A DNA stretch of 64,000 nucleotides from positions 3,503,514-3,567,513 of the forward strand of contig NC_057753.1 in NCBI RefSeq assembly GCF_004010195.1, written 5' to 3'. This stretch comes from Chiloscyllium plagiosum. Lineage: Eukaryota. Shown here piece after piece: positions 1 to 64,000 of the stretch. The translations under genes and the position numbers were made by a program. The notes beneath the pieces are model-generated. The model saw only the letters and a list, made by a program, of their open reading frames with translations, was not told the origin of the DNA and did no database searches. Each line of letters opens with the position of its first letter. Within the stretch, counting starts at the first letter, position 1.

Positions 1-281
1 TGTTGGAGTCGGTCGGTTTGTAGTAGATGTCCGTGTTGATTCGGTCGCCTGAGATAGAAATAGAAAAGTCGAGGAAGGGGAGGGAGGAATCTGCGACTGT
101 CCAGGTGAATTTGAGATCGGGGTGGGAAGGTGTTGGTGAAGAGGATGAACTGTTCAACCTCCTCGTGGGAGCATGAGGTGGCGCCGATACAGTCAACGAT
201 GTAGCGGAGGAAAAGGTGGGGGGTGAGGCCAGTGTAGTTGCGGAAGATGGACTGTTCCACATATCCTACGAAAAGGCAGCA
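1..281 (-). mobile_element. Penelope-like element reverse transcriptase fragment, running off the window edge
   Basis: Minus-strand translation CLFVGYVEQSIFRNYTGLTPHLFLRYIVDCIG..., frameshift, HPDLKFTW...LPFLDFSISISGDRINTDIYYKPTDS; RYIDD-like, PFLD and YxKPT motifs of PLE RTs. Confidence 0.85.
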
Positions 282-610
282 GTATGCGCCGTCTGGAGGA
301 GGCAGGAAACATTTGTAAGGTATTTTGCACATTGCCTTCCAAGTGTACAACTGTTGCCAGTTCGATGAATCAGGTCAGCAGGCACATGGGAAAAACAACA
401 CCCGCAAGTTGCCTTCCAATTGCTATTTCTAGTGTATTTTGGATCAATATTCTTGAACACCAGCCCCCTTCCAAACAGCATTTTGAGTGTACCTACACCA
501 ACATGACTGCAGCAGTTTAACAAGACAACTTCTCATCGTCTTCGCAAAGGCAAGAGGGATGAGCAATAACTCTAAGATCAGTCAGTAATGCCAACATCCT
601 GCGTTTGAAG
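280..610 (+). mobile_element. Decayed 3' end of an L2/CR1-group LINE
   Basis: Resembles, from memory, a common shark LINE 3' end (…caaaggcaagagggatgagcaataa…gccaacatcc); no intact frame. Confidence 0.45.
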
Positions 611-2283
611 GGACATGCTTTTCAATATGTTTATATGCATCTATATATTAAATAATGTAAAGTGAAAGCCGGTTATCTATTGTCTCTCAAAGAATAGTTT
701 TCAAAATGGTCAATTGCAGCTAAGCAAATCGTTGCAACCATTTCTAAAAAAGCAAACTCTTGAATTGTCATGCAGCGTGAATGAAACTGATATTAATATC
801 TCTGATATGCTTAGAAATCATCAGGAGAATGAATTTGCAATGATGAATAAATGTGTTTCTTTTTCAATGGAAATTCAACATTAGACGCATAAAGAGTTAT
901 GTGTATGAATTTGTTGCAGTAATAAAGATACCAGAACGTTTTATAGATTGGATGAAGGGGAGTATATCGTAGCATACTGAAATGGAAGCTGCAACTGTGC
1001 AGGTTCAGAAGTGCCTTGAAGATGAAATACCTGTTTCTGAGTGGTCTAATTGCAATAATTCATTGATACCTGCAAATGTGACCTACGTTGTGAAGGGTTT
1101 ATCTATGATCAATGGCTGCTGCTTTGGAAGAATGGCACATGAACCTCGCTTGTTGAGCCCCAACAACTTTGACCATATAAGCTTTACTCTCTCTGGGACC
1201 ACAGGCCTAATTTGAGGCTCACGTTGAATGTATTAACGACAATACGGCAGTCTTTGCACGCACGTGTCCAACAAATGAATATAGAATGTGTTGAGAAATT
1301 TTATTGTAATTCTTCCATGCTTCAACAAGTTTACATCCGCATGTTCAATGTCATAATACGTACAAGGTTCGGCAGTAGAATGAGATTCTAAACGGAAATC
1401 TGCATAGAAGTGAAGACTTTATTTGTTGTGATCTGACTAGAAGTGATAACCCCGTATATTCTGGCCAGCGATGGACTCTCATTTGCTGTTTGTTTATTTG
1501 ATGCATTATTCTTTAAATATATTATTCGTATTACGATACATAATCAGCTCATTGTTTTTGATCACAACACTGGATTGCAAAAGTTTGAGCTGATTGAGTG
1601 TGACTGTATTAATCATAATGATACTGTTGATATATTATTTCATTGAGGTCGTGATACATATGTACATTTATCATGCTATTGACTTTGATGACTAGTTCAT
1701 TTACACAACAGGTTCGTTGATTGATAGAGTGGAAGTGTTAATGATCCCGAAATAATTGAATTAAATAATTTATTGAAGGGATGTTATTCCAGAATAAGTT
1801 GCAGAGAACTCTGGAAAATAAAGTAGGAATGTCCTTCAATGGATGTTAATATTTACCTGTTATCACAGCGCACGGAGATCAGTTCTCTGACAACTTATCA
1901 CTGAATACTCTTCACGTTTTTCTGTTGTCTCTCCACTCTGAGGTCTTGAATACTTCCACAATTATTGTGTTAAAGGACACACTTGTATTTTCTGTCTTCA
2001 TACAGTTTTCTCCAACGGCGTTTTGTTATTTGTTATTTCACTATTTTATTGATTGTATGTCTCTTCACCGTTTCACTTGTATTCAATGCTCACGTTTTGG
2101 TTTTGAAGTGATTGGTTTTGTTCATGAGCTCCATTAGACATTGTCAATTTATATTGCATTTTTCTGTGTTAAGCAGTCTTGGTTTTAAACAGGATGAATA
2201 TGTTCAACTCAGTAAGTGATTGTTTCTAGCTTAATCTATAATGTTCATCACTCTCTCTCTCTCTCTCACTATCTCGATTACAA

Positions 2284-2620
2284 CCAATTTGACAGTGACA
2301 GAGGTACTGTTTGGATGAAGCTGCGCTCTCTGCCTTGCTTATTACCTGTCCCACATGTCAGTGATAGATCTCCTGGTACCATGACTGCTGTGATATGAAA
2401 CCGAATTGCTGCAAAGTATTTTCCGTTTGATTGCCTGTCCATCACACCACTCTGTAAGTTTTGTTCTGCATTCACTTATGCGAGAACTGACAACACTGAT
2501 TGGATAACAGTTGCTTTCACTTTTGATCAAAATGTTAGCTATTTGCAGTAAGAAACCGAAAACGAGATATTGTTCATAGAATACTGTAGTCAAAGTTATT
2601 ATATTCTTGTCCACAACAGC
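2284..2620 (+). pseudogene. GPR139/GPR142-like GPCR pseudo-exon (TM1 end to ICL2)
   Basis: NLTVTEVLFG*SCALCLAYYLSHMSVIDLLV/MTAVI*NRIAAKYFPFDCLSITPLCKFCSAF..DNTDWITVAFTFDQ/LAICSKKPKTRYCS* aligns with exon 2 of the intact gene; stops and frameshifts; pyrimidine tract then 'tacaa' where the acceptor should be. Confidence 0.85.
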
Positions 2621-2649
2621 AATCGTTAAAAAAAATCTTGTTTTACTTT

Positions 2650-2930
2650 ATATATAGAATGCCTTCCGCGTGGAAGCAGGCAATAAGGTGTATTTCATCC
2701 ACTTCGACACTTTGAAGAGGACCCCACGCAGACCCTTCACATTCGTGTAACCCTAGGGTTCCTATGGTTAATCTATCTAATCTTCACATCTTTATAATGT
2801 GGGAGGACACCAAGGGAACAAACCGCCAGACGGAATGAATGTGCAAACTTCACATAAGCAGTCGCCCAAGTGTGGAACTGAATCTAATTCGTTCGTGTTA
2901 AGAGCTAACGTGCTACCAGGTGTAGACTGA
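2650..2930 (-). mobile_element. tRNA-derived V-SINE (HE1-like), decayed
   Basis: Similar to the better-preserved copies at 15927 and 18770 (tgtgggagga…gaatgtgcaaacttcaca). Confidence 0.65.
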
Positions 2931-4236
2931 GTACTATACCTTGGTTCTGTAGCGTTAATCAATGTGCTATACATCAAATGTATTGATCACATATAAATTG
3001 TTTGAATCCATTTTAACCACTTATTCATTTTGATTTTACTTTGAAATGTTCTGACCATCGGAAAAAGTCCACAGACCAACAAAACGTGGAGTAGACTCAG
3101 AGTTCGGAAATATGGAGAGAATTAGAATGATCCAAAGCTGAAAAGTGGACAAAGTGCATTATATATGCCATATTGGCAGCCTACTCAAAATACATACGTT
3201 ATTTATTATCACGCTCATCTGAATCCGAATTGCTGATCTTGCTTGGGGTTCTACTCCCTCTTTTACTTTCAATGAGATACTTTATTTACTGAGTTCTCTT
3301 ATTTATTCTGGAATACAATAAAAATTCAGAACCAAGAAACACGCCAAAACATTGTTGGAGTTGATGGATAAACACACTTTAAGAAACAAAATGAAAGCCT
3401 AATATTAATAATGCCCTCTTTCCAACATCTTTTCCTGGTTTTCCAAATCCTAGGTAAAAATATCGACTGAGACCAACCTGAATTGTGGTGAATTGATAGC
3501 AGTTGGTTTTGAACTGATCTTACTGTGTTATGGAAATTTGAAATTCACTAATAATTCTCTTGGACTTCAATAAGAATTGCATTGTCGATTTAATACCAAC
3601 CATCACACAAATCATTTCGAAATTTTAGCAATTTTACTAAAATCAGGTTTTCCATGAAAATCTCTCTCCATCTGTCTCTGTCTCCTCCAACTCACCAACT
3701 CGAATCATTTTGGCTCAGGCTCTAAATATCATCTTTTTTGCTGCGCACCGTCACAGCTTCTCCACTGAACAACAATTTTGAAACCTTATTTCGATGCTCA
3801 TTAACGTAGTAAAAACCACAGACGATTTTAGTTTTGTTTACTCTTTAGAATGAAGTCATATCTAATACGAGATTATGAGTACAATATTCGATGTTACAAA
3901 GGACGTGGAATTTCAGCGATCAAGTCACACTTTCAAAGCAATTTGTTGCAATTTCATTCCATTGCTCCTTCTTCAGATCGCTTTTATCCTTTCATGCTCC
4001 AGGATATTTTGTCACACCTCTCTGTTCTTCTCTAAACAAATAACATAATTCCTTGATCCAGGAAGTGCCTTTACATGATTTAAATAGCTTCCGACAGCCC
4101 CTGAGACAACTTCCTATCCGGTTGCAAAATCTCATCCTTCCAGCCTTGAATGTGCTATCGCTCCACGTTCTCCCCACCAACGTAATATGTTCACTGTCGA
4201 TGGAAAAAAAATACAGAATTTCAAGCAGCATTTATT

Positions 4237-6720
4237 GTCATAGAGTCCTGCAGCACGGAATCAAGCCATTTGGCCCAAATTGGTCCATGCAGATCAAAAC
4301 ATCCATTGTTATAGACAAAGCCAGACTCCCTCAAAACATTCCAAGAAAGTAGCCAGGACCCTAACTTTGCTAATTATTTTAAACAGGTGTACAGTGGATA
4401 TTGCAGGAGTCATGCAGCTGGCCAACCACTAAGGATTTTTAAACAAAACAGAACCTATTTGCAATATTACCAAATGAAACGCAGACAAAAGAGGACAGTA
4501 TATAGAATAACTTAACCTATCTGAAAACCAAGCAGACTATCCCGACTTAATGTTGCTGTTCCAAATTCCTGCAACACTCCCAATAGTCACGCCTTGGCAC
4601 AAAAGATAAACTCAAACACAATGTCTTAGAGGAGAAAGTGAGATGGCACAGATATGAAGCATGGAACCCCTTCTTCCATGTAACTATTTCATTGACCAGC
4701 AGACTCAAAATGAACGAATGGATTTCGTGAACAGCCCGTCTGCTTAAAAAAAAGCCTAAGCAAGCTAAATCAGAGAAATGCTGAGCTGGTATAACTGGCC
4801 ACTCCCCTTTCATTGTACAAATGACTTTTTTCAAAACCTGAAAGCATTTTTCCTGAGGCAATATCTGTTAGCTATATAAAATTTGCCCTAAAATTCGTCA
4901 AACGTAGGCATTTTGGTATCGCTACTTTTACGAACTCTCTGGAAAAAATGGACAAGGACAGCATACCATTGTCAAAGGAGCAGCATTGTCACAACGTCCA
5001 TTCCCCTGCACTGCACCAATATCCTTTTCATATTTTCCGATACATGCATTTGTCCAAACGCTTGTTAAATGTTGTCAATGTATCCTCAAACACAGCCGTT
5101 GGCAGCTCATTCTGTATATGAACTACCTTCTGCGTAAAAACATTGCCCCTCTGGTTCCCTTTTATTGTTTCACCTCTAACCTTAGACTGATGCTGTCTAG
5201 TCCTCGATTTCACAACTCTGGGAAAAAGTTTGAGTGCACTCACCGTATCCATACCTCTCATGATCTTATACACCTCGATACGGTCCTTCCTCAGTCTCCT
5301 GCGCGCTAAAGAAAAAAAGTCCTAGGTTGTCCATCCTCTCCCTATTTCTATGACAATTGAGTCCAGGCAACATCCGTGTAAATCTCTTCGGCGCTCTTTC
5401 CAGTTTAGTAACATCTTTCTTAAAACAAGGTCACCAAAACCTAACACAATGCTCCAAGTGCCACTTAACCAACGTCCTACATAACTGCAGCATAACTGCA
5501 AAATATCGATACGCAATGCCCTGACTGATTAAGGCCAGTTCGCAAAAAATAAAACCCTTCTTCACTGGCCTGTGTACCAGAGACTCCACTTTCAGAGAAA
5601 TATGAACCTGAACTCGAAGATCCCTCAATTCTGGTACATTCCTTAATTCCCTACCATTGACCATGAAACTCCTAACTTGCTTTGACATTCTAAGAAGCAA
5701 GATCTCACACTTACCTATATTACACTATACTTGCTATATCTCAGCCCACTTCCCAAGTTGGTCAAGGTTCTGTTGCAATTGCTGATAAACTTTCTCACTG
5801 CCTACTTTATTGCCAATTTTAATGGCATCTGCAAACTTACTAATGATGCCTTCTACATTCTCAGACAGATCATTGAATAGATTTAAAAATGCAATGGTCA
5901 CTGCACTGACCCGTGAGGCACTAAACTAGTCAGTGGTCTCCAGTCCGACAAACACACTTCCACTATTACCCTTTGCTTCCTACCATCAAGGCAATATTGT
6001 ATCTAATTTTCTAGCTTGCCTTGAATTCCATGCGATTTAACGTTCCAGATAACCTAGCATGTGAAACTTTATCAAAGAGCTTACTGAAATTCATATAGAT
6101 TACGTCGAATGCCCTGCCCTTGTCAACCTTCCTTGTCATTTCATCAAAACACTCTTAACAATTTGTGAGGCATGATGTCTCCCAAACACAGAACCATGTT
6201 GACTTCTCTTAATCAAGACATGTCTTTCCAAATTCATGTGTATCTTATCGCGCTGAAACTTCTCAAGGTACTTACCCCAACACAGATGTTAAGCCCAATG
6301 GTTTCTAATTCCCAGGCTTTTCTTTGCAGCCCTTCTTGAATAACAGCACAACTTTCACTACACTTCAGTCTTTCGGGACCTCACTTGTGGCTAACGATAA
6401 TGCAAATCTATTAGCCAGGCTCCCTCAATTTCATCTCGAGCCTCTTGCAGTGTGCTTGGATATAGCTGTTCAGGCCAGGAGATTTATCCACATGCATATA
6501 TTCTAAAACATCCTGCATTGCGACATGGACTATCCCCAAGATATCACTACTAACTTCCCTCAGTTCCTCAGTCTTCATGCACTGACACAGTGCAGAAATA
6601 TTCATTGAGAGCCTAGCTCATCTTTGGCGGTTCTGCATGAAGTTGTCCACTTTGGCCGTTCAGAAGACTCATTCTCTGTCTTGGTATCTTGGTAATCTTT
6701 TCACTTTAATATACCTTTAA
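4237..6720 (-). mobile_element. CR1 LINE, decayed 3' half; its 3' tail is split by the insertion at 4307-4993
   Basis: ORF fragments YKIMRGMD..LFP..SRTR.H, GNVFTQKVVHIQNELP, VDKSPG, and FAD motif (gcatctgcaaactt); tail at 4237-4306. Confidence 0.85.
4307..4993. mobile_element. Solo-LTR-like element (TGT…ACA)
   Basis: Ends tgttatag…tgtcaca; interrupts a CR1 tail; flanked by ACATCCAT/ACGTCCAT; homologous to 19281-19881, 49254-49904 and 59455-60020. Confidence 0.7.
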
Positions 6721-7119
6721 TATAAAGTAGCTGTTTGGATTCAATATAATTTTTTCATCCAAAGCAATCTCATGCCTATTTGTGAAAAGTCAGCAAGTCG
6801 CAAACATCAGAGTTTGAATGCATTGCAACCAGAACCATACCATTCAATATGTGGATTAACCATCACGTGTTAATTGGGTGAATGAGGTTGCAAGTATTCC
6901 TTCAACGTTGACAGGTACAAGGACAGCCACATAAATCAGGAACTTTGAAAATGCTTGATATTTTAAAAAGGGAGTAAAATTGGACGTTTGTTTTCATTAC
7001 TCGGGGCGTATTCGGTCTTGAGTGAAACCCTTCGCTGCAAGAAGTGTTAGAAACCATTCAAACACGTTTTTTCGTCTGCTCACTACCTTCACTGGGGACG
7101 AAGGACAACAAATGATGAT

Positions 7120-7804
7120 CATAGAGTAATGGAGCTGAGGTGGAGATCCGATCTTCAAGTTCCTAGCTGGGACGATTACCAACAATAAGCATTCTGGTTT
7201 TGATGCTAAGGAAGGCATAATAACGCCTAATCCTTCTTAGTTGGCTAAGGAAATTCGGCATTTGCAGATAGACTCTCGCCAAATTTTATAGATTCACCAT
7301 AGAACGTATTCTATCTGGATTCATCACAGCTTGGTATGGCGACTGTTATGACCAGGATGAGAAGACACTACAGAGCGTTGCCAATACAGCTCTGTCCATC
7401 ACACAAGCCAAGATTCCATTCATTGACTTTACCTATATTACTCACTGTCCTGTAAAGTCAGCCGACATCAATAAAAATCCCTTCCACCCTGTTTTATCAT
7501 CTGTTCCAAAATCTTTCATCAGGCAGAAGATAGAAAAGCTTAAACACACGAACCAAAACGTTGAAAAACATCTTCTTCCCGGCTGTTATTAGATTTGTGA
7601 ATGTACCTCTCAAATTTCAAATCAACTGTTGATTTGGGGGTTTTTTTTGGTGCATCTTCTTTGCAACCACAAATCAGCATATCTTATTCTTTTCTAATAC
7701 GCTATGATCGTGTATGATATGATCAATGTATGTGGCATGTGAAACAATACTTTTCACTGTATCTCAGCACATGTGACAACAATAAATCAAATCAAATTAA
7801 ATCA
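7120..7804 (+). mobile_element. Rex-Babar-type LINE 3' fragment
   Basis: TIERILSGFITAWYGDCYDQDEKTLQSVANTALSIT; ends in aataaatcaaatcaaattaaatca; same family as 42110 and 51580. Confidence 0.75.
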
Positions 7805-8641
7805 TTCAACTTGTACTCGATTTCGTATGTCCTTCCAAACTGCATCACTTTCTATTTTCCAAGACGCAGTTCTACTTGTCAAAGATCGACTTATTAGTCC
7901 AGGCCATCAATATTGTCCCGTGTTCGAAGTATTTCTCCTCATTGCGTTTCTCCTGGCATAATTTTAGTGTCGTCTCAGAAGCTATAGATTAAACCTCCTA
8001 AATTTACGTTTCCATCATGAATACATAATAAAACAACAAATAGCAAGTCACCCAGATTCTCTGACTGACGGGAAGAATGATTGTTGAAGTTATTTGTGGA
8101 TTATCTCCGCTCTGTTTCTGTATAAAGTTGTTTCTAAGGGGAGAGCTATGATTGTACAAATTCAATAGTGATCGGAGGAAGACTGCTGTGAAGACGTGAC
8201 TTCACCAAACTATGTCGAACAGTGGAATTTGTAACAGTGAAAACACAATAAATGATTATGTCATTAAACCATGACTGGAGGAAATAATCTCTATAAATAT
8301 AATTGTAACAACGGATTTAACCAATGCATTTCCACTGACATGACTTAACGGAGTCAATCAGGTGTTATTTGATTTGACAGTCCTTTTAAAAATGTCATCT
8401 ATCATTTCGAAAAAAAAACAAAGAAAGCCTGCAGAATGAACCCAATTAGGAGCTACGTTTGTACGTAGCTATGTCTTTTTTCTGGAATATTTGGAAGACT
8501 AATTTTTCCAACACTACTCAGACCACATTTCTTACCTCTTTGCCAGGTTATTTGACAACAGTAAGTGCTGTACACCGTCTTGATACAGAACTCTGTGATT
8601 TTCTTCTGTCTAATTGGTTTTCATTGAATCTTTGCCAAAGA

Positions 8642-8787
8642 AACTGCCAAATTTAATGCAGCACGAAAACTGCACACTGGTGTGATAGAAAGGAAACTGG
8701 ATGGGAAATAAATCCCAGCAATCTGATTTACTATCACAGCTGTGACCATGACGAGGAGACCTGTTACTGCCATTGACACCAAGGAGT
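8642..8787 (-). pseudogene. 146-bp displaced duplicate of GPCR pseudogene segment 11874-12019 (TM2-TM3)
   Basis: Direct comparison: identical apart from one substitution seen (tgacgagg vs tgatgagg). Confidence 0.9.
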
Positions 8788-10023
8788 GTGCATTGTCTAT
8801 CTTTTAGTTTACATATCTTATGGCCTTTATACTGATACAACAATCTCCTCTCTTGTGTGTTTTGATGCATCACTCATTGTGATCTTGTTGGCTGGAAGAG
8901 TAGGTTCCAAGGAAGACATGGCCGAGACCTACTCCTTATTCAAATGTTTATATTTACTTTCCTTATAAAGGTATTGACAACTACTCAGGTGTAAGCACAG
9001 CAATGACATCTTTATATAAGTGAAATAAGTGAGAGTTTGATCTCTGTCTTTCAATGTATTACCAAACTTGTCCTTGTGAAGCAGGTGCTCAGGTTTAGGA
9101 AGCGAATCGGATGCTAAACTGGACCAGAGATTGAGCATAATTTAATTAGAGTGGTGGCGAAAGGAGGATTGATTATTTGATTGGTTTATTTTCACGTGTA
9201 TCTTGTTAAAATGTACAGTGAAAGGTGTTGTATCATGATGCCACTCTCGGACACCATCTCAATACACAGACAAATAAACCAAAATATACAATACAAAGGC
9301 AGAAAAAAAAGTACTAAGGAGCTTGTCCAACTTTACAGTCCTTGTTATGTGCTCCATTATGGCCTATTGCCCTCGTGGCCAGACACGAGCTTCCTTCTCG
9401 ACGCTGCAGCTGCTGGAACATAAGTCGCCAATCTTGGTGACATCTCGCCTCCAAAGACGCCATCTTGGTTACATTCCTGATTAGTTTACAGAAGCATTTG
9501 TACAATTATTCACAATGGCGAAGGAATGTAATGGAGAGTGTTCAGAAACAATTAGTTTAGGTGGTAAATCATGAATAAAACCCACCTTGCCCTGTTATTG
9601 CATCTCCAGACTTTATTTCAGCTCAGGCACTATCTTGATTTAACATGGGTTACAGTGCACCTGCAGCCATACCCAGATCAAACTCCATATCTTGTGAATG
9701 AATGAAGACACTTTCTAATCAACCGCAGGGATCTTATGATCTGTCTGTGGCTTTGAATTCCTCGCTCAGGTGTCGAGATGCCACGAGAGCGTTCCTGCAC
9801 ATGACTGATCTGTGGATCAGTGGAATGCACATGGAGTAAGTGAATATGAATAATGGAAGCGAAAACCCACTCAAAAAAGTGTACACGACTGTAGAATATG
9901 CATCCTTGAATTAATTCAGTGTGGTACTATCACAAAAGACATGAGACACCATATGGGTCGGTGGGACACAATATATGCTATGGATGCAGAGAATAAAGAA
10001 TCGATTGCAATGTGCAATATACA

Positions 10024-10025
<2 letters not shown>

Positions 10026-10107
<82 letters not shown>
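10026..10107. repeat. (CA)n microsatellite, about 41 units
   Basis: Perfect dinucleotide run. Confidence 0.98.
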
Positions 10108-10112
<5 letters not shown>

Positions 10113-10269
10113 AATTTGACCGAGTGGATATTCTACGCTTCCTTTAAGTATTTTAAAACTAATATAATTACCATCACTGGACGCAGAATGGGCCCCACTA
10201 TCACTTTAATCACTTCCTCTGGCCTATTAACCAAGAAAAGGTCAGGTTTTGCTCTTGGTTTTGTATTGG

Positions 10270-10565
10270 TGAGAGGTCGGAGAAGTGGGTGGAGAGATAC
10301 GTGGGATGAAGAAACACAAGTAGGACAGGTCATGAGGGCGGAACCGATTTGGAAGGTTTGAACTGGGCTAAGGTGGGGGGAGGGGATTTGAGGAAACTTG
10401 TGAAATCACATTGATGCCATGCGTTTGGACAGTGCCGAGGCAGAAGATGCAGCATTCTTCCACCAGGCATTGGGTTTTCAGGGAATGGCTATGGAGGAGG
10501 CCCAGGACCTGCATGACCTTGACTGAGTGGGAGGGGGAGTTGAACTGTTCGTCAACGGTGAGGTT
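10270..10565 (-). mobile_element. Penelope-like element GIY-YIG C-terminal fragment
   Basis: VDEQFNSPSHSVKVMQVLGLL…EECCIFCLGTVQTHGINV matches the PLE endonuclease C-terminal pattern HFNSPSHS…E…IF.LG…P.G.N. Confidence 0.75.
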
Positions 10566-10774
10566 GGAATTGTACCCAGGTCGCTGGCACTGTGAGGCAG
10601 TAGTGCTAACCACTGAATCACAGCGTTCCTGCACTGTAACTCTGAATGTGTAGATGCAAGAAAATTGGAATTTTACTGCAAGTTAACACACTGACTTTTG
10701 TAGTCATGCAATATTCTTTGATAATTTCTAAATTCACCCCTTAAGCAATGACTGATGGCACCCTCATGTGATGA

Positions 10775-10995
10775 TATTAGATTAAATTAGATTACTTACA
10801 GTGTGGAAACAGGCCCTTCAGCCCATCAAATCCACACTGACCCGCCAAAGCGCAACCCACGCAGACCCACACCCCTATATTTACTCCTTCACCTAACACT
10901 ACTGGCAATTTAGCATGACCAATTCACCGAACCTGCACATTTTTTGGATTGTGGGAGGAAACCGGAGCACCCGGAGGAAACCCACGCAGATGCGG
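10775..10995 (-). mobile_element. V-SINE (HE1-like) 3' half; a tRNA-like head fragment lies at about 10565-10630
   Basis: V-domain core tgtgggaggaaaccggagcacccggaggaaacccacgcaga; (tctaa)-type tail. Confidence 0.85.
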
Positions 10996-11051
10996 GTGTG
11001 TCAGAAAAAATGTTGCCTTGTAGTATACAAAAGTTTCTTGATTACTCCCTA

Positions 11052-12082
11052 TCAATATTTGAATATTTTAATGAATAAGTTCAAAGTAAATCTCACTCCA
11101 TGCTTTAGCTCATCTCTAATTTTGGTCTGTGTCACAGCATGAATAAATGGGTTGATACAGCAGCTCAGTAACTGTAGCATATCTTCGGTTTGTTCCAAAT
11201 AAAATGTGGAATTGCATAAAGTGGATCCTGAGGAATAATATACTATTCGCAGTTTGAACATGAAGAATATTTTGGAAAAGTAACAAATACAACAGAATAA
11301 AACTGCCAGAGATGGCAAAGAGTAAAATAATGGACTTTTTCCGCATCTCTGGGTCACAGTGATTCTCTCCATTGTTCTGAAGCTGGAGTCTTTTACGGGC
11401 TCTATTGGCCAAGAGAATGCGTCTGATGGTCAGGACATTTAGTAGTAAAATTAGAATGAAAGGGAGACATGGAGTTAAAATAGAATAGATCCAGTTATAT
11501 GCAACCAAGCAGGTGATGTATAATATGCTACAAAACCAGGGTATATTGTTATTTACGTTCCTAGGTTCAAATTGAAAATATAAGACACGGTTTTTCATGC
11601 AGCACAGGGTAGACATTACTCCTATCACCCACGCCGCCACCTTCATAGTGCAATATTTTAGTTTCAGGATCTGTCAAGATATAGCCACAAATCGATCAAA
11701 GTTAACCAGGCGGAGTTGTCAATAACTGCCAAATTTAATGCAGCACATGCAGCACAGGGTAGACATTACTCCTATCACCCACGCTGCCACCTTTATAGTG
11801 CAATATTTTAGTTTCAGGATCTGTCAAGATATAGCCACAAATCGATCAAAGTTAACCAGGCGGAGTTGTCAATAACTGCCAAATTTAATGCAGCACGAAA
11901 ACTGCACACTGGTGTGATAGAAAGGAAACTGGATGGGAAATAAATCCCAGCAATCTGATTTACTATCACAGCTGTGACCATGATGAGGAGACCTGTTACT
12001 GCCATTGACACCAAGGAGTAAGTAACGTATCTGGAGGGACCACAGGTTCGTTGAGACATGATTGCAACCAGTGCCAGATTAG
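11052..12082 (-). pseudogene. GPR139/GPR142-like GPCR pseudogene, exon 2
   Basis: Three ORF pieces (11814-12059, 11116-11646, 11052-11372) tile the paralog at 29746-30656; frameshifts, a deletion before DRF, a 150-bp internal duplication, and an acceptor reading AA instead of AG. Confidence 0.92.
11597..11896. repeat. Tandem duplication, 2 x 150 bp, inside the GPCR pseudogene
   Basis: 11597-11746 vs 11747-11896, two substitutions seen. Confidence 0.95.
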
Positions 12083-13532
12083 TTGTAAGGAAGATAGAGA
12101 ATGAGTTTTAATAGGAAAGTTTGTGCTTCTGATCACAGCCAAGTTTTACCGGATTTTCTCAGAAATTGTAGGATTTGAGAAGAAAGTCATAATTGGGACA
12201 TTATTTCTCAAATGAAGGATAATTAATATTCAATTTAAATATTGAAATACAGATTAAGTAGAAACAAAATTAATGATGCGGCAAAGAAGAATATATAGCT
12301 GTGACCCATCACAGAGAGAGAATACGTGTTAAAAATGCTTTTAATACATCACAAGCGTATGAATAGCAAACTAAAGCAAAATCATACCAACAACGAAACA
12401 TCAAATATGTTAAAGGAGGTAAGTTACAAAGCACCAATAATAAGATTGAAAGCAGTAATATATATTATACAAAATTTCTGGGTCACAAGTGTCTAAGTTT
12501 TAATCAAGTACTGCAATTATATTCACTGTGAGAAAAGCGGGCATTCAACTTGTTGAATATTCTATTGGAAACAAATTGACAACTAGTAACTCTCAAACTT
12601 CATGGAGTATATACTGGGATAGAGTCAACAACACAGCTGTTCACGTAACAATCCTGTGTGATTTTTGGTGTCGGTGTAAACCATTGGAACTGGCTGGTGA
12701 TGACAGCTTACTCTTGTAAAAATTTCATCCAATGCAGAAATTCATCTGTGTTCTATTTCATTGTCAGGGTAAATAAAGAATTCTTTCTCATTTTCATGTT
12801 TTTAAATTAAGCCTTAACAATAAAATGCAACTGATGACAGCAGGTCTATGGATTCACTCAGTACGTGGAGAAAAGAAAAACTAAAAACGGTTTAAGACAT
12901 TGCCAGATTCTGAAATCAGGCAGACATTCAAAATCAGCAGTCATCACATTAGAAACAGTGAATACAGAATGAAAGTGCAATCCTAAAACAGTGAGCACCG
13001 GTGACTGAAAATAGTTAACTGTGCTCTGTGCATTTGTGGTAAATTCCGATCTTCCGTCAAAGGAAAATAAAATATTGTTATATGCCTGTGAACGTTTCAA
13101 AAACTAATTATTCCCCTTCAATAAAATCTGTCATTAAATGCCGATGGAAAATGTTCAGTCGTTCAAGCTACTCAAGCATTAACTCAATCATAGTTATTAA
13201 TCCTTAGTTTCAAAGAAAATTGTACAATAAATCTGCATGCATGTCAGAATGACTGTGGAAATAACCCCCCAAAATTATTTAAAATGTGATAATAACGTAA
13301 GAAGTCACCTGAATACATAACAATGCCACAATGGATCTATCAGTTAATTGATGCAATATCATGTTGCCAGTTCTCCAAAGGAATTGTTTTGGAAGTGTGA
13401 CAATACTTGTAACTCATTTGCATTATTATTACCTTTAAAACAGATGGAATGCAGTACAAAAATTGCATACCTTCAATATATCACAATGTTGAAGTAAAAT
13501 ATTATATGCAGTTTACACTCGCAGCATTTAAC

Positions 13533-13602
13533 CTGGAAGATAAATAACTGCAAGGACTGGATAGTAAATGGCAAAGACCAATCCTTTTGGAATCTCATGC
13601 AT
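13533..13602 (-). pseudogene. GPR139/GPR142-like pseudogene, exon 1 (70 nt)
   Basis: MHEIPKGLVFAIYYPVLAVIYLP+G followed by a GT donor; same length and phase as exon 23939-24008. Confidence 0.9.
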
Positions 13603-13653
13603 TTCTGACAGATATTCTGAGCACTTTCCATGAATCATTGAATCGTGCCTATA

Positions 13654-13710
13654 TTTATATAGGGTTAGATATGCATTGCAGGCTCCAAGGAGTTAATTAG
13701 TTGCATTGAA
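13654..13710 (-). promoter_or_regulatory. Putative promoter: TATAAA, O/E-like site, homeodomain site
   Basis: TATAAA at 13659-13654 (57 nt before the ATG); CTCCAAGGA at 13683-13691; TAATTA within 13693-13700. Confidence 0.5.
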
Positions 13711-15926
13711 TTTTTCTGTAATTATTTTTATTGAAATATGATGATCAGTGCAGGTTCTGCTTGGCTACTCCGTTATTGGATTGAATGTTCATTTCGTGAG
13801 AGCTAAAATTGATCTAAAGTGAGAACTGCAATGATTCCATGAGGATCAAGATTTTATTTCGGCGTAAGTCCAAAGCAGTGAGGTTCATTAGAAATCTTAA
13901 TGAGATAAACGAATTTTTAAACGGATGCACTGTCAGATTCTACCACTATTCGAACCTTTGGGCCATGTTCAGGTGCCACATGAATCTAGCCAATACTGAT
14001 CCAGTAAAATATTACTCCTTACAGATGGGTTAAGATTCCTTTAACTTTGTTAGTTTCACCGTTCTTTGATGTCATTTCACTACAATTAAATTTCGTGCAG
14101 CGACATTCGGTTCAATGAATATATAATCAATATGTTGAGATGTGATACAACATGATTAAGTTCAGCCCGGCCTGCTCCAGTTCATCAGCATCAAAGTTCA
14201 AGAAGAGTTTAATAAATCTGCACAGTTACTTTTATTTAAGACATCATCAGAAGAATAAATCTACATTTAGACTTGACATGTGCGCTTCAGTTCGACATAC
14301 TAACATGAAATGTGATTCACTACAAGTCAGCCAGTTGACATTCAGTGTCGCAAATTCCATCACAAAATGATTGCATTCGTTGGACATAGACTAGTACTGC
14401 ACAAATATTTTGCGTTGATAAAATCCTATTCAGCACGTTTCATTACCAATTCAATACCAATTCTACAAAAATGTATTGGCTAACACTTGTGATGTTTTAA
14501 GGGTCATCTTAACAGATACATGAAGCGGTTAATGAATAGAAGACCTGGACCATGTCAAGGCTGAAATTACTTCATTGGGACTGGTATCCAATCACCAAGT
14601 CACTAATCTCCCCGACGGCATTATCGCACTTGGATCACTTCCTCTATTTCTGCCTGTGAAATTGGTAGCATGTTCCAAATCATGACATTCCTCTTGTGCC
14701 TTGAGTATACTCGAAGAGATTCGACATCGTCTGGTGGTAATTGCATCGAGGCCGTGATATCTTCCCTGTCCATCTCCTCGAAAAGGAGGAGAGTCCATGG
14801 AGTCTGAGAGACTTGTTGAGTAGTCTGAGGGGCAGAATAAACTTTGCTCTTGCGCCATGTGCGAGATTGCAGTATTCATGCAGTACACGTGCTTATTCAG
14901 AGCACCCTCTCCGACCCGATCTTTGTACATCCCTGGTTTTGAGCTCACGTCGAAAGTGCTTCTTACTATGCAGGGCCCTCCCTGTGATTTCAACAGCACA
15001 CATCCTTCCCCACAAGGAAAGTCTGTCTCTCATTTAGAGGAGTCTTCTTTCTGACATTGGCGTTCCTGATGCTTTGTCAGCCTTCTGCCCCTCACATTGC
15101 CCGCCCCCCCCCCCCGCCCCACCCCACACACACAGACCATGTCTGGGAAATCAGGTTTTACATGATGCAGTCTTCGGCCCGTCAACAACTACTAGCCTTG
15201 TAGTTGCGTGAGGGGTCGGCTGCTAATCAAACAAGAACTGGGGCAGTTCTTGGTGTCGAGTGAAACTGTTCCACAAGCCTACCTTCAAATGTTGGGATGG
15301 TCTTTCCAATAGAGTATTGGGCGATGGATTGCACGGAGCTTCATAAAATGCCATTCGACTTTAGGAAATACTCGAATTCCCTGCTGGTGAAGGATGGTCC
15401 GCTATCACTGACCAGTACATCCAGGTGTCCGATGATTGCAAATGATTCTCACAACATTTCAATCGTCGTCACTGTGTTTGATGAATGAACTCGATGCGCG
15501 TGCAACCACAATAACTAAGAACATTGAGCCTATGAAAGCATTGACGCAGTCGATGTGTGACCATCCATTAACACGAATGTGTGGAAGTTTTCGGACATTT
15601 GTTTTGTCCTTTGCGGCACTCTAGGCACTTCCCCACAAATGTTGCTATTTCAGCATCCAATCCTGGCTTTCAGACACAACCTTTTGCCAAATTCTTCATA
15701 TGAGATCACTGAATGACCCAGTCTCGGCCAGCAATCTTTGATCAGGACAATCTGTTGCTCCCCATAAGCCAATCTTTATAGTCAACTGGTGTCACCAGGT
15801 TCAAAGAGATTTCAGTTCCGACTGTAATGGCCCTTTGGTTTTCTCCATCACCACCAGCTGTTTCAGTTTTGCCAGCGCAGGATCTTTTTGGTTCTGCAGT
15901 CTGTAATTGTCAGCAGTTACCAGAAG

Positions 15927-16275
15927 GATAGAATTCCTACAGTGTGGGAATAGACTATTGGGCCCAGTAAGTCCACACCAACCCTCCAAAGGGTATCCCA
16001 TCCAGTCCCATTCCCTGACCGTATTACTTTACATTTCCCCTGACTAATGCACCTAACCTACAGATTCCTGAACATTATAGGCAATTTAGCATGGCCAATT
16101 CACCTAAGCTGCACAAATTTAAACTGTGGATGGAAACCGGAGCACTCAGAGGAAACCAACGCCGACAAGGAGAGAATGTGCAAACTCCACCATGACAGTC
16201 AATCGAGGCTGGAATCGAACATGTGTCTCTGGTGCTGTCAGGCAGCAGTGCTAAGCAGGGAGTTATCATGCCACT
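15927..16275 (-). mobile_element. V-SINE (HE1-like), near full length, nested in Gypsy
   Basis: tRNA-like head, V core and tail all recognisable. Confidence 0.85.
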
Positions 16276-16833
16276 CAGATTTCCAGAACGTTTAAAAGTC
16301 GAGCAGACTCTTCTAGTGGCTGAACCATCAATCGTGTATCCACCAGTATGAGGCACTCAAGGCATCCGCATTTGCCACTTGGCCTTGGGGATGGCATTCC
16401 AATTGTTAACTGAATGCTGTCAGAATGACAGCCCGACGCTGAATTATACCTGAAGCTATGGGAAGCACTGTCCTGTAGAGCTCTAGTGGGGGTTGTGGGC
16501 CGTTGCTATTGCAAAATCACATCTGTAAAGTTATTGGCGGGACTTTCTCACATCAAAGAGAACCGTCAAACTTTCCTTTTCTACCTGGGTCTAATTACAT
16601 TTGGCATCAGCCAAAATTCGAAAAATATGCAGAATTGGGCATTCCTCTCTGCTGGGTCACCGGTGAGCCAGCACAATCCTGGTACAACACGAGGACCGAT
16701 CACATGCCAGTGCTGATCGCAGTGTGCCAACAATCGCTGCTTCTTTTTTCCCCTAAAGGTTATACCTTGACGACAAGGCCATTTTCAAGATTGTCCCTTT
16801 TTCAACATTAAATGTAAGGTTTCCAGCATGGAG

Positions 16834-17030
16834 CTGAAAATGTGTTGCTGGAAAAGCGCAGCAGGTCAGGCAGCATCCAGGGAACAGGAGAATTGACGTT
16901 TCGGGCATAAGCCCGCCTGAAACGTCGATTCTCCTGTTCCCTGGATGCTGCCTGACCTGCTGCACTTTTCCAGCAACACATTTTCAGCTCTGATCTCCAG
17001 CATCTGCAGACCTCACTTTCTCCTCAAAGA
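16834..17030 (+). mobile_element. Penelope pLTR fold-back mini-insertion with 13-bp TSD
   Basis: Inverted arms of about 75-80 bp; TTCCAGCATGGAG at 16821-16833 and 17031-17043. Confidence 0.85.
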
Positions 17031-18769
17031 TTCCAGCATGGAGGCCAAGTAATACATGTATTTTCCATAATGATTCACCAATTCGAGGAAAGATGTAAAT
17101 GCAGAGAAACGTAAGAGCCTGGCCAGCTTTAATCGCTCTCACTTTAACTTACAAACGTGGGAAGACGGTCCTGAGGTCTGTATAGCCCAAGCAGGTCACA
17201 TGGAGTGCCTGGAATACCCATCTTTCCTTCCAAATCCATATCCACCCCTTGTAGAAATGTTTAAGAACTCTATCCAAGTTCTTTAAATTCTCTTTATTTG
17301 TCTTCCCGGTTAGCAGCACAACATCCAGATAACTGGCGACCAGTGAATAAATATTCTCCATCGTCTGCTGTCAATTCTCATAGTCTGATCACACCCCAAA
17401 AAGCCATCATGCATATTAGAAGGAACCTTTATGGATATTAATTGTAGCATGCTTTTAGGAATTCTTATACAATTACAATTACATATACGCATGGCTCATT
17501 TCCCACTTCGTGAAGGATGGACCACGGGCAGGTTTGTGCATAAGTCCTCTATGCAAGGGATTGCGTATATATCCAGTTTCAGAAACAGGTTTACCATTTG
17601 CCGACGGCCCGGATTCTGAATAAAATTTTGACGGCAAGTCAAATACTTGGCTTTGTTTTGGTTTTCCTGTGGGCTGACCGTGATTCCTTCTGTTCAGGAT
17701 ATATCCTGAGTGGGGCTATGCAATTACATTCACTCAAATGGTGTGCCCCAAACTCAGGCGGACTGGCGAGGATGTCCAGTTCCATTGGCATGCACTCCAA
17801 ATCATGTGCCTCACTTGCTTTATTTTCCGATTTTAAAGCCAGTTGTAGTGACTGTTTGAAGTCCAGTCCGTTTTGATTAGTAGGTACCTTTGCATGACGA
17901 ACTGCACTCTGGGAAGGTAAGTGAACTGATATATTTTGGCAGTGGCTGCAGTCGCAGACAGTGAAGAGGACTGTCAGAGAATGCAGCAGAATATAGAGAG
18001 AGGGTCTGGAACAGCACAGGCTTCAAGGGACGATGGGCCTGTTCCTGTGCAGTAATTTTCTTTGTTTATTCTTCTTTCCACATACTGACCCGAGACCTCT
18101 ATAGCAGGATTGAATGATTCAAGCTTCACAAATAACAGCCTATGCCAGAAATGCTTACCCCAAGTAAACGTTTACTGTTGCGAGTGAATGTCTTCAGCAG
18201 CATGCTTTTTTCTCTCTCTCATTGAACGGAAATAGCTCGGCAGAGGTGAATATCCCATCACCAAGTCAACCTTTACTTACACGTGGAGAGACCTTGACAC
18301 TGATCCAGCTACACAAATCCATCTCTCAGAGTGAACAGAACCTCTGACTTTTCTGTTTATTTTTTCCTCATTTCAATCACAACAAACAAAAAAGGGAAAC
18401 AACAAAATCAAATGCCTACCTGAAACAAGGAGAGAGACAAAAAAGAAAACGCTCACTTCTGTTTGTATCTGTCAGCCAAGTCCCCCGATTAGACCAGATT
18501 AACAACCCCAATCAGGAAACTTCTATTCTATATTGCCCACCTGACTAACCTCGTTACATTCATTGCAGTATGTGGGCGGAAATGAAATTTCAATGACAAA
18601 GCACTACCCTGTTGCACACTGTGTCTCCGAATCCTCATTACTAACTTATTGCTAATGAAATGAACGGAGCTAGGAGTCACTGAATAACAGACTTTAAAAG
18701 AAAGGGAGATATCACAAAAGTGTTAAATGTACAATAATTTGCAAGCACATAAAAATAATATATTAGAAA

Positions 18770-19013
18770 TAACACAGCGCCAGAGACCCGGGTTCATTTC
18801 CTGCCTCAGGCGACTGACTGTGTGGAGTTTGCACATACTCCCCGTGTCTGCGTGGGTTTCCTATGGGTGCTCCGGTTTCCTCCCACAGTCCAAATATGTG
18901 CAGGTCAGGTGAATTGGCCATGCTAAATTGCCCGTAGTGTTAGGTAAGGGGTAAATGTAGGGGTATGGGTGGGTTGCGCTTCGGCGGGTCGGTATCTAAT
19001 CTAATCTAATCTA
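18770..19013 (+). mobile_element. V-SINE (HE1-like)
   Basis: B-box-like gggttcatttcc, V core tgtggagtttgcacatactccccgtgtctgcgtgggtttcc, (tctaa)4 tail. Confidence 0.88.
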
Positions 19014-19280
19014 AACTCAGCGGTCTAACACAAATCAAATAATAGATAAACATTTTATTTAAGATTTTCGTAAATTCTGAGTGTCCATTCCTAAAATGAT
19101 TTTGTACTTCTCCTTCACATCTATTCAATAAAGTGAATGTCTTTACATTCTTCATTGCACAACTATGCAACTATAATAACAATATACGCAGTCCTAATAA
19201 TTTGTTGTTCTTCAAATGTGGTTCTTCCCTAAGTACTAAAAATGCATGTTTTGCTTGACGATGAATTTTAAATACTGTTT

Positions 19281-19881
19281 TGTTACAAAGCTGCTCTTTT
19301 AACAAGTTTATGCTGTCCTTGTCTTTTTTTCAGAGAGTTCGTAAAAGACACAGACTCCGAAAGGTAAAAGGTTGAAGGGTTTCTGGGACAATTTGATGAT
19401 AACTAACAGGCAAAATGTTTTTTTTAATCTTTTAATAAATTGTAGCATGAAAGGGGAGTGGCCAGCTCTGCCAACTCAGCTTTACTCTGATTAGTTAGCA
19501 TGCAGTCAGGCAGTTGGTAAAGCTGCTGGACCCAAAGTAACAAGTCCATGCTGTTCTCTGTCTGACTTCACTCCTGTAAGAACATGTTTGATTTTACCTT
19601 TTGTGCCAAGGGGTGTAAATGGGATTGTTGCAAGTATTGGGAACAGCATCATTAAGTTCGTATAATCAGATAGGTTAAGCTTTTCGGTATTCTGTTCTCT
19701 TTTGTTCATGCTTCATTCGGTAATCCTGGTAATAAATGCTGTTTTGTTTAAAAGTAAGTGGTTTGACTAGCTGCATCCTTCCTGAAATATCTGCATCGTA
19801 CTTGCTTCAAACAACTACCAAAGCTAAAGCCCGGGCTGCTTTCTTGAAATGTCTTGAGGAGGTCTGGCCTGGTCCAGAACA
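19281..19881. mobile_element. Solo-LTR-like element, inverted relative to 4307-4993
   Basis: tgttacaa…ggtctggcctggtccagaaca; shared blocks such as aaaggggagtggccag and aagtggtttgactagctgcatc. Confidence 0.7.
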
Positions 19882-20852
19882 TAAATTTACAAAGCCTGTA
19901 ACAGCATTTTAATATTCAGCTCGCAAATGATGTTAATCCCGTTGCCTCAAGCCAATTCGTATCTTTCTTACAGCAAAGGGATAGCGACTCAAACCACATC
20001 ATTCCATCTTTCACTAGGATTACAGTACAATAATAGTATAACATTCAAAGCTTTGAAAAATTGTTCGATTGTTCCGAATCAGACTTTATAATTAACAGAT
20101 TTTGTCAGAAAGTTTTCAACTTAAACGAAAGAAGAAGATACAACTTTTGCACAATACAAATAAACTGCAAGGCAATTTAATTAATATCTATGATACAGAC
20201 TCAAATTTCTTTGAATATAAAAACCCCACTCACATATCCAGCTGAAGAAAATCACAGCTTTTGTTTCTAAAAGTAATTCTAATTTTACGGTTAAATAACT
20301 ATTACAACATGAATAACAGGCCTTCATGAAATCTTTTGATGATGGGTAGCATTCTGAGCATGCAAGGCCGTGCATTTTGCTTGAATTCTGAAGTCACTTG
20401 ATTGTACATCGAGCTGCTGAAGATTGGCGTGCTAGTGTTAGAGTTTCCAATAAGTCGATAATAGGAGAAAAACGACAGACAAATAAAGAAAAAAAAAGTT
20501 TGCCAGTGTGGCTGCTTCTAAAGCAAAGCTGTCTCCTGCTCAAAGCCCAGTCAACACCTGTCCATTCTTCGTTTTCTCTTTATTTTCCAACATTTTCTCG
20601 ATTTGACTGTTCATTATCAGTCCTCTTTTCATTGACCAACTCAATATCTAATCAGCTCACTGTTCCTGAGGTTTCGAATATCTCAGTGCGTTTTTTTTTG
20701 CTCTCTCTTTGCTTCTGAAAAAAAAATCGTCGCCTCTGCAAGTTCAATGTTCACTTTTGGACTGCGACTCATAGTTCTAAACAAAATAAAAAAAAATGAT
20801 GATGGCCTTTGAAACATAACATCATTTAAATTAGGCTTCTCAAGGATATATC

Positions 20853-20990
20853 GGAGAAAGTGAGAACTGCAGATGCTGGAGCTCAGAATCGAGAGTGTAG
20901 TGCTGGAAAAGCAGGGCTAGTCTGGCAGCATCCGAGGAACAGGAGAATCGGCGTTTCAGGCATAAGCAATTCATCAGGAATTGATGAAGC
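20853..20990 (-). mobile_element. Penelope pLTR fragment with degenerate hammerhead core
   Basis: Minus strand attcctgatgaattgcttatgcctgaaacgccgattctcc; homologous to 16834 and 62212. Confidence 0.75.
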
Positions 20991-21009
20991 TGAAGGAAGA
21001 TTCGATGGG

Positions 21010-21430
21010 ATAAATATATTTGTCTAATTCGATCTAGAATTTTCTGAGTGGCAGAAAGCAGACGTGCTCAGAAAATTCGAGAGTAATTTTGTGTTTGGAA
21101 GCATGTACACAGTGGGGTTCTGCAGTATTCAGTGTTGGGGCCCTTTGTTTCTGTTTTACATATAAATGATTTAGACCTGAATGCAGGAGGATTGATTTGT
21201 AAGTTCAACGGTGATATGAAAAGTGATGAGATGATGAAAAGTGAGGAAGATACGCTAGATAACTTAAGGATATAGACAGACTGGTCAGATGGGCCAATCA
21301 GTGGAACTCAATCAGGAAAAGGGTGAGGTGATTCAGTAAGGTACGAAAAAAGAACAATTAACACATGATGAAGACTAAGATTCTGGGAAACATTAATGAT
21401 CAGAATCTATCCAGCATGCATTTCAAAGGT
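21010..21430 (+). mobile_element. Decayed CR1 RT fragment
   Basis: Remnant of the G.PQ.SVLGPL.F..YINDLD motif. Confidence 0.6.
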
Positions 21431-22179
21431 TCTGCCAAACCAGACAAGAATTTCCAATGTATCATATTAATTATAGGACACAATAGAACCTAAAACACGT
21501 GGACCAGCTCATTATGATAACTCTTCAAACGAAAAACACAGTGTTGGCGAACGTCAGAAGAGCTGGCCTCTCTGTGGATAGATTTTTAAAAAATGAATGT
21601 TTCGAGGTCCGTATCATCCTCCCTCTAAAGAATTTCTGAATATCAGCCATTTGGTTCCAAATGTTAGCTCTTTTCCTCTCTGCACAAATATTCCCACTCC
21701 TACTCTGTTTCTAATTTAATTTTAGTTCGCCAGCATACAAAGTGCGTTTATTTTTTAATGGAAGTGGCTGTGTTAATTTAGTTGCGTTGATGGGAACTTT
21801 GTCACCTTTGCACTTAACTGAATGGATTTGGATGTATCTACGCTGCATTCAAGCACTTTGAGATGAATATGTCAGCACTTAATCATTCTGAAATGCACTA
21901 GCCCATGAAGAAATCATCTTTATTAAATTTAGTTGCCCCTTTTAAACCTGAAAACGCATTATTGAATGATTCTGTCCACAGCTGACAAAACCATACTGAC
22001 CCAACAAAGTACATATTGATGTTAAGTTTATTGAACATGATTTATCCACACAGAACTTAACTGAGGTCAAATATTCTTCACATCTCTGAAGATCAAATTC
22101 CTGATTTGACCTTGGATCTCATGCTAAATACAATCATATTAAAATGAACGTAAGTACCCTCAGTGTGGCATCATTCATT

Positions 22180-22880
22180 GAATCATACAGTAAAGGAGAG
22201 GCCGTTTGGCTTTCCCTCTGCACTGACAAAAATGTATATATTACTTACTACTTAGTCCTATCTCACACCAGGCCCACAGCCTTCAACATTATGATAACCG
22301 AAGTGCAAAACTAAATGTTTTCAAAAAGATTGTGAGGTTTCCTACCTCAACTATATTCCCACGAAGTGAGTGCCACCCGAGGATGGAAACGGCTTTCCTC
22401 AAATCCAAACTAAACCTCTTGACTTTCACTTTAAAATGATACCCACTTATCATTGACATTTCGATTCAGAGGAAGAACTGCATGTATTCACCCTGTCTAT
22501 GACCCTAATAATATTGTGCACTTCAGTCAGGTCCCCCATCAAATTCTCTGCTTCAAAGAAAAAAAAATGACCTTATCTAGCTTTGCTTCATAGCTGATAC
22601 ATTCTATCCCAAGTATTCTGATGAGCATCCTCTGCATCACCTACAATGCAATGCCATGCTTCGTCTCGTGTGGTGACCAGAACTGGACAGAGTCCTGCAG
22701 CTGTGAAATAACCAAAATGGTGTTCGACGCCAACATAGTCTCCATGCTCATAATATCTACCCCTTAAACTCATGACGTCAAGTGTCCTTTATGCCTTCTT
22801 ATATATCATCTTAACCTGTCCTGTGGCCTTCAGGGATCTGTGGACAAATATCCCAAGCTTCCTTTGTACGACGAGCTTCC
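22180..22880 (-). mobile_element. Decayed CR1 3' fragment
   Basis: ggtgaccagaactggacagagtcctgcag and caccctgtctatgaccctaata-type motifs shared with the other CR1 copies. Confidence 0.6.
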
Positions 22881-23269
22881 TACACGTTGAATGTGAAATG
22901 TCTGCAATTATTTGAACCTTTGTTGCAATTAATTTTGTACTCACTGAACGCAAGCACAAGGATCAAAACCTATACATTCGTATGTCATTAGCTAAAAAAG
23001 ACATTTGTGCATTAAATTTGCACGTACTTATTACGGTATATTGACACTGAACAAGACTGTGTTGTCACCTATCATGGTGAGCTGGCACTCTCCACATTGG
23101 TCATTAGGAGGTCCCAAGGTAAAGGCCAAAGCGAATATGTTGATAAAGAACTGAGCCTTTCTGCATTAAACGTGATTATTTTTGACTGTACCTATCTGCA
23201 ATAATTGCCGACATGTTTGCATTAAAATGATTGGAAATGGCGGAAATATTGATCACGAGGGGGCATAAT

Positions 23270-23505
23270 GTGTTTGGAGGAAGACTTAAGAGATAAGTCA
23301 AAGGTAGGTACTTACACAGAGAGTGCTGGCTGCATGGAATGCACTGCCAGCATTGGTAACAGAGTCAGATACATTAGTGATATGTAAGCGACTCTTTGGC
23401 AGGCACATGGAAGATAGTACAATGAAGGGCATGTAGGTTAGTCTCATCTTAAAGTAGAATAAAAGGTCGGCACAACATTGAGGGCAAAAAGACCTGTACT
23501 GCTGG
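23270..23505 (+). mobile_element. CR1 3' end
   Basis: TQRVLAAWNALP motif followed by a CR1-type 3' UTR. Confidence 0.7.
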
Positions 23506-23825
23506 AAAAAATGGTCTGTGCAAGATCTGGAAACATGTTGCATTTAATCAGCAATTACTTCGACAGAGAAATGACCTGAAGTGAGAAACTAATTAAGTCT
23601 CCTTCAGAATGATTTTACTTATCAAATGTGATCAACCGTGAAAACCATTGCAGTATATAGAAAGTTTGTATATCTGTGCATAATATTGCTGCGATAATTC
23701 AGTCGTTTCTACATTTTTCATGATAGGGCCAAGCTGTCTTCTCATGAAATGATAAACATTCCATTCAATCAAATCTTAAAATCCGCCTAGCATCAGCTGC
23801 ACTAATATGTTTGTTGCAATCGCTT

Positions 23826-23890
23826 TAATTCATGCAAGAAAATTAAACCAAGTCCTCACATCCCAGGAGTCTTTAAAGAGCTATAATAAG
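23826..23890 (+). promoter_or_regulatory. Putative promoter of the intact GPCR: homeodomain sites, O/E-like site, TATA-like box
   Basis: TAATT at 23826-30, AATTAA at 23841-46, TCCCAGGAG at 23861-69, TATAAT from 23882 (57 nt before the ATG). Confidence 0.5.
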
Positions 23891-23938
23891 GACTATTCTA
23901 GTGTGAAATGTGGAATGCAGACATAGTTGTTGATAAAA

Positions 23939-24008
23939 ATGCACCAAGTGCCATCAGGCTTGCTATTTGCCATTTACTATCCTGTAATTGCAGTGATTGG
24001 AGTTCCAG
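23939..24008 (+). CDS. GPR139/GPR142-like class A GPCR, coding exon 1
   Basis: MHQVPSGLLFAIYYPVIAVIGVP+G, then GT at 24009; joins exon 2 in frame (G|CT = Ala) to complete TM1 GVPAN; a homologous exon exists at 13533-13602. Confidence 0.88.
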
Positions 24009-25139
24009 GTAGATATTTGTCAGCTACAATAACTTTTTGTTTCCATTTTGCCAGTAGCACAATGCACTTTGCTGATATCCTTCCTTCCATTAAATTGAAT
24101 GTTATGTCCTATTCACCAGTTTAATATCTATATTTTAAATGGTATTTCTTTTTTTCTTCTCTTATAATATCATTTTCATTATTTCATAGCAGCAGTTCTT
24201 TCTACAATCTTATGGTATCTTCAATATTTTGACATATTTTCTGGCATTAGATGTCTAATTCATCTCACTAAACATTCTAATTTCAGACCCTGGCCAAAAT
24301 AACTCGTTGTGTCTAATTTGTCGCCTTTTTGTTACGCTTGTAATTATTATTTTATCGCATTGATGATGTATTATTGTCACATTTGCAATCTAATTAGATT
24401 TTGTTGTATTATTGGCACGATAAAAACACTTGTTCTCACAGATATTCTAATTCCATGTGTTATAAACTATGCTGTTGTGGTTGAATGTTAAAAATATCTA
24501 ATGATATGCATATAGTTCTGAAGTAGCATTCATAAATTAATTGCGACTGAGTTTTTATGACAATATATGGATGTCGTTCTCTTGTCAGGTTGCAATGTCT
24601 TTGTTGGTGAATTTTCACACATTGCACTGTGTGTCTAGTTCCATTGTGGCGTGCACATTAATCTTGCTGGTGAATGGTGCTGTGTTATTTGATTGCAAGT
24701 GTATGCACTGCAATTGCTGGCAGTGGTAGTGGCAGGACAATTCTCACAAATTAACACATCATTGAAGAGTAGTGAACCATTAAATAATTGTCCACTGAAC
24801 AAATTTAGTGAACAGACGCCATTTGCACCTAAAGTTTGGCAGTTTCGCTAACAGTGTTACTGTTGCTCTTCCCTGGAAGGCAGTACTTGTCCGGAGTTCA
24901 TAGGAACATCACGTCTATTCTCAGTCTGTAAAATATATCTTACTTGCAAGTTACTGCATAAAAAGCTAGCCATTTTTGATGTTTGTAGTTCGATGATTGA
25001 ATAATCCTTGATTTCTGGTGTAATTCATTCCAATGAGCATATTTTCTTTTAGCTAATGTGAAATTCAGAGGAGACATGAATTTTCTGCTTAACAAGATAT
25101 GACAAATAGAATTCCACACTGGTCAACGTTGCGGCCTTA

Positions 25140-26560
25140 CTAATTGTGCTTTGTTCAAATGACTTAGATGAATTGGGATTGTACTGGAGGGTTCACGACG
25201 ATGAAACCTGGGTGGAGCATTTCAGCTTACCAAGATGGTAGATTAGCCTCGGTTGTTAATGTTGAAGTAGAGAAGGTTGAGCAGGGATTTAATGGCGGTC
25301 GATAAGACTCTGAGGGTCATGGGAAAAATAAATGGAGAACAGCTGAGTTCCTTCATCAAAGGTCATTAAGAAGGTCGTTTATCTCAGCTAGAAAGAGTGA
25401 GCTTTGGAGTGGATTGAGATATAAACGTTTGTACTCAGACGGTTTTGGGAGATTCAGTGCATCTCCAGGAGGGTAATTAAAGTGAGAAACATCACATCTT
25501 GGACGAGCACTTGGAACATCACAACATTGAAATCTGTGAGCCTGGTATGGAAAGTGGGATAGGTTATGCAACAGTACATTTTTGGTGATACAGACTCAAT
25601 GAGCTGAATGGCTACTTCTGTACTGTATGGTTCTATGATAATATAAATGGATGCAATATATGATTCCACATTTTATTTATTGTACAAAGATAAGTAGAAG
25701 ACCCATAATTGTGGAGAGAACTTATAGAGTCCCCAAATTTAAATAGATGGGTGAAATGAGTGGGAGAATATATGACTGATGGAGACAATGTGAGAAAGTG
25801 TGGACTTAATATCATTAACAGGAAGAACAAGAAACACAAGGCATGTATGAAATGAGGAGAATGTGCGGAAATCTGGAATTCAAATGAATTTATGTGGCGT
25901 TATGCAGAAATAATAAACAGAGTATCCAGGAGCAAGATATCGAATGTGTCATATATTGCTCGTGGATTGAAACCGAATCAGCATTGTTTTGATGCAGTCG
26001 TTCAGGGGAAACGTGAAACCATACGCAGAGATGTGTAAAGCTTTAGTGTTCTCATTTAAGAAGGGACAATATTGCACCAGAAATTTTCAGGTAAGAAAAA
26101 AAAACCTAATTAAATTAATGAACGCGTTATGAGGAAAGATTTTCCGGCTGCAGTCGGTATTCATTAAATTTTCGAAGAATGACAGCTGATTTTGAAGGAA
26201 CATGGAAGGTACCGACGAGACAACTGATGACTTGTGAAAGTTAATTTCCTCGAGAGGAGTGGATGCTATTTAGACATAATTAGTCTCGGATTTGAGATGG
26301 AGGTCTGACAATGTTGTCTGTTATTTCTAATAACGGCCCCTGAATCCGTAGCACTCTGGCTCCCTCAGAGTGGTGGAATCACGCTCTTTGAATCTTGTAA
26401 ATATTTGATGTAGTTCAAGATATGATTAACAAAGGAGATACAGAGCTGCATTAGGAAGTTTTAAAATGGATTTAATGCCACGTTCATATCATGCAATGGT
26501 CCTGTTGAATAACAGAGCGAGCTAAAGGGGCACAGTAGTCGTTTCCTGGTCCTACACTGA
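25140..26560 (+). mobile_element. Two very decayed CR1 3' fragments in the GPCR intron
   Basis: Remnant motifs (agggttcacgacgatgaaacctggg; ctccctcagagtggtggaatc) and 3'-UTR-like ends near 25630 and 26550. Confidence 0.5.
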
Positions 26561-27309
26561 AATAGTCACTTATGCACCTCTGAGTTCATATGACTGCTAA
26601 TGAGAGATTTGTTTCCTACTTTTTGCAATTGGTAATGTCTCAAGTGTTTACATCCTCACTATTTTATCCCCATGAAGAGAGGTATCATAACTGGTGAAAC
26701 TCACATCCAGTATCTGTCTTTTTATTGAAATATCCAGTTTGGGCAACATTAATCAGTTATTCCCGGTGTGGTATATAACATAGTGTTTTGCATTGCATTA
26801 TAATGCTTTGTCAGAGAGATACCTGGTCATTTACGAAACTCTGCAATCAGCTCTGCTCATAACATTCCAAGTTATTCTTAAGTCACTAGTACATTGTGTC
26901 ACAGATATCTGAACAGGAACATGATTTTTTCATTCACTTTCTGCTGTTTTGCAATAGTTTTGAGTAAAGTAATTATTAACTTTTCCAAGCGTGAATGACA
27001 TTAAAATAATTTATTCCAAGGAAAACAATTGGGTCCTCAGTAAAATATAAACTGTGTTGAGTTAATTTCTACAATTTTGCAATTTCCGTTATTTGATTAC
27101 ATTGATATTCTCGATACTTGTTTGTTAATGTGTTATTTTCCTTGTGAATTGGATAACCTTTTATTGGTTCTGATGTGAACTTGATTTCTTGTTGTCCTCT
27201 ATTGGTTCCTAGTAGGCTATGTTGACAATGTTATTTGGAAATTTCAGATAAACATTTTTCGTTAATTAAGAAAGGGTAATAAGGGATATTGGCCAAAGAC
27301 AGGTAAAGA

Positions 27310-29425
27310 AAAAAGAACAACGAAAATTTACAGCCCAGGAGCAGGGCCTTCGGCCCTCCAAGCCTGAGCCGTTCCAAATCCACTGTCTAAACCTGTCGTC
27401 CAATTCCTACATATCTGTGCCCCTCTGCTCCCCACCTACTCATGCATCTGTCCATGCACATATTTAATGAGTCTACCGTGCCTATTTCGACTACCTCTGT
27501 TGGCAATGCGTTCCAGGCACCCAACACCCTCTGTGTAATGTACTTGCCGCGTGTATCACCCGTAAACTTTTCACCCCTCACCTTGAACGCGTGATCTCTC
27601 GTTGTTGAATCCTTCATCCTTGGAAAAAAGCTTATCTCTATCTACCTGTCTGTGCCCTTCATTATTTTGTAGACCTCAATCAGGTCCTCCCGCAATCTTC
27701 TTTTATCTAATGAAAATAATCCTAACCTCCTCAACCGCTCTTCATATCTAGCACCTTCCATACCAGACAACACCCTCGTAAACCATCTCTGCACCCTGCC
27801 AAAGCATCCACATACTTTCGGGAATATGACAACCAGAACTATACACAGTATTCTAAATGTGTCCAAACCCAATGTCTTGTACAGTTTTAACATGTATACT
27901 TATACTCAATCCCCCGTNNNNNNNNNNNNNNNNNNNNNNNNNNNNNNNNNNNNNNNNNNNNNNNNNNNNNNNNNNNNNNNNNNNNNNNNNNNNNNNNNNN
28001 NNNNNNNNNNNNNNNNNNNNNNNNNNNNNNNNNNNNNNNNNNNNNNNNNNNNNNNNNAAAAAGCTTATTAATATCTACCTGTCTGTGCCCTTCATTATTT
28101 TGTAGACCTCAATCAGGTCCTCCCGCAATCTCCTTTTATCTAATGAAAATAATCCTAACCTCCTCAACCGTTCTTCATATCTAGCACCTTCCATACCAGA
28201 CAACACCCTCGTAAACCATCTCTGCACCCTGCCAAAGCATCCACATATTTTCGGGAATATGGCAACCAGAACTATACACAGTATTCTAAATGTGTCCAAA
28301 CCCAATGTCTTGTACAGTTTTTACTTATACTCAATACCCCGTCCGATGAAGGCAAGCATATCATATTCTTTCTGACCACTCTACCCACCTGTGCAACAAT
28401 CTAGAGGGTACAATGGATCTGCACTCCCAGATCTCTCTGCTCATCAACTTTTCCAAGGCTCTTCTGGTTACTGTATAATTCGCTCTCGAATTAGACTTCC
28501 AAAATATATCACCTCACATTTGCCCGCAATGAACTCCATCTGCCACTTCTCTGCCCAACTCTCCAGTCTATATGTATTCTTCTGTATTCTTTGACAGTCC
28601 ACTATGCTTTCTGCTACGCCACCAGTCTTCGTGTTATGTGCAGACTTGCTGATTATACCAACAGTGCCCACTTCCAGATCGTTTATGTATATCACAATCA
28701 ACAGTGGCCCAAACACTGATCCCTGTGGAACACCACTGGTCACCTTTCTCCATTTCGAGAAACTCCCATCAACTACTACTCCCTGTCTCCGGTTGCTCAA
28801 CCAGCTCTTTATCCACCGAGCTAGAACACCTTGCACTCCAAGTAACTTCACTTTCTCCGTTAGTGTAACCTGGGAATCTTCTCAAACACTTTAATAAAGT
28901 CCATGTTTGTGACATCTACAGCCCTTCCTTCATCTATTAACTTGGGCACTTCCTCAAAGAGCTGTATTAAGTTGGCAAGGCACGATCTCCCCCGCAGAAA
29001 ACTATATTGTTTTTCACTGATAAGCCCATTCTTTTCCAAATATAAATAGATTTTATCCCTCAGAGCTTTCTTCAACAACTTTCCCACCACTGACGTCAGG
29101 CTCACTGGTCTGTTCTTACCTGGAATATTTCTACCACCCTTCTTGGACAGGGGGACAACATGAGCAGCCCTCCAGTCCTCCGGCACCTAACCTGTGATTA
29201 CGAATGGTGCAAAGATATCTGTCAGGGCCCCAGCTATTTCCTCTCTCATCTCCCTCAGCAATCTGGGATAGATCCCATTCAATCCTGTGGATTTGTCCAC
29301 ATTAATAACCTCTAGCCTATCCAACACATCTTCCCTACTTAGGTCAACATGATGCAGAGTCATTAAACTTTTATCTCTAATCTCAACATTCATCATGACC
29401 CTCTCCTCAATGAGCATCGATGCAA
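27310..29425 (-). mobile_element. CR1 LINE ORF2 3' half in the GPCR intron, spanning the assembly gap
   Basis: PEDWRAAHVVPL.KKG, RPVSLTSVVGKLL, SGVPQGSVFGPLL..YINDL, LFSLDKRRLREDLIEVYKIM. Confidence 0.92.
27918..28057. other. Assembly gap (140 N)
   Basis: Run of N. Confidence 1.
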
Positions 29426-29745
29426 ATGGATTTAGACCAGAGATCTGCCATGATATAATTGAAAGGCAGAACATGTTTGAGGGATTGAATGAGGATAATT
29501 TGTTCTTGTGTTCCTATTATGTATTTTATCTCCTAAATGTTTAATCTGTGTTGCTATTTCAAATTGTAATCGATGTGACAGTAAGGTGTAATTGTCAACT
29601 TAGCATTATGACTAAAAATTGAAGCTTGACAGAGAAGTTTGCAAAACATTTAATTATGTTGCATTTGAAATACCACTATTCCAGTTCTGCTTTATAATCT
29701 CTCTAATGCACCTCTTTCCTACTGCTCTCTCACTCTTTGCCGTAG

Positions 29746-30656
29746 CTAACTTTGCCGTGATCGTGATCATGTCTCGAAGCCGATGTGGTCTAACTGGGTG
29801 TATCACGTATTACCTGGTTTCTATGGCTGTGACAGATCTTCTGGTTATGATAACAGCTGTAATATTAAACCGGATTGCTGGGATTTACTTCTCATCCAGT
29901 TTCCTGTCGATCACACCCGTGTGCAGTGTTCGTTCCGCCCTAAATATTGCAGCAATTGACAGTTCTGCCTGGTTAACGGTAGTCTTCACTGTTGATCGAT
30001 TTATATCTATTGCCTGTCAGAAACTGAAATTAAAATATTGCACTAAGAAAGTGGCATCACGCATTATAGGAATTGTGTGCATGCTCAGCTGCGTAAAAAA
30101 TATATTTACCTACTTTCAGTTGGAACCTAGATATATAATTGACAATATACCTTGGTTCTGTAACATAAAACAAACACTTTATACCTTTCCAGCATGGATC
30201 GCTTATGTCTGGATACGTTCCATATTAACCCCTTTCCTCCCATTCATTCTGATTTTGCTGCTCAATGCTTTGACTGTCAGACACATTAGAGAGGCCAATC
30301 GAGCCCGTAGGAGACTTCGGAACCAGAGCAATGGCATGATTGACCCAGAGATGGAAAAGCGGAGAAAGTCCATTGTCTTACTCTTTGCTATCTCAGCCAG
30401 TTTCATTATGTTGCATTTGTTGTCTTTTGTGACGATGCCTTATGTCCGAATTGCAAACACAACGTATTCCTCAGGTTCAGGTAATCGCAATTATATATTC
30501 ATTCTCCAACAATGTGGGTACATGCTTCAATTATTCAGCTCCTGCGTCAATCCTTTTATTTATGCTGGAACACAGAGAAAATTCAGAGATGAGTTAAAGA
30601 ATGGGGTTAGATACATCCTCAGGTACTTTGTGAAACTATTTATTTTTTGCAAATAG
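29746..30656 (+). CDS. GPR139/GPR142-like class A (rhodopsin-like) GPCR, coding exon 2; spliced product 326 aa
   Basis: Open frame with class A motifs: YLVSMAVTDL, TM3 Cys, SAWLTVVFTVDRFISI, ECL2 PWFC, PFILILLLN, LLFAIS, NPFIY, helix 8 KFRDEL; acceptor ctctttgccgtag; stop TAG. The 345-aa ORF-track N-terminus is intronic. Orthology to GPR139 not established. Confidence 0.93.
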
Positions 30657-31919
30657 AATAATCCCGCTGGGTTTGCACAATATCCCACACTTATCTTCGA
30701 ACATAATATCCTCTTTTCAAGCTGCACTTGCTTTATTCAGTGCTTGATTTGAAGTAAAGAGGAAAGAAGGTTGGAAGCATGGCGTCGAGCTTTAAATGTG
30801 TTCCATCATTCCATTAGATTATAGCTGATTTATCCCAATGCCATTCTCCTGCCCTATTACTATACCTTTTGAGTTGTTCAATGTCTAGAAATCGATCAAA
30901 TAAATTATTGGAGAAATTCAGCAGTTCTGGCAGTCTAGGTGGAGAGAAAACAGAATTAACATTTTGAGTTCAATTACCCTTCTTCTGACGGCTCTCCACA
31001 GATACTACCAGACCTGTGGAGTTTCACCAAGGGCTTTCAGTTTTTCTTTTGGTTCAAATTTTGAGTATCTGCAGTTGCTTGCTTTGCTTACAGATATCCA
31101 TCAATCTCTGTCTTGAATATACTGAGTAGTTGTGATATACAACCCTGTGTTGACATGGAGATGTAAGCATACACAAATGATCCTCAAAATCCGTGTTAGC
31201 TGGTTGAGTTGTCCATGGTTTGAAACTTTTAAAGTTTACATGAAACCAACCAGGAACTGGGGCAGATATGCGCTGGCATATTGCATAGAATAGCTACTTA
31301 ATGTCCAGCATTGGAAACATGCTCGTTCTCTGAGCAGCAAAATTGTCTTATAAAGAAGTTTTTTAAAAAGTTTGTTGCTTTTCTTATTTCTTCAGTTGCC
31401 TTGTGTTCTTGCGTGATAAAAAAACAGAGTTAAATGGAAGAGGAAAAACATGCAAAAGGATAATGAGTCTCACTGCCTTTAATTAAGGATAGAATCCTGA
31501 AGAATCATTCTTGCACTTTGTTTCCCACTTCTTGATGATTTTCTTTCTGTTTCTTCCTCTCTTCCTTATTTATCTCCTTCTCCTTTTCTTCCCCTTCATG
31601 CTCAGCCTGTGTGATTTTGGCATAAAAGCATAAGGTTGACAGGATACAGCTCCTAAGACATCAATTGGGAAAAAAAAGTGTCTAACTGAAGCATTAAAGA
31701 GTCCTAGAGATCTGTACCAAAGAAAAAAGACCTTGGAACAATTGCTTCCACGCTGCTCCAAAAGAATAATGAGAGAAAAGTGGCATGGAACTCGTCAGCC
31801 GCATGTTGTGAAGGGATGATTCATGAATTTTGAACATCTGTTTTTGTACTGTCATCTAATTGAGAAATAATTGATAAAAGCCTATCATTGTATATCGTCT
31901 ATATTTATGCTGTCACGGA

Positions 31920-33535
31920 TAGAAAGAACAAAGAAAAGTGCAGCTCAGGAGGCCCCCAAAACCTGTAACAATGCATTTCTTCCTTCCACAATAAAACTTT
32001 GTTCAATTACAGGATCTGTATCCTTCTATTACCTTCCTGTTCATGCATTCGTCCGGGTGTATCTTGAACACTGCTATTGTATCTGCTTCCACTACCTCTT
32101 CTGGAAGATCTATGCAGGCACTCAACTCCCTTTCTCTGAAAAACCGACCTCGCACATCTATTGAAAACTCACTTTATCTGTCTCCCATAATAATTCACCC
32201 GTCCACCCTAGAAAAAACTCATAGTTTTCAAACTACCCATCTATCACGTCGCCCTCCAACTTCAGCATTCGAATGTAAACAATCCCAGTTTATCCAATTT
32301 TTCTTCAATGCTAAAATCCTCCATTTCAGGCACCATACTGGTAAAGCTTTTCTGTACCCTCTTCAACACATCCACATCCTTCTGGTAATGTGGTGAGCAT
32401 TCGACGTGAGGAATAATTAGAATTCTATGAAGCTGCATTATAACTTGCCTATCCTGATACTTAATGTTACTTCTCATGAAGGCAAGCATGCTCTCTGCCT
32501 TTTCAAAACTAACGATTCAACCTGAGCTGCCATCTTCAGTGATCTGTGGACCTGCACCTCAGATCCCTCAGCATATCACTGCATCTCAGCATTTTACCAT
32601 TCACTGTACAGTTTTCACCTGTACTTGACCTTCCAACATGCATCACCTCACATATCCCTGGATTAAACTCTATCTGCCATGTTTCTGCCCATACTGACAA
32701 TTAATCTACACCCTGCTGTATCCTCTGATAATCCTACTAACTATCTGCATCTCCACTAAATTTGGCATCTTCCACAAACTTGCTAATTAGGCTAGCTACA
32801 TTTTCCTCTAAATAATTAATGTAGACCACGAGCAGCAGAAGTCCCAGCAGCGATGCCCGTGGAACACTATGAGTCACAACCCTTCATTCGAAAAAGCAGT
32901 TTTCCACTGTTACTCTTTACCTCCTATGATTAAACCAGTTCTGTATCCGATACCATATGAGTTCACCTGCCAGTCTGCCATGAAGGCTTTTGTCAAAGGC
33001 TTTACTGAAGTCCATGCAGATAGCATCAAACATGCATCCCTCATCAAACATCTACTTCCCCTCCTCAAAACAACCCACCAAATCAGTGAGTCACGACATA
33101 CCCCACATAAAATCATGTTGTATATCCCACTGCTTCTAAATGCGGAATTATTTGAGCCGTAAGAACCTATACCAATTATTTCACGATCACAGAGGTGAGG
33201 CTCATAGGCCTGCAATTTCCTGGCTTATTCCTTCAACCTGATTTAAACAATTGACTATTCTCCAATCCTTTCGGACCTCACCCGTGGCCAAAGAGAATAC
33301 GAAGATATCTGCCAATGTTCCATCAACTATTCCCTTGCCTCCATCAATATTCTGGGATATTTGGACCCGGGGACATATTTACCTTTATGCATTTTAATGT
33401 GCATCGCCTCTTCCCTTTCAATAGCCACTTTATTTCGAAATTAGTCATTCATTTATCTGAGGTCATCCTCCAACAATTCCTGCTCTTTGATGAATACAGA
33501 CACAAAATACTTATTTAAGACCGCACCCATTTCAT
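31920..33535 (-). mobile_element. Decayed CR1 ORF2 3' half
   Basis: SPHYQKDVDVLKRVQKSFTSMVP…LDKLGLFT and upstream RT remnants. Confidence 0.85.
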
Positions 33536-33859
33536 TCAATAAATAGCGACAGAGCATTTCGTACAGTTCTTTAACTCGACAAGTTTTATAACCTATACAC
33601 ACAAGTTAATCATAACTTCGATTGAGTCTGTATATTTCCATTTTTAACTCATTAAAACAGATAAGATGAGATTTTTTAAAAAGATGGAGAACGCAAAGAC
33701 ATTAATTTCAACTTATATTGAGAAAAATATTTAGCAGCTCAGAAATGACAGTGTATGAATTCTTGCAATATTACATGCCACACGACGTCACATGTTGAAA
33801 TAGACTTCCAATTTTTTTGAAATGGTAAAGAACATTATTTGATTCCACTTGAGTACAAG

Positions 33860-34310
33860 TCACTTGTGACTCTATTTACAGAACATGAACCTGTAAATTC
33901 CCAGCTGAAGCTCTCATTCTAGGGATTCGGGGGTGGTGGTGGGTGGTGGGAGGAACTAAACCTGCCTGTGTAATGTCAGACTGAAGACGGGCCATGTTTT
34001 AACAGTGCATTGGTGTGTTTCTCTATCTGCGCGCTCAGCTGAATGCAGAAGACAGCCTGGAGCCGATTCTGAAGATTATGAGAGGATTGGGAAGCAAGTG
34101 GCCACTCAGCTTATATTTAGTCTTAAATCAACAATCAAACTGAAAGTTTTGTAAAGTAATTATTCTCTTCTGCTTTGTGAGAGTTTACTCTGCACATGCT
34201 TGCTGTGGCTTATTCTAAATTACAGTAGAGAGACCATTTGCAAAAGTTCATCATTTGTTATGCGTCATTTTACAAGTTGAATATTGGTACAATGTAAATA
34301 AAGTTCTATC
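33860..34310 (+). mobile_element. Old DeuSINE-like (SacSINE1/AmnSINE1-type) relic
   Basis: Weak resemblance to the Deu domain and tail recalled from memory (tctgcgcgctcagctgaatgcagaaga…attctgaaga…tttgtgagagtttactctgcaca). Confidence 0.4.
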
Positions 34311-35994
34311 GTGTTTTTTGGCTCGAGTAAAACAATTTTAATCATCTCTGTGAGAAGATAAGAATTGTCTTCCATATGAATTAGAAAACTTCCATCACAT
34401 TTATCATTTGCTGAACTGAAAGCTAAATGTCAAGATTTCTATGATGATTTTCAACATTTTGTAATATTCAATATGTTTCACAATTCTTCAAAACGAGAGA
34501 GAACACCGTTTTCTCTTCTGCACCCGAAACACTGAAAAAAAAAACAGGAAAACGTAGCTCTTGTTGGTTTAATGCGGACGTTGTAAAAGTTGGCTTCACG
34601 TTTACCGTGAATGTCAGCATTGAAGGCATCATTTAATGGTCTGTTATCAGAAAGAAAAAAAAGATTGGTTTTCTGAGAGGGCAACAGAGGTAACACTACA
34701 ACACCAGCCATTAAAAGTGATGACCTGACTGAGATGATACAAGAAACAATTGGCTTTCAGAGCTTTCCAGGAAGCTGGACAATGCTGGTGTGGGATTCAG
34801 GAGGATTGTGTGACCATGTCAAAAGCTGTGCTATAGAACCATCGAATCATACAGTACAGAAGAGTTCCTTCAGCGCACCGAGTCTGTATCGTCAGAAGTA
34901 TATTATGACCTATAACAATCTCGTGTTCTTTCATTCTAGACACCCACTACCCTTTGCGAAATGGATATTTTCCTCACATCCCCTCACATTAACTTCCACT
35001 ATTAACTCATGCCCTCTTGTTATTGAACTTATCGTAAGTTTGAGAAAATGAGCAATGATTATTCATCATGTTCATTATCACTTAGTTTTTTTTGATTTGC
35101 GATCTTGATAAGATATACGAAAACATTGCAACATTTGGCAATTTATCAAAGGCATTGAAATGCACTGCTGTATTTTACATTTAGCAGAGATTTAGTCGGA
35201 TAACTTATATGCAGTGACATTAAAGAGGGAAAAGAGATAAAGGATATGTAGAACTCCAAAAGGAATGGGGATGTAGGAAATCCGAAACAAAAACGGAAAT
35301 TGTTTAAAACAAAAGCAGCAGGTCTAGCATCATCTATGTTACTGGAATTTATGATCTTCAACTTACAGGCACATTCTTCCTCGGGAATGGGTATGAGAGT
35401 AATTCCGCAGAACAGCCACATAAAATCCACCTCTGTATTTTATAAGGAAAGTTCTGCAGGGCCTGTTGCCCAAGTGAGCAGGAAGCGGTTAGAACTTGGA
35501 ACACTAAAAACTCCACCTTGCATATTTTCCATGCCGCCAGTTGGTGATTCAATGAAACAATAGATCTGTATACTTGTCATCTCACAATTTGGTTAAGATC
35601 GTAACTGCGATTCAAAGAGCGAGCAAAACGCAGTGTCTAAGCAATATTTACGTGTTTCTTTTTTTTCTAAGGTTATTCTTCACCGTATTGAAATTAGCAT
35701 CCCTTTCCAGTAAACCAGCTCTGTTGAAACTGTCAGCATGTGGAGGTAAAGCTCAGAAAGCTTTGAAATTTATTCTTAGAATTGCAGTAAATACAATGTT
35801 GAACACAGAATTGAAAGGAATAATGGCAGCTTGAAAGCACGGTGAGCTGTTAGCGATGGGAGTTTTTCTAATTCCTAGTCAACAAAGACCACTTCAAACA
35901 TTTGACAGTGAGAGGGGTTCCTTCCTATTATACCAACGAGACTTAAGTCAAGATCAAAACCTGTAGTTGTTACCTAAATTCTATCCTCTATATA

Positions 35995-36942
35995 GAGTCA
36001 CAGAGTCATTGAGATGTACAGCATGGAAACAGACCCATTGGTCCAACCTGTGCATGCCGACCAGATATCCGAACACAATCTAGACCGACCTGCCAGCACC
36101 CGGCCAAATCCCTCCAAACCCTTCCTAGTTATATACCAATCCAAATGCCTCTTAAATGTTGGAATTGTACCAGCCTCCACCACTTCCTCTGGCAGCTCAT
36201 TCCATAACCGTATCACCCTCTGTGTGAAAAAGTTGCCCCGTAGGTCTCTTTTATATCTTTCCCCTCTCACCTAAACCTATGCCCTCTAGTTCTGGACTCC
36301 GCGACCCCAGGGAAAAGACCTTGACTATTTACTCTATGCATGCCCCTCATAATTTTTTAAACCTCTATAAGGTCACCCCTCAGCCTTCGATGCTCCAGGG
36401 AAAACAGCCCCATTCTGTTCAGCCTCTCCTTATAGCTCAAATCTTCCAACCCTGGCAACATCCTTGGAAATCTTTTCTGAACCCTTTCAAGTTTCACAAC
36501 ATCTTTCCGATAGGAAGGAGACCAGAATTGCATACAATATTCCAACAGTGGCCTAACCAATGTCCTGTACATCCGCAACATGACCTCCCAACTCCTGTAC
36601 TCAATACTCTGACCATAAAAGAAAGCATGCCAAACGCCTTCTTCACTATCCTATCTACCTGCCACTCCACTTTCAAGGAGCTATGAACCTGCATTCCAAG
36701 GTCTCTCTAGCACTCCCTAGGTCCTTACCATTAAATGTATAAGTCCTGCTAAGATTTGGTTTCCCAAAATGCAGGACCTCGCATTTATCTGAATTAAACT
36801 CCATCTGCCATTCCTCAGTTCATTGGCCCATCTGGTCAAGATCCTGTTGTAATCTGAGGTCACCCTCTTCGCTGTCCACTACACCTCCAATTTTGGTGTC
36901 ATCTGCAAACTTTCTAACTGTACCTCTTATGCTCGCATCCAA
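35995..36942 (-). mobile_element. Young CR1 3' fragment
   Basis: FADDTKIGG, YRTLVRPLLEYCMQFWSP, LFSLEHRRLRGDLIEV, NFFTQRVIRLWNELP; highly similar to 56410-57362. Confidence 0.93.
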
Positions 36943-39378
36943 TGATGTGTCTCATTCATCATCATTAAGTTCCCTAATGTGATATTTGCAATCTTGGTAG
37001 ACTCGAATCATGTCATTACTTCAGATACATATCCATTTATCTGATTTTCCCACATTACCAGTCAAGTAAAATCATAGAAGTAAAACAATTCTTTGGACTA
37101 CTATTCTTTGGCATCAAGTATTAGAACCGCAAGATGGGTGGAAAGGCTTCAGTCTGCACTGTTTACACTCTTGCAGGTCGCCGTTTTTATTTTCATTATA
37201 GTTCCTCAATTTTCCTTTCACTCTCAGGTTCTATGCAAACCACAGTTATCGTAATGATTATATTATTGTAAAACAGATACAAATGGATTAATTGTTCAGA
37301 TATCTGAAGGGGTCAGCGTGGAACCAGGGATGAAGTGAAAAGCATAGTTCTGTTTGTTTTTGCCGACAAATGTCAGAAATAATCTATCAGAAATGAAGGA
37401 CAGTGGGAATTATCATATTGAAATTCTTCCTCGCACTAAACACAGACAGAGACACATTTTCTGTGATGGTTTCTCTCACATGAGGACAGTGATTTAACAA
37501 ATAATCATGTTCATTCGCTTCACTGATTATTGAAAACTGGAACTTGAAGGGAAGCCATACTTATTCAGTCACGATGAAGTAGGAAATATATAACTTTCAC
37601 AAGTTTCTGAACCGTCTTCTTGCTGAGGGAATATTTTCAATTCCTTCGTCAATTCCTTAGTTGAAACGAAAATCAGAGCCAGCAGAACAAACATAACGTT
37701 CTGTTGAAGGAAGGATGAACTGGTCAGCATTTATAGCTGAACACCCACAACAACACTGCGCGCATTTGTGACGCAACATTAGTGCAAAGCACTAGTTCAT
37801 ACAAGCTTGGAGAAGTGGATCTTGGCACAATATTGGCTGATCACTGAGGGCAAGAACAGTTTGAAAAAACAAGTGAACAGACCAAGATTAATTGTTGTGC
37901 CTCATCTGTATGTGAAACTTCACATGTTAAATACAAAGAGTGAGATGCTATTTGTTGAAACGTACATGGATAGTTCTGTTCTAATTTTGCAGATGTAAAA
38001 TTTTATTCAAAACATTTCTCAGCTATAATGTGAGCGAAAATGTTGACTGCAAAAATTGAAACTGTTTAATGCAATAAACAAACAAAAAGTGATAATTGGG
38101 AGACAATGAAAAAGTGAACACGATAACCATGAGGAGAATGCAAATCAATGTGCAAGATACCGTCTGGTTAAAAAAATGGCAGATAACAATTTTGTGAGGA
38201 AGGATAGATAGTTGATAGACGAAAGTTATAGTCAGTGTGATGGGTTGAAGAGTATGCATTTTAACGCAACAAGTATCAGCTATAAGGCTGAAGAACTTAG
38301 AGCTTGGATTAGTATTTGGTGCTATGATATTGAGGCCATGACTAAGACTTGGATATCACAGGGGCAGAAAGGGTTGTTAGGTGTTTCAGGTATTAGGTGC
38401 TTCAAAACGAATAGTGAGGGACCTAAAAGAAATGGGTGAGTGGCATTGTTAATCAGGAATAGTACAACGGCTGCAGAAAGGGAGGTCATTGAGACGTGCT
38501 TGGCGACATGAGTTATTACAGGTGAAAGTCAGAAACAGGAAAGCGGCAGCCCACTTTATTGGGAGTTTTCTCAAAATCCCCAATAGCAAAAGAGACAGGA
38601 GGAGAAGATTGGGAGACAGATTTGGAAAGGTGCAGAAGTAAAAGGGTTGTTGTGATGGGTGACTACCACTTCAGTAACATTGATTGGAATCTCGTTAGTT
38701 CAATTATTTTGGATGGAGCAGCTTTTGTCAGATGTAACTAGGAAAATGTTCTGATTCAAGATAGTCCGACTAGACGGAAGGCCATATTGAATTTAGTGCT
38801 TGGCAACAAAACATGTCAGTTATCTCATCTCTCGTTTGGAAAGGATTTTGGTGATAATGATTACAACTCACCACTGGAATGCAGCAGCAGACAGGCTCAT
38901 GGCGCAGTGGCTGGCTCTGCTGTACAAAAGATCATGCAGAGAGTGGAAGGGCTACAGTCAGCGAGGATTGAATTGTAAGGGGAGTACATGGGCGGTTCTG
39001 TGATCGAAAACGAGACTCCCAAATTGTATATTTCCTCCAAGCAATGTTGGATCAGGGATATCTTAGATCGGCTGCCGAACATTCTGAAGGGCAAGGGTGT
39101 CCAGCTGTCGTGGCGCATATATGAACTAATGATATAGGTTTAGAAAAATAGGATGACGTCCTAAAAGCAGGATTTAGGGAGTTAAGAGCCAAGTTAACGA
39201 GTAGGATCTCAGAAGTAGTAATCTCAGGATTACTACCAGTGACACATGCAAGTCAGAGTAGAAGTGGAAGAATAGGCAGAATGAATGCATGGCTTGAGAG
39301 ATGATGTAGGATTCAAATTTTTGGGACATTGGGACTGGTTGTGGGCAAGATGGGACAATTACAAATTTTACAGTCTAC

Positions 39379-39673
39379 TGTCCAGGTGACATCCTCAGTG
39401 CTTGGGAGCCTCCTGTGAAGCGCTTCTGTGATCTTTCCTCCGTCATTTGTAGTGGTTTGAATCTGCCGCTTCCAGTTGTCAGTTCCAGCTGTCCGTTGCA
39501 GTGGTCGGTATATTGGGCCCAGATCGATGTGCTTATTGATTGAATCTGTGGATGAATGCCCAGCACTGAGGATGTCACCTAGACAGGGGACGAAACGTCT
39601 GCAACACAAATTCCCAGCTCGGCGAACAGAACCACAACGAGCACCCGAGCTACAAATCTTCTCACAAACTTTG
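39379..39673 (+). mobile_element. Penelope-like mini-insertion (second family): inverted endonuclease C-terminus plus forward pLTR, 9-bp TSD
   Basis: ACAGTCTAC at 39370-78 and 39674-82; minus strand HSSTDSINKHIDLGPIYRPL; gcactgaggatgtcacct present in both orientations. Confidence 0.82.
39563..39602 (+). ncRNA. Minimal type I hammerhead ribozyme motif
   Basis: GCA-CUGAGGA-U-GUCACCU(AGAC)AGGGGAC-GAAA-C-GUC-UGC: core boxes, stem II, 3-bp stem I, loopless palindromic stem III. Confidence 0.75.
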
Positions 39674-42109
39674 ACAGTCTACATTTGGGCCAGACTGGAA
39701 ACAATGTCCAAGAATGTGCTTTTTCTAAAGCTATTGGGGATAGCTTAAACTAATGTGGCGGTCGGCTGGGAACCAAATGAGGATGTTGGTGGACAATAAG
39801 AAATTAGTAATTAAAGTCTGTGAGGAACTACATAATGAAGTAGCATAACTATGGGGAAGAGTAGGCAGGGAGCAGATGATGAATGCGAAGCGACAGGTGG
39901 TGTTATTTGCATTTGTTTTAATGCAACAAATGTAGTAGATAAGACTGATAGAAATAGGGATTGGATTAATATCTGGGAGCATGATGTTATAGCTTTTACT
40001 GATCCTTGGTTGATGGTAGGGTACACCGCAGAAATAGGAAGGGTGTGGTAACGATTTTGCAGCTGTACGACAGGCCTCCCAATAATGAGTGTTAGATAGA
40101 GGTACAAATATGCAAATGATTATGGAAACATAGGACCAACAGGACAGTGGTAGAAGGATAATTTAATTTTCATAACATTGACTGTTATCATTAGTACCGG
40201 AGGTCTAAATGGAGAAGAATTTGAAAGGAGCATCCAGGAGCTTCATAGAAAAGTATGGAAATAGTCTAAGTCGGGAAGGGGCCATACTGGATCTGAAGTT
40301 GGAGAATGAGATCGACCAGGACACTGGGAATAGTGATCACAATTCTATAAGTTTCAGAATACTCATGGACAAAGATAAGAGTGGTCCAAAAGAAAGATTG
40401 TGACATTTGGGGACGGCCAGCTATAGCAAAATTCGGCAGCAGCCAGGGAAGGGATTGCGGATTGGGATCAGTTGTTTGAAGGTAAATGCACATTTGATAT
40501 GTGGGAGGATTTGACAGAGAGATTGAGTAGAGTGCAGGACAGACATTGCCCAGTAAAAATGAACGATAGAAATGGCAAGGTTCCAGAAACAAGAATGACA
40601 GGTCAAATTGTGAGACTAGCTAAGAGGAAAAAGGAAGCATACATAAGGTCTGGAGGACTGACAACAGATGAAGCTTTGGAAAAATATCAGGAAAGTAAGA
40701 CCAACCTTGAACGAGGAAATAAGAGGGCTAAAAGGGGTCATTAAATATCGTTAGCAAACAAAGTTAAGGAAAAGCTCAAATCCTTTTATTCATATATAAG
40801 GACCAAGAGAGTAACTTGAGAAAGTGTTGGCCTACTCAAGGGCAAAGGAGGAAACTAATTCGTGGAATCAGAGAAAACGGCCCAGAGTCTGAATGACTGC
40901 TTTGCGTTGGTATTCATGGAGGACAGGGTGATGACGCATGTTGAGGATAGGGATAGATATTTGATTACTGTTGGCAAAGTCGACATAAGGAGGGAGGACG
41001 TGTTGGCTATTCTAAAAGGCATTAAGGTGGACAAGTACCCTAGTCCGGATAGGATGTATCCTAGGTTACTGAGCGAAGTGATGGAGGAAATAGCTATGGT
41101 CTTAACAGATAACTTTGCAGTGGCCTTGAACACTGGTGAAGTCTCGGACGATTGGTGAATTGCTAATATTGTCCCCTTGTTATAAGAAGTGTAGCACGGA
41201 TAATCCAGCTAACTACAGACTGGTAAGACTGACGCCAGTGGTAGGGAAGTGCTGGAGAAGATACTGAGGGATAGGATCTATTTACATTTGGAAGAAAATG
41301 CACTTCTCAGTAATAGGCAACATGTCATTTTTCGCAGGGAAGATCATGTTTTACCACCTTAATAGAATTCTTTGAAGAAGTGGCAAAGTTGATGGATGAG
41401 GGAAGTGTTGTGATGTCATATACATGAACTTCAATAAGGCATTTATTTAGGTTTCCCATGGTAGGCTGATGGAGAAAGTGAAGTCACAACGGGTCCTGGG
41501 TGTACTAGCTTGATGGATAAAGAACTATCTGGGTTGCAGAAGACCGAGAGTAGTAGTGTAGGGGAGTTTCTCAAAATGGGGAACTGTGACTAGGGTGTTC
41601 CACAAGATCTGTGCTGGACCATTGTTGTTTGTGAGAAACATAAATGATTTGCAGGAAGGCATAGGTGATCTGATCAGCAAGTTTGCAGATGACAGTAAGA
41701 TTGGTAGAGTAGCAGATAGCGAAAGAGACTGTCATTGAATGCAGCAGAACATAAACAGATTGGAGAGTTGGACAGAGAAATGACAGATGGAAGTTCAATT
41801 CTGGATAATGCGAGATGAGGCATTTTGGAAGATCCAATTAAGGAGCAAACTATATGTTAGATTGGAAAGCCCTGGGGAAAGTTGATCTACAGATAGATCC
41901 GGGTGTTCAGGTCCATTGTATCCTGAAGACGGCAACGCAGGTCGACAGAGTTGTCAAGAAGGCATACGGCATCTATCCTTCATCAGTCGAAGTTTTGAGT
42001 TCAGATAGAAGATCTGGATCGGTGCTGATTTGGATTTCCAAAGAGCTGTTTCTTTGTTGTAATTTTATTTATTCATTGTTCTTTGTTCTTGTTCTAAGTC
42101 CACTATCAT

Positions 42110-43412
42110 CCCAGTGCAAAAGAAAAACCAAGAAGTGTGAAATAATGACCTCGACCCGATGGCTCTGAAATCCATTTATCCAAATCTAATTATGAAGTGC
42201 TTTGAGTGTTTGGCGATGTCTCACATCAACTCCAGCCTCCAAGATTGACTTGATTTCATGCAATTCGCCTACTACGGTGAAAGGTCAATGACATATGTCA
42301 TCGCCCACTCCCAACACCCATTGTTAGATCATCTACATTGCAAGGATACCTAAATCAGGCTCCTACTTATTGACTACAGGTCTGTCTTCAGTACCATGAT
42401 TCCAAGCAAACTCATCTGCAAACTGTTGAAGCTGCGTGTCTGTTCACCACGGTACACCTGGACATAAGACCTCCTGACGAAAGACTGCAATCAGAAAGGA
42501 TAGGCAACAACATTTCCTTCTCGGTCATGCTCAGCATCAGTGCCTCTCAGACTGCATACTCAGCCGCTTATACTCTTTGTGCACACAGGCTTATGTGGCC
42601 TAGTTCTGTAACAACTACAGATACAACTTTGCTGATGACTTTAGGTCGGATCTCAAACAGCAACGGGACGACGTAAAGACAGAATGCTTAACAGCATGGT
42701 AGAAAAACAGCAATCTGTCCATCAACATCAGCAAAATAAAGGAGCTGGTCGTTGACTTCAGGAAGCCAAATGGATAGCACTCGCCTGTTTGCATCAGTGA
42801 TGGAGATAGTCGAGAGCATTAAGTCCTGGGAGTGGTGATCAACAACAATCTGACCTATTCCACCTATATTGACTGTACTGTCAAGAAAGCACAACAACCC
42901 TCAGGAGCGTAAGAAAATTTGGAATGCACATTTATAGATGGATGATAGAAAGCATCCTGGTTGGATGCATTAGAGCGCACTATGGCACCTGGTCTTATCA
43001 AGACCCATAAAAAATACATATAGTTGCGAACACATCCCAGTCTACCAAGTAAACTGACCTCCCATCCAATGACTTGCGGCTGCCTCAAGAAAACAGACAA
43101 CACAATCAAAGACACCTCCCACCAGGGATATGCTCCTTTCCACATTCTTCCATCGGTACAAGATGTAAACGTTTGTATACACGCACGAAGTAGTCCAAGA
43201 ACAGCTCCTTCATGCTGTTGCCAGGTTTTTCAATAGGCCACTTTAATGTTCATGTTGATCATTCTCTGCACCTTCTCTGCAGCTGCATTGCATGCCGCAC
43301 TCTTTTCAGTTATCCTGATGCACTCGTATTGTGTGATCTGGCAGTAAAATATGGAAAACAACACTTTTTACTGTACATGCGTACCCACGACAATGTTTAA
43401 TCAACTCAAGTT
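42110..43412 (+). mobile_element. Rex-Babar-type LINE RT and 3' end, decayed
   Basis: IMKCFE, DFMQFAY, YNFADD, KIKELVVDFRK, IESILVGCIRA.YG. Confidence 0.8.
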
Positions 43413-43419
43413 AAGTTCT

Positions 43420-44030
43420 TCTGTGTTCCATCTGTGACATTTCCCATTTTGATAAAATTCAGCTTTTGTAATCTTTCTGGCAAAGTGTGGAGTCCCATGT
43501 TTTTTTTTCAAATAACATTCCATTTGCCAAGTCAGTAATTCTTAGCAATTCTTTTTTGTGTCATCTTTGCTATTTGTCTTCTCATCTAGTTTTGTGTTAT
43601 CCATGAACTTGGTGATGGTACGTTCCCTTCCGAGATTAAGGGTTTGTTATAAATCATTGTGGCTCCAGCGCTCAGCCATGTGGCATTCAACTCGCTACAG
43701 GTTGAGATCCTGAAAAATCCCGTTTATCCTAACTTTATGAGTTGACCAGTTATCTAGCCACGCTAACACACTACCTCTTATACCATGGACTCTTAAGTTA
43801 TTAAGTAGCCTTATTGTGATACCTTAGAAAACTCCCATTTAAACTACTAATATATAGCATATACATGTTTTCTTTTAATCCGCGTGTTCCCACCTCAAAT
43901 AACTATAATAAAATTGTCTATTATGATTCTCTTTCATGATGCCACACTGACTCTACTTTATTTTGTTCTGTAAGCCTCTCCTATTATATACTTTGTAAAT
44001 GATTCCAAAATTTTCCCAATGACAGGCAGT
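43420..44030 (-). mobile_element. Very decayed CR1-type RT fragment
   Basis: Remnants such as tttgtgttatccatgaacttgg and ggctccagcgctcagccatgtggcattc. Confidence 0.45.
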
Positions 44031-45399
44031 CACTGACTCCATTTGTAACTCAACCAAATGAAAGTTAACCTTGACTGTTTCAACACGTCGTCGCAATCAA
44101 AACCTGTGATAATGTATATAATTACAGAGGGCAATGTGGTAGGAGCATTAGCATTGTATAACCAATATAAAGTCACAGTTAAATTTTTGAGAATCCCAAG
44201 ACAGAAGTAAGTAAATTATGTCTCCAATTGTATTTTGAAAGTGATAAATGAGCTTAATGGTTACCGGGTGCACCCCCTCGCCCCAAATCCAACTGAATTT
44301 CCTTCCAGATATATTGCTGTAGTACTCAAGTACTTATTAGCGAACAGAACTAGAGTTTGCCCAGTCTATCACTTAACAGTCACCGGAATGCCGGTGACAA
44401 TGAGTTGCACTGTGAAGGCATTCTCTTGTATCGACAGTCAGTGCAAATTGAAAGATATGAATGCAGCCGAATGGCCTGCCTGATGGGAAAGTCATGAAGT
44501 GTAAGTAGCTCCATATTGCAGGTTTATAAAGGTGTCGCCACTTCCACATCAGTGCCTCATTCTTAAGATAACAGTATTGCAGAACTCCTTTGGGCTCGAC
44601 CTCAGTATGATATGAGTGTGCCAATATTTAAATTTAGGATTTCTTTTTGTACTGTAATCACACTACACACTCCACGTGGACTATCTTCAACCTTTTTAAA
44701 TGCAGGAATTGCTTGAGGTATTACATCAACCCGTATTGATGGACTTTCTTCAACCAATTCCCTGGTCACCTATTCAAAGAGGAACAATAACAGGAAACTA
44801 CTCCTGCAATTTTTCTTTTTCTTGCAACTCCTTTTGTCATTCTGTAATGATTGGTGAAAGCAGTTGTAGATTTTAAAAATGATATCTTCAAACTAGACCA
44901 TTAAGGGTTAATTGTTAATGAGTAATGGATGTGACAATGAGCAATTGAAGAAAAGTTGGAAATTATTGTTTAGCGCAAGATAGTTGCTTCAACTGTTGGG
45001 AAACCACGTGACACGGACGCCTGAAATTTTTTTTTTGCGCATTCGAACGTCTGGGAATGTACTGAAAGCACCCAGAACTGTATTAATATTAGGGACTCAG
45101 AAGCAGTTGTGGGATTCCATCAAAACTGAAATTGTGACTGATACCTGGAAAGCTGTGTGCTACAGGACTGCCATGTCTAAGCATATCTAAAGTAGTTTAA
45201 GCTAAGAGGTTGGCTCATAACTTTACATACGTTTCTAATATATCTAACGATCCTGTTTTTATTATGCAGTCACAGTTTTTTATTTATATTTACTCTATTA
45301 TATATACGGACTGCTCAATATAACGTACTGTTCCATGTATTAATTTGACGCTAAATATAATCACCAGTTAACATATGTAGAGACACAAGTAAATTTGTG

Positions 45400-48350
45400 A
45401 ATTAGAATCATTTAACTCGTAAAGTATTTCGTTATATCCCACCAAATTCGCTATCAATCCATTTTGGCGTAGTCAGCAGGATTTAGTGTGATGCTCAAAA
45501 TATTCAAGAAGAAAGACCAACCCAAGAAGATGATCGATATCCCAGGTTGGAATGTTAATGGTGAGGTATTTGAATCATTAGCAAATTTCTTTGCCCAGTA
45601 GGGGCGCTTCCCCAGTTATGTGAATTCCTCTTAAAGGAATATGGCATTCATGTTCTCAGAATATGAGTGGCTTGAGTGGAAAGAAATGTTGACAGGCTGG
45701 GCACCGAAATGGTAGCCCGTCCCTTAATAACTAATATGACAAAACAACAGGGAAATACTCCTGTACTGTATTTTCACTCAGCACAAAACTCTTCAATAGC
45801 AGATTGACATGACATGGGTAATACCAGGAGCCCAGGCAATCGTTAGCATCATTTCAGACAGAGATAGATCAATTATTGATTGCCAGGGAGATGAAAGATT
45901 ACAGAGAGAAAGTGGGAGAATGGTTTTGAGAAAACCTTCAGCCATGGTTGAACCGTGGCACAAAGTAGATAGGAAAAACGGTATTATATCTGCTCGTATA
46001 TCTTATGGTCTTATGGTCTAATATGGGTAACACAATTGTGGGATCATGGAGCCGCTAATATTCAGAAAATTCTAGTGGAAATCGTAAACAGGGGCATTTA
46101 ACAATGTAATGCAGAACACTCAGGGTACTGCAACTTTGTCGCAATACATTCAGAGAGTGATTAGACATAAATATCATCTAAGGATTCCGAAACAGACTTA
46201 TTTCCGGGAGAACAACACAGAATGGTATAACAAGAGTGCAGAAATGGATGCACAAATTCGGATATGTATTCACTATTTTCAGACGCCAGGTCAGAAAGTA
46301 TTGACAATAGATATCACAAGTGGACGAATGAACTATGGACTTTCGCTCTTGAGAAGTGCTTTGTTAGCTTTATTGGGACCAATTCCTGGTCGTCTGGTGG
46401 AAGAGATAACTATTACTTGGATGACATGGAAGCGGGGAAGGCAAAAGTGAATGTGACACAGATGGAATATCTGGGATGAACGCTGTCTGACGCTGTCAGA
46501 CCAAACTGACACAATGGATAAATGCATGAGACATTTGCTGCACTTATAAGTGCTGGTGTTGAAAGGATAGAGACTGCTGCAATGTGAACGAAAGCCTGTG
46601 CGTACCCCGTGAAAGCGGTATTCTTCCACTAAGGAAACGGTGCCCAATGAAAATCACAGGTCAGAGAAGTACAATCAAATAAACATACAAAAATGATTTT
46701 AAAAATAAAAAAACTGTTCGTGAAGTTATACTGAAATATCTTATATCGGAGGAGGTAGAACATGTATGGTGAGTGAGTGATCCCAATGACTTATGATGGG
46801 TTTGGGACACTGACATCTCCATGAGGAACGTGACAAGTGGGGGTCATGGAGACATGAAGCCACACATTCTGGTAACATTATACTGGAGGGGCAGTAATAG
46901 GCATACAGACACGGCATTATTGATTGTTAGTGTTGAAATGGAGGATTCGATTGTCTTTTCTAATATATTAAAAATCAAAACACGCCGGACTGAAATAAGT
47001 TAACAGAACAGCTGGGACTGGTATCTTGCAAGACAAGGCAAGTAACATATAGAATATAGCTCACTTCATTTCCCCCCACGATTTTATCTCTATGTTTTGA
47101 GACACAGCCTCTATGCAATGTCACCCAGTCATCGGAATAAGTGGGGAAAAGAGCAGGTCGCCTAGTCACTCTTAGGGAAGAGACGAAGCAGTAAAGTTAA
47201 CGAAGATTTGTGAAAATTGGAAAGTATTCACAGATAGATCCCCTGCCAGTTACAATGAATGCGTCCCCTGTATTCGACTGAAATCAATACCTAAACAAAG
47301 GGTTGTCCAAAAACGTCATAGGTTCAAGCGGTTGAAAATTTTTTGAAAAGTTATTTTTGAAAAAAATCGCTGCTGAAGAAAGTATTATGAAAAGAAAGGT
47401 TTGGCTTGTTCTCAAAAGCTAGATAAACCTTTTTGTAAGATATCTAATTCGAACTCGGAATTTGGATTGAGAAATGTTTTGTCTGCATATCTTTTAGAAA
47501 ACCTTTAGAAAACCAACTATGTCCGAGCTATCATCTGTTCTGAGGAAGGGTCACTGGTCAGAAAAAATAAAGTAACTCTGATTTCTCTCCACAGGTGCCA
47601 GAACTGTAATGTTTTTCCAGCAATGTCTGTTTTCATTTCTGATTTTCATCATCTGCATTTTTTGGTGGTTTTTCTTTGGTCTGAGTAATGTTTAATGAGT
47701 GTTCCTTGAATTACATTTTGAAGGTGATTTTAGAAGAATGATCTAAAATATGTTTACGAGAATTGTAACTTAAAATGCCAGGTTGAGACTACTAAAAGAT
47801 GTTCTGACTACTTAGAAAAAAATCATTGCACGTATTTATGAAATAACATCACCTGGTGACTTGGGCTTTTACCGTTCTGAGTTCAGTAGAGATAACGCTT
47901 CATGCTGGCAGTTCTAAATATTCCCTAACACCTTCTGTGTTCTGTGGTGATTATTAAACCTTTTGAGTTTCTTGCTGATCCACACTGGATTTTGCTTAGT
48001 TGTTCTTTTTGTACAGGTTTTCAAGAAACAGCTGGAGAGTTGGATATCCTTTGAAGCCAAACGTTTTGAAAACGGGGAATCTAGGAACTGATTAATTTCA
48101 TTAGAATCTATAATATAAAAGTATGTTTTAAAATCACCAAGCTTGGATGTAATTGTTTCTCAAATTGGGATTGACAGAAGTACTTGATACAAGTCGTTAC
48201 TTCAAGCTTGCAATTAGAAAATTCAGTCGAATTTTAAAGGACAAAAAAATTAATTATTTCAAGTTTAATTTGAAAGAGCCAGTGGAAATATTCTAGGTGT
48301 TTTTAGTTTGTACCAGGGAAGATAGAAAAATGGAGTAAATTGTTGTGAAG
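45400..48350 (+). mobile_element. Possible very decayed Gypsy internal region associated with the LTR-like element at 49254
   Basis: Only faint gag, protease and RNase H-like remnants by eye; no clean frame. Confidence 0.3.
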
Positions 48351-48382
48351 AATTAGGTGTTTACTAATCAAACCTGTCAGCC

Positions 48383-48910
48383 CTATGTCATCTTCATCAG
48401 CGGTCCCTTGCAGACAAGGCTGACTGTCTTCCAGTCTCAGGGTGATTTAGGAGGTTTCCGTCCAGACCAATGCAGCTACCGCAGTATCTGTTACACTTGT
48501 GGCAGGTTACAGTCATGGGAAGGCATGGGGTTGTAGGGTGGCAGGGTCATCCTTTCGCTGTTTTCACCTCTCTTCCATTTTCTCCTATTGGCAAGTCGCG
48601 AGGTGCTCAACACCTTCCTGGATGCTCATCCTTCAAGTTGGACAGTGTTGGGCCAATGAATCCGAGGTGTGTGTGTGGGAATGCCTCACTTTGCCAGTGA
48701 ACATTTGATGGTATCGCTGGAGCCCTTCCTCTTTCCACCAGGGGTTCACCTGCCACTGAGAATCTGGGAGTAGATTAAATAGGAGTCTCATGTTGATCCT
48801 GCGGATGGTGTGCCCAGCCTATCGTAGCCAATTAAGGGTGGTCAACATCTCAGTGCCAGTGTGTTGGCCTGTTTGAGAACGCTGGTATTGGCATAACACT
48901 GCAGAGGCTG
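48383..48910 (-). mobile_element. RTE-clade LINE 3' fragment
   Basis: Minus strand NTSVLKQAN followed by an R.AGH..RI-like remnant; (gat)n-like tail at about 48388-48398. Confidence 0.55.
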
Positions 48911-49253
48911 TACACAAAGGAAACATGACTAAATTGTGGTCAATTTCAAACCTGGGAATAATTTTGAAAAAAGGTTTATCTAGCAAATTACAGTTGAGAT
49001 TTTTCTTGTCAGAAAGCCCAACAGGCGAAAATTGGTAATACTTGAAACCACACAGTCATCTTATTTTGTCTCTTTTAAAATTATAGTGAAAACATTATCT
49101 TTTGTCATTTTCGCTGACCAATAGGTTTTTGGCAGAATTCGTCAATCAGATGTAATCGTAAAATGGGAGTGACGTTTGGATAATTGTTATAAAACATTAC
49201 ACGCTTTTTGTATATTTACTGCCTATTTACCTATTGCTTTACATATACATATT

Positions 49254-49904
49254 TGTGATGATGCTGTCACTTTAAAATGGTTATTTTGTCCTAGGTTTGC
49301 TTGAGGAGAGGTCGTAAAGTTAGAGGTGCTGAAGTGGCGAGGGGGCAGATTGAATAAAAGTTAACTTTTGAAAATAAAGTTTAACAATTGCAGGAGAGTA
49401 GCCAGTTCTCCGAGTTCAGGTTCTAGTTTTCTATAGCTGTAGCAGTTACAAGATGTCAGAATCCAAAAGGTTTGCGAGCTTCAGTTAATAATTCCGATCG
49501 TATTTGCTCTGAAATCTTTATGGATGTTGTTCCCTCATGCCTGTAAGAATCCGTATAAGAATTTACCTTTTTACCAAGGAGCATGTCTATGGGGGATTAC
49601 CATATTGGAACAGTTAATTAGTCAAGTTGCTGTGTTGGGTCGGCTAAGTTTTTTTTATTGTGCTTTTCTAGCACCACCATAATCTAAGTTTTCAAATAGT
49701 TAACTCATTTTAAATTTCGCTGTCTTTTGTTCATGTTTCAGCTATATTGTTTAATTAAATTCTGTTTTGTTTAAAGCCGAGTGGTTTGACCAGTTGCATC
49801 ACACCTGAACCACCCACCTCACATCTACCTTTGAAATATGCAAAAGTAATGGTCTAGGCTACCTTGTTAAAATATTTTAATGGTGTCTGGCCTGGTCTAT
49901 AACA
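49254..49904. mobile_element. LTR-like element, same family as 4307 and 19281
   Basis: tgtgatga…gtctggcctggtctataaca; shared block gagtggtttgaccagttgcatc. Confidence 0.7.
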
Positions 49905-50929
49905 TATCTATTGCTAAATATATACTTACTCTTCAACATAGTAATGTACGAATTAATATATTCATCACTGCTTAATATATGTCCAGCAATAAACTTGTTA
50001 ATTAGAATCGCTAATTCGTAGAGTATTTTGCTACATCCCACTGAATCCACTATTATTATCATTACAGGAAATCATTACAGGGAAGCCCCGACCTATTTTC
50101 CTGCCAAACTATTACCCAAAGGTAAGTGAAATCCCTCAAAAGGTAATGTAAACTCTCCTCCAACAATCACTTCTGATAACCATTCACATTTTGGTTGTCC
50201 TTTGTACAATGGAGATGGAGTATGTTCTACACCAGTACCATTCTTTCGTAAATTTAAGCAGTGAACTGTGTATGTTGGAAACAAAATCATAATTTAATGG
50301 AAAAAGTCAGCAGGTCTGGCAGCATTTGTGGAGAGAAAGACGTATTACATTGCGATTGATAAAAACGTAATGCGTTAATACCGACGGCCATGTCAATTGT
50401 ATTTTGCATCTGCACTGACCAGTCACTTAAGCTCTACCAACAACATCTGTGCAGATTTAAAGCCAAATTGTCAGGGTCCAGGTGTTACAGCGATATGTTA
50501 GAAATCGGTTTGGGCATCTCTGTACTAATTAGCACAGGGGTTAGGGTAAGTGTGAGGATAAGGGCGAGTGTCTTCGATTTATGGATGTTGAGGTTTTTCA
50601 CAATTTCAAGATGAATTGTTCCTGAACATGTCGACAGTTTTCACTGCCGAGTGCTTCAATTGGAACAAGTTTTAAACATTCACAACTGTTCTTTCAAATG
50701 AACTTTCTGTGTTGAATCCTTCTGAAAGTGTTCCATTTTCTTACAACCCAACCCAGAGAAATCCACTTTCTTCCTTCGTGTTCATTTGCTTTGACGTCAA
50801 AACGGTGGACGAGTTCAGCGAGATGCTTCATTGACATGTACCCAATCGCATGAAATTCTGTAGTTCAGGAACTTTTTCCTCATTTAATCAATAATAAAGG
50901 GATCTTATTTCCTTAAGAATGAGGGATGA

Positions 50930-51575
50930 TAGATTTTTACAGTTTTGCTGCTGAGAAAAAGTCCCTCAGGTCAAACCAGTCCATGCCAACCATAATTCCA
51001 GTCCACGTACCTGCGCTTGCTTTATATGCGCCCAGATCTTCGTTATTCATATACTTATTGAGGTGTCTTTATAAAATGTTGTCACTGTACTCGCATCAAA
51101 CACTTCCCCTGGAAGTTCATTTATTCATGAACAGGAGAATTTTCCACTCTGCTTTCTTTTTAAGTTTTTCTCCTCTCACGTTACAAATATGCCCCATAGT
51201 CTTGAGATGTCACCCCCCAAGAGAAAAGACACTGTCTTTCAACTTATCTAACCAGTCATGATTTTATAACGTCAGCTCTCAGCCTCATATGCTCAAGTGA
51301 AAAAAAGTCCCTGCCTCTCCCTATAACTCAAACCCTCCATTCCTACCAACATTCAAGTAAATCTTTTCTGAACGCAATCTAACATAATGACTTCCTATAA
51401 CAGTCGATCAAAGCTGGATACAATACTGCAGAAGAAGCTTTAACAACGTCTGTACAACCTCAACATGGCATACCAACTCCTACACTGAAAGGTCTGAGCA
51501 ATGAAGGCAAGCGTACCGAACAGCTTCTTAATCAGCCTATCTACATGTGATGCAAACTTCAACGAATTAAGTACC
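50930..51575 (-). mobile_element. CR1 3' fragment
   Basis: NSLKFASHVDRLIKKLFGTLAFI…MLRLYR. Confidence 0.8.
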
Positions 51576-51579
51576 CAGG

Positions 51580-54500
51580 CACTTACTGGGAGACCCAAGC
51601 TCATGGACTCCCGACAACATGGCCTGACCAGATCTAGAGCAAAATCACCAGATGTGCCCGAGGCCATCACCAGTGTCTAATAGAACAGGACCCAGCCAAT
51701 TACTTTCTGGAACGGACTATCCAAATCTTCCCCTGGGCCCGAACAGACAGTCAGGAAGTATAGGAGACACACTGACTGTAGATTGGACTGAAACAACTCG
51801 GTTTCAAGTCATTCTCCCCACCGTACTAATGGAAAATGTCCAAACTGTTGAAAAGAAACTGTACCACCTCAAAGCTAGACTCACCTACCAAATTGGTAAA
51901 AACAATGACTGCAGATGCTGGAAACCAGATTCTGGATCAGTGGTGCTGGAAGAGCACAGCAATTCAGGCAGCATCCGAAGACAGACAAAATCGACGTTTC
52001 GGGCAAAAGCCCTTCATCAGCCTGAAGGGCTTTTGCCCGAAACGTCGATTTTGCCTGTCTTCGGATGCTGCCTGAATTGCTGTGCTCTTCCAGCACCACT
52101 GATCCAGAATCACCTACCAAATTGCTCTGAGAGACTGCTGTTTTCTCTCTTTTATAGAGGCATGGCTCACCCCTGCTTCTTCATCCTGTGTCTTTCAACC
52201 TGGTATTTCTCAGTATACCAAGTGGACTGCGTGGCGTCCTTTGGCAAGGAAACGTTTGAATTATCATCCATCTAATCAACACCTCTTGGTGCTCAGACAT
52301 GGGACCATCGAGAGTGACTGTTCTGTGGGCCTGAACTATCTAATGGTGAGGCTCCGTTCTTAAATACCTGCTGCAGCAGTTCACTTCTGCTATTCTGACA
52401 GCAGTCTGAATCCCACCACATGCAGAAGTGAAGAGCTCATTTGATGAAATATACCACCATAAATCGCCTTGAGACAGAATCCCTGAAGCCTTGTTCATCA
52501 CCCCCGTTGACTCCACCAGGCCAAACTCACGATTGTGCTACCAAGATACCATATTCACATCTCCTATCAAACACTCCTGATCATTGTACACAATCAAAGA
52601 TGTCGAATACTGCCTACCCCTTACCCCAGCACCATCACCACATACCCATACGAAAAAGTCAGACATTAACGCTTTGATCCTTCTCCCGGCTAAAAAGCAA
52701 AACTGAAGCGTGAGAATCCAGTACAGATACTTTGGCAAAGGTTATCAGAGACGACACATGAGCTCCTATCTGATTACTTTAACTCAAGAAATTAGCAGCT
52801 AACTTAAGTGTGCATACCACTACCATTACAGACGTTATCAATAATGTGCAGGCGACTGAATGTGAAATAAATAAATTCATGTGCTTCCCAACTGGAAAAC
52901 ACGTGTGAGGCAGGAGACCGACTCCCTACTGAAGTCTAGGGCTTAGCCGTTCAAGTCGGGTGACTCTCAGCTACACAGGAAATCTAGATGGGTGCCGAGA
53001 GACCATAACAGAATAGAGTCCCAGATTAGCCACATGAATACATGTCAACTGTGGCAAGGCTCATATAACAGGAATACAAAGTCAACTTGATTAAAATAGA
53101 TTCAGGATGAGATCAATTCATTCCCTTCTCATTGTGAACTCAAGTTCAATGAAGTTATGCCACCCTGCCTCGAAAACCTTGGATACAACTATTCCCTCAT
53201 TCAACACCACAAACTTTGAATAGGTTCTCTTGAGAGAGAATCAGGAGAAAGCTATGGGCCTAGTTGGAGTCCCCAGACGTGCACTCAGATTCTGCGCAGA
53301 GCAACTTGTGAGAACCTTTGCAGACATCATTAAAATCCTTACACTAATCTGCGGTTCCCACCTGCTTCAAGACCACCACTGTCATCCCAGTGTAAAAGAA
53401 AGATCAGGCAGCATGTCTTAATGACTACTACCCAGTAGCTCCGACATCCCAACATTATGAACTGCTTCAAGAGATTAGTAATCTCGTCTCCCAGATTGCC
53501 TCGATCCATTACAATTTGCATAATATTACAATAGGTCTACAGCAGATAACGTCATCCTGGCCCTGTACTTATCCAGACTCCTATTTATTGACTTCAGCTC
53601 CGACTGCAACACCAAAACTCCAACAAAATTAACTTCCAGATGCCCAGACGAAGGACTCTATTCCCTTCCCATCCTGCCCCGCCCCCACCAATGCAATGTG
53701 ATCCTCGACTTCCTAACCTGCACTCCGCAATCAGTAAAGGTGTGTAACAACGTCTCCTGCATGAAAATCCTTCACACCGCTGCCCCACAAGGATATTTAC
53801 TCAGACCCTCGGCATGCTGTGTGCATAATCATAGTTGTGCAGCCAAATTCTACTGTAACTCCATTTACAAGTTTGCGGATGATACCACATAATGGGTTGA
53901 ATCTTAAACAGCAACAAGACAGATTGCAACAAAGTGATAGAGAGGTTAATGTTATGATGTAAAGACAACAATGTCACCTTGCAGATTAGAAAACCGAAAG
54001 AGATGGTCAACCACTTCAGGAAGTGCAGTAGAGGGTAAGCCCGTCTGGATCAATAGTGCTGAGCTGGAGTTGGTCGAGAGCTTCAAGTTCCGAAGAGTAA
54101 ATATCACTAACAATCTGTTCTGGCTCATCCATGTCTACACAACTGTAATGAAAGAATACCAATGCTCCTAATATATCAGAAGATAAAGGAAATTCTTCAT
54201 GTCTACAATGGCTGTTACCAATTTCTGTCGATGAACCATGGAAAGCATTCCGTCCGGATGCATCACAACTTTGCATGGGAAGTGCTCTCCTCAAGATTGT
54301 AAGAAATTACAGTGAGTTGTTAACGTAGCCCCAAACCAGCCTTTCTTCCAGTGACTCCTTCGATGCTTCCCACTGCGTCCATAAAACAGATAATGTAGCA
54401 AACAACACTCCCAACTGGTTGTATTCTCTTCGACCCTATTTTGTCGGGTAGCAGATACGAAAGCTTGAAAACATATACCGCCAAATACAAGATTCGACTC

Positions 54501-54695
54501 TTTCCTGCTATGGCCAGACATTTGAACCGACGTCTCTTGCATTAGAACTGATACTTCTTTGCTCATTCTCTGCTGTTGTAACATGATATTCTGCCTTCTG
54601 ATCTACCGTGACATAATTATGTAAGGTCTAATTTCTCTGGATAGCACCATATCGCTGTACATGTAACAATAACATATCAAATCAAATCCAAACAA
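51580..54695 (+). mobile_element. Near full-length decayed Rex-Babar-type LINE (APE endonuclease + RT)
   Basis: VLMENVQTVEKKL.HLKARLTYQ, CLNDYYPVA.TS, LDPLQFA, IYKFADDTT, TMESIPSGCIT; (aaatc)n tail. Confidence 0.85.
51896..52109 (-). mobile_element. Penelope pLTR fold-back mini-insertion with 15-bp TSD and hammerhead core
   Basis: TCACCTACCAAATTG at 51881-95 and 52110-24; 89-bp inverted arms 51928-52016 and 52023-52111; minus strand CTGATGA-A-GGGC(TTTT)GCCC-GAAA-C-GTC. Confidence 0.9.
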
Positions 54696-54794
54696 ATTGA
54701 TTGTTCAGCGTGGAGCTGTTTTAGAAATAATATTGGACTCTGAGTCACCTTTTTGTAATGCTGATTAATACTTTTTATAATTTATGTCCTTTTT

Positions 54795-57362
54795 GAGAAA
54801 TAAGAAAGGGAACATAATCTTATTGGGTTTGTATTATAAACCCCGAAGAGTCAGAGGGAAATTGAGAAACAAACTTGTAAGGAGATCTCAGCTATCTGTA
54901 AGGTGGTTATGGCAGGGGATTTTAACTTTTCAAAGATAGACTGGGACTGCCATAGTGTTAAAGGGTTACATGGAGAGGAATTTGTTAAGCGTGTACAAGA
55001 CAAGTTTCTGATTCAGTATGTGGATGTGCCGACTAGAGAAGGTGAAAAACTTGACCTACTCTTGGGAAATAAGGCAGGGCAGGTGACTGAGGTGTCAATG
55101 GGAGAACACTTTGGGGCCAGCGATCATAATTCTATTCTATTTAAAATAGTGATGGAAAAGGATAGACCAGATCTAAAAGTTAAAGTTCTAAATTGGAGAA
55201 TTGGAGAAAGGCCAATTTTGACGGTATTAGGCAAGAACTTTCGAATGCTGATTGGAGGCAGATGGTTGGAAAATGGGGAGATTTCAGAAATGAGATAACG
55301 AAAACCAAGAGAAAGTATATTCCTGTCAGGGTGAAAGGAAAGGCTGGTAGGTATAGGGAATGATAGATAACTAAAGAAGTTGAGGGTTGGATTAAGAAAA
55401 AGAAGGTAGCATATGTAAGGTTTGGACAGGATAGATCGAGTGAATCCTTAGAAGGGTATAAAGGAAGTAGGAGTATATTTAAGAGAGAAATCAGGAGGAC
55501 AAAAAGGGGACATGAGATAGCTTTGGCAGATAGGATTAAGGAGAATCCAAAGAGTTTTTACAAATACATTAAGGACAAAAGGGTAACTGGGGAGAGAAAA
55601 GGGCCCCTCAAAGATCAGCAAGGTGGCCTTTGTGTGGAGCCGCAGAAAATGGGGGAGATACTAAATGAATATTTTGTATCAGTATTTACTGTGGAAAAGG
55701 ATATGGAAGATATAGACTATAGGGAAACAGATGGAGACATCTTGCAAAATGTCCAGATTACACAGGAGGAAGTGCTGGCTGTCTTGAAGCGGGTAAAGGT
55801 GGATAAATCCCCAGGACCGTATCAGGTGTGCCCGAGAACGCTGTGGGAAGCTGGAGAAGTGATTGCTGGGCCTTTTGCTGATATATTTGTATAATCGATA
55901 GTCACAGTTGAGGTGCTGGAAAACTAGAGATTGGCTAACGTGTTGCCACTGTTTAAGAAGGGTGGTAAGGACAAGCCAGGGAACTATAGACCAGTGAACC
56001 TGACCTCGGTGGTGGGCAAGTTGTTGAAGGGAATCCTGAGGGACAGGATGTACATGTATTTGGTAAGGCAAGGACTGATTCGGAATAGTCAACATGGCTT
56101 TGTGCGTGGGAAAACATGTTTCAGAAACTTGATTGAGTTTTTTGAAGAAGCAACAAAGAGGATTGATGAAAACAGAGCAGTATATGTGATCTATATGGAC
56201 TTCAGTAAGGCGTTCAACAAGGTTCTCGATGGGAGGCTGATTAGCAAGGTGAGATCTCATTGAATACTTGGAGAACTAGCCATATGGATACAGAACTGGC
56301 TCAAAGGTAGACAACAGAGGGTGGTGGTGGAGAATTGTTTTTCAGACTGGAGGCCTGTGGCAGTGGGGTGCCACAAGGATCGGTGCTTGGTCATTTAATT
56401 TTTGTCATTTGGATGCGAGCATAAGAATTACAGTTAGTAAGTTTGCAGATGACACCAAAATTGGAGGTGTAGTGGACAGCGAAGAGGGTGACCTCAGATT
56501 ACAACAGGATCTGGACCAGACGGGCCAATGGGCTGAGAAGCATCAGATGGAGTTTAATTCAGATAAATGCGGGGTGCTGCATTTTGGGAAAGCAAATCTT
56601 AGCAGGACTTATACACTTAATGGTAAGGTCCCACGGAGTGTTGCTGAACAAAGAGACCTTGGAGTGCAGGTTCACAGCTCCTTGAAAGTGGAGTCGCAGG
56701 TAGATAAGATAGTGAAGAAGTCGTTTTGTATTCTTTCTTTTCTTGGTCGGAGTATTGAGTAAAGGAGTTGGGATGTCATGTTGCAGCTGTAGAGGACATT
56801 GGTTAGGCCACTGTTGGAATATTGTATGCAATTCTGGTCTCCTTCCTATGGGAAAGATGTTGTGAAACTTGAAAGGGTTGAGAAAAGATTTACAAGGATG
56901 TTGCCAGGGTTGGAGGATTTGTGCGATAGGGCGAGGCCGAACAGGATGGGGCTGTTTTCCCTGGAGCGTTGAAGGCTGAGGGGTGACTTTATAGAGGTTT
57001 ACAAAATTATGAGGGTCATGGATAGGGTAAATAGGCAAAGTCTTTTCCCTGTGGTCGGTGAGTCCAGAACTAGAGGGCATTGGTTTAGGGTGAGAGGCGA
57101 AATACATAAAAGAGTCCTACATGGCAACTTTTTCACACAGAGTGTGGTATGGGTATTGAATGAGATGCCATAGGAAGTGGTGGAGGCTGGTACAATTGCA
57201 ACATTTAAGAGGCATTTGGATGGGTATATGAATAGGAAGGGGTTGGAGGGATATGGGATGGGTGCTGGCAGGTGGGACTAGATTGTGTTGGGCTATCTGG
57301 TCGGCATGGACGAGTTGGACCAAAGGGCCTGTTTCCATGCTGTACATCTCTATGACTCTATG
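54795..57362 (+). mobile_element. Young CR1 ORF2 (endonuclease end + RT) with 3' UTR
   Basis: VMAGDFNF..IDW, LDLLLGN, ASDHNSI, VDKSPGP, NYRPVNLTSVVGK, YMDFSKAF, FADDTKIGG; tail ctctatgactctatga. Confidence 0.95.
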
Positions 57363-58203
57363 ACATGGATCGTTTTTGGCCCGATTCTCTGGAAATAGTT
57401 TCTCCCCAGTTAATCGGACTAATATTGGATTGATTCCATTTTCTGTCATAACGAACCTAATATACAATTTACCATGACAATTGTTCCTTATTTTCTCACC
57501 AGTCATGAGTTTTGTGGGCATTCTTATGAAGGCCTAAACATAAATTCCTCACGAACTCTACAGTATTCACAATGATAACAATTCTGAAAAGTCTCGATCT
57601 TGGCCGAGCATCCCAACGTTCACAGTTTTTAGTATTCTGGAAATTCAGACCTTGCAATTCCCGGACATGCTGGATAGAAAGATTAAAGAAAATGGTTCCC
57701 GAGTAAGTACGTAACTGATACATCAAACATTCCATTCAGTGGAAAGGTTCGTTCTAATAATGTCAGGGTCGATGAAGAGAAATATGCTCAAAACAACTGA
57801 AACAAAAAATATTATGACCCGTACTCAAAATATGCGAAGATGACACCCTAGGTCATAACTATTTCCTGTTTTAAATGTAAGTGCCAGTTGTAGAGTTCCG
57901 AATGCAATATGATTAGTGAAATTACCAATTTGAAGCATTTTGTACATTTTTACATCAAAATACATCAAAATGAAAAGGAATTTTGAATAACGTGCCTGTA
58001 TTAGAAAAGTTAACACATTAATAGATTACTTAACTAGTAGACAGTAATTGTTCTAACACAGCAAGATTCCATGAATGTAACCTTGCCAAAGGCAAATTCG
58101 GTAGTTTAGATTGTCTGGCATGCAATTCTCTCGTTCAGGAGCAAAAGAAAAATGAAGACATATCTCTGCGATAGAGAGGGGCGGCGTGGCGGGGGTGGGG
58201 GGT

Positions 58204-58233
<30 letters not shown>
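58204..58233. repeat. (GA)n microsatellite
   Basis: Imperfect GA run. Confidence 0.85.
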
Positions 58234-58234
<1 letters not shown>

Positions 58235-59454
58235 AGCAAGGAGAGATGTATAACATTTTCCAACCGAGCTTCAAGACTCCAGCAAACGCTGCCACTGAAA
58301 AACTAAAGCTAAAAATCCTGGCAATGAGGTTCCAATTCAGGCTGTATCTAGTTTTACAATTTCAAAAAGATCCCAAGGCCCCACAAGCTATTTATTTTAC
58401 TCGATTCAAATAAACATCTCACTCCCTCTGTCTTAACAACATACGTTAAAAAAAAAACAAAGACATCTGTTTAAGCCATAGTATCATCACAGAACCATTA
58501 GGAAAAATAAGACAGAGACAGTTCTGGGTCTTGCCACCATGGCATTTACCGATTCAGGGGATATCATCTCATTCAGAAACGTTAGGATAGAAGCTTGCGG
58601 CATTAAGATCAGAAGGAGAGAAAAAAAGCACCAAAATATCATAATGTTCAAGAACTGGCAGCTTGTGAACTGCTTAACAATGCAGAACTGGCATTGGCTA
58701 GCAAAACACAGAGAATCATGAAAAATAAAGCGAACGCAAAAAAAAAAACTGCTGCTCAGCTGCATTGAGCAGGAGACAGTTTTACTTTCGAACCTGCCAG
58801 ACTGGGACGCAGTTTTTGGTTTTGCTATCTGCAGTTATTCTCTTGTTATAAAACTGTTGAACGTTCTGAGAAAAGAACACTGGTCTGTAATGAATAAGCA
58901 AAATGTCTCCAGAGGCGATCAGAAGTTGTTAGTACTGTCAAGGGACCTCAGAATTCAGACAAAATACATAATACTACATGGCTTGCATACCACCTATCGA
59001 CAAAGTGTTTCATGAAGGTCTGGTGTTCATTAATGACATTGCTATTGACCTGCCAAATTAGCACTACTTTTTTGATATTAATTCATTAACTGTGTGTCTC
59101 TTTGCATTTGATGCATGAGTCAGACTTCATATTCAAAGAAGATTGAATTTATATCATCAACAATAATGAAATTTGCTTGCCATTTATTTGAGTTGTGCAA
59201 AAGTTACATTTTATGTTTATATGATAAATGTGGTGACGAACATTCTATTATTTGTAGAGTCACTTTGCAACAACCGAGCAATTTTGTTGGGCATTGAATG
59301 TTTTGTGATTGTTTTGTTGTAATTCGAGTGAAAGAGAGGGTGATTTGGTTTGGTTTGCTATCCCTGCACTCTAATAATAAGAAGAATTTGCAGGAGGCAA
59401 CGTAAACTCTTTTCTCAGCTGAAAATGTTGCTCATTGTTTTACGCAGTTCTTGA

Positions 59455-60020
59455 TAGGTATTTCAGCAATGATGCAGCTGGTCAAACCACTTAGTTTTAA
59501 ACAAAGCAGAATTTATATACCAGATTACCGAATGAAACAGAAACAAAAGAGAACAGAATAATGAATAACTTGACATGTCCGAAACCCAACAGATTACCAA
59601 AATTTAATGATGCTGTTATAAATACTTGCAACAGTTCCCATAAACATCCTTTGGCAAAAAAGAAAAAAAAAATCAGTGCAAGTTCTTACAGACAGATGTC
59701 AGACAGAAAGTGGTTGAATGACACGTCTTCTTTGGGTATAACTGCTTTAAAACCGACTGACTAGCTTCCCTAAACAGACAGATTGCTAAAACCAAAATCA
59801 GAGTAAAGCTGAGCTGGGCGATCTGGTTACTCCCCTTTCATTGGAAAGCGTTTTTTTTTAACTTGAAAACCTTTGCTTGAGGCAGTACTTATTAGCTATA
59901 ATCAAAATGGCCCTAAACCCCATCCGAGCTTGTCCTTTTCGAATTTCTGCTTTTACGAACTCTCTGTAAAGAAAGCGAAGGACAGCATAACCATCTTAAA
60001 AGAGCAGAATAATTGCAATA
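59455..60020. mobile_element. Truncated solo-LTR-like element, same orientation as 4307-4993
   Basis: gatgcagctggtcaaaccact, actcccctttcatt and aaggacagcata are shared with the other copies. Confidence 0.65.
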
Positions 60021-61811
60021 ATCAAGCAAAACATGTACTATTAGTGCATATGAATGAACCCCTTTCGAAGGACTACCAATTATTAGGGCCACATTTGCTG
60101 TTATTCTGCTGATTTAGTTTTGTAATTGTGAATGTGCATGCATGTCAATATTTAAAATATATGACGATTTTAGATAAAATGTTTATCAGTGTGTATATTA
60201 TCTGATTTGACAGTTACTTGCAAATTATATATTTTATGCCAGTGGCAATTATTGTGCACTTCATGTATTTGTGTTATCCGCTTTTCTTTTAATATATGTT
60301 ACTCAATAGCTCTCAGCCTGCTCACTATATTAGCAAGACGTTCTTTATGCGGGATTGGACACAAGTCCAATAGTGTAGGCCTTTGTCTTCGAAAGTTGCA
60401 TTTCTGCCTTTAGACTGCACTGATTGGAACGAAGTCAGCCAATTGGATAAAATAAAATGTGAATTTCCTCAGTGGGGCCTGTTAATCTAGTCCAATCGGA
60501 GAGCCTTGGCTGACAGATGCGAACAGGAATATAAGAAGTTCTGTTCACTCTGAGAGCTGGCTTTCCAGTGGTTGGATTACTGTCAAGGATTCTCCACGTG
60601 TAAGTAAAAGTTAACGTAGTGACAGGGTACTGGCTCGTTTGCAAATATTTAACAGGCGAGAAAAGCATGTTCTTGAAGTACTTGACTCACAACAGCTGAC
60701 TTGAATTAGGAATCGCATTTCTGGCATTATGCTGTGATTTGGGAAGCTTAACTCATTCGATTCTGCCATCGAAGTCTAGACCCAGCATCTGGAAAGAATT
60801 TGTTTTTTTTTTCAGGCAAGTCACATTGGAAAGCAATCAGTAATTCTACTGATAGCTTGTAGATCCACAGATTCTTCACTTCGATCAGCCGAACCTTCTC
60901 TGAGGCACCAAATGCTAAAATATTTCCCGTGTTGATGGATTTAGTTAAGGAACATTACGACCCTAAGCCTTATCTAATACTAATACGCTATCAGTTTTAT
61001 CTGGCAATTTGAGAACCAGGAGAAACCGTATCAGGACATTTGATTAGGTTAAGATGACTGACAGAGGCATGCAACTTTAGTTAAATTGTAATGAGATGCT
61101 GAAACACCGTTTGCTATGTTGGATTAATGATGTCACAATGCAAAAACGCCACTGGCAAAAGCCCAACTGGAAAATTCGGCAAGGGAAGCATGTGACTCAT
61201 AGGGTATTGCCACAGAACTGTATATCGTCGCCAATCTGCCTGAGCTTATGAAGACCCCTTGAGATAAGGTAATTGCATCGAGTCATTCAAGACATATCCT
61301 GAAAAGAAGTACTCTGAGTCAGTTCACAGTAAAACCCAAAGTCTAGGTAAACAATTAAAATTTTCTTCAGTTTCTGGACCAGTAAGCTAATGGAGTTGTT
61401 TTCTGGATTAGACTCACGACAGCAAAAGAGTACCACTAGTCCAAAATTGCCGAAGAGAACTCCTACGCCCGTATCCACGAGGATGCACATTCTGGAAAAT
61501 TCATGGACATCTGGTTTGGAACAGTTAAATTGCACAGCAACATCCAAATCGTAACCTATCAAAATAAAATTCCAGCCAAAAAGTCACCCAGTTCAGATCT
61601 GGGTTTGATAGCAGTGTGACTGCTTCACTGATCGTAGAACTAGTCTTTAACAATATTTGCTCTGGACTTCAATCCTTACATTTGTATAATATCTTGGCTA
61701 GACTGAGAACTTCTATCAAGAAAGTTTACAGATTAAGGATACAACTTCAGTTCTTTTTTTTATGAGAAGCAGCTGGGTCAGTTATCACTGATTGTAGTAT
61801 AAAGTTGGATA

Positions 61812-62662
61812 GAACATAAAACATAGAACATAGAACAATACAGCACAGAACTGGCCCTTCGGCCCACGATGTTGTGCCGAACATTTGTCCTAGCTTAAGC
61901 ACCCATCCATGTACCTATCCAATTGCCGCTTAAAGGTCACCAAAGATTCTGACTCTACCACTCCCACAGGCAGCGCATTCCATGCCCCCACCACTCTCTG
62001 GGTAAAGAACCCACCCCTAACATCTCCCCACCAAAGTCCTGTGCAGTTGCAACATCACTTCACGACTCTTGATTTCAATCCCTCTGCTAATGAACGCTAA
62101 TACACCATAGGCCTTCTTACAAGCTCTATCCACCTGAGTGGCAACTTTCAAAGATCTATGAACATAGACCCCAAGATCCCTTTGTTCCTCCACCTTACTA
62201 AGAACCCTACCTGAAGAAGGGCTTATGCCCGAAACGTCGATTCTCCTGTTCCCTGGATGCTGCCTGACATGCCGCGCTTTTCCAGCAACACATTTTCAGC
62301 TAAGAACCCTACCGTTAACCCTGTATTCTGCATTCTTATTTGTCTTTCCAAAATGGACAACTTCACACTTGGCAGGGTTGAACTCCATCTGCCACTCTTC
62401 AGCCCAGCTCTGCATCATATCTAAGTCTCTTTGCAGCCGACAAGAGCCCTCCTCACTATCCACAACTCCACCAATCTTCGTATCATCTGCAAATTTACTG
62501 ACCCACCCTTCGACTCCCTCATCCAAGTCATTAATAAAAATTACGAACAGCAGAGGACCCAGAACTGATCCCTGCGGAACTCCACTTGTAACTGGGCTCC
62601 AGGCTGAGTATTTACCATCTACCACCACTCTCTGACTTCGACCGGTTAGCCAGTTTTCTAAC
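61812..62662 (-). mobile_element. Young CR1 fragment nested in Gypsy
   Basis: SGVPQGSVLGPLLFVIFINDLDEG…SKFADDTKIGG…WQMEFNPAKCEVVHFG; (catagaa)n tail. Confidence 0.93.
62212..62299 (+). mobile_element. 88-bp Penelope pLTR insertion starting at a hammerhead core, 14-bp TSD
   Basis: CTAAGAACCCTACC at 62198-211 and 62300-313; CTGAAGA-A-GGGC(TTAT)GCCC-GAAA-C-GTC. Confidence 0.88.
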
Positions 62663-64000
62663 CATGGATGTGGCGAAATTGAACGAGAGAGATTCAATTT
62701 AATTGGCTCAGCATTTTACATTTAGAAAACGGCTGCCAGAGTGAAATTCTAATTAAATGCCCAGAAGATGATAAAGTCACCTTGCATGTTGACTGGGAAG
62801 AAATTCTACAAATCTGTGAGGCCTGTTCAATGCCCCTTGCCTTAAATGCAAAGTAGACGCAGAAATCTGGAGGTTCGGAAGCGAAGGAATCATACCACCA
62901 GGCGAACTTGCAAAATATACACCAAAGGTTGTCACAATTCTGATGCCGTTTGTGTGGATTTCTCCAAATAAGGTGCAGCCATAGGAGGTTTAAAACAGCC
63001 GTGTGTTCCAGGCACCCCATGTCACCGACTTGGGCTACAGAGTCAAAAGAGGCAGGATACAACAGTATGGAAGATAAAATGAGAGCAATTACATGTACTC
63101 TGGCTTCCATGTGTCTTGAAGCTTCGTCTTTGCTTGAATTGGTGAATTATTACCAGAAATAATCTCGCCTTAATCCTGGTAAACTTGCATTTGTCATTGA
63201 AATATGTCAGCCTTGGAAATGGACTCGTAACTAAAATGTAACCTTCATCGAAGTGAAGAAGCAGTACCGTTGGCATGATACATCCCAAGTGAGATGCAGT
63301 GCTGACATGCGATGCCTCCTCATACCGCATCAGCATTGTGTTGGCTCACCAATGCCGAGAGGAGAGGGAAGCCCCATTGAATATGCTTCCCAGACTTTGA
63401 CTGATGCCAAATGAAACTACACCCAGGTAATGGAGGAGGGTTGCCATTCATTTTTGCTGTGGGAATGTTCCACCAAAACCTTTAAGGATGTCAATTTGCA
63501 ATAGTAACATACCAGAAGACCCTGCTTCGGCTATATAAAGAGTACAGAGCATGGCGATCCACAGCATCTGTTCGAATGTGCCAACAAGGACACATATTAT
63601 GGCCAGCACCTCTAACACCTCCGTGGGAATGCCAGGAAGAGTGGACTTGGTTACATGTTGAGTCCGCAGGTCCATTCATGGACTCAATGTTCTCAGTCGT
63701 TGTAGATGTCCGTTCAAAGTGATTGGAAGTGCATTAACTTCATTCCTCAAATACGGGGACGACATTTGAAAATCTGTGAGCATCTTTTGAAATCAGCGGA
63801 TGCATGGTCACAGACAGGAGTCATCATTTACCAGCAGGGAATTCCAATATTTTCTTTTGTCGAATAACAGTTATATAACATCAATCTTTCAATGGTCTGT
63901 TGGTGACAGCGGTCCAAACTTTAAAGGGATGCTAAAAGAAAATGCTGAAAGCCTCAGTTGGTACAAAACAGTCCCAGCCAAGTTCGGAAATGCAGTTCTG

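Follow-up and report, generated by a model that had tools for sequence, protein, structure and literature searches.

Why does an intact receptor gene lie among decayed copies of the same kind in a shark genome, and to what family of receptors do they belong? The window analyzed here is a stretch of 64,000 nucleotides from Chiloscyllium plagiosum. An earlier note, made from the sequence alone, had described an intact gene, a full pseudogene, an older pseudo-exon and a short duplicate, in both orientations. We confirmed this inventory: the intact gene A and copy D are on the plus strand, while copy B and fragment C are on the minus strand (Table 1).

Table 1. Positions of gene A and its related copies in the window.
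Feature	Position	Strand	Remarks
Gene A upstream region	23740..23938	+	23740-23872 alignable with B upstream; TATA-like sequence near 23882-23889
Gene A exon 1	23939..24008	+	70 nt coding, ATG to phase-1 GT donor
Gene A intron	24009..29745	+	5.7 kb, phase 1, within TM1
Gene A exon 2	29746..30656	+	AG acceptor; remainder of TM1 to TM7, helix 8, stop
Gene A candidate polyadenylation signal	30899..30904	+	putative
Copy B upstream block	13680..13801	-	homologous to A upstream; TATA-like sequence at 13661-13650
Copy B exon 1	13533..13602	-	70 nt, open, GT donor retained
Copy B exon 2	11052..12082	-	pseudogene
Fragment C	8642..8787	-	146-bp copy of B 11874-12019, 1/146 bases different
Copy D	2262..3378	+	old decayed exon 2, TM1-TM7 (ends approximate)

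The spliced open reading frame of gene A is 981 nt long and encodes 326 amino acids. Exon 1 supplies a short N-terminus, which is resembled in homologues such as P0002, and the first half of TM1. The intron holds LINE-like remnants and a scaffold gap of 140 N (27918-28057), and the region upstream of exon 1 is a putative promoter. Protein A matched PF00001 (7tm_1) with an E value of 4.6e-22 and 79.2 bits, against a Pfam cut-off of 30.5. This was its sole match in Pfam at E<=0.001; no olfactory, taste or vomeronasal family profile was matched. The predicted model has a 7TM fold (pLDDT 91.3), which compared with class A receptors at Z scores of 23-25, and the protein has N1.50, D2.50, D-R-Y/F, the C3.25-C45.50 pair, P5.50 and NPxxY. 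From the domain match, the motifs and the modeled fold, protein A is a class A (rhodopsin-like) GPCR. W6.48 and P6.50 are replaced, as they are in most close relatives, and several sites in the pocket carry unusual residues, such as H6.48, a position at which Y is found in 104 of 120 relatives. Overall, 10 of 132 conserved sites in A deviate from the family consensus, which is in the normal range and no more than in other non-Heterodontus members.

None of the three other sequences is an intact gene. The earlier note was correct that A and B share a 70-nt first exon and a phase-1 intron in TM1: B exon 1 with its GT is identical to that of A at 54/72 bases, while the runner-up site on either strand reached 35/72. 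In exon 2 of B, the acceptor is AA in place of AG, a frameshifting deletion lies near 11848, more frameshifts lie near 11520 and 11240, there is an in-frame stop, and D2.50 has been lost by replacement. This exon also contains a 150-bp tandem duplication (11596-11896). Because its units differ at 2/151 bases and its junction shows short microhomology, we lean towards this duplication being real rather than an assembly artefact, and we take the same view of fragment C. When DNA contigs were placed on these segments, the joints reported were dominated by repeat-derived ones. C is a duplicate, as the note had it; differing so little from B, it is evidently a piece copied from the dead B and no independent fourth gene. 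Copy D, a decayed copy as described, had been ended near 2593. With a profile built from 120 homologues, we traced it to about 3378, across TM1-TM7 and, at about 2575-2915, an inserted stretch of about 300 bp. The first part of D is about 65% identical to A and to B alike. We considered whether D is a daughter of the dead B and rejected this: D is equidistant from A and B and lacks the deletion of B. No exon 1 for D was found in positions 1-2250, no additional family copy was found at 31-64 kb, neither A nor B has a 26-bp satellite array upstream, and no Rfam match was found within the window, which is rich in SINE- and LINE-like repeats.

A and B are separated by a dS of about 1.2, with a dN/dS of 0.19 over 302 codons, although B is dead. 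In the tree, B groups with intact proteins of the whale shark and the epaulette shark. Because of this dS and because the closest relatives of B are intact in two other sharks, the window is not the product of a recent local burst; the comparison indicates an old birth and a recent death of B. The rapid turnover proposed in the earlier note is visible in the window mainly as recent loss. Possession of a 70-nt exon 1 and a phase-1 intron seems to characterize the family as a whole and not to mark a recent duplication of A and B. The 300-bp regions upstream of A and B aligned with a score of 49, against 24.9 +/- 4.2 in resamplings (1/300 as high). Similarity between A and B elsewhere was at or near chance: resamplings scored as high in 112/300 cases for the 5' end of the intron, 220/300 downstream, 25/300 farther upstream and 7/300 for the 3' end of the intron.

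Beyond the window, the family is very large in cartilaginous fishes. A homologue search with A returned 971 matches among 2792 candidates, and the best 120 of these are all shark proteins, from 11 species. At least 74 of the best 120 come from the horn shark, Heterodontus francisci; 54 of the 74 lie on a contig of a single size, and identity exceeds 90% in 6 of 2701 Heterodontus pairs. Among 150 representatives at 50% clustering, mostly without a species name, 101 had E<=1e-30. Heterodontus members form clades of their own, with 7 changes in the tree against a shuffled mean of 36.7. In C. plagiosum itself, raised DNA-contig depth on coding bins hints at close paralogues. The lineage-specific expansion by birth and death that the note had proposed is borne out by these many paralogues, the species-specific clades and the pseudogenes next to intact genes. 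The scaffold has been kept throughout: D2.50, D3.49 and N7.49 are present in 120/120 shark proteins and P7.50 in 118/120, and P6.50 is replaced in 110/120. Most homologues carry the database label "probable G-protein coupled receptor 139." We found no paper describing a shark expansion of this family; the 24 supplements of PMC8455134 hold one relevant mention, an orthogroup labeled GPR142. As a lead only, a features search tied the family to clusters with an Srw chemoreceptor domain.

Where does this family belong among known receptors? In a tree of the family, its sister and GPR210-type proteins, built without GPR139 and GPR142 sequences, the family formed a joint clade with an amphibian/sturgeon receptor (support 100/100, stem 0.88). 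The shark family by itself was weakly monophyletic (92/58), and the amphibian/sturgeon receptor is its sister or a basal part of it. Among 25 matches, that receptor forms a single cluster in each of 20 amphibian species and in a sturgeon, including P0235 of a newt, P0274 of Xenopus tropicalis and P0290 of the sterlet, labeled "probable GPR139" or hypothetical. It is 26-29% identical to A and has in common with the shark family the stretches DPE..RR in ICL3-TM6 and LK..YCT in ICL2; it has N rather than D at 2.50 and lacks P7.50. Beyond the family and its sister, the best scores came from P0222, a coelacanth protein, and the clade around it. GPR210A, GPR210B and an unnamed third subtype are non-mammalian orphans that have been placed with GPR139/142 (Rinne et al. 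2019, PMC6504862); in its accessible parts, that study leaves cartilaginous fishes out and names no member from amphibians. We infer that P0222 or P0265 is GPR210A/B. Membership of A in the GPR210-type clade of P0222 was rejected: that clade (100/100) has its own shark members, one each listed from Scyliorhinus, Stegostoma and Pristiophorus, and A lies in a separate 100/100 clade.

Human GPR139 (PDB 7vug, 9m42) was the solved structure whose sequence best matched A (E 5.5e-6). A profile built from 49 rows of the family and its sister, with 6 more from the two GPR210-type clades, gave GPR139 105.6 bits and the next receptor, that for neurotensin, 82; GPR139 again ranked first with P0222 alone (70 bits) and with P0274 alone. 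By profile, GPR139 is the nearest human receptor, and A probably belongs to the wider GPR139/142/210 group. No OR, TAAR, V1R, V2R or T2R was among the listed PDB matches of A or of the family profile. In the fold search, GPR139 (Z 23.8) did not stand out but tied with many peptide receptors in a top 50 spanning Z 23.4-24.9. A and GPR139 have a similar start of TM1 and a similar W-x-T-V-x-x-T-x-D-R stretch in TM3, and GPR139 also has two exons (PMC7318219). The description as GPR139/GPR142-like therefore stands at the level of the superfamily. It does not stand as closer kinship, since A scores 29 bits against GPR139 and 104-121 bits against non-mammalian vertebrate orphans. A is 19% identical to human GPR139 over 253 structurally aligned residues, whereas human and zebrafish GPR139 are reported to be 70% identical (PMC7318219). 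None of the six GPR139 pocket residues E108, F109, H187, W241, R244 and N271 is kept, the corresponding residues of A being N, I, R, H, S and Y. Finally, GPR139 is a highly conserved single gene, whereas A is part of a multigene family.

We then compared the predicted ligand pocket, 30 positions picked from general class A knowledge, with the other helix positions by mean pairwise identity. In the 120 shark proteins, identity was 0.56 in the pocket and 0.755 elsewhere in the helices (p 3e-6); in 46 deeper members, it was 0.28 and 0.52. In two low-copy sister clades, taken as controls, the corresponding values were 0.97 and 0.81 for 20 amphibian orthologues and 0.78 and 0.66 for 53 GPR210-type proteins. 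The amphibian pocket reads Y3.32, F3.33, Q, W6.48, K6.51 and N in 20/20, an ancestral pocket that the shark copies have not retained. Sister proteins from one species (23 pairs) show differences in the pocket 1.44 times as frequently as elsewhere in the helices (p 1e-4); these and the orthologue pairs were chosen by eye on a quick tree. In the shark paralogues, variability is concentrated at the predicted pocket, with a conserved cytoplasmic side. This variability supports the likeness to chemosensory and immune repertoires that the earlier note had drawn. Relaxed constraint can also produce a variable pocket. In 8 putative cross-species orthologue pairs of sharks, the ratio of pocket to other differences was 0.94, and in 9 amphibian pairs it was 0.16. 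The pocket of shark orthologues is thus held far less tightly than the amphibian one, which counts against a repertoire.

On the sequence evidence, we nevertheless think it likely that the family is a diversified repertoire of sensors. One ancestral jawed-vertebrate receptor, still present in conserved form in amphibians and sturgeon, would have expanded in cartilaginous fishes to a large family of short class A GPCRs encoded by two exons. Duplicated copies would have altered residues lining the pocket in TM3 and TM5-TM7, and so come to bind different ligands while sharing one G-protein pathway for signaling; copies no longer needed, such as B and D, would decay. A variable pocket on a conserved scaffold is what chemosensory and immune GPCR repertoires show. 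Clustered paralogues, pseudogenes and lineage-specific clades are likewise found in the OR, TAAR, V1R, V2R, T2R, FPR, MRGPR and invertebrate Srw-type expansions; the OR, TAAR, V1R, V2R and T2R families have an origin separate from that of the shark family. TAARs and Srw receptors themselves derived from internal amine or peptide receptors. For TAARs, this derivation is described in PMC8890504.

Whether the repertoire is chemosensory, its members detecting external small molecules or peptides in the nose, taste papillae, skin or gill, is a question on which we would give even chances. Two reports count against it, as far as their accessible text goes: no GPCR is among the 50 genes most specific to a catshark library of brain plus olfactory epithelium (PMC11979771), and the olfactory neurons of the catshark have been assigned to a microvillous TRPC2/Go type (PMC10116579). 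In a single-cell RNA run (X5; same species label, tissue not given, about 2/100 read), no reads fell on the tested bins of A and B, which covered A exon 1, the first 600 bases of A exon 2 and the B exons.

The alternative that survives best, although we consider it unlikely, is that the paralogues are immune or barrier sensors on leukocytes, mast-like cells or mucosa, detecting microbial or damage-derived peptides. Mammalian formyl-peptide and MAS-related receptors detect such peptides, and the same variable pocket and turnover would be expected. Relatives are peptide receptors (SPR and the FMRFamide receptor; PMC12208981), and MAS1 and related receptors are reportedly missing in cartilaginous fishes, leaving the role vacant (PMC8455134, in its accessible part). 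However, apart from the similarity general to class A, no sequence link joins the family to chemokine, FPR or MRGPR receptors.

We regard it as improbable that genomic drift is responsible, with repeat-rich, slowly evolving shark chromosomes duplicating a small dispensable gene, most of whose copies are redundant or slowly decaying under relaxed pocket selection. In the window, only one of three gene-sized copies is intact, repeats are dense, no X5 reads fell on the tested bins of A and B, and the pocket of A is unusual. Against this, the dN/dS between A and B is low although B is dead, the activation and coupling motifs are almost invariant across 120 proteins, and the upstream regions are alignable even at their dS. 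Moreover, the differences are focused on the pocket rather than evenly spread, and A is no further from the consensus than other non-Heterodontus members. We also give little credence to internal neuro-endocrine or reproductive receptors, with paralogues in brain, gonad, sperm or rectal gland diversifying alongside endogenous peptides or metabolites. In the brain, GPR139 serves as a receptor that aromatic amino acids and peptides activate (PMC7318219), the near-fixed pocket of the amphibian gene is as for a single endogenous ligand, and testis and rectal-gland expression is also reported for catshark V2R genes (PMC11979771). However, a system built on endogenous ligands rarely calls for tens of rapidly changing receptors, and the shark copies are without the ancestral pocket. 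Lastly, it is scarcely conceivable that A corresponds to GPR139 or GPR142 as its shark orthologue and that the window shows a few local duplicates only: the structure match, the database label and the two exons point that way, but closer non-mammalian clades exist, the pocket differs, and the low identity and the copy number refute 1:1 orthology.

The repertoire may be a further chemoreceptor family of vertebrates that evolved independently and is confined to cartilaginous fishes, outnumbering their OR, TAAR, V1R and V2R genes together and recruited from a neuropeptide-receptor-like gene that amphibians and sturgeon retain in a single conserved copy, a proposal for which the chances seem to us a little short of even. 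Although their olfactory organs are large, cartilaginous fish have only some 10-50 known olfactory receptor genes (PMC10116579), and such a family, if real, would explain this. Whatever the tissue, a family that numbers at least 74 members in a single shark, under the label of a probable GPR139, clashes with the reported paucity of olfactory receptors and with the relative paucity of GPCRs claimed for cartilaginous fishes (PMC8455134). The amphibian sister gene, with its near-fixed pocket and its presence in Xenopus, offers a practical route to the ancestral ligand and to the history by which one receptor may have become a repertoire.

The GPCR cluster in the window is real and consists of three gene-sized copies, one of them living, plus one fragment. 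This count follows from the structures of the copies (table below) and from a profile search of 31-64 kb of the window, which found no additional family copy. Gene A is intact, as the earlier note had claimed: it has two exons and encodes a protein whose sole domain match is PF00001, and the model of exon 2 is a confident seven-helix fold (pLDDT 91.3). At 10 of 132 conserved sites A deviates from the consensus of the family, and this degree of deviation is reached by 17 of 120 relatives and by 16 of the 46 outside horn shark. Copy B, which departs at 21 of 128 sites, is the full pseudogene proposed in that note. The proposed older pseudo-exon is present as the decayed copy D, but its extent had been drawn too short, as D reaches TM7. 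The short duplicate, C, also exists, but it is a piece copied from B. The exon-2 acceptor AG is replaced by AA in both B (12084-12083, minus strand) and D (2282-2283, plus strand); D is not a descendant of B, and the agreement is probably a coincidence.

Receptor copies and repeats in the window
Feature	Position	Strand	Description
A exon 1	23939-24008	+	70 nt coding
A intron	between 24008 and 29746	+	phase 1, GT-AG, inside TM1
A exon 2	29746-30656	+	spliced product with exon 1, 326 aa
B exon 1	13602-13533	-	54/72 bases as in A exon 1; next-best site 35/72
B exon 2	12082-11052	-	altered acceptor, frameshifts, stop, 150-bp tandem duplication
C	8642-8787	-	146-bp copy of part of B; 1 difference
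D	about 2262-3378	+	decayed exon 2 spanning TM1-TM7
Repeat flanking gap	27625-27917 / 28058-28342		~290 bp, 94.5% alike
Palindromes	16831-16990; 51928-52111		near perfect, 160-184 bp
Palindrome repeat unit	20853-20978; 62210-62301
Inverted pair, presumably LINE-like	35997-36942 / 56409-57364		956 bp, 89% identity, 19 kb apart
Remnants, presumably reverse-transcriptase-like	28329-29513; 40901-42000; 54840-57220; 62168-62715

The window is vertebrate DNA in which SINE- and LINE-like repeats are abundant; it has one scaffold gap, and its closest protein relatives come from carpet sharks and catsharks. The gap, 140 N long, lies in A's intron, and the repeat on either side of it resembles an overlap from scaffolding. 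The palindromes are a short repeat placed head to head, and its unit is plentiful in DNA and RNA runs. A search of the window for a 26-bp satellite found none.

A search with A exon 2 matched 971 proteins among 2792 candidates, and our description of the family rests on the best 120 of the 971. All 120 come from sharks (11 species, 54-73% identity to A). Among these best 120, Heterodontus francisci contributes at least 74 proteins, 54 of the 74 on contigs of a single size, and the whale shark 17, 13 of them on contigs of a single size. Identity exceeds 90% in 6 of the 2701 pairs among the 74 Heterodontus proteins, so these are neither alleles nor isoforms of a few genes. A quick tree combined the 120 shark proteins with A, B, and an outgroup of three rows; on it, the Heterodontus label changed 7 times, against a shuffled mean of 36.7. 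The expansion is therefore species specific, and the lineage-specific expansion suggested in the earlier note is borne out. A protein library clustered at 50% identity yielded 101 representatives at E≤1e-30; most carry no species name, and the named deeper members come from horn shark and little skate. P0114 (Rhincodon), a family member, is predicted as a fusion with C2H2 zinc fingers; this is probably a gene-model error and hints at zinc-finger genes adjoining a receptor cluster.

Contig depth was read from DNA runs apparently of the same species (long pieces, few differences). In run X4, summed depth was 429 over the start of A's exon 2 versus about 9-72 in neighboring bins without obvious repeats. 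One DNA contig has 11 differences in 190 bases and lacks a 6-base deletion present in B. Together, these readings hint at close paralogs in the same genome, the depth not being a copy number.

A and B are old paralogs, and the death of B is recent. B clusters with whale-shark P0010 and epaulette-shark P0027 (support 99; 78% identity), and the closest relative of A among the best 120 of 971 is at most 73% identical. Between A and B, dS is about 1.2 and dN/dS is 0.19 (302 codons). Their 300-bp upstream regions are still alignable (1 of 300 resamplings scored equally high), which would agree with shared regulation.

The database label GPR139 arises because human GPR139 is the best solved-structure match to both A (E 5.5e-6) and the family profile (105.6 bits; next, 82 bits). 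To that extent the earlier GPR139/GPR142-like naming holds, but A and GPR139 share 19% identity over 253 structurally aligned residues, nearer clades exist, and A keeps 0 of the 6 pocket residues listed in the available part of PMC7318219, where the identity between the human and zebrafish GPR139 proteins is given as 70%. The family is misnamed GPR139 through automatic annotation.

All trees were built without GPR139 and GPR142. A second, careful tree drew on 47 selected rows: 23 from the family, 6 amphibian/sturgeon, 10 + 2 GPR210-type, and 6 unnamed invertebrate-like, three serving as outgroup. It joined the family and the amphibian/sturgeon receptor at 100/100. Support for the family by itself was 92/58, and the amphibian gene could thus be either its sister or a basal branch inside it. 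In a word-limited search (25 hits), sterlet and each of 20 amphibian species had a single cluster of this receptor; none of the 25 matches came from amniotes, teleosts, or coelacanth. Its proteins (P0235, P0271-P0290) show a combination of motifs that is unusual for class A: N2.50, no P7.50, and, in amphibians, S1.50. Their pocket is nearly invariant, and the receptor is seemingly unnamed. Next closest is the clade of coelacanth P0222, with members in sharks, ray-finned fishes, amphibians, and reptiles; sharks hold their own separate members. This clade probably matches a GPR210 orphan described by Rinne et al., whose study, in its available part, sampled no cartilaginous fish (PMC6504862). 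Two GPR210-type proteins, P0298 (Stegostoma) and P0396 (Hyla), are annotated as transmembrane protein 183A isoforms, which suggests a position of this receptor gene within or adjoining TMEM183A in both a shark and a frog, a synteny marker. The unnamed invertebrate-like receptors P0262, P0266, and P0268 fall outside the vertebrate clades. The start of P0266 lies just ahead of the shark intron site, a hint that this intron position in TM1 is ancient.

A was numbered by class A anchor residues, and we took 30 positions to be pocket lining on the basis of what is generally known about class A structures. Mean pairwise identity was lower in the pocket than at the remaining helix positions in the 120 shark proteins (0.56 versus 0.755) and 46 deeper family members (0.28 versus 0.52), and higher in 20 amphibian proteins (0.97 versus 0.81) and 53 GPR210-type proteins (0.78 versus 0.66). 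The cytoplasmic helix halves were the most conserved in both shark sets (0.82 and 0.63, respectively). In sister pairs chosen by eye on the quick tree, the frequency of differences at pocket sites was 1.44 times that at other helix sites within species (n = 23), versus a ratio of 0.94 for putative ortholog pairs (n = 8; P = 0.02 for the contrast between these two sets) and 0.16 for amphibian pairs (n = 9). Pocket-concentrated change with a conserved cytoplasmic side is the pattern expected if duplicates switch ligand and keep a common signaling face. After duplication, copies would acquire different ligands through pocket change, and the signaling face would stay common to all of them.

Among possible roles, we rank a chemosensory repertoire first and would give it about an even chance. 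A catshark brain-plus-olfactory library had no GPCR among its top 50 genes in the available part of PMC11979771, which counts against the nose specifically. In about 2/100 of a single-cell run (tissue not given), zero reads fell on the A exon 1 bin, the first part of A exon 2, or the B exons. Immune or barrier sensing by the family is the next candidate, though an unlikely one. Drift is less probable still; relaxed selection on binding could be the source of part of the pocket variability. Internal signaling by the family is as improbable as drift.

Cartilaginous fishes have been described as relatively poor in GPCRs (PMC8455134), with about 10-50 olfactory receptors per genome (PMC10116579), in the available parts of both papers. 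The expansion is not described in the open-license full-text literature searched, a coverage outside which most subscription journals lie. This is a large GPCR family that seems undescribed within that literature. Its mode of evolution is already known in kind; the novelty lies in the family itself and in its descent from a separate ancestral receptor.

Follow-up and report, generated by a model that had tools for sequence, protein, structure and literature searches.

A position-fixed homeodomain, O/E-like and TATA promoter plan in a large shark receptor family resembles mouse olfactory regulatory DNA

The regulatory DNA with which the locus reported here compares most closely is that of the mouse olfactory receptor (OR) genes. 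Their promoters were described as enriched for O/E and homeodomain sites, with a TATA box occurring in a subset (Young et al. 2011, PMC3247239); in a table printed there, the number 137 stands beside 167 matches of a stringent matrix in 314 promoters, which is read here as 137 promoters possessing a site. Next to these promoter words, a composite of an Lhx2 and an Ebf site was described as marking the Greek Island OR enhancers and as being depleted from OR promoters (Monahan et al. 2017, PMC5608512; PMC11643329), whereby the two sites were given as lying 1 bp apart (PMC11643329). For cartilaginous fishes, genome papers speak of a 'paucity' of GPCRs (PMC8455134), and possible 'non-traditional' olfactory mechanisms were brought up in a preprint (bioRxiv 10.1101/2025.02.19.638963). 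The olfactory neurons of the catshark were reported to be microvillous throughout (TRPC2+/Go+) with V2Rs as the main receptors (PMC10116579), and no GPCR was among the 50 most specific genes of catshark 'brain & olfactory epithelium' (PMC11979771). Neither of these two studies looked at the receptor family considered here, no gpr139 entry is contained in the supplement of PMC10116579, and a search of the literature found no paper on the shark family or its promoters.

The window, meaning the whole analysed stretch of 64 kb, lies on contig C44 of a 3.56-Gb genome. The original prediction had assigned two GPR139-like receptor genes to it, each preceded by an olfactory-receptor-style promoter, and one of the two is indeed an intact gene: the exon 2 product of the + strand gene is a 7tm_1 receptor (E 3.1e-22) ending with a stop at 30654-56, and exons 1 and 2 together encode 326 aa (Table 1). 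Its neighbour, oriented divergently on the - strand, is a pseudogene, since its exon 2 lies in three frame-shifted pieces with about 146 nt of extra DNA past TM3 and an in-frame stop. This pseudogene has kept an intact exon 1, the splice donor and the best composite copy of the window.

Further observations concern the remainder of the window. Much of intron 1 and of the intergenic space is taken up by very high-copy repeats (16070-19404, 20739-21405 and 26742-29409); in DNA runs, their contig depths add up to as much as about 2 million as compared to about 10-20 for unique DNA. Birth-and-death turnover has left two receptor fragments as relics, one at 8645-8788 (-; 48 aa, 79% identity) and one at 2286-2593 (+; TM1-TM3, degraded and interrupted by stops). 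At about 10000-10090 there is a long (CA)n/(TG)n microsatellite, with THTH and CVCV runs in the ORF translations, and three low-complexity, non-receptor ORFs of 180-207 aa at 51652-52275 (+), 55679-56260 (-) and 56559-57107 (-) are possibly parts of repeats.

Table 1. Coordinates of the promoter and gene features of the intact receptor gene (+) and the neighbouring pseudogene (-), in window positions.
Feature	Position	Strand	Basis or remark
Distal conserved block TCTCATGAAATGATAAACATTCCATTCAATCAAAT, common to the - gene	23740..23773	+	Pairwise alignment columns 1-35
E-box CAGCTG(CAC) at -145	23794..23802	+	Sequence; CAGCTG itself 23794-99
TTTAATTCATGCAA: upstream homeodomain-like TAATT core and ATGCAA word	23824..23837	+	Kept in closest paralogues L002-L004
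O/E-like ATCCCAGGAG at -79, 8/10 against family consensus CTCCCTGGAG	23860..23869	+	PWM 8.7; abutting TAATTA lost
TATA-like box TATAATA at -57	23882..23888	+	Sequence
Predicted transcription start, about 30 nt past TATA	23911..23913	+	Inferred from usual TATA-to-start distance
Exon 1, MHQVPSGLLFAIYYPVIAVIGVP plus 1 nt; donor GT 24009-10	23939..24008	+	Sequence
Exon 2, acceptor AG 29744-45, phase 1, 302 open codons and stop	29746..30656	+	7tm_1 domain
AATAAA, candidate poly(A) signal, 243 nt past stop	30899..30904	+	Inferred, sequence only
Near-perfect composite CTAATTAA-CTCCTTGGAG-CCTG	13679..13700	-	PWM 28.6; fits mouse Lhx2/Ebf 17-nt pattern
TATAAAT at -57	13653..13659	-	Sequence
Exon 1, MHEIPKGLVFAIYYPVLAVIYLP plus 1 nt; donor GT 13532-31	13533..13602	-	Sequence
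Exon 2, broken, pseudogene	11061..12080	-	Three pieces, frames -3, -2, -3

Comparison of the two promoters bore out the core of what had been seen at first. A TATA-like hexamer does start exactly 57 nt before both ATGs (TATAAT at 23882 for the ATG at 23939 and TATAAA at 13659 for that at 13602), and a match to YYYCARRRR was confirmed upstream of it in either promoter, namely TCCCAGGAG at 23861-69 and, on the - gene strand, CTCCTTGGAG at 13692-83 (equal to CTCCAAGGA at 13683-91 on the + strand), directly preceded there by CTAATTAA at 13700-93. The upstream regions align with 161 identical of 284 columns, and some of the matching blocks lie as far as about 200 nt upstream, which means that the flanks, described before as diverged, are so only in part; CTGCACT of the E-box neighbourhood is likewise common to both. 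The two promoters are thus paralogues that can be aligned across about 200 nt, and their equal TATA distance is for this reason inherited. The O/E-like word starts at -79 in the + gene and at -90 in the - gene, a difference which results from an 11-nt insertion before the TATA in the subgroup of the - gene. The + gene carries TAATT at 23826-30 within TTTAATTCATGCAA (23824-37) and, further, AAATTAAA at 23840-47. Homeodomain cores are therefore present in both promoters as predicted, yet they do not occupy homologous places, as the alignment sets CTAATTAA of the - gene opposite GTCCTCA in the + gene. The same applies to the AATTCA(A)TGCAA word, of which two copies exist but do not align; as a family feature it was rejected, ATGCAA at about -120 to -101 being found just 6 times among 87 promoters.

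With its exon 2 protein as query, the intact gene was identified to belong to a very large family. A first look at the genome gave 8,020 candidates, and all 130 that were scored proved full-length with E 3.5e-108 or better; there are hence at least 130 full-length exon 2 copies, and 107 of the 130 scored ones contain no stop. The family is arranged in tandem clusters on several contigs, to which the window contributes one intact gene, one pseudogene and two fragments. Large copy number, tandem clusters and pseudogenes are the pattern of sensory receptor families. The protein collection returned 971 matches at E 1e-10 or better, the best 120 of which are all from sharks of nine genera and mostly carry the name 'probable G-protein coupled receptor 139'. 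Among 5.8 billion proteins, no record matched the + gene or its paralogues of 85-88% identity, the best being a catshark protein at 73%, and because of this the small clade formed by the + gene and three paralogues (without an abutting TAATTA) seems to be unannotated. Three paralogues at 85-88% identity reside on the same contig (C44:3585728, 3690575 and 3854386).

As regards the GPR139-like identity given in the original prediction, the receptor is of class A (7tm_1), and GPR139 (7VUG, 9M42) is its sole relative at E 1e-5 or better among solved structures. That match is remote (E 5.5e-6, 29 bits), and in view of its weakness 'GPR139-like' is to be taken as a loose label; the naming is further weakened by the fact that the databases also use capa receptor-like, GPR15-like and TRH receptor-like for the matches. 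With a likeness this distant, little basis is left for the earlier guess that the receptors respond to aromatic amino acids.

The family allowed a far larger set of promoters to be compared. A DNA search with promoter and exon 1 gave 40 scored matches among 52 candidates, and the exon-1 word TTTGCNATTTAYTAYCC gave 124 genome matches as compared to 11 for its backwards control, adding 79 further loci from the 100 matches listed. Of the resulting 109 loci, the 86 retained possess an ATG 27 nt before the exon-1 word together with a 24-codon frame that is open, whereas 23 were discarded. Removing the window copy from the 86 and adding the window's own two promoters yielded 87 promoters, a sample which may be biased towards one branch of the family, as a single exon-1 word was used to collect it. 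The consensus CTCCCTGGAG is matched at 8/10 bases or better within -140..-55 in 63 of these 87 promoters, with 39 of the 63 starting exactly at -79, whereas a control stretch of equal width (-300..-215) reaches this level in none of the 87. Since CTCCCTGGAG was derived from the same data, published patterns were used for the further tests. The O/E core TCCCYNGRG (MatBase V$NOLF as printed in Table 1 of PMC3247239) occurs in 33/87 promoters with all forward matches inside -95..-60 and one reverse match, whereas four control windows gave 0 and the mean of the shuffles was 0.1. TAATTA was found within -105..-68 in 40/87 (control windows 0, 2, 0 and 2; shuffle mean 3.1), and the 17-nt Lhx2-Ebf pattern WWAHDRRBHHHHNDRDD, taken from the methods of PMC11643329 (mouse), within -115..-75 in 27/87, among them the promoter of the - gene but not that of the + gene, where dinucleotide shuffles gave a mean of 5.0 and a maximum of 11 in 200. 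The check proposed with the original prediction, i.e. motif enrichment upstream of exon 1 across the paralogues, thus gave a positive answer, as the O/E core, TAATTA and the composite are all enriched by position against shuffles or control windows, and TATA is position-enriched as well.

Spacing within these promoters is equally regular. TATAAA lies within -66..-46 in 36/87 promoters; 57 paralogues have a TATA-like word in -70..-40, and in 38 of them its first base is at -57. The gap from TAATTR to TCCC measures 2 nt in 26/36 cases, 1 nt in two others and zero in four, and TCCC is followed by TATA at a distance of 21 nt in 27/37. The usual plan accordingly comprises TAATTA 2 nt before the O/E-like CTCCCTGGAG at -79, followed by TATAAAT at -57. 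Farther upstream, the E-box CAGCTG, often as CAGCTGCAC, is the top enriched hexamer of -200..-93 (32/87 promoters, all but one within -160..-121), and a further TAATT at -120..-101 was counted 20 times among the 87. Words similar to the distal block of the two window promoters (CCATGAA, ATAAACA, CATCAAA) recur in many paralogues, and loosely conserved blocks reach to about -230, beyond which conservation fades. A CRE/ATF-like TG[AG]CATCA between the O/E word and the TATA was considered as a family feature and discarded, being found in just 14/87 promoters and 5/30 groups of them. One locus (L064, C39:23571369-23571916) carries a (CT)n repeat in place of composite and TATA while exon 1 and leader remain, and hence represents a natural promoter knockout. 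Taken by position, homeodomain word, O/E-like word and TATA form a real, position-fixed and family-wide promoter plan.

All sampled promoters are paralogues, and part of their likeness is for this reason due to descent. Blastn of the distal 175 nt divided the 87 promoters into 30 groups without mutually alignable distal sequence, of which 18 hold the O/E-like word at 8/10 or better. A separate sample used exon 2 as the sole criterion and comprised 16 genes, for the most part those least similar among the scored copies, each with 10 kb of upstream DNA; exon 1 could be located for 15 of them. The family PWM gave its best or second-best match within the 10 kb at 73-88 nt before the ATG in 12 of these 15, and 8/15 score above 16.3, which is the highest PWM value in 20 shuffled windows (the matrix was built from 61 sites, with the window's own left out). 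Beyond the promoters, the gene strand of the 16 ten-kb upstream stretches contains no extra composite site above noise. Exact TAATTANCTCCCTGGAG has 19 matches genome-wide as compared to 2 for its backwards control; a recognised family exon 1 follows 70-97 nt later in 13 of the 19, and in four more an ATGCAYG start follows at the same distance while failing the exon-1 test. Two identical loci, L114 (C25:33597466) and L127 (C89395:6527), have the exact TAATTACCTCCCTGGAG with neither family exon 1 nor ATGCAYG downstream, and these may represent a single place assembled twice, or TAATTACCTCCCTGGAG may serve another purpose there.

Divergence was measured as ungapped pairwise difference among 32 non-redundant promoters chosen by TATA at -57 alone. 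Here, the O/E columns differ by 0.40 on average and the homeodomain columns by 0.45, as compared to 0.49-0.50 for neighbouring columns and 0.67 for columns -140..-88; third codon positions of exon 1 differ by 0.34. When selection was by the O/E word itself, the difference was 0.25, a value which is partly circular. By this ungapped measure, the conservation footprint over the O/E and homeodomain columns is real but modest.

Against this background, the idea that short words merely co-occur in two promoters by chance, which the original prediction had kept as an option, can be weighed. Each of the words is short and common in the AT-rich DNA of the window, where YYYCARRRR was counted 96 times (1 per 667 nt), TAATT 251 times (1 per 255 nt) and TATAAW 108 times. 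The ordered triple TAATT, YYYCARRRR, TATAAW, on the other hand, occurs only 3 times in the 128 kb of both strands, two of the three lying exactly 57 nt before exon-1 ATGs, and the same plan recurs at fixed position in 63/87 paralogues as well as in 12/15 of the exon-2-chosen genes, by which chance is refuted as an open option and its probability becomes close to nil. The third triple, at 27046 (+), belongs to intron 1, which is rich in repeats, and has probably arisen by accident.

The focal promoter itself conforms to this family-wide plan only in part: of the homeodomain, O/E and TATA module ascribed to it, the O/E-like half and the TATA are present. Its O/E-like word keeps the register of -79, as it is found in 39 of the 63 well-matching paralogues, whereas TCCCAGGAG misses the Y at position 5 of the O/E core TCCCYNGRG, and TAATT is found only at -113 and does not abut the O/E-like word. 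By the family PWM, the focal site (23852, +) scores 8.7 and ranks fifth in the window, with shuffled windows reaching 12.0 on average and 16.3 at most; the focal promoter on its own is at noise level. The sole match in the window above the shuffled maximum is the composite of the - pseudogene (28.6 at 13700, -), and no further enhancer-like composite site above noise was found by this matrix in the 64 kb. In the intact gene and its three closest paralogues, all with an open exon 2, the O/E-like word and the TATA are retained in register, the abutting TAATTA is lost and TTTAATTCATGCAA farther upstream is retained. In these four genes, the TAATT situated about 30 nt farther upstream may substitute for the lost abutting homeodomain word.

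Transcription of the focal gene is predicted to start about 30 nt past the TATA, near 23912, which would give a leader of about 27 nt. Between TATA and ATG the leaders follow the consensus TTTTCA.TGAA.TGC.GAA....TCAGAGCTTCTGATAGAA, within which the family consensus TGC.GAA occupies -30..-24 and an initiator-like BBCABW with its A at -27 is found in 19 promoters. It might be argued that the conserved block is intronic, that transcription starts in an upstream non-coding exon and that TTTTCAG/TG at about -37 serves as splice acceptor; conservation is indeed seen for a YYYYCAG-like word at -43..-36, with C at -38 in 37/39, and CTGAC/GTGAC words fitting a branch point lie 15-35 nt before it. The pyrimidine tract, however, is just 4-5 nt long, the TATAAAT columns rank with the most strongly conserved (A at -56, -54 and -53 in 39/39), the initiator-like word follows the TATA by 30 nt in the 19 promoters mentioned, and conservation fades beyond about -230. 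An intronic location of the block is consequently regarded as improbable.

Taken together, it is proposed that 23740-23938 would serve an intact receptor gene of two exons as its proximal promoter and would follow a plan common to a very large shark family, in which an E-box near -145, a homeodomain word, the O/E-like word at -79 and the TATA at -57 would act together. Factors of the EBF type and the LIM-homeodomain type are predicted to read this plan, with the composite CTAATTAACTCCCTGGAG as candidate target, and such reading would confine expression to a single type of neuron, for which olfactory sensory neurons are the likeliest candidate. As the promoter words resemble those which switch on mouse smell-receptor genes, use of the family by sensory neurons appears likely, and we lean, if only slightly, towards the reading that the plan is read by EBF- and LIM-homeodomain-type factors in one neuron type, most likely an olfactory one. 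What supports the olfactory-style reading is a resemblance which stands up to motif tests defined a priori, and for the focal promoter the reading is at its weakest. The wider idea, that sharks possess a large unrecognised olfactory repertoire of GPR139-related GPCRs with an Lhx2/Ebf-type composite in each TATA promoter, is put forward tentatively and is rather unlikely to hold.

EBF and E-box factors act in B cells and in many other neurons, too. A real, conserved family promoter might be read by factors other than these or in a different cell type, be it a neuron of the central nervous system, a further kind of sensory cell, a secretory cell or, as with lymphocytes, a lineage depending on EBF and E-proteins, and the likeness to OR promoters would then be a resemblance of short words, uninformative on smell. 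In line with this, CTCCCTGGAG is a palindrome of CTCC halves and not of TCCC/GGGA, an E-box accompanies the CTCCCTGGAG word in 32/87 promoters, the spacing is 1 nt off that of the mouse composite, GPR139 itself was described as a brain receptor (PMC5103216), and the catshark data leave little visible room for another large set of nose receptors (PMC10116579; PMC11979771). What speaks for smell instead is that the words published for OR promoters are matched by O/E core, TAATTA and TATA alike, with a fixed position for each, and that more than 130 copies with pseudogenes and tandem clusters follow the pattern of sensory receptor families. In addition, we know of no other factor with exactly this CTCCCTGGAG word. 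Reading of the plan in another cell type is accordingly a minority possibility, to be taken seriously, while the olfactory reading is the one preferred here.

As to expression, the search of sequencing runs with exon 2 listed no RNA run; the three runs X1-X3, which contain 0.45-0.48 of the exon-2 words, are DNA, as they cover introns and intergenic DNA. One single-cell RNA run (X6), taken without an organism control, gave 0 reads of 8.3 million records at 95% likeness, and the cluster members of ten family proteins are all NCBI gene models with none RNA-derived. If the olfactory repertoire were real, the homeodomain and O/E code of smell-receptor choice would predate the OR family and be independent of it, and good smell in animals with almost no ORs would be explained. 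A family of hundreds of genes with smell-receptor-type promoter words is, in this respect, a concrete and cheaply testable candidate for the missing receptors, and should the genes be active elsewhere, so rigid a promoter would still be a clean handle on the cell type and on the factors reading it.

Comparison with the known systems may begin with the receptors. GPR139, like the shark genes, comprises two exons with an intron in TM1. To GPR139 and GPR142 the shark receptor is alike in being of class A (7tm_1), and it differs from them by existing in hundreds of copies instead of one gene. With the mouse OR promoters, the shark promoters have in common the O/E core TCCCYNGRG, TAATTA-type sites and the TATA, and like those they belong to a large, clustered GPCR family. 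The mouse words are given as scattered within about 200 bp (PMC3247239), whereas the shark words lie at one fixed position, rigidly spaced and abutting; moreover, the shark genes possess a coding exon 1 with an intron inside TM1, and their receptors are not ORs. Greek Islands are resembled in that a homeodomain word stands directly 5' of the O/E word with stereotyped spacing. In contrast to these enhancers, the shark composite is promoter-proximal, being a single site 22 nt before the TATA and neither intergenic nor clustered, its gap is mostly 2 nt as compared to 1 bp in the mouse, so that the mouse pattern fits only one base out of register, its 3' half reads GGAG and not GGGA, and the focal + promoter is without a composite. 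The GGAG half departs from the EBF palindrome and leaves the a/r positions of the MatBase consensus unmatched. Motif by motif, a match of the shark plan to the published definitions of mouse OR promoters and Greek Islands is nevertheless supported at the level of sequence. On paper, the shark module would work as mouse OR promoters and Greek Islands do, and the claim made here is one of likeness to these systems.
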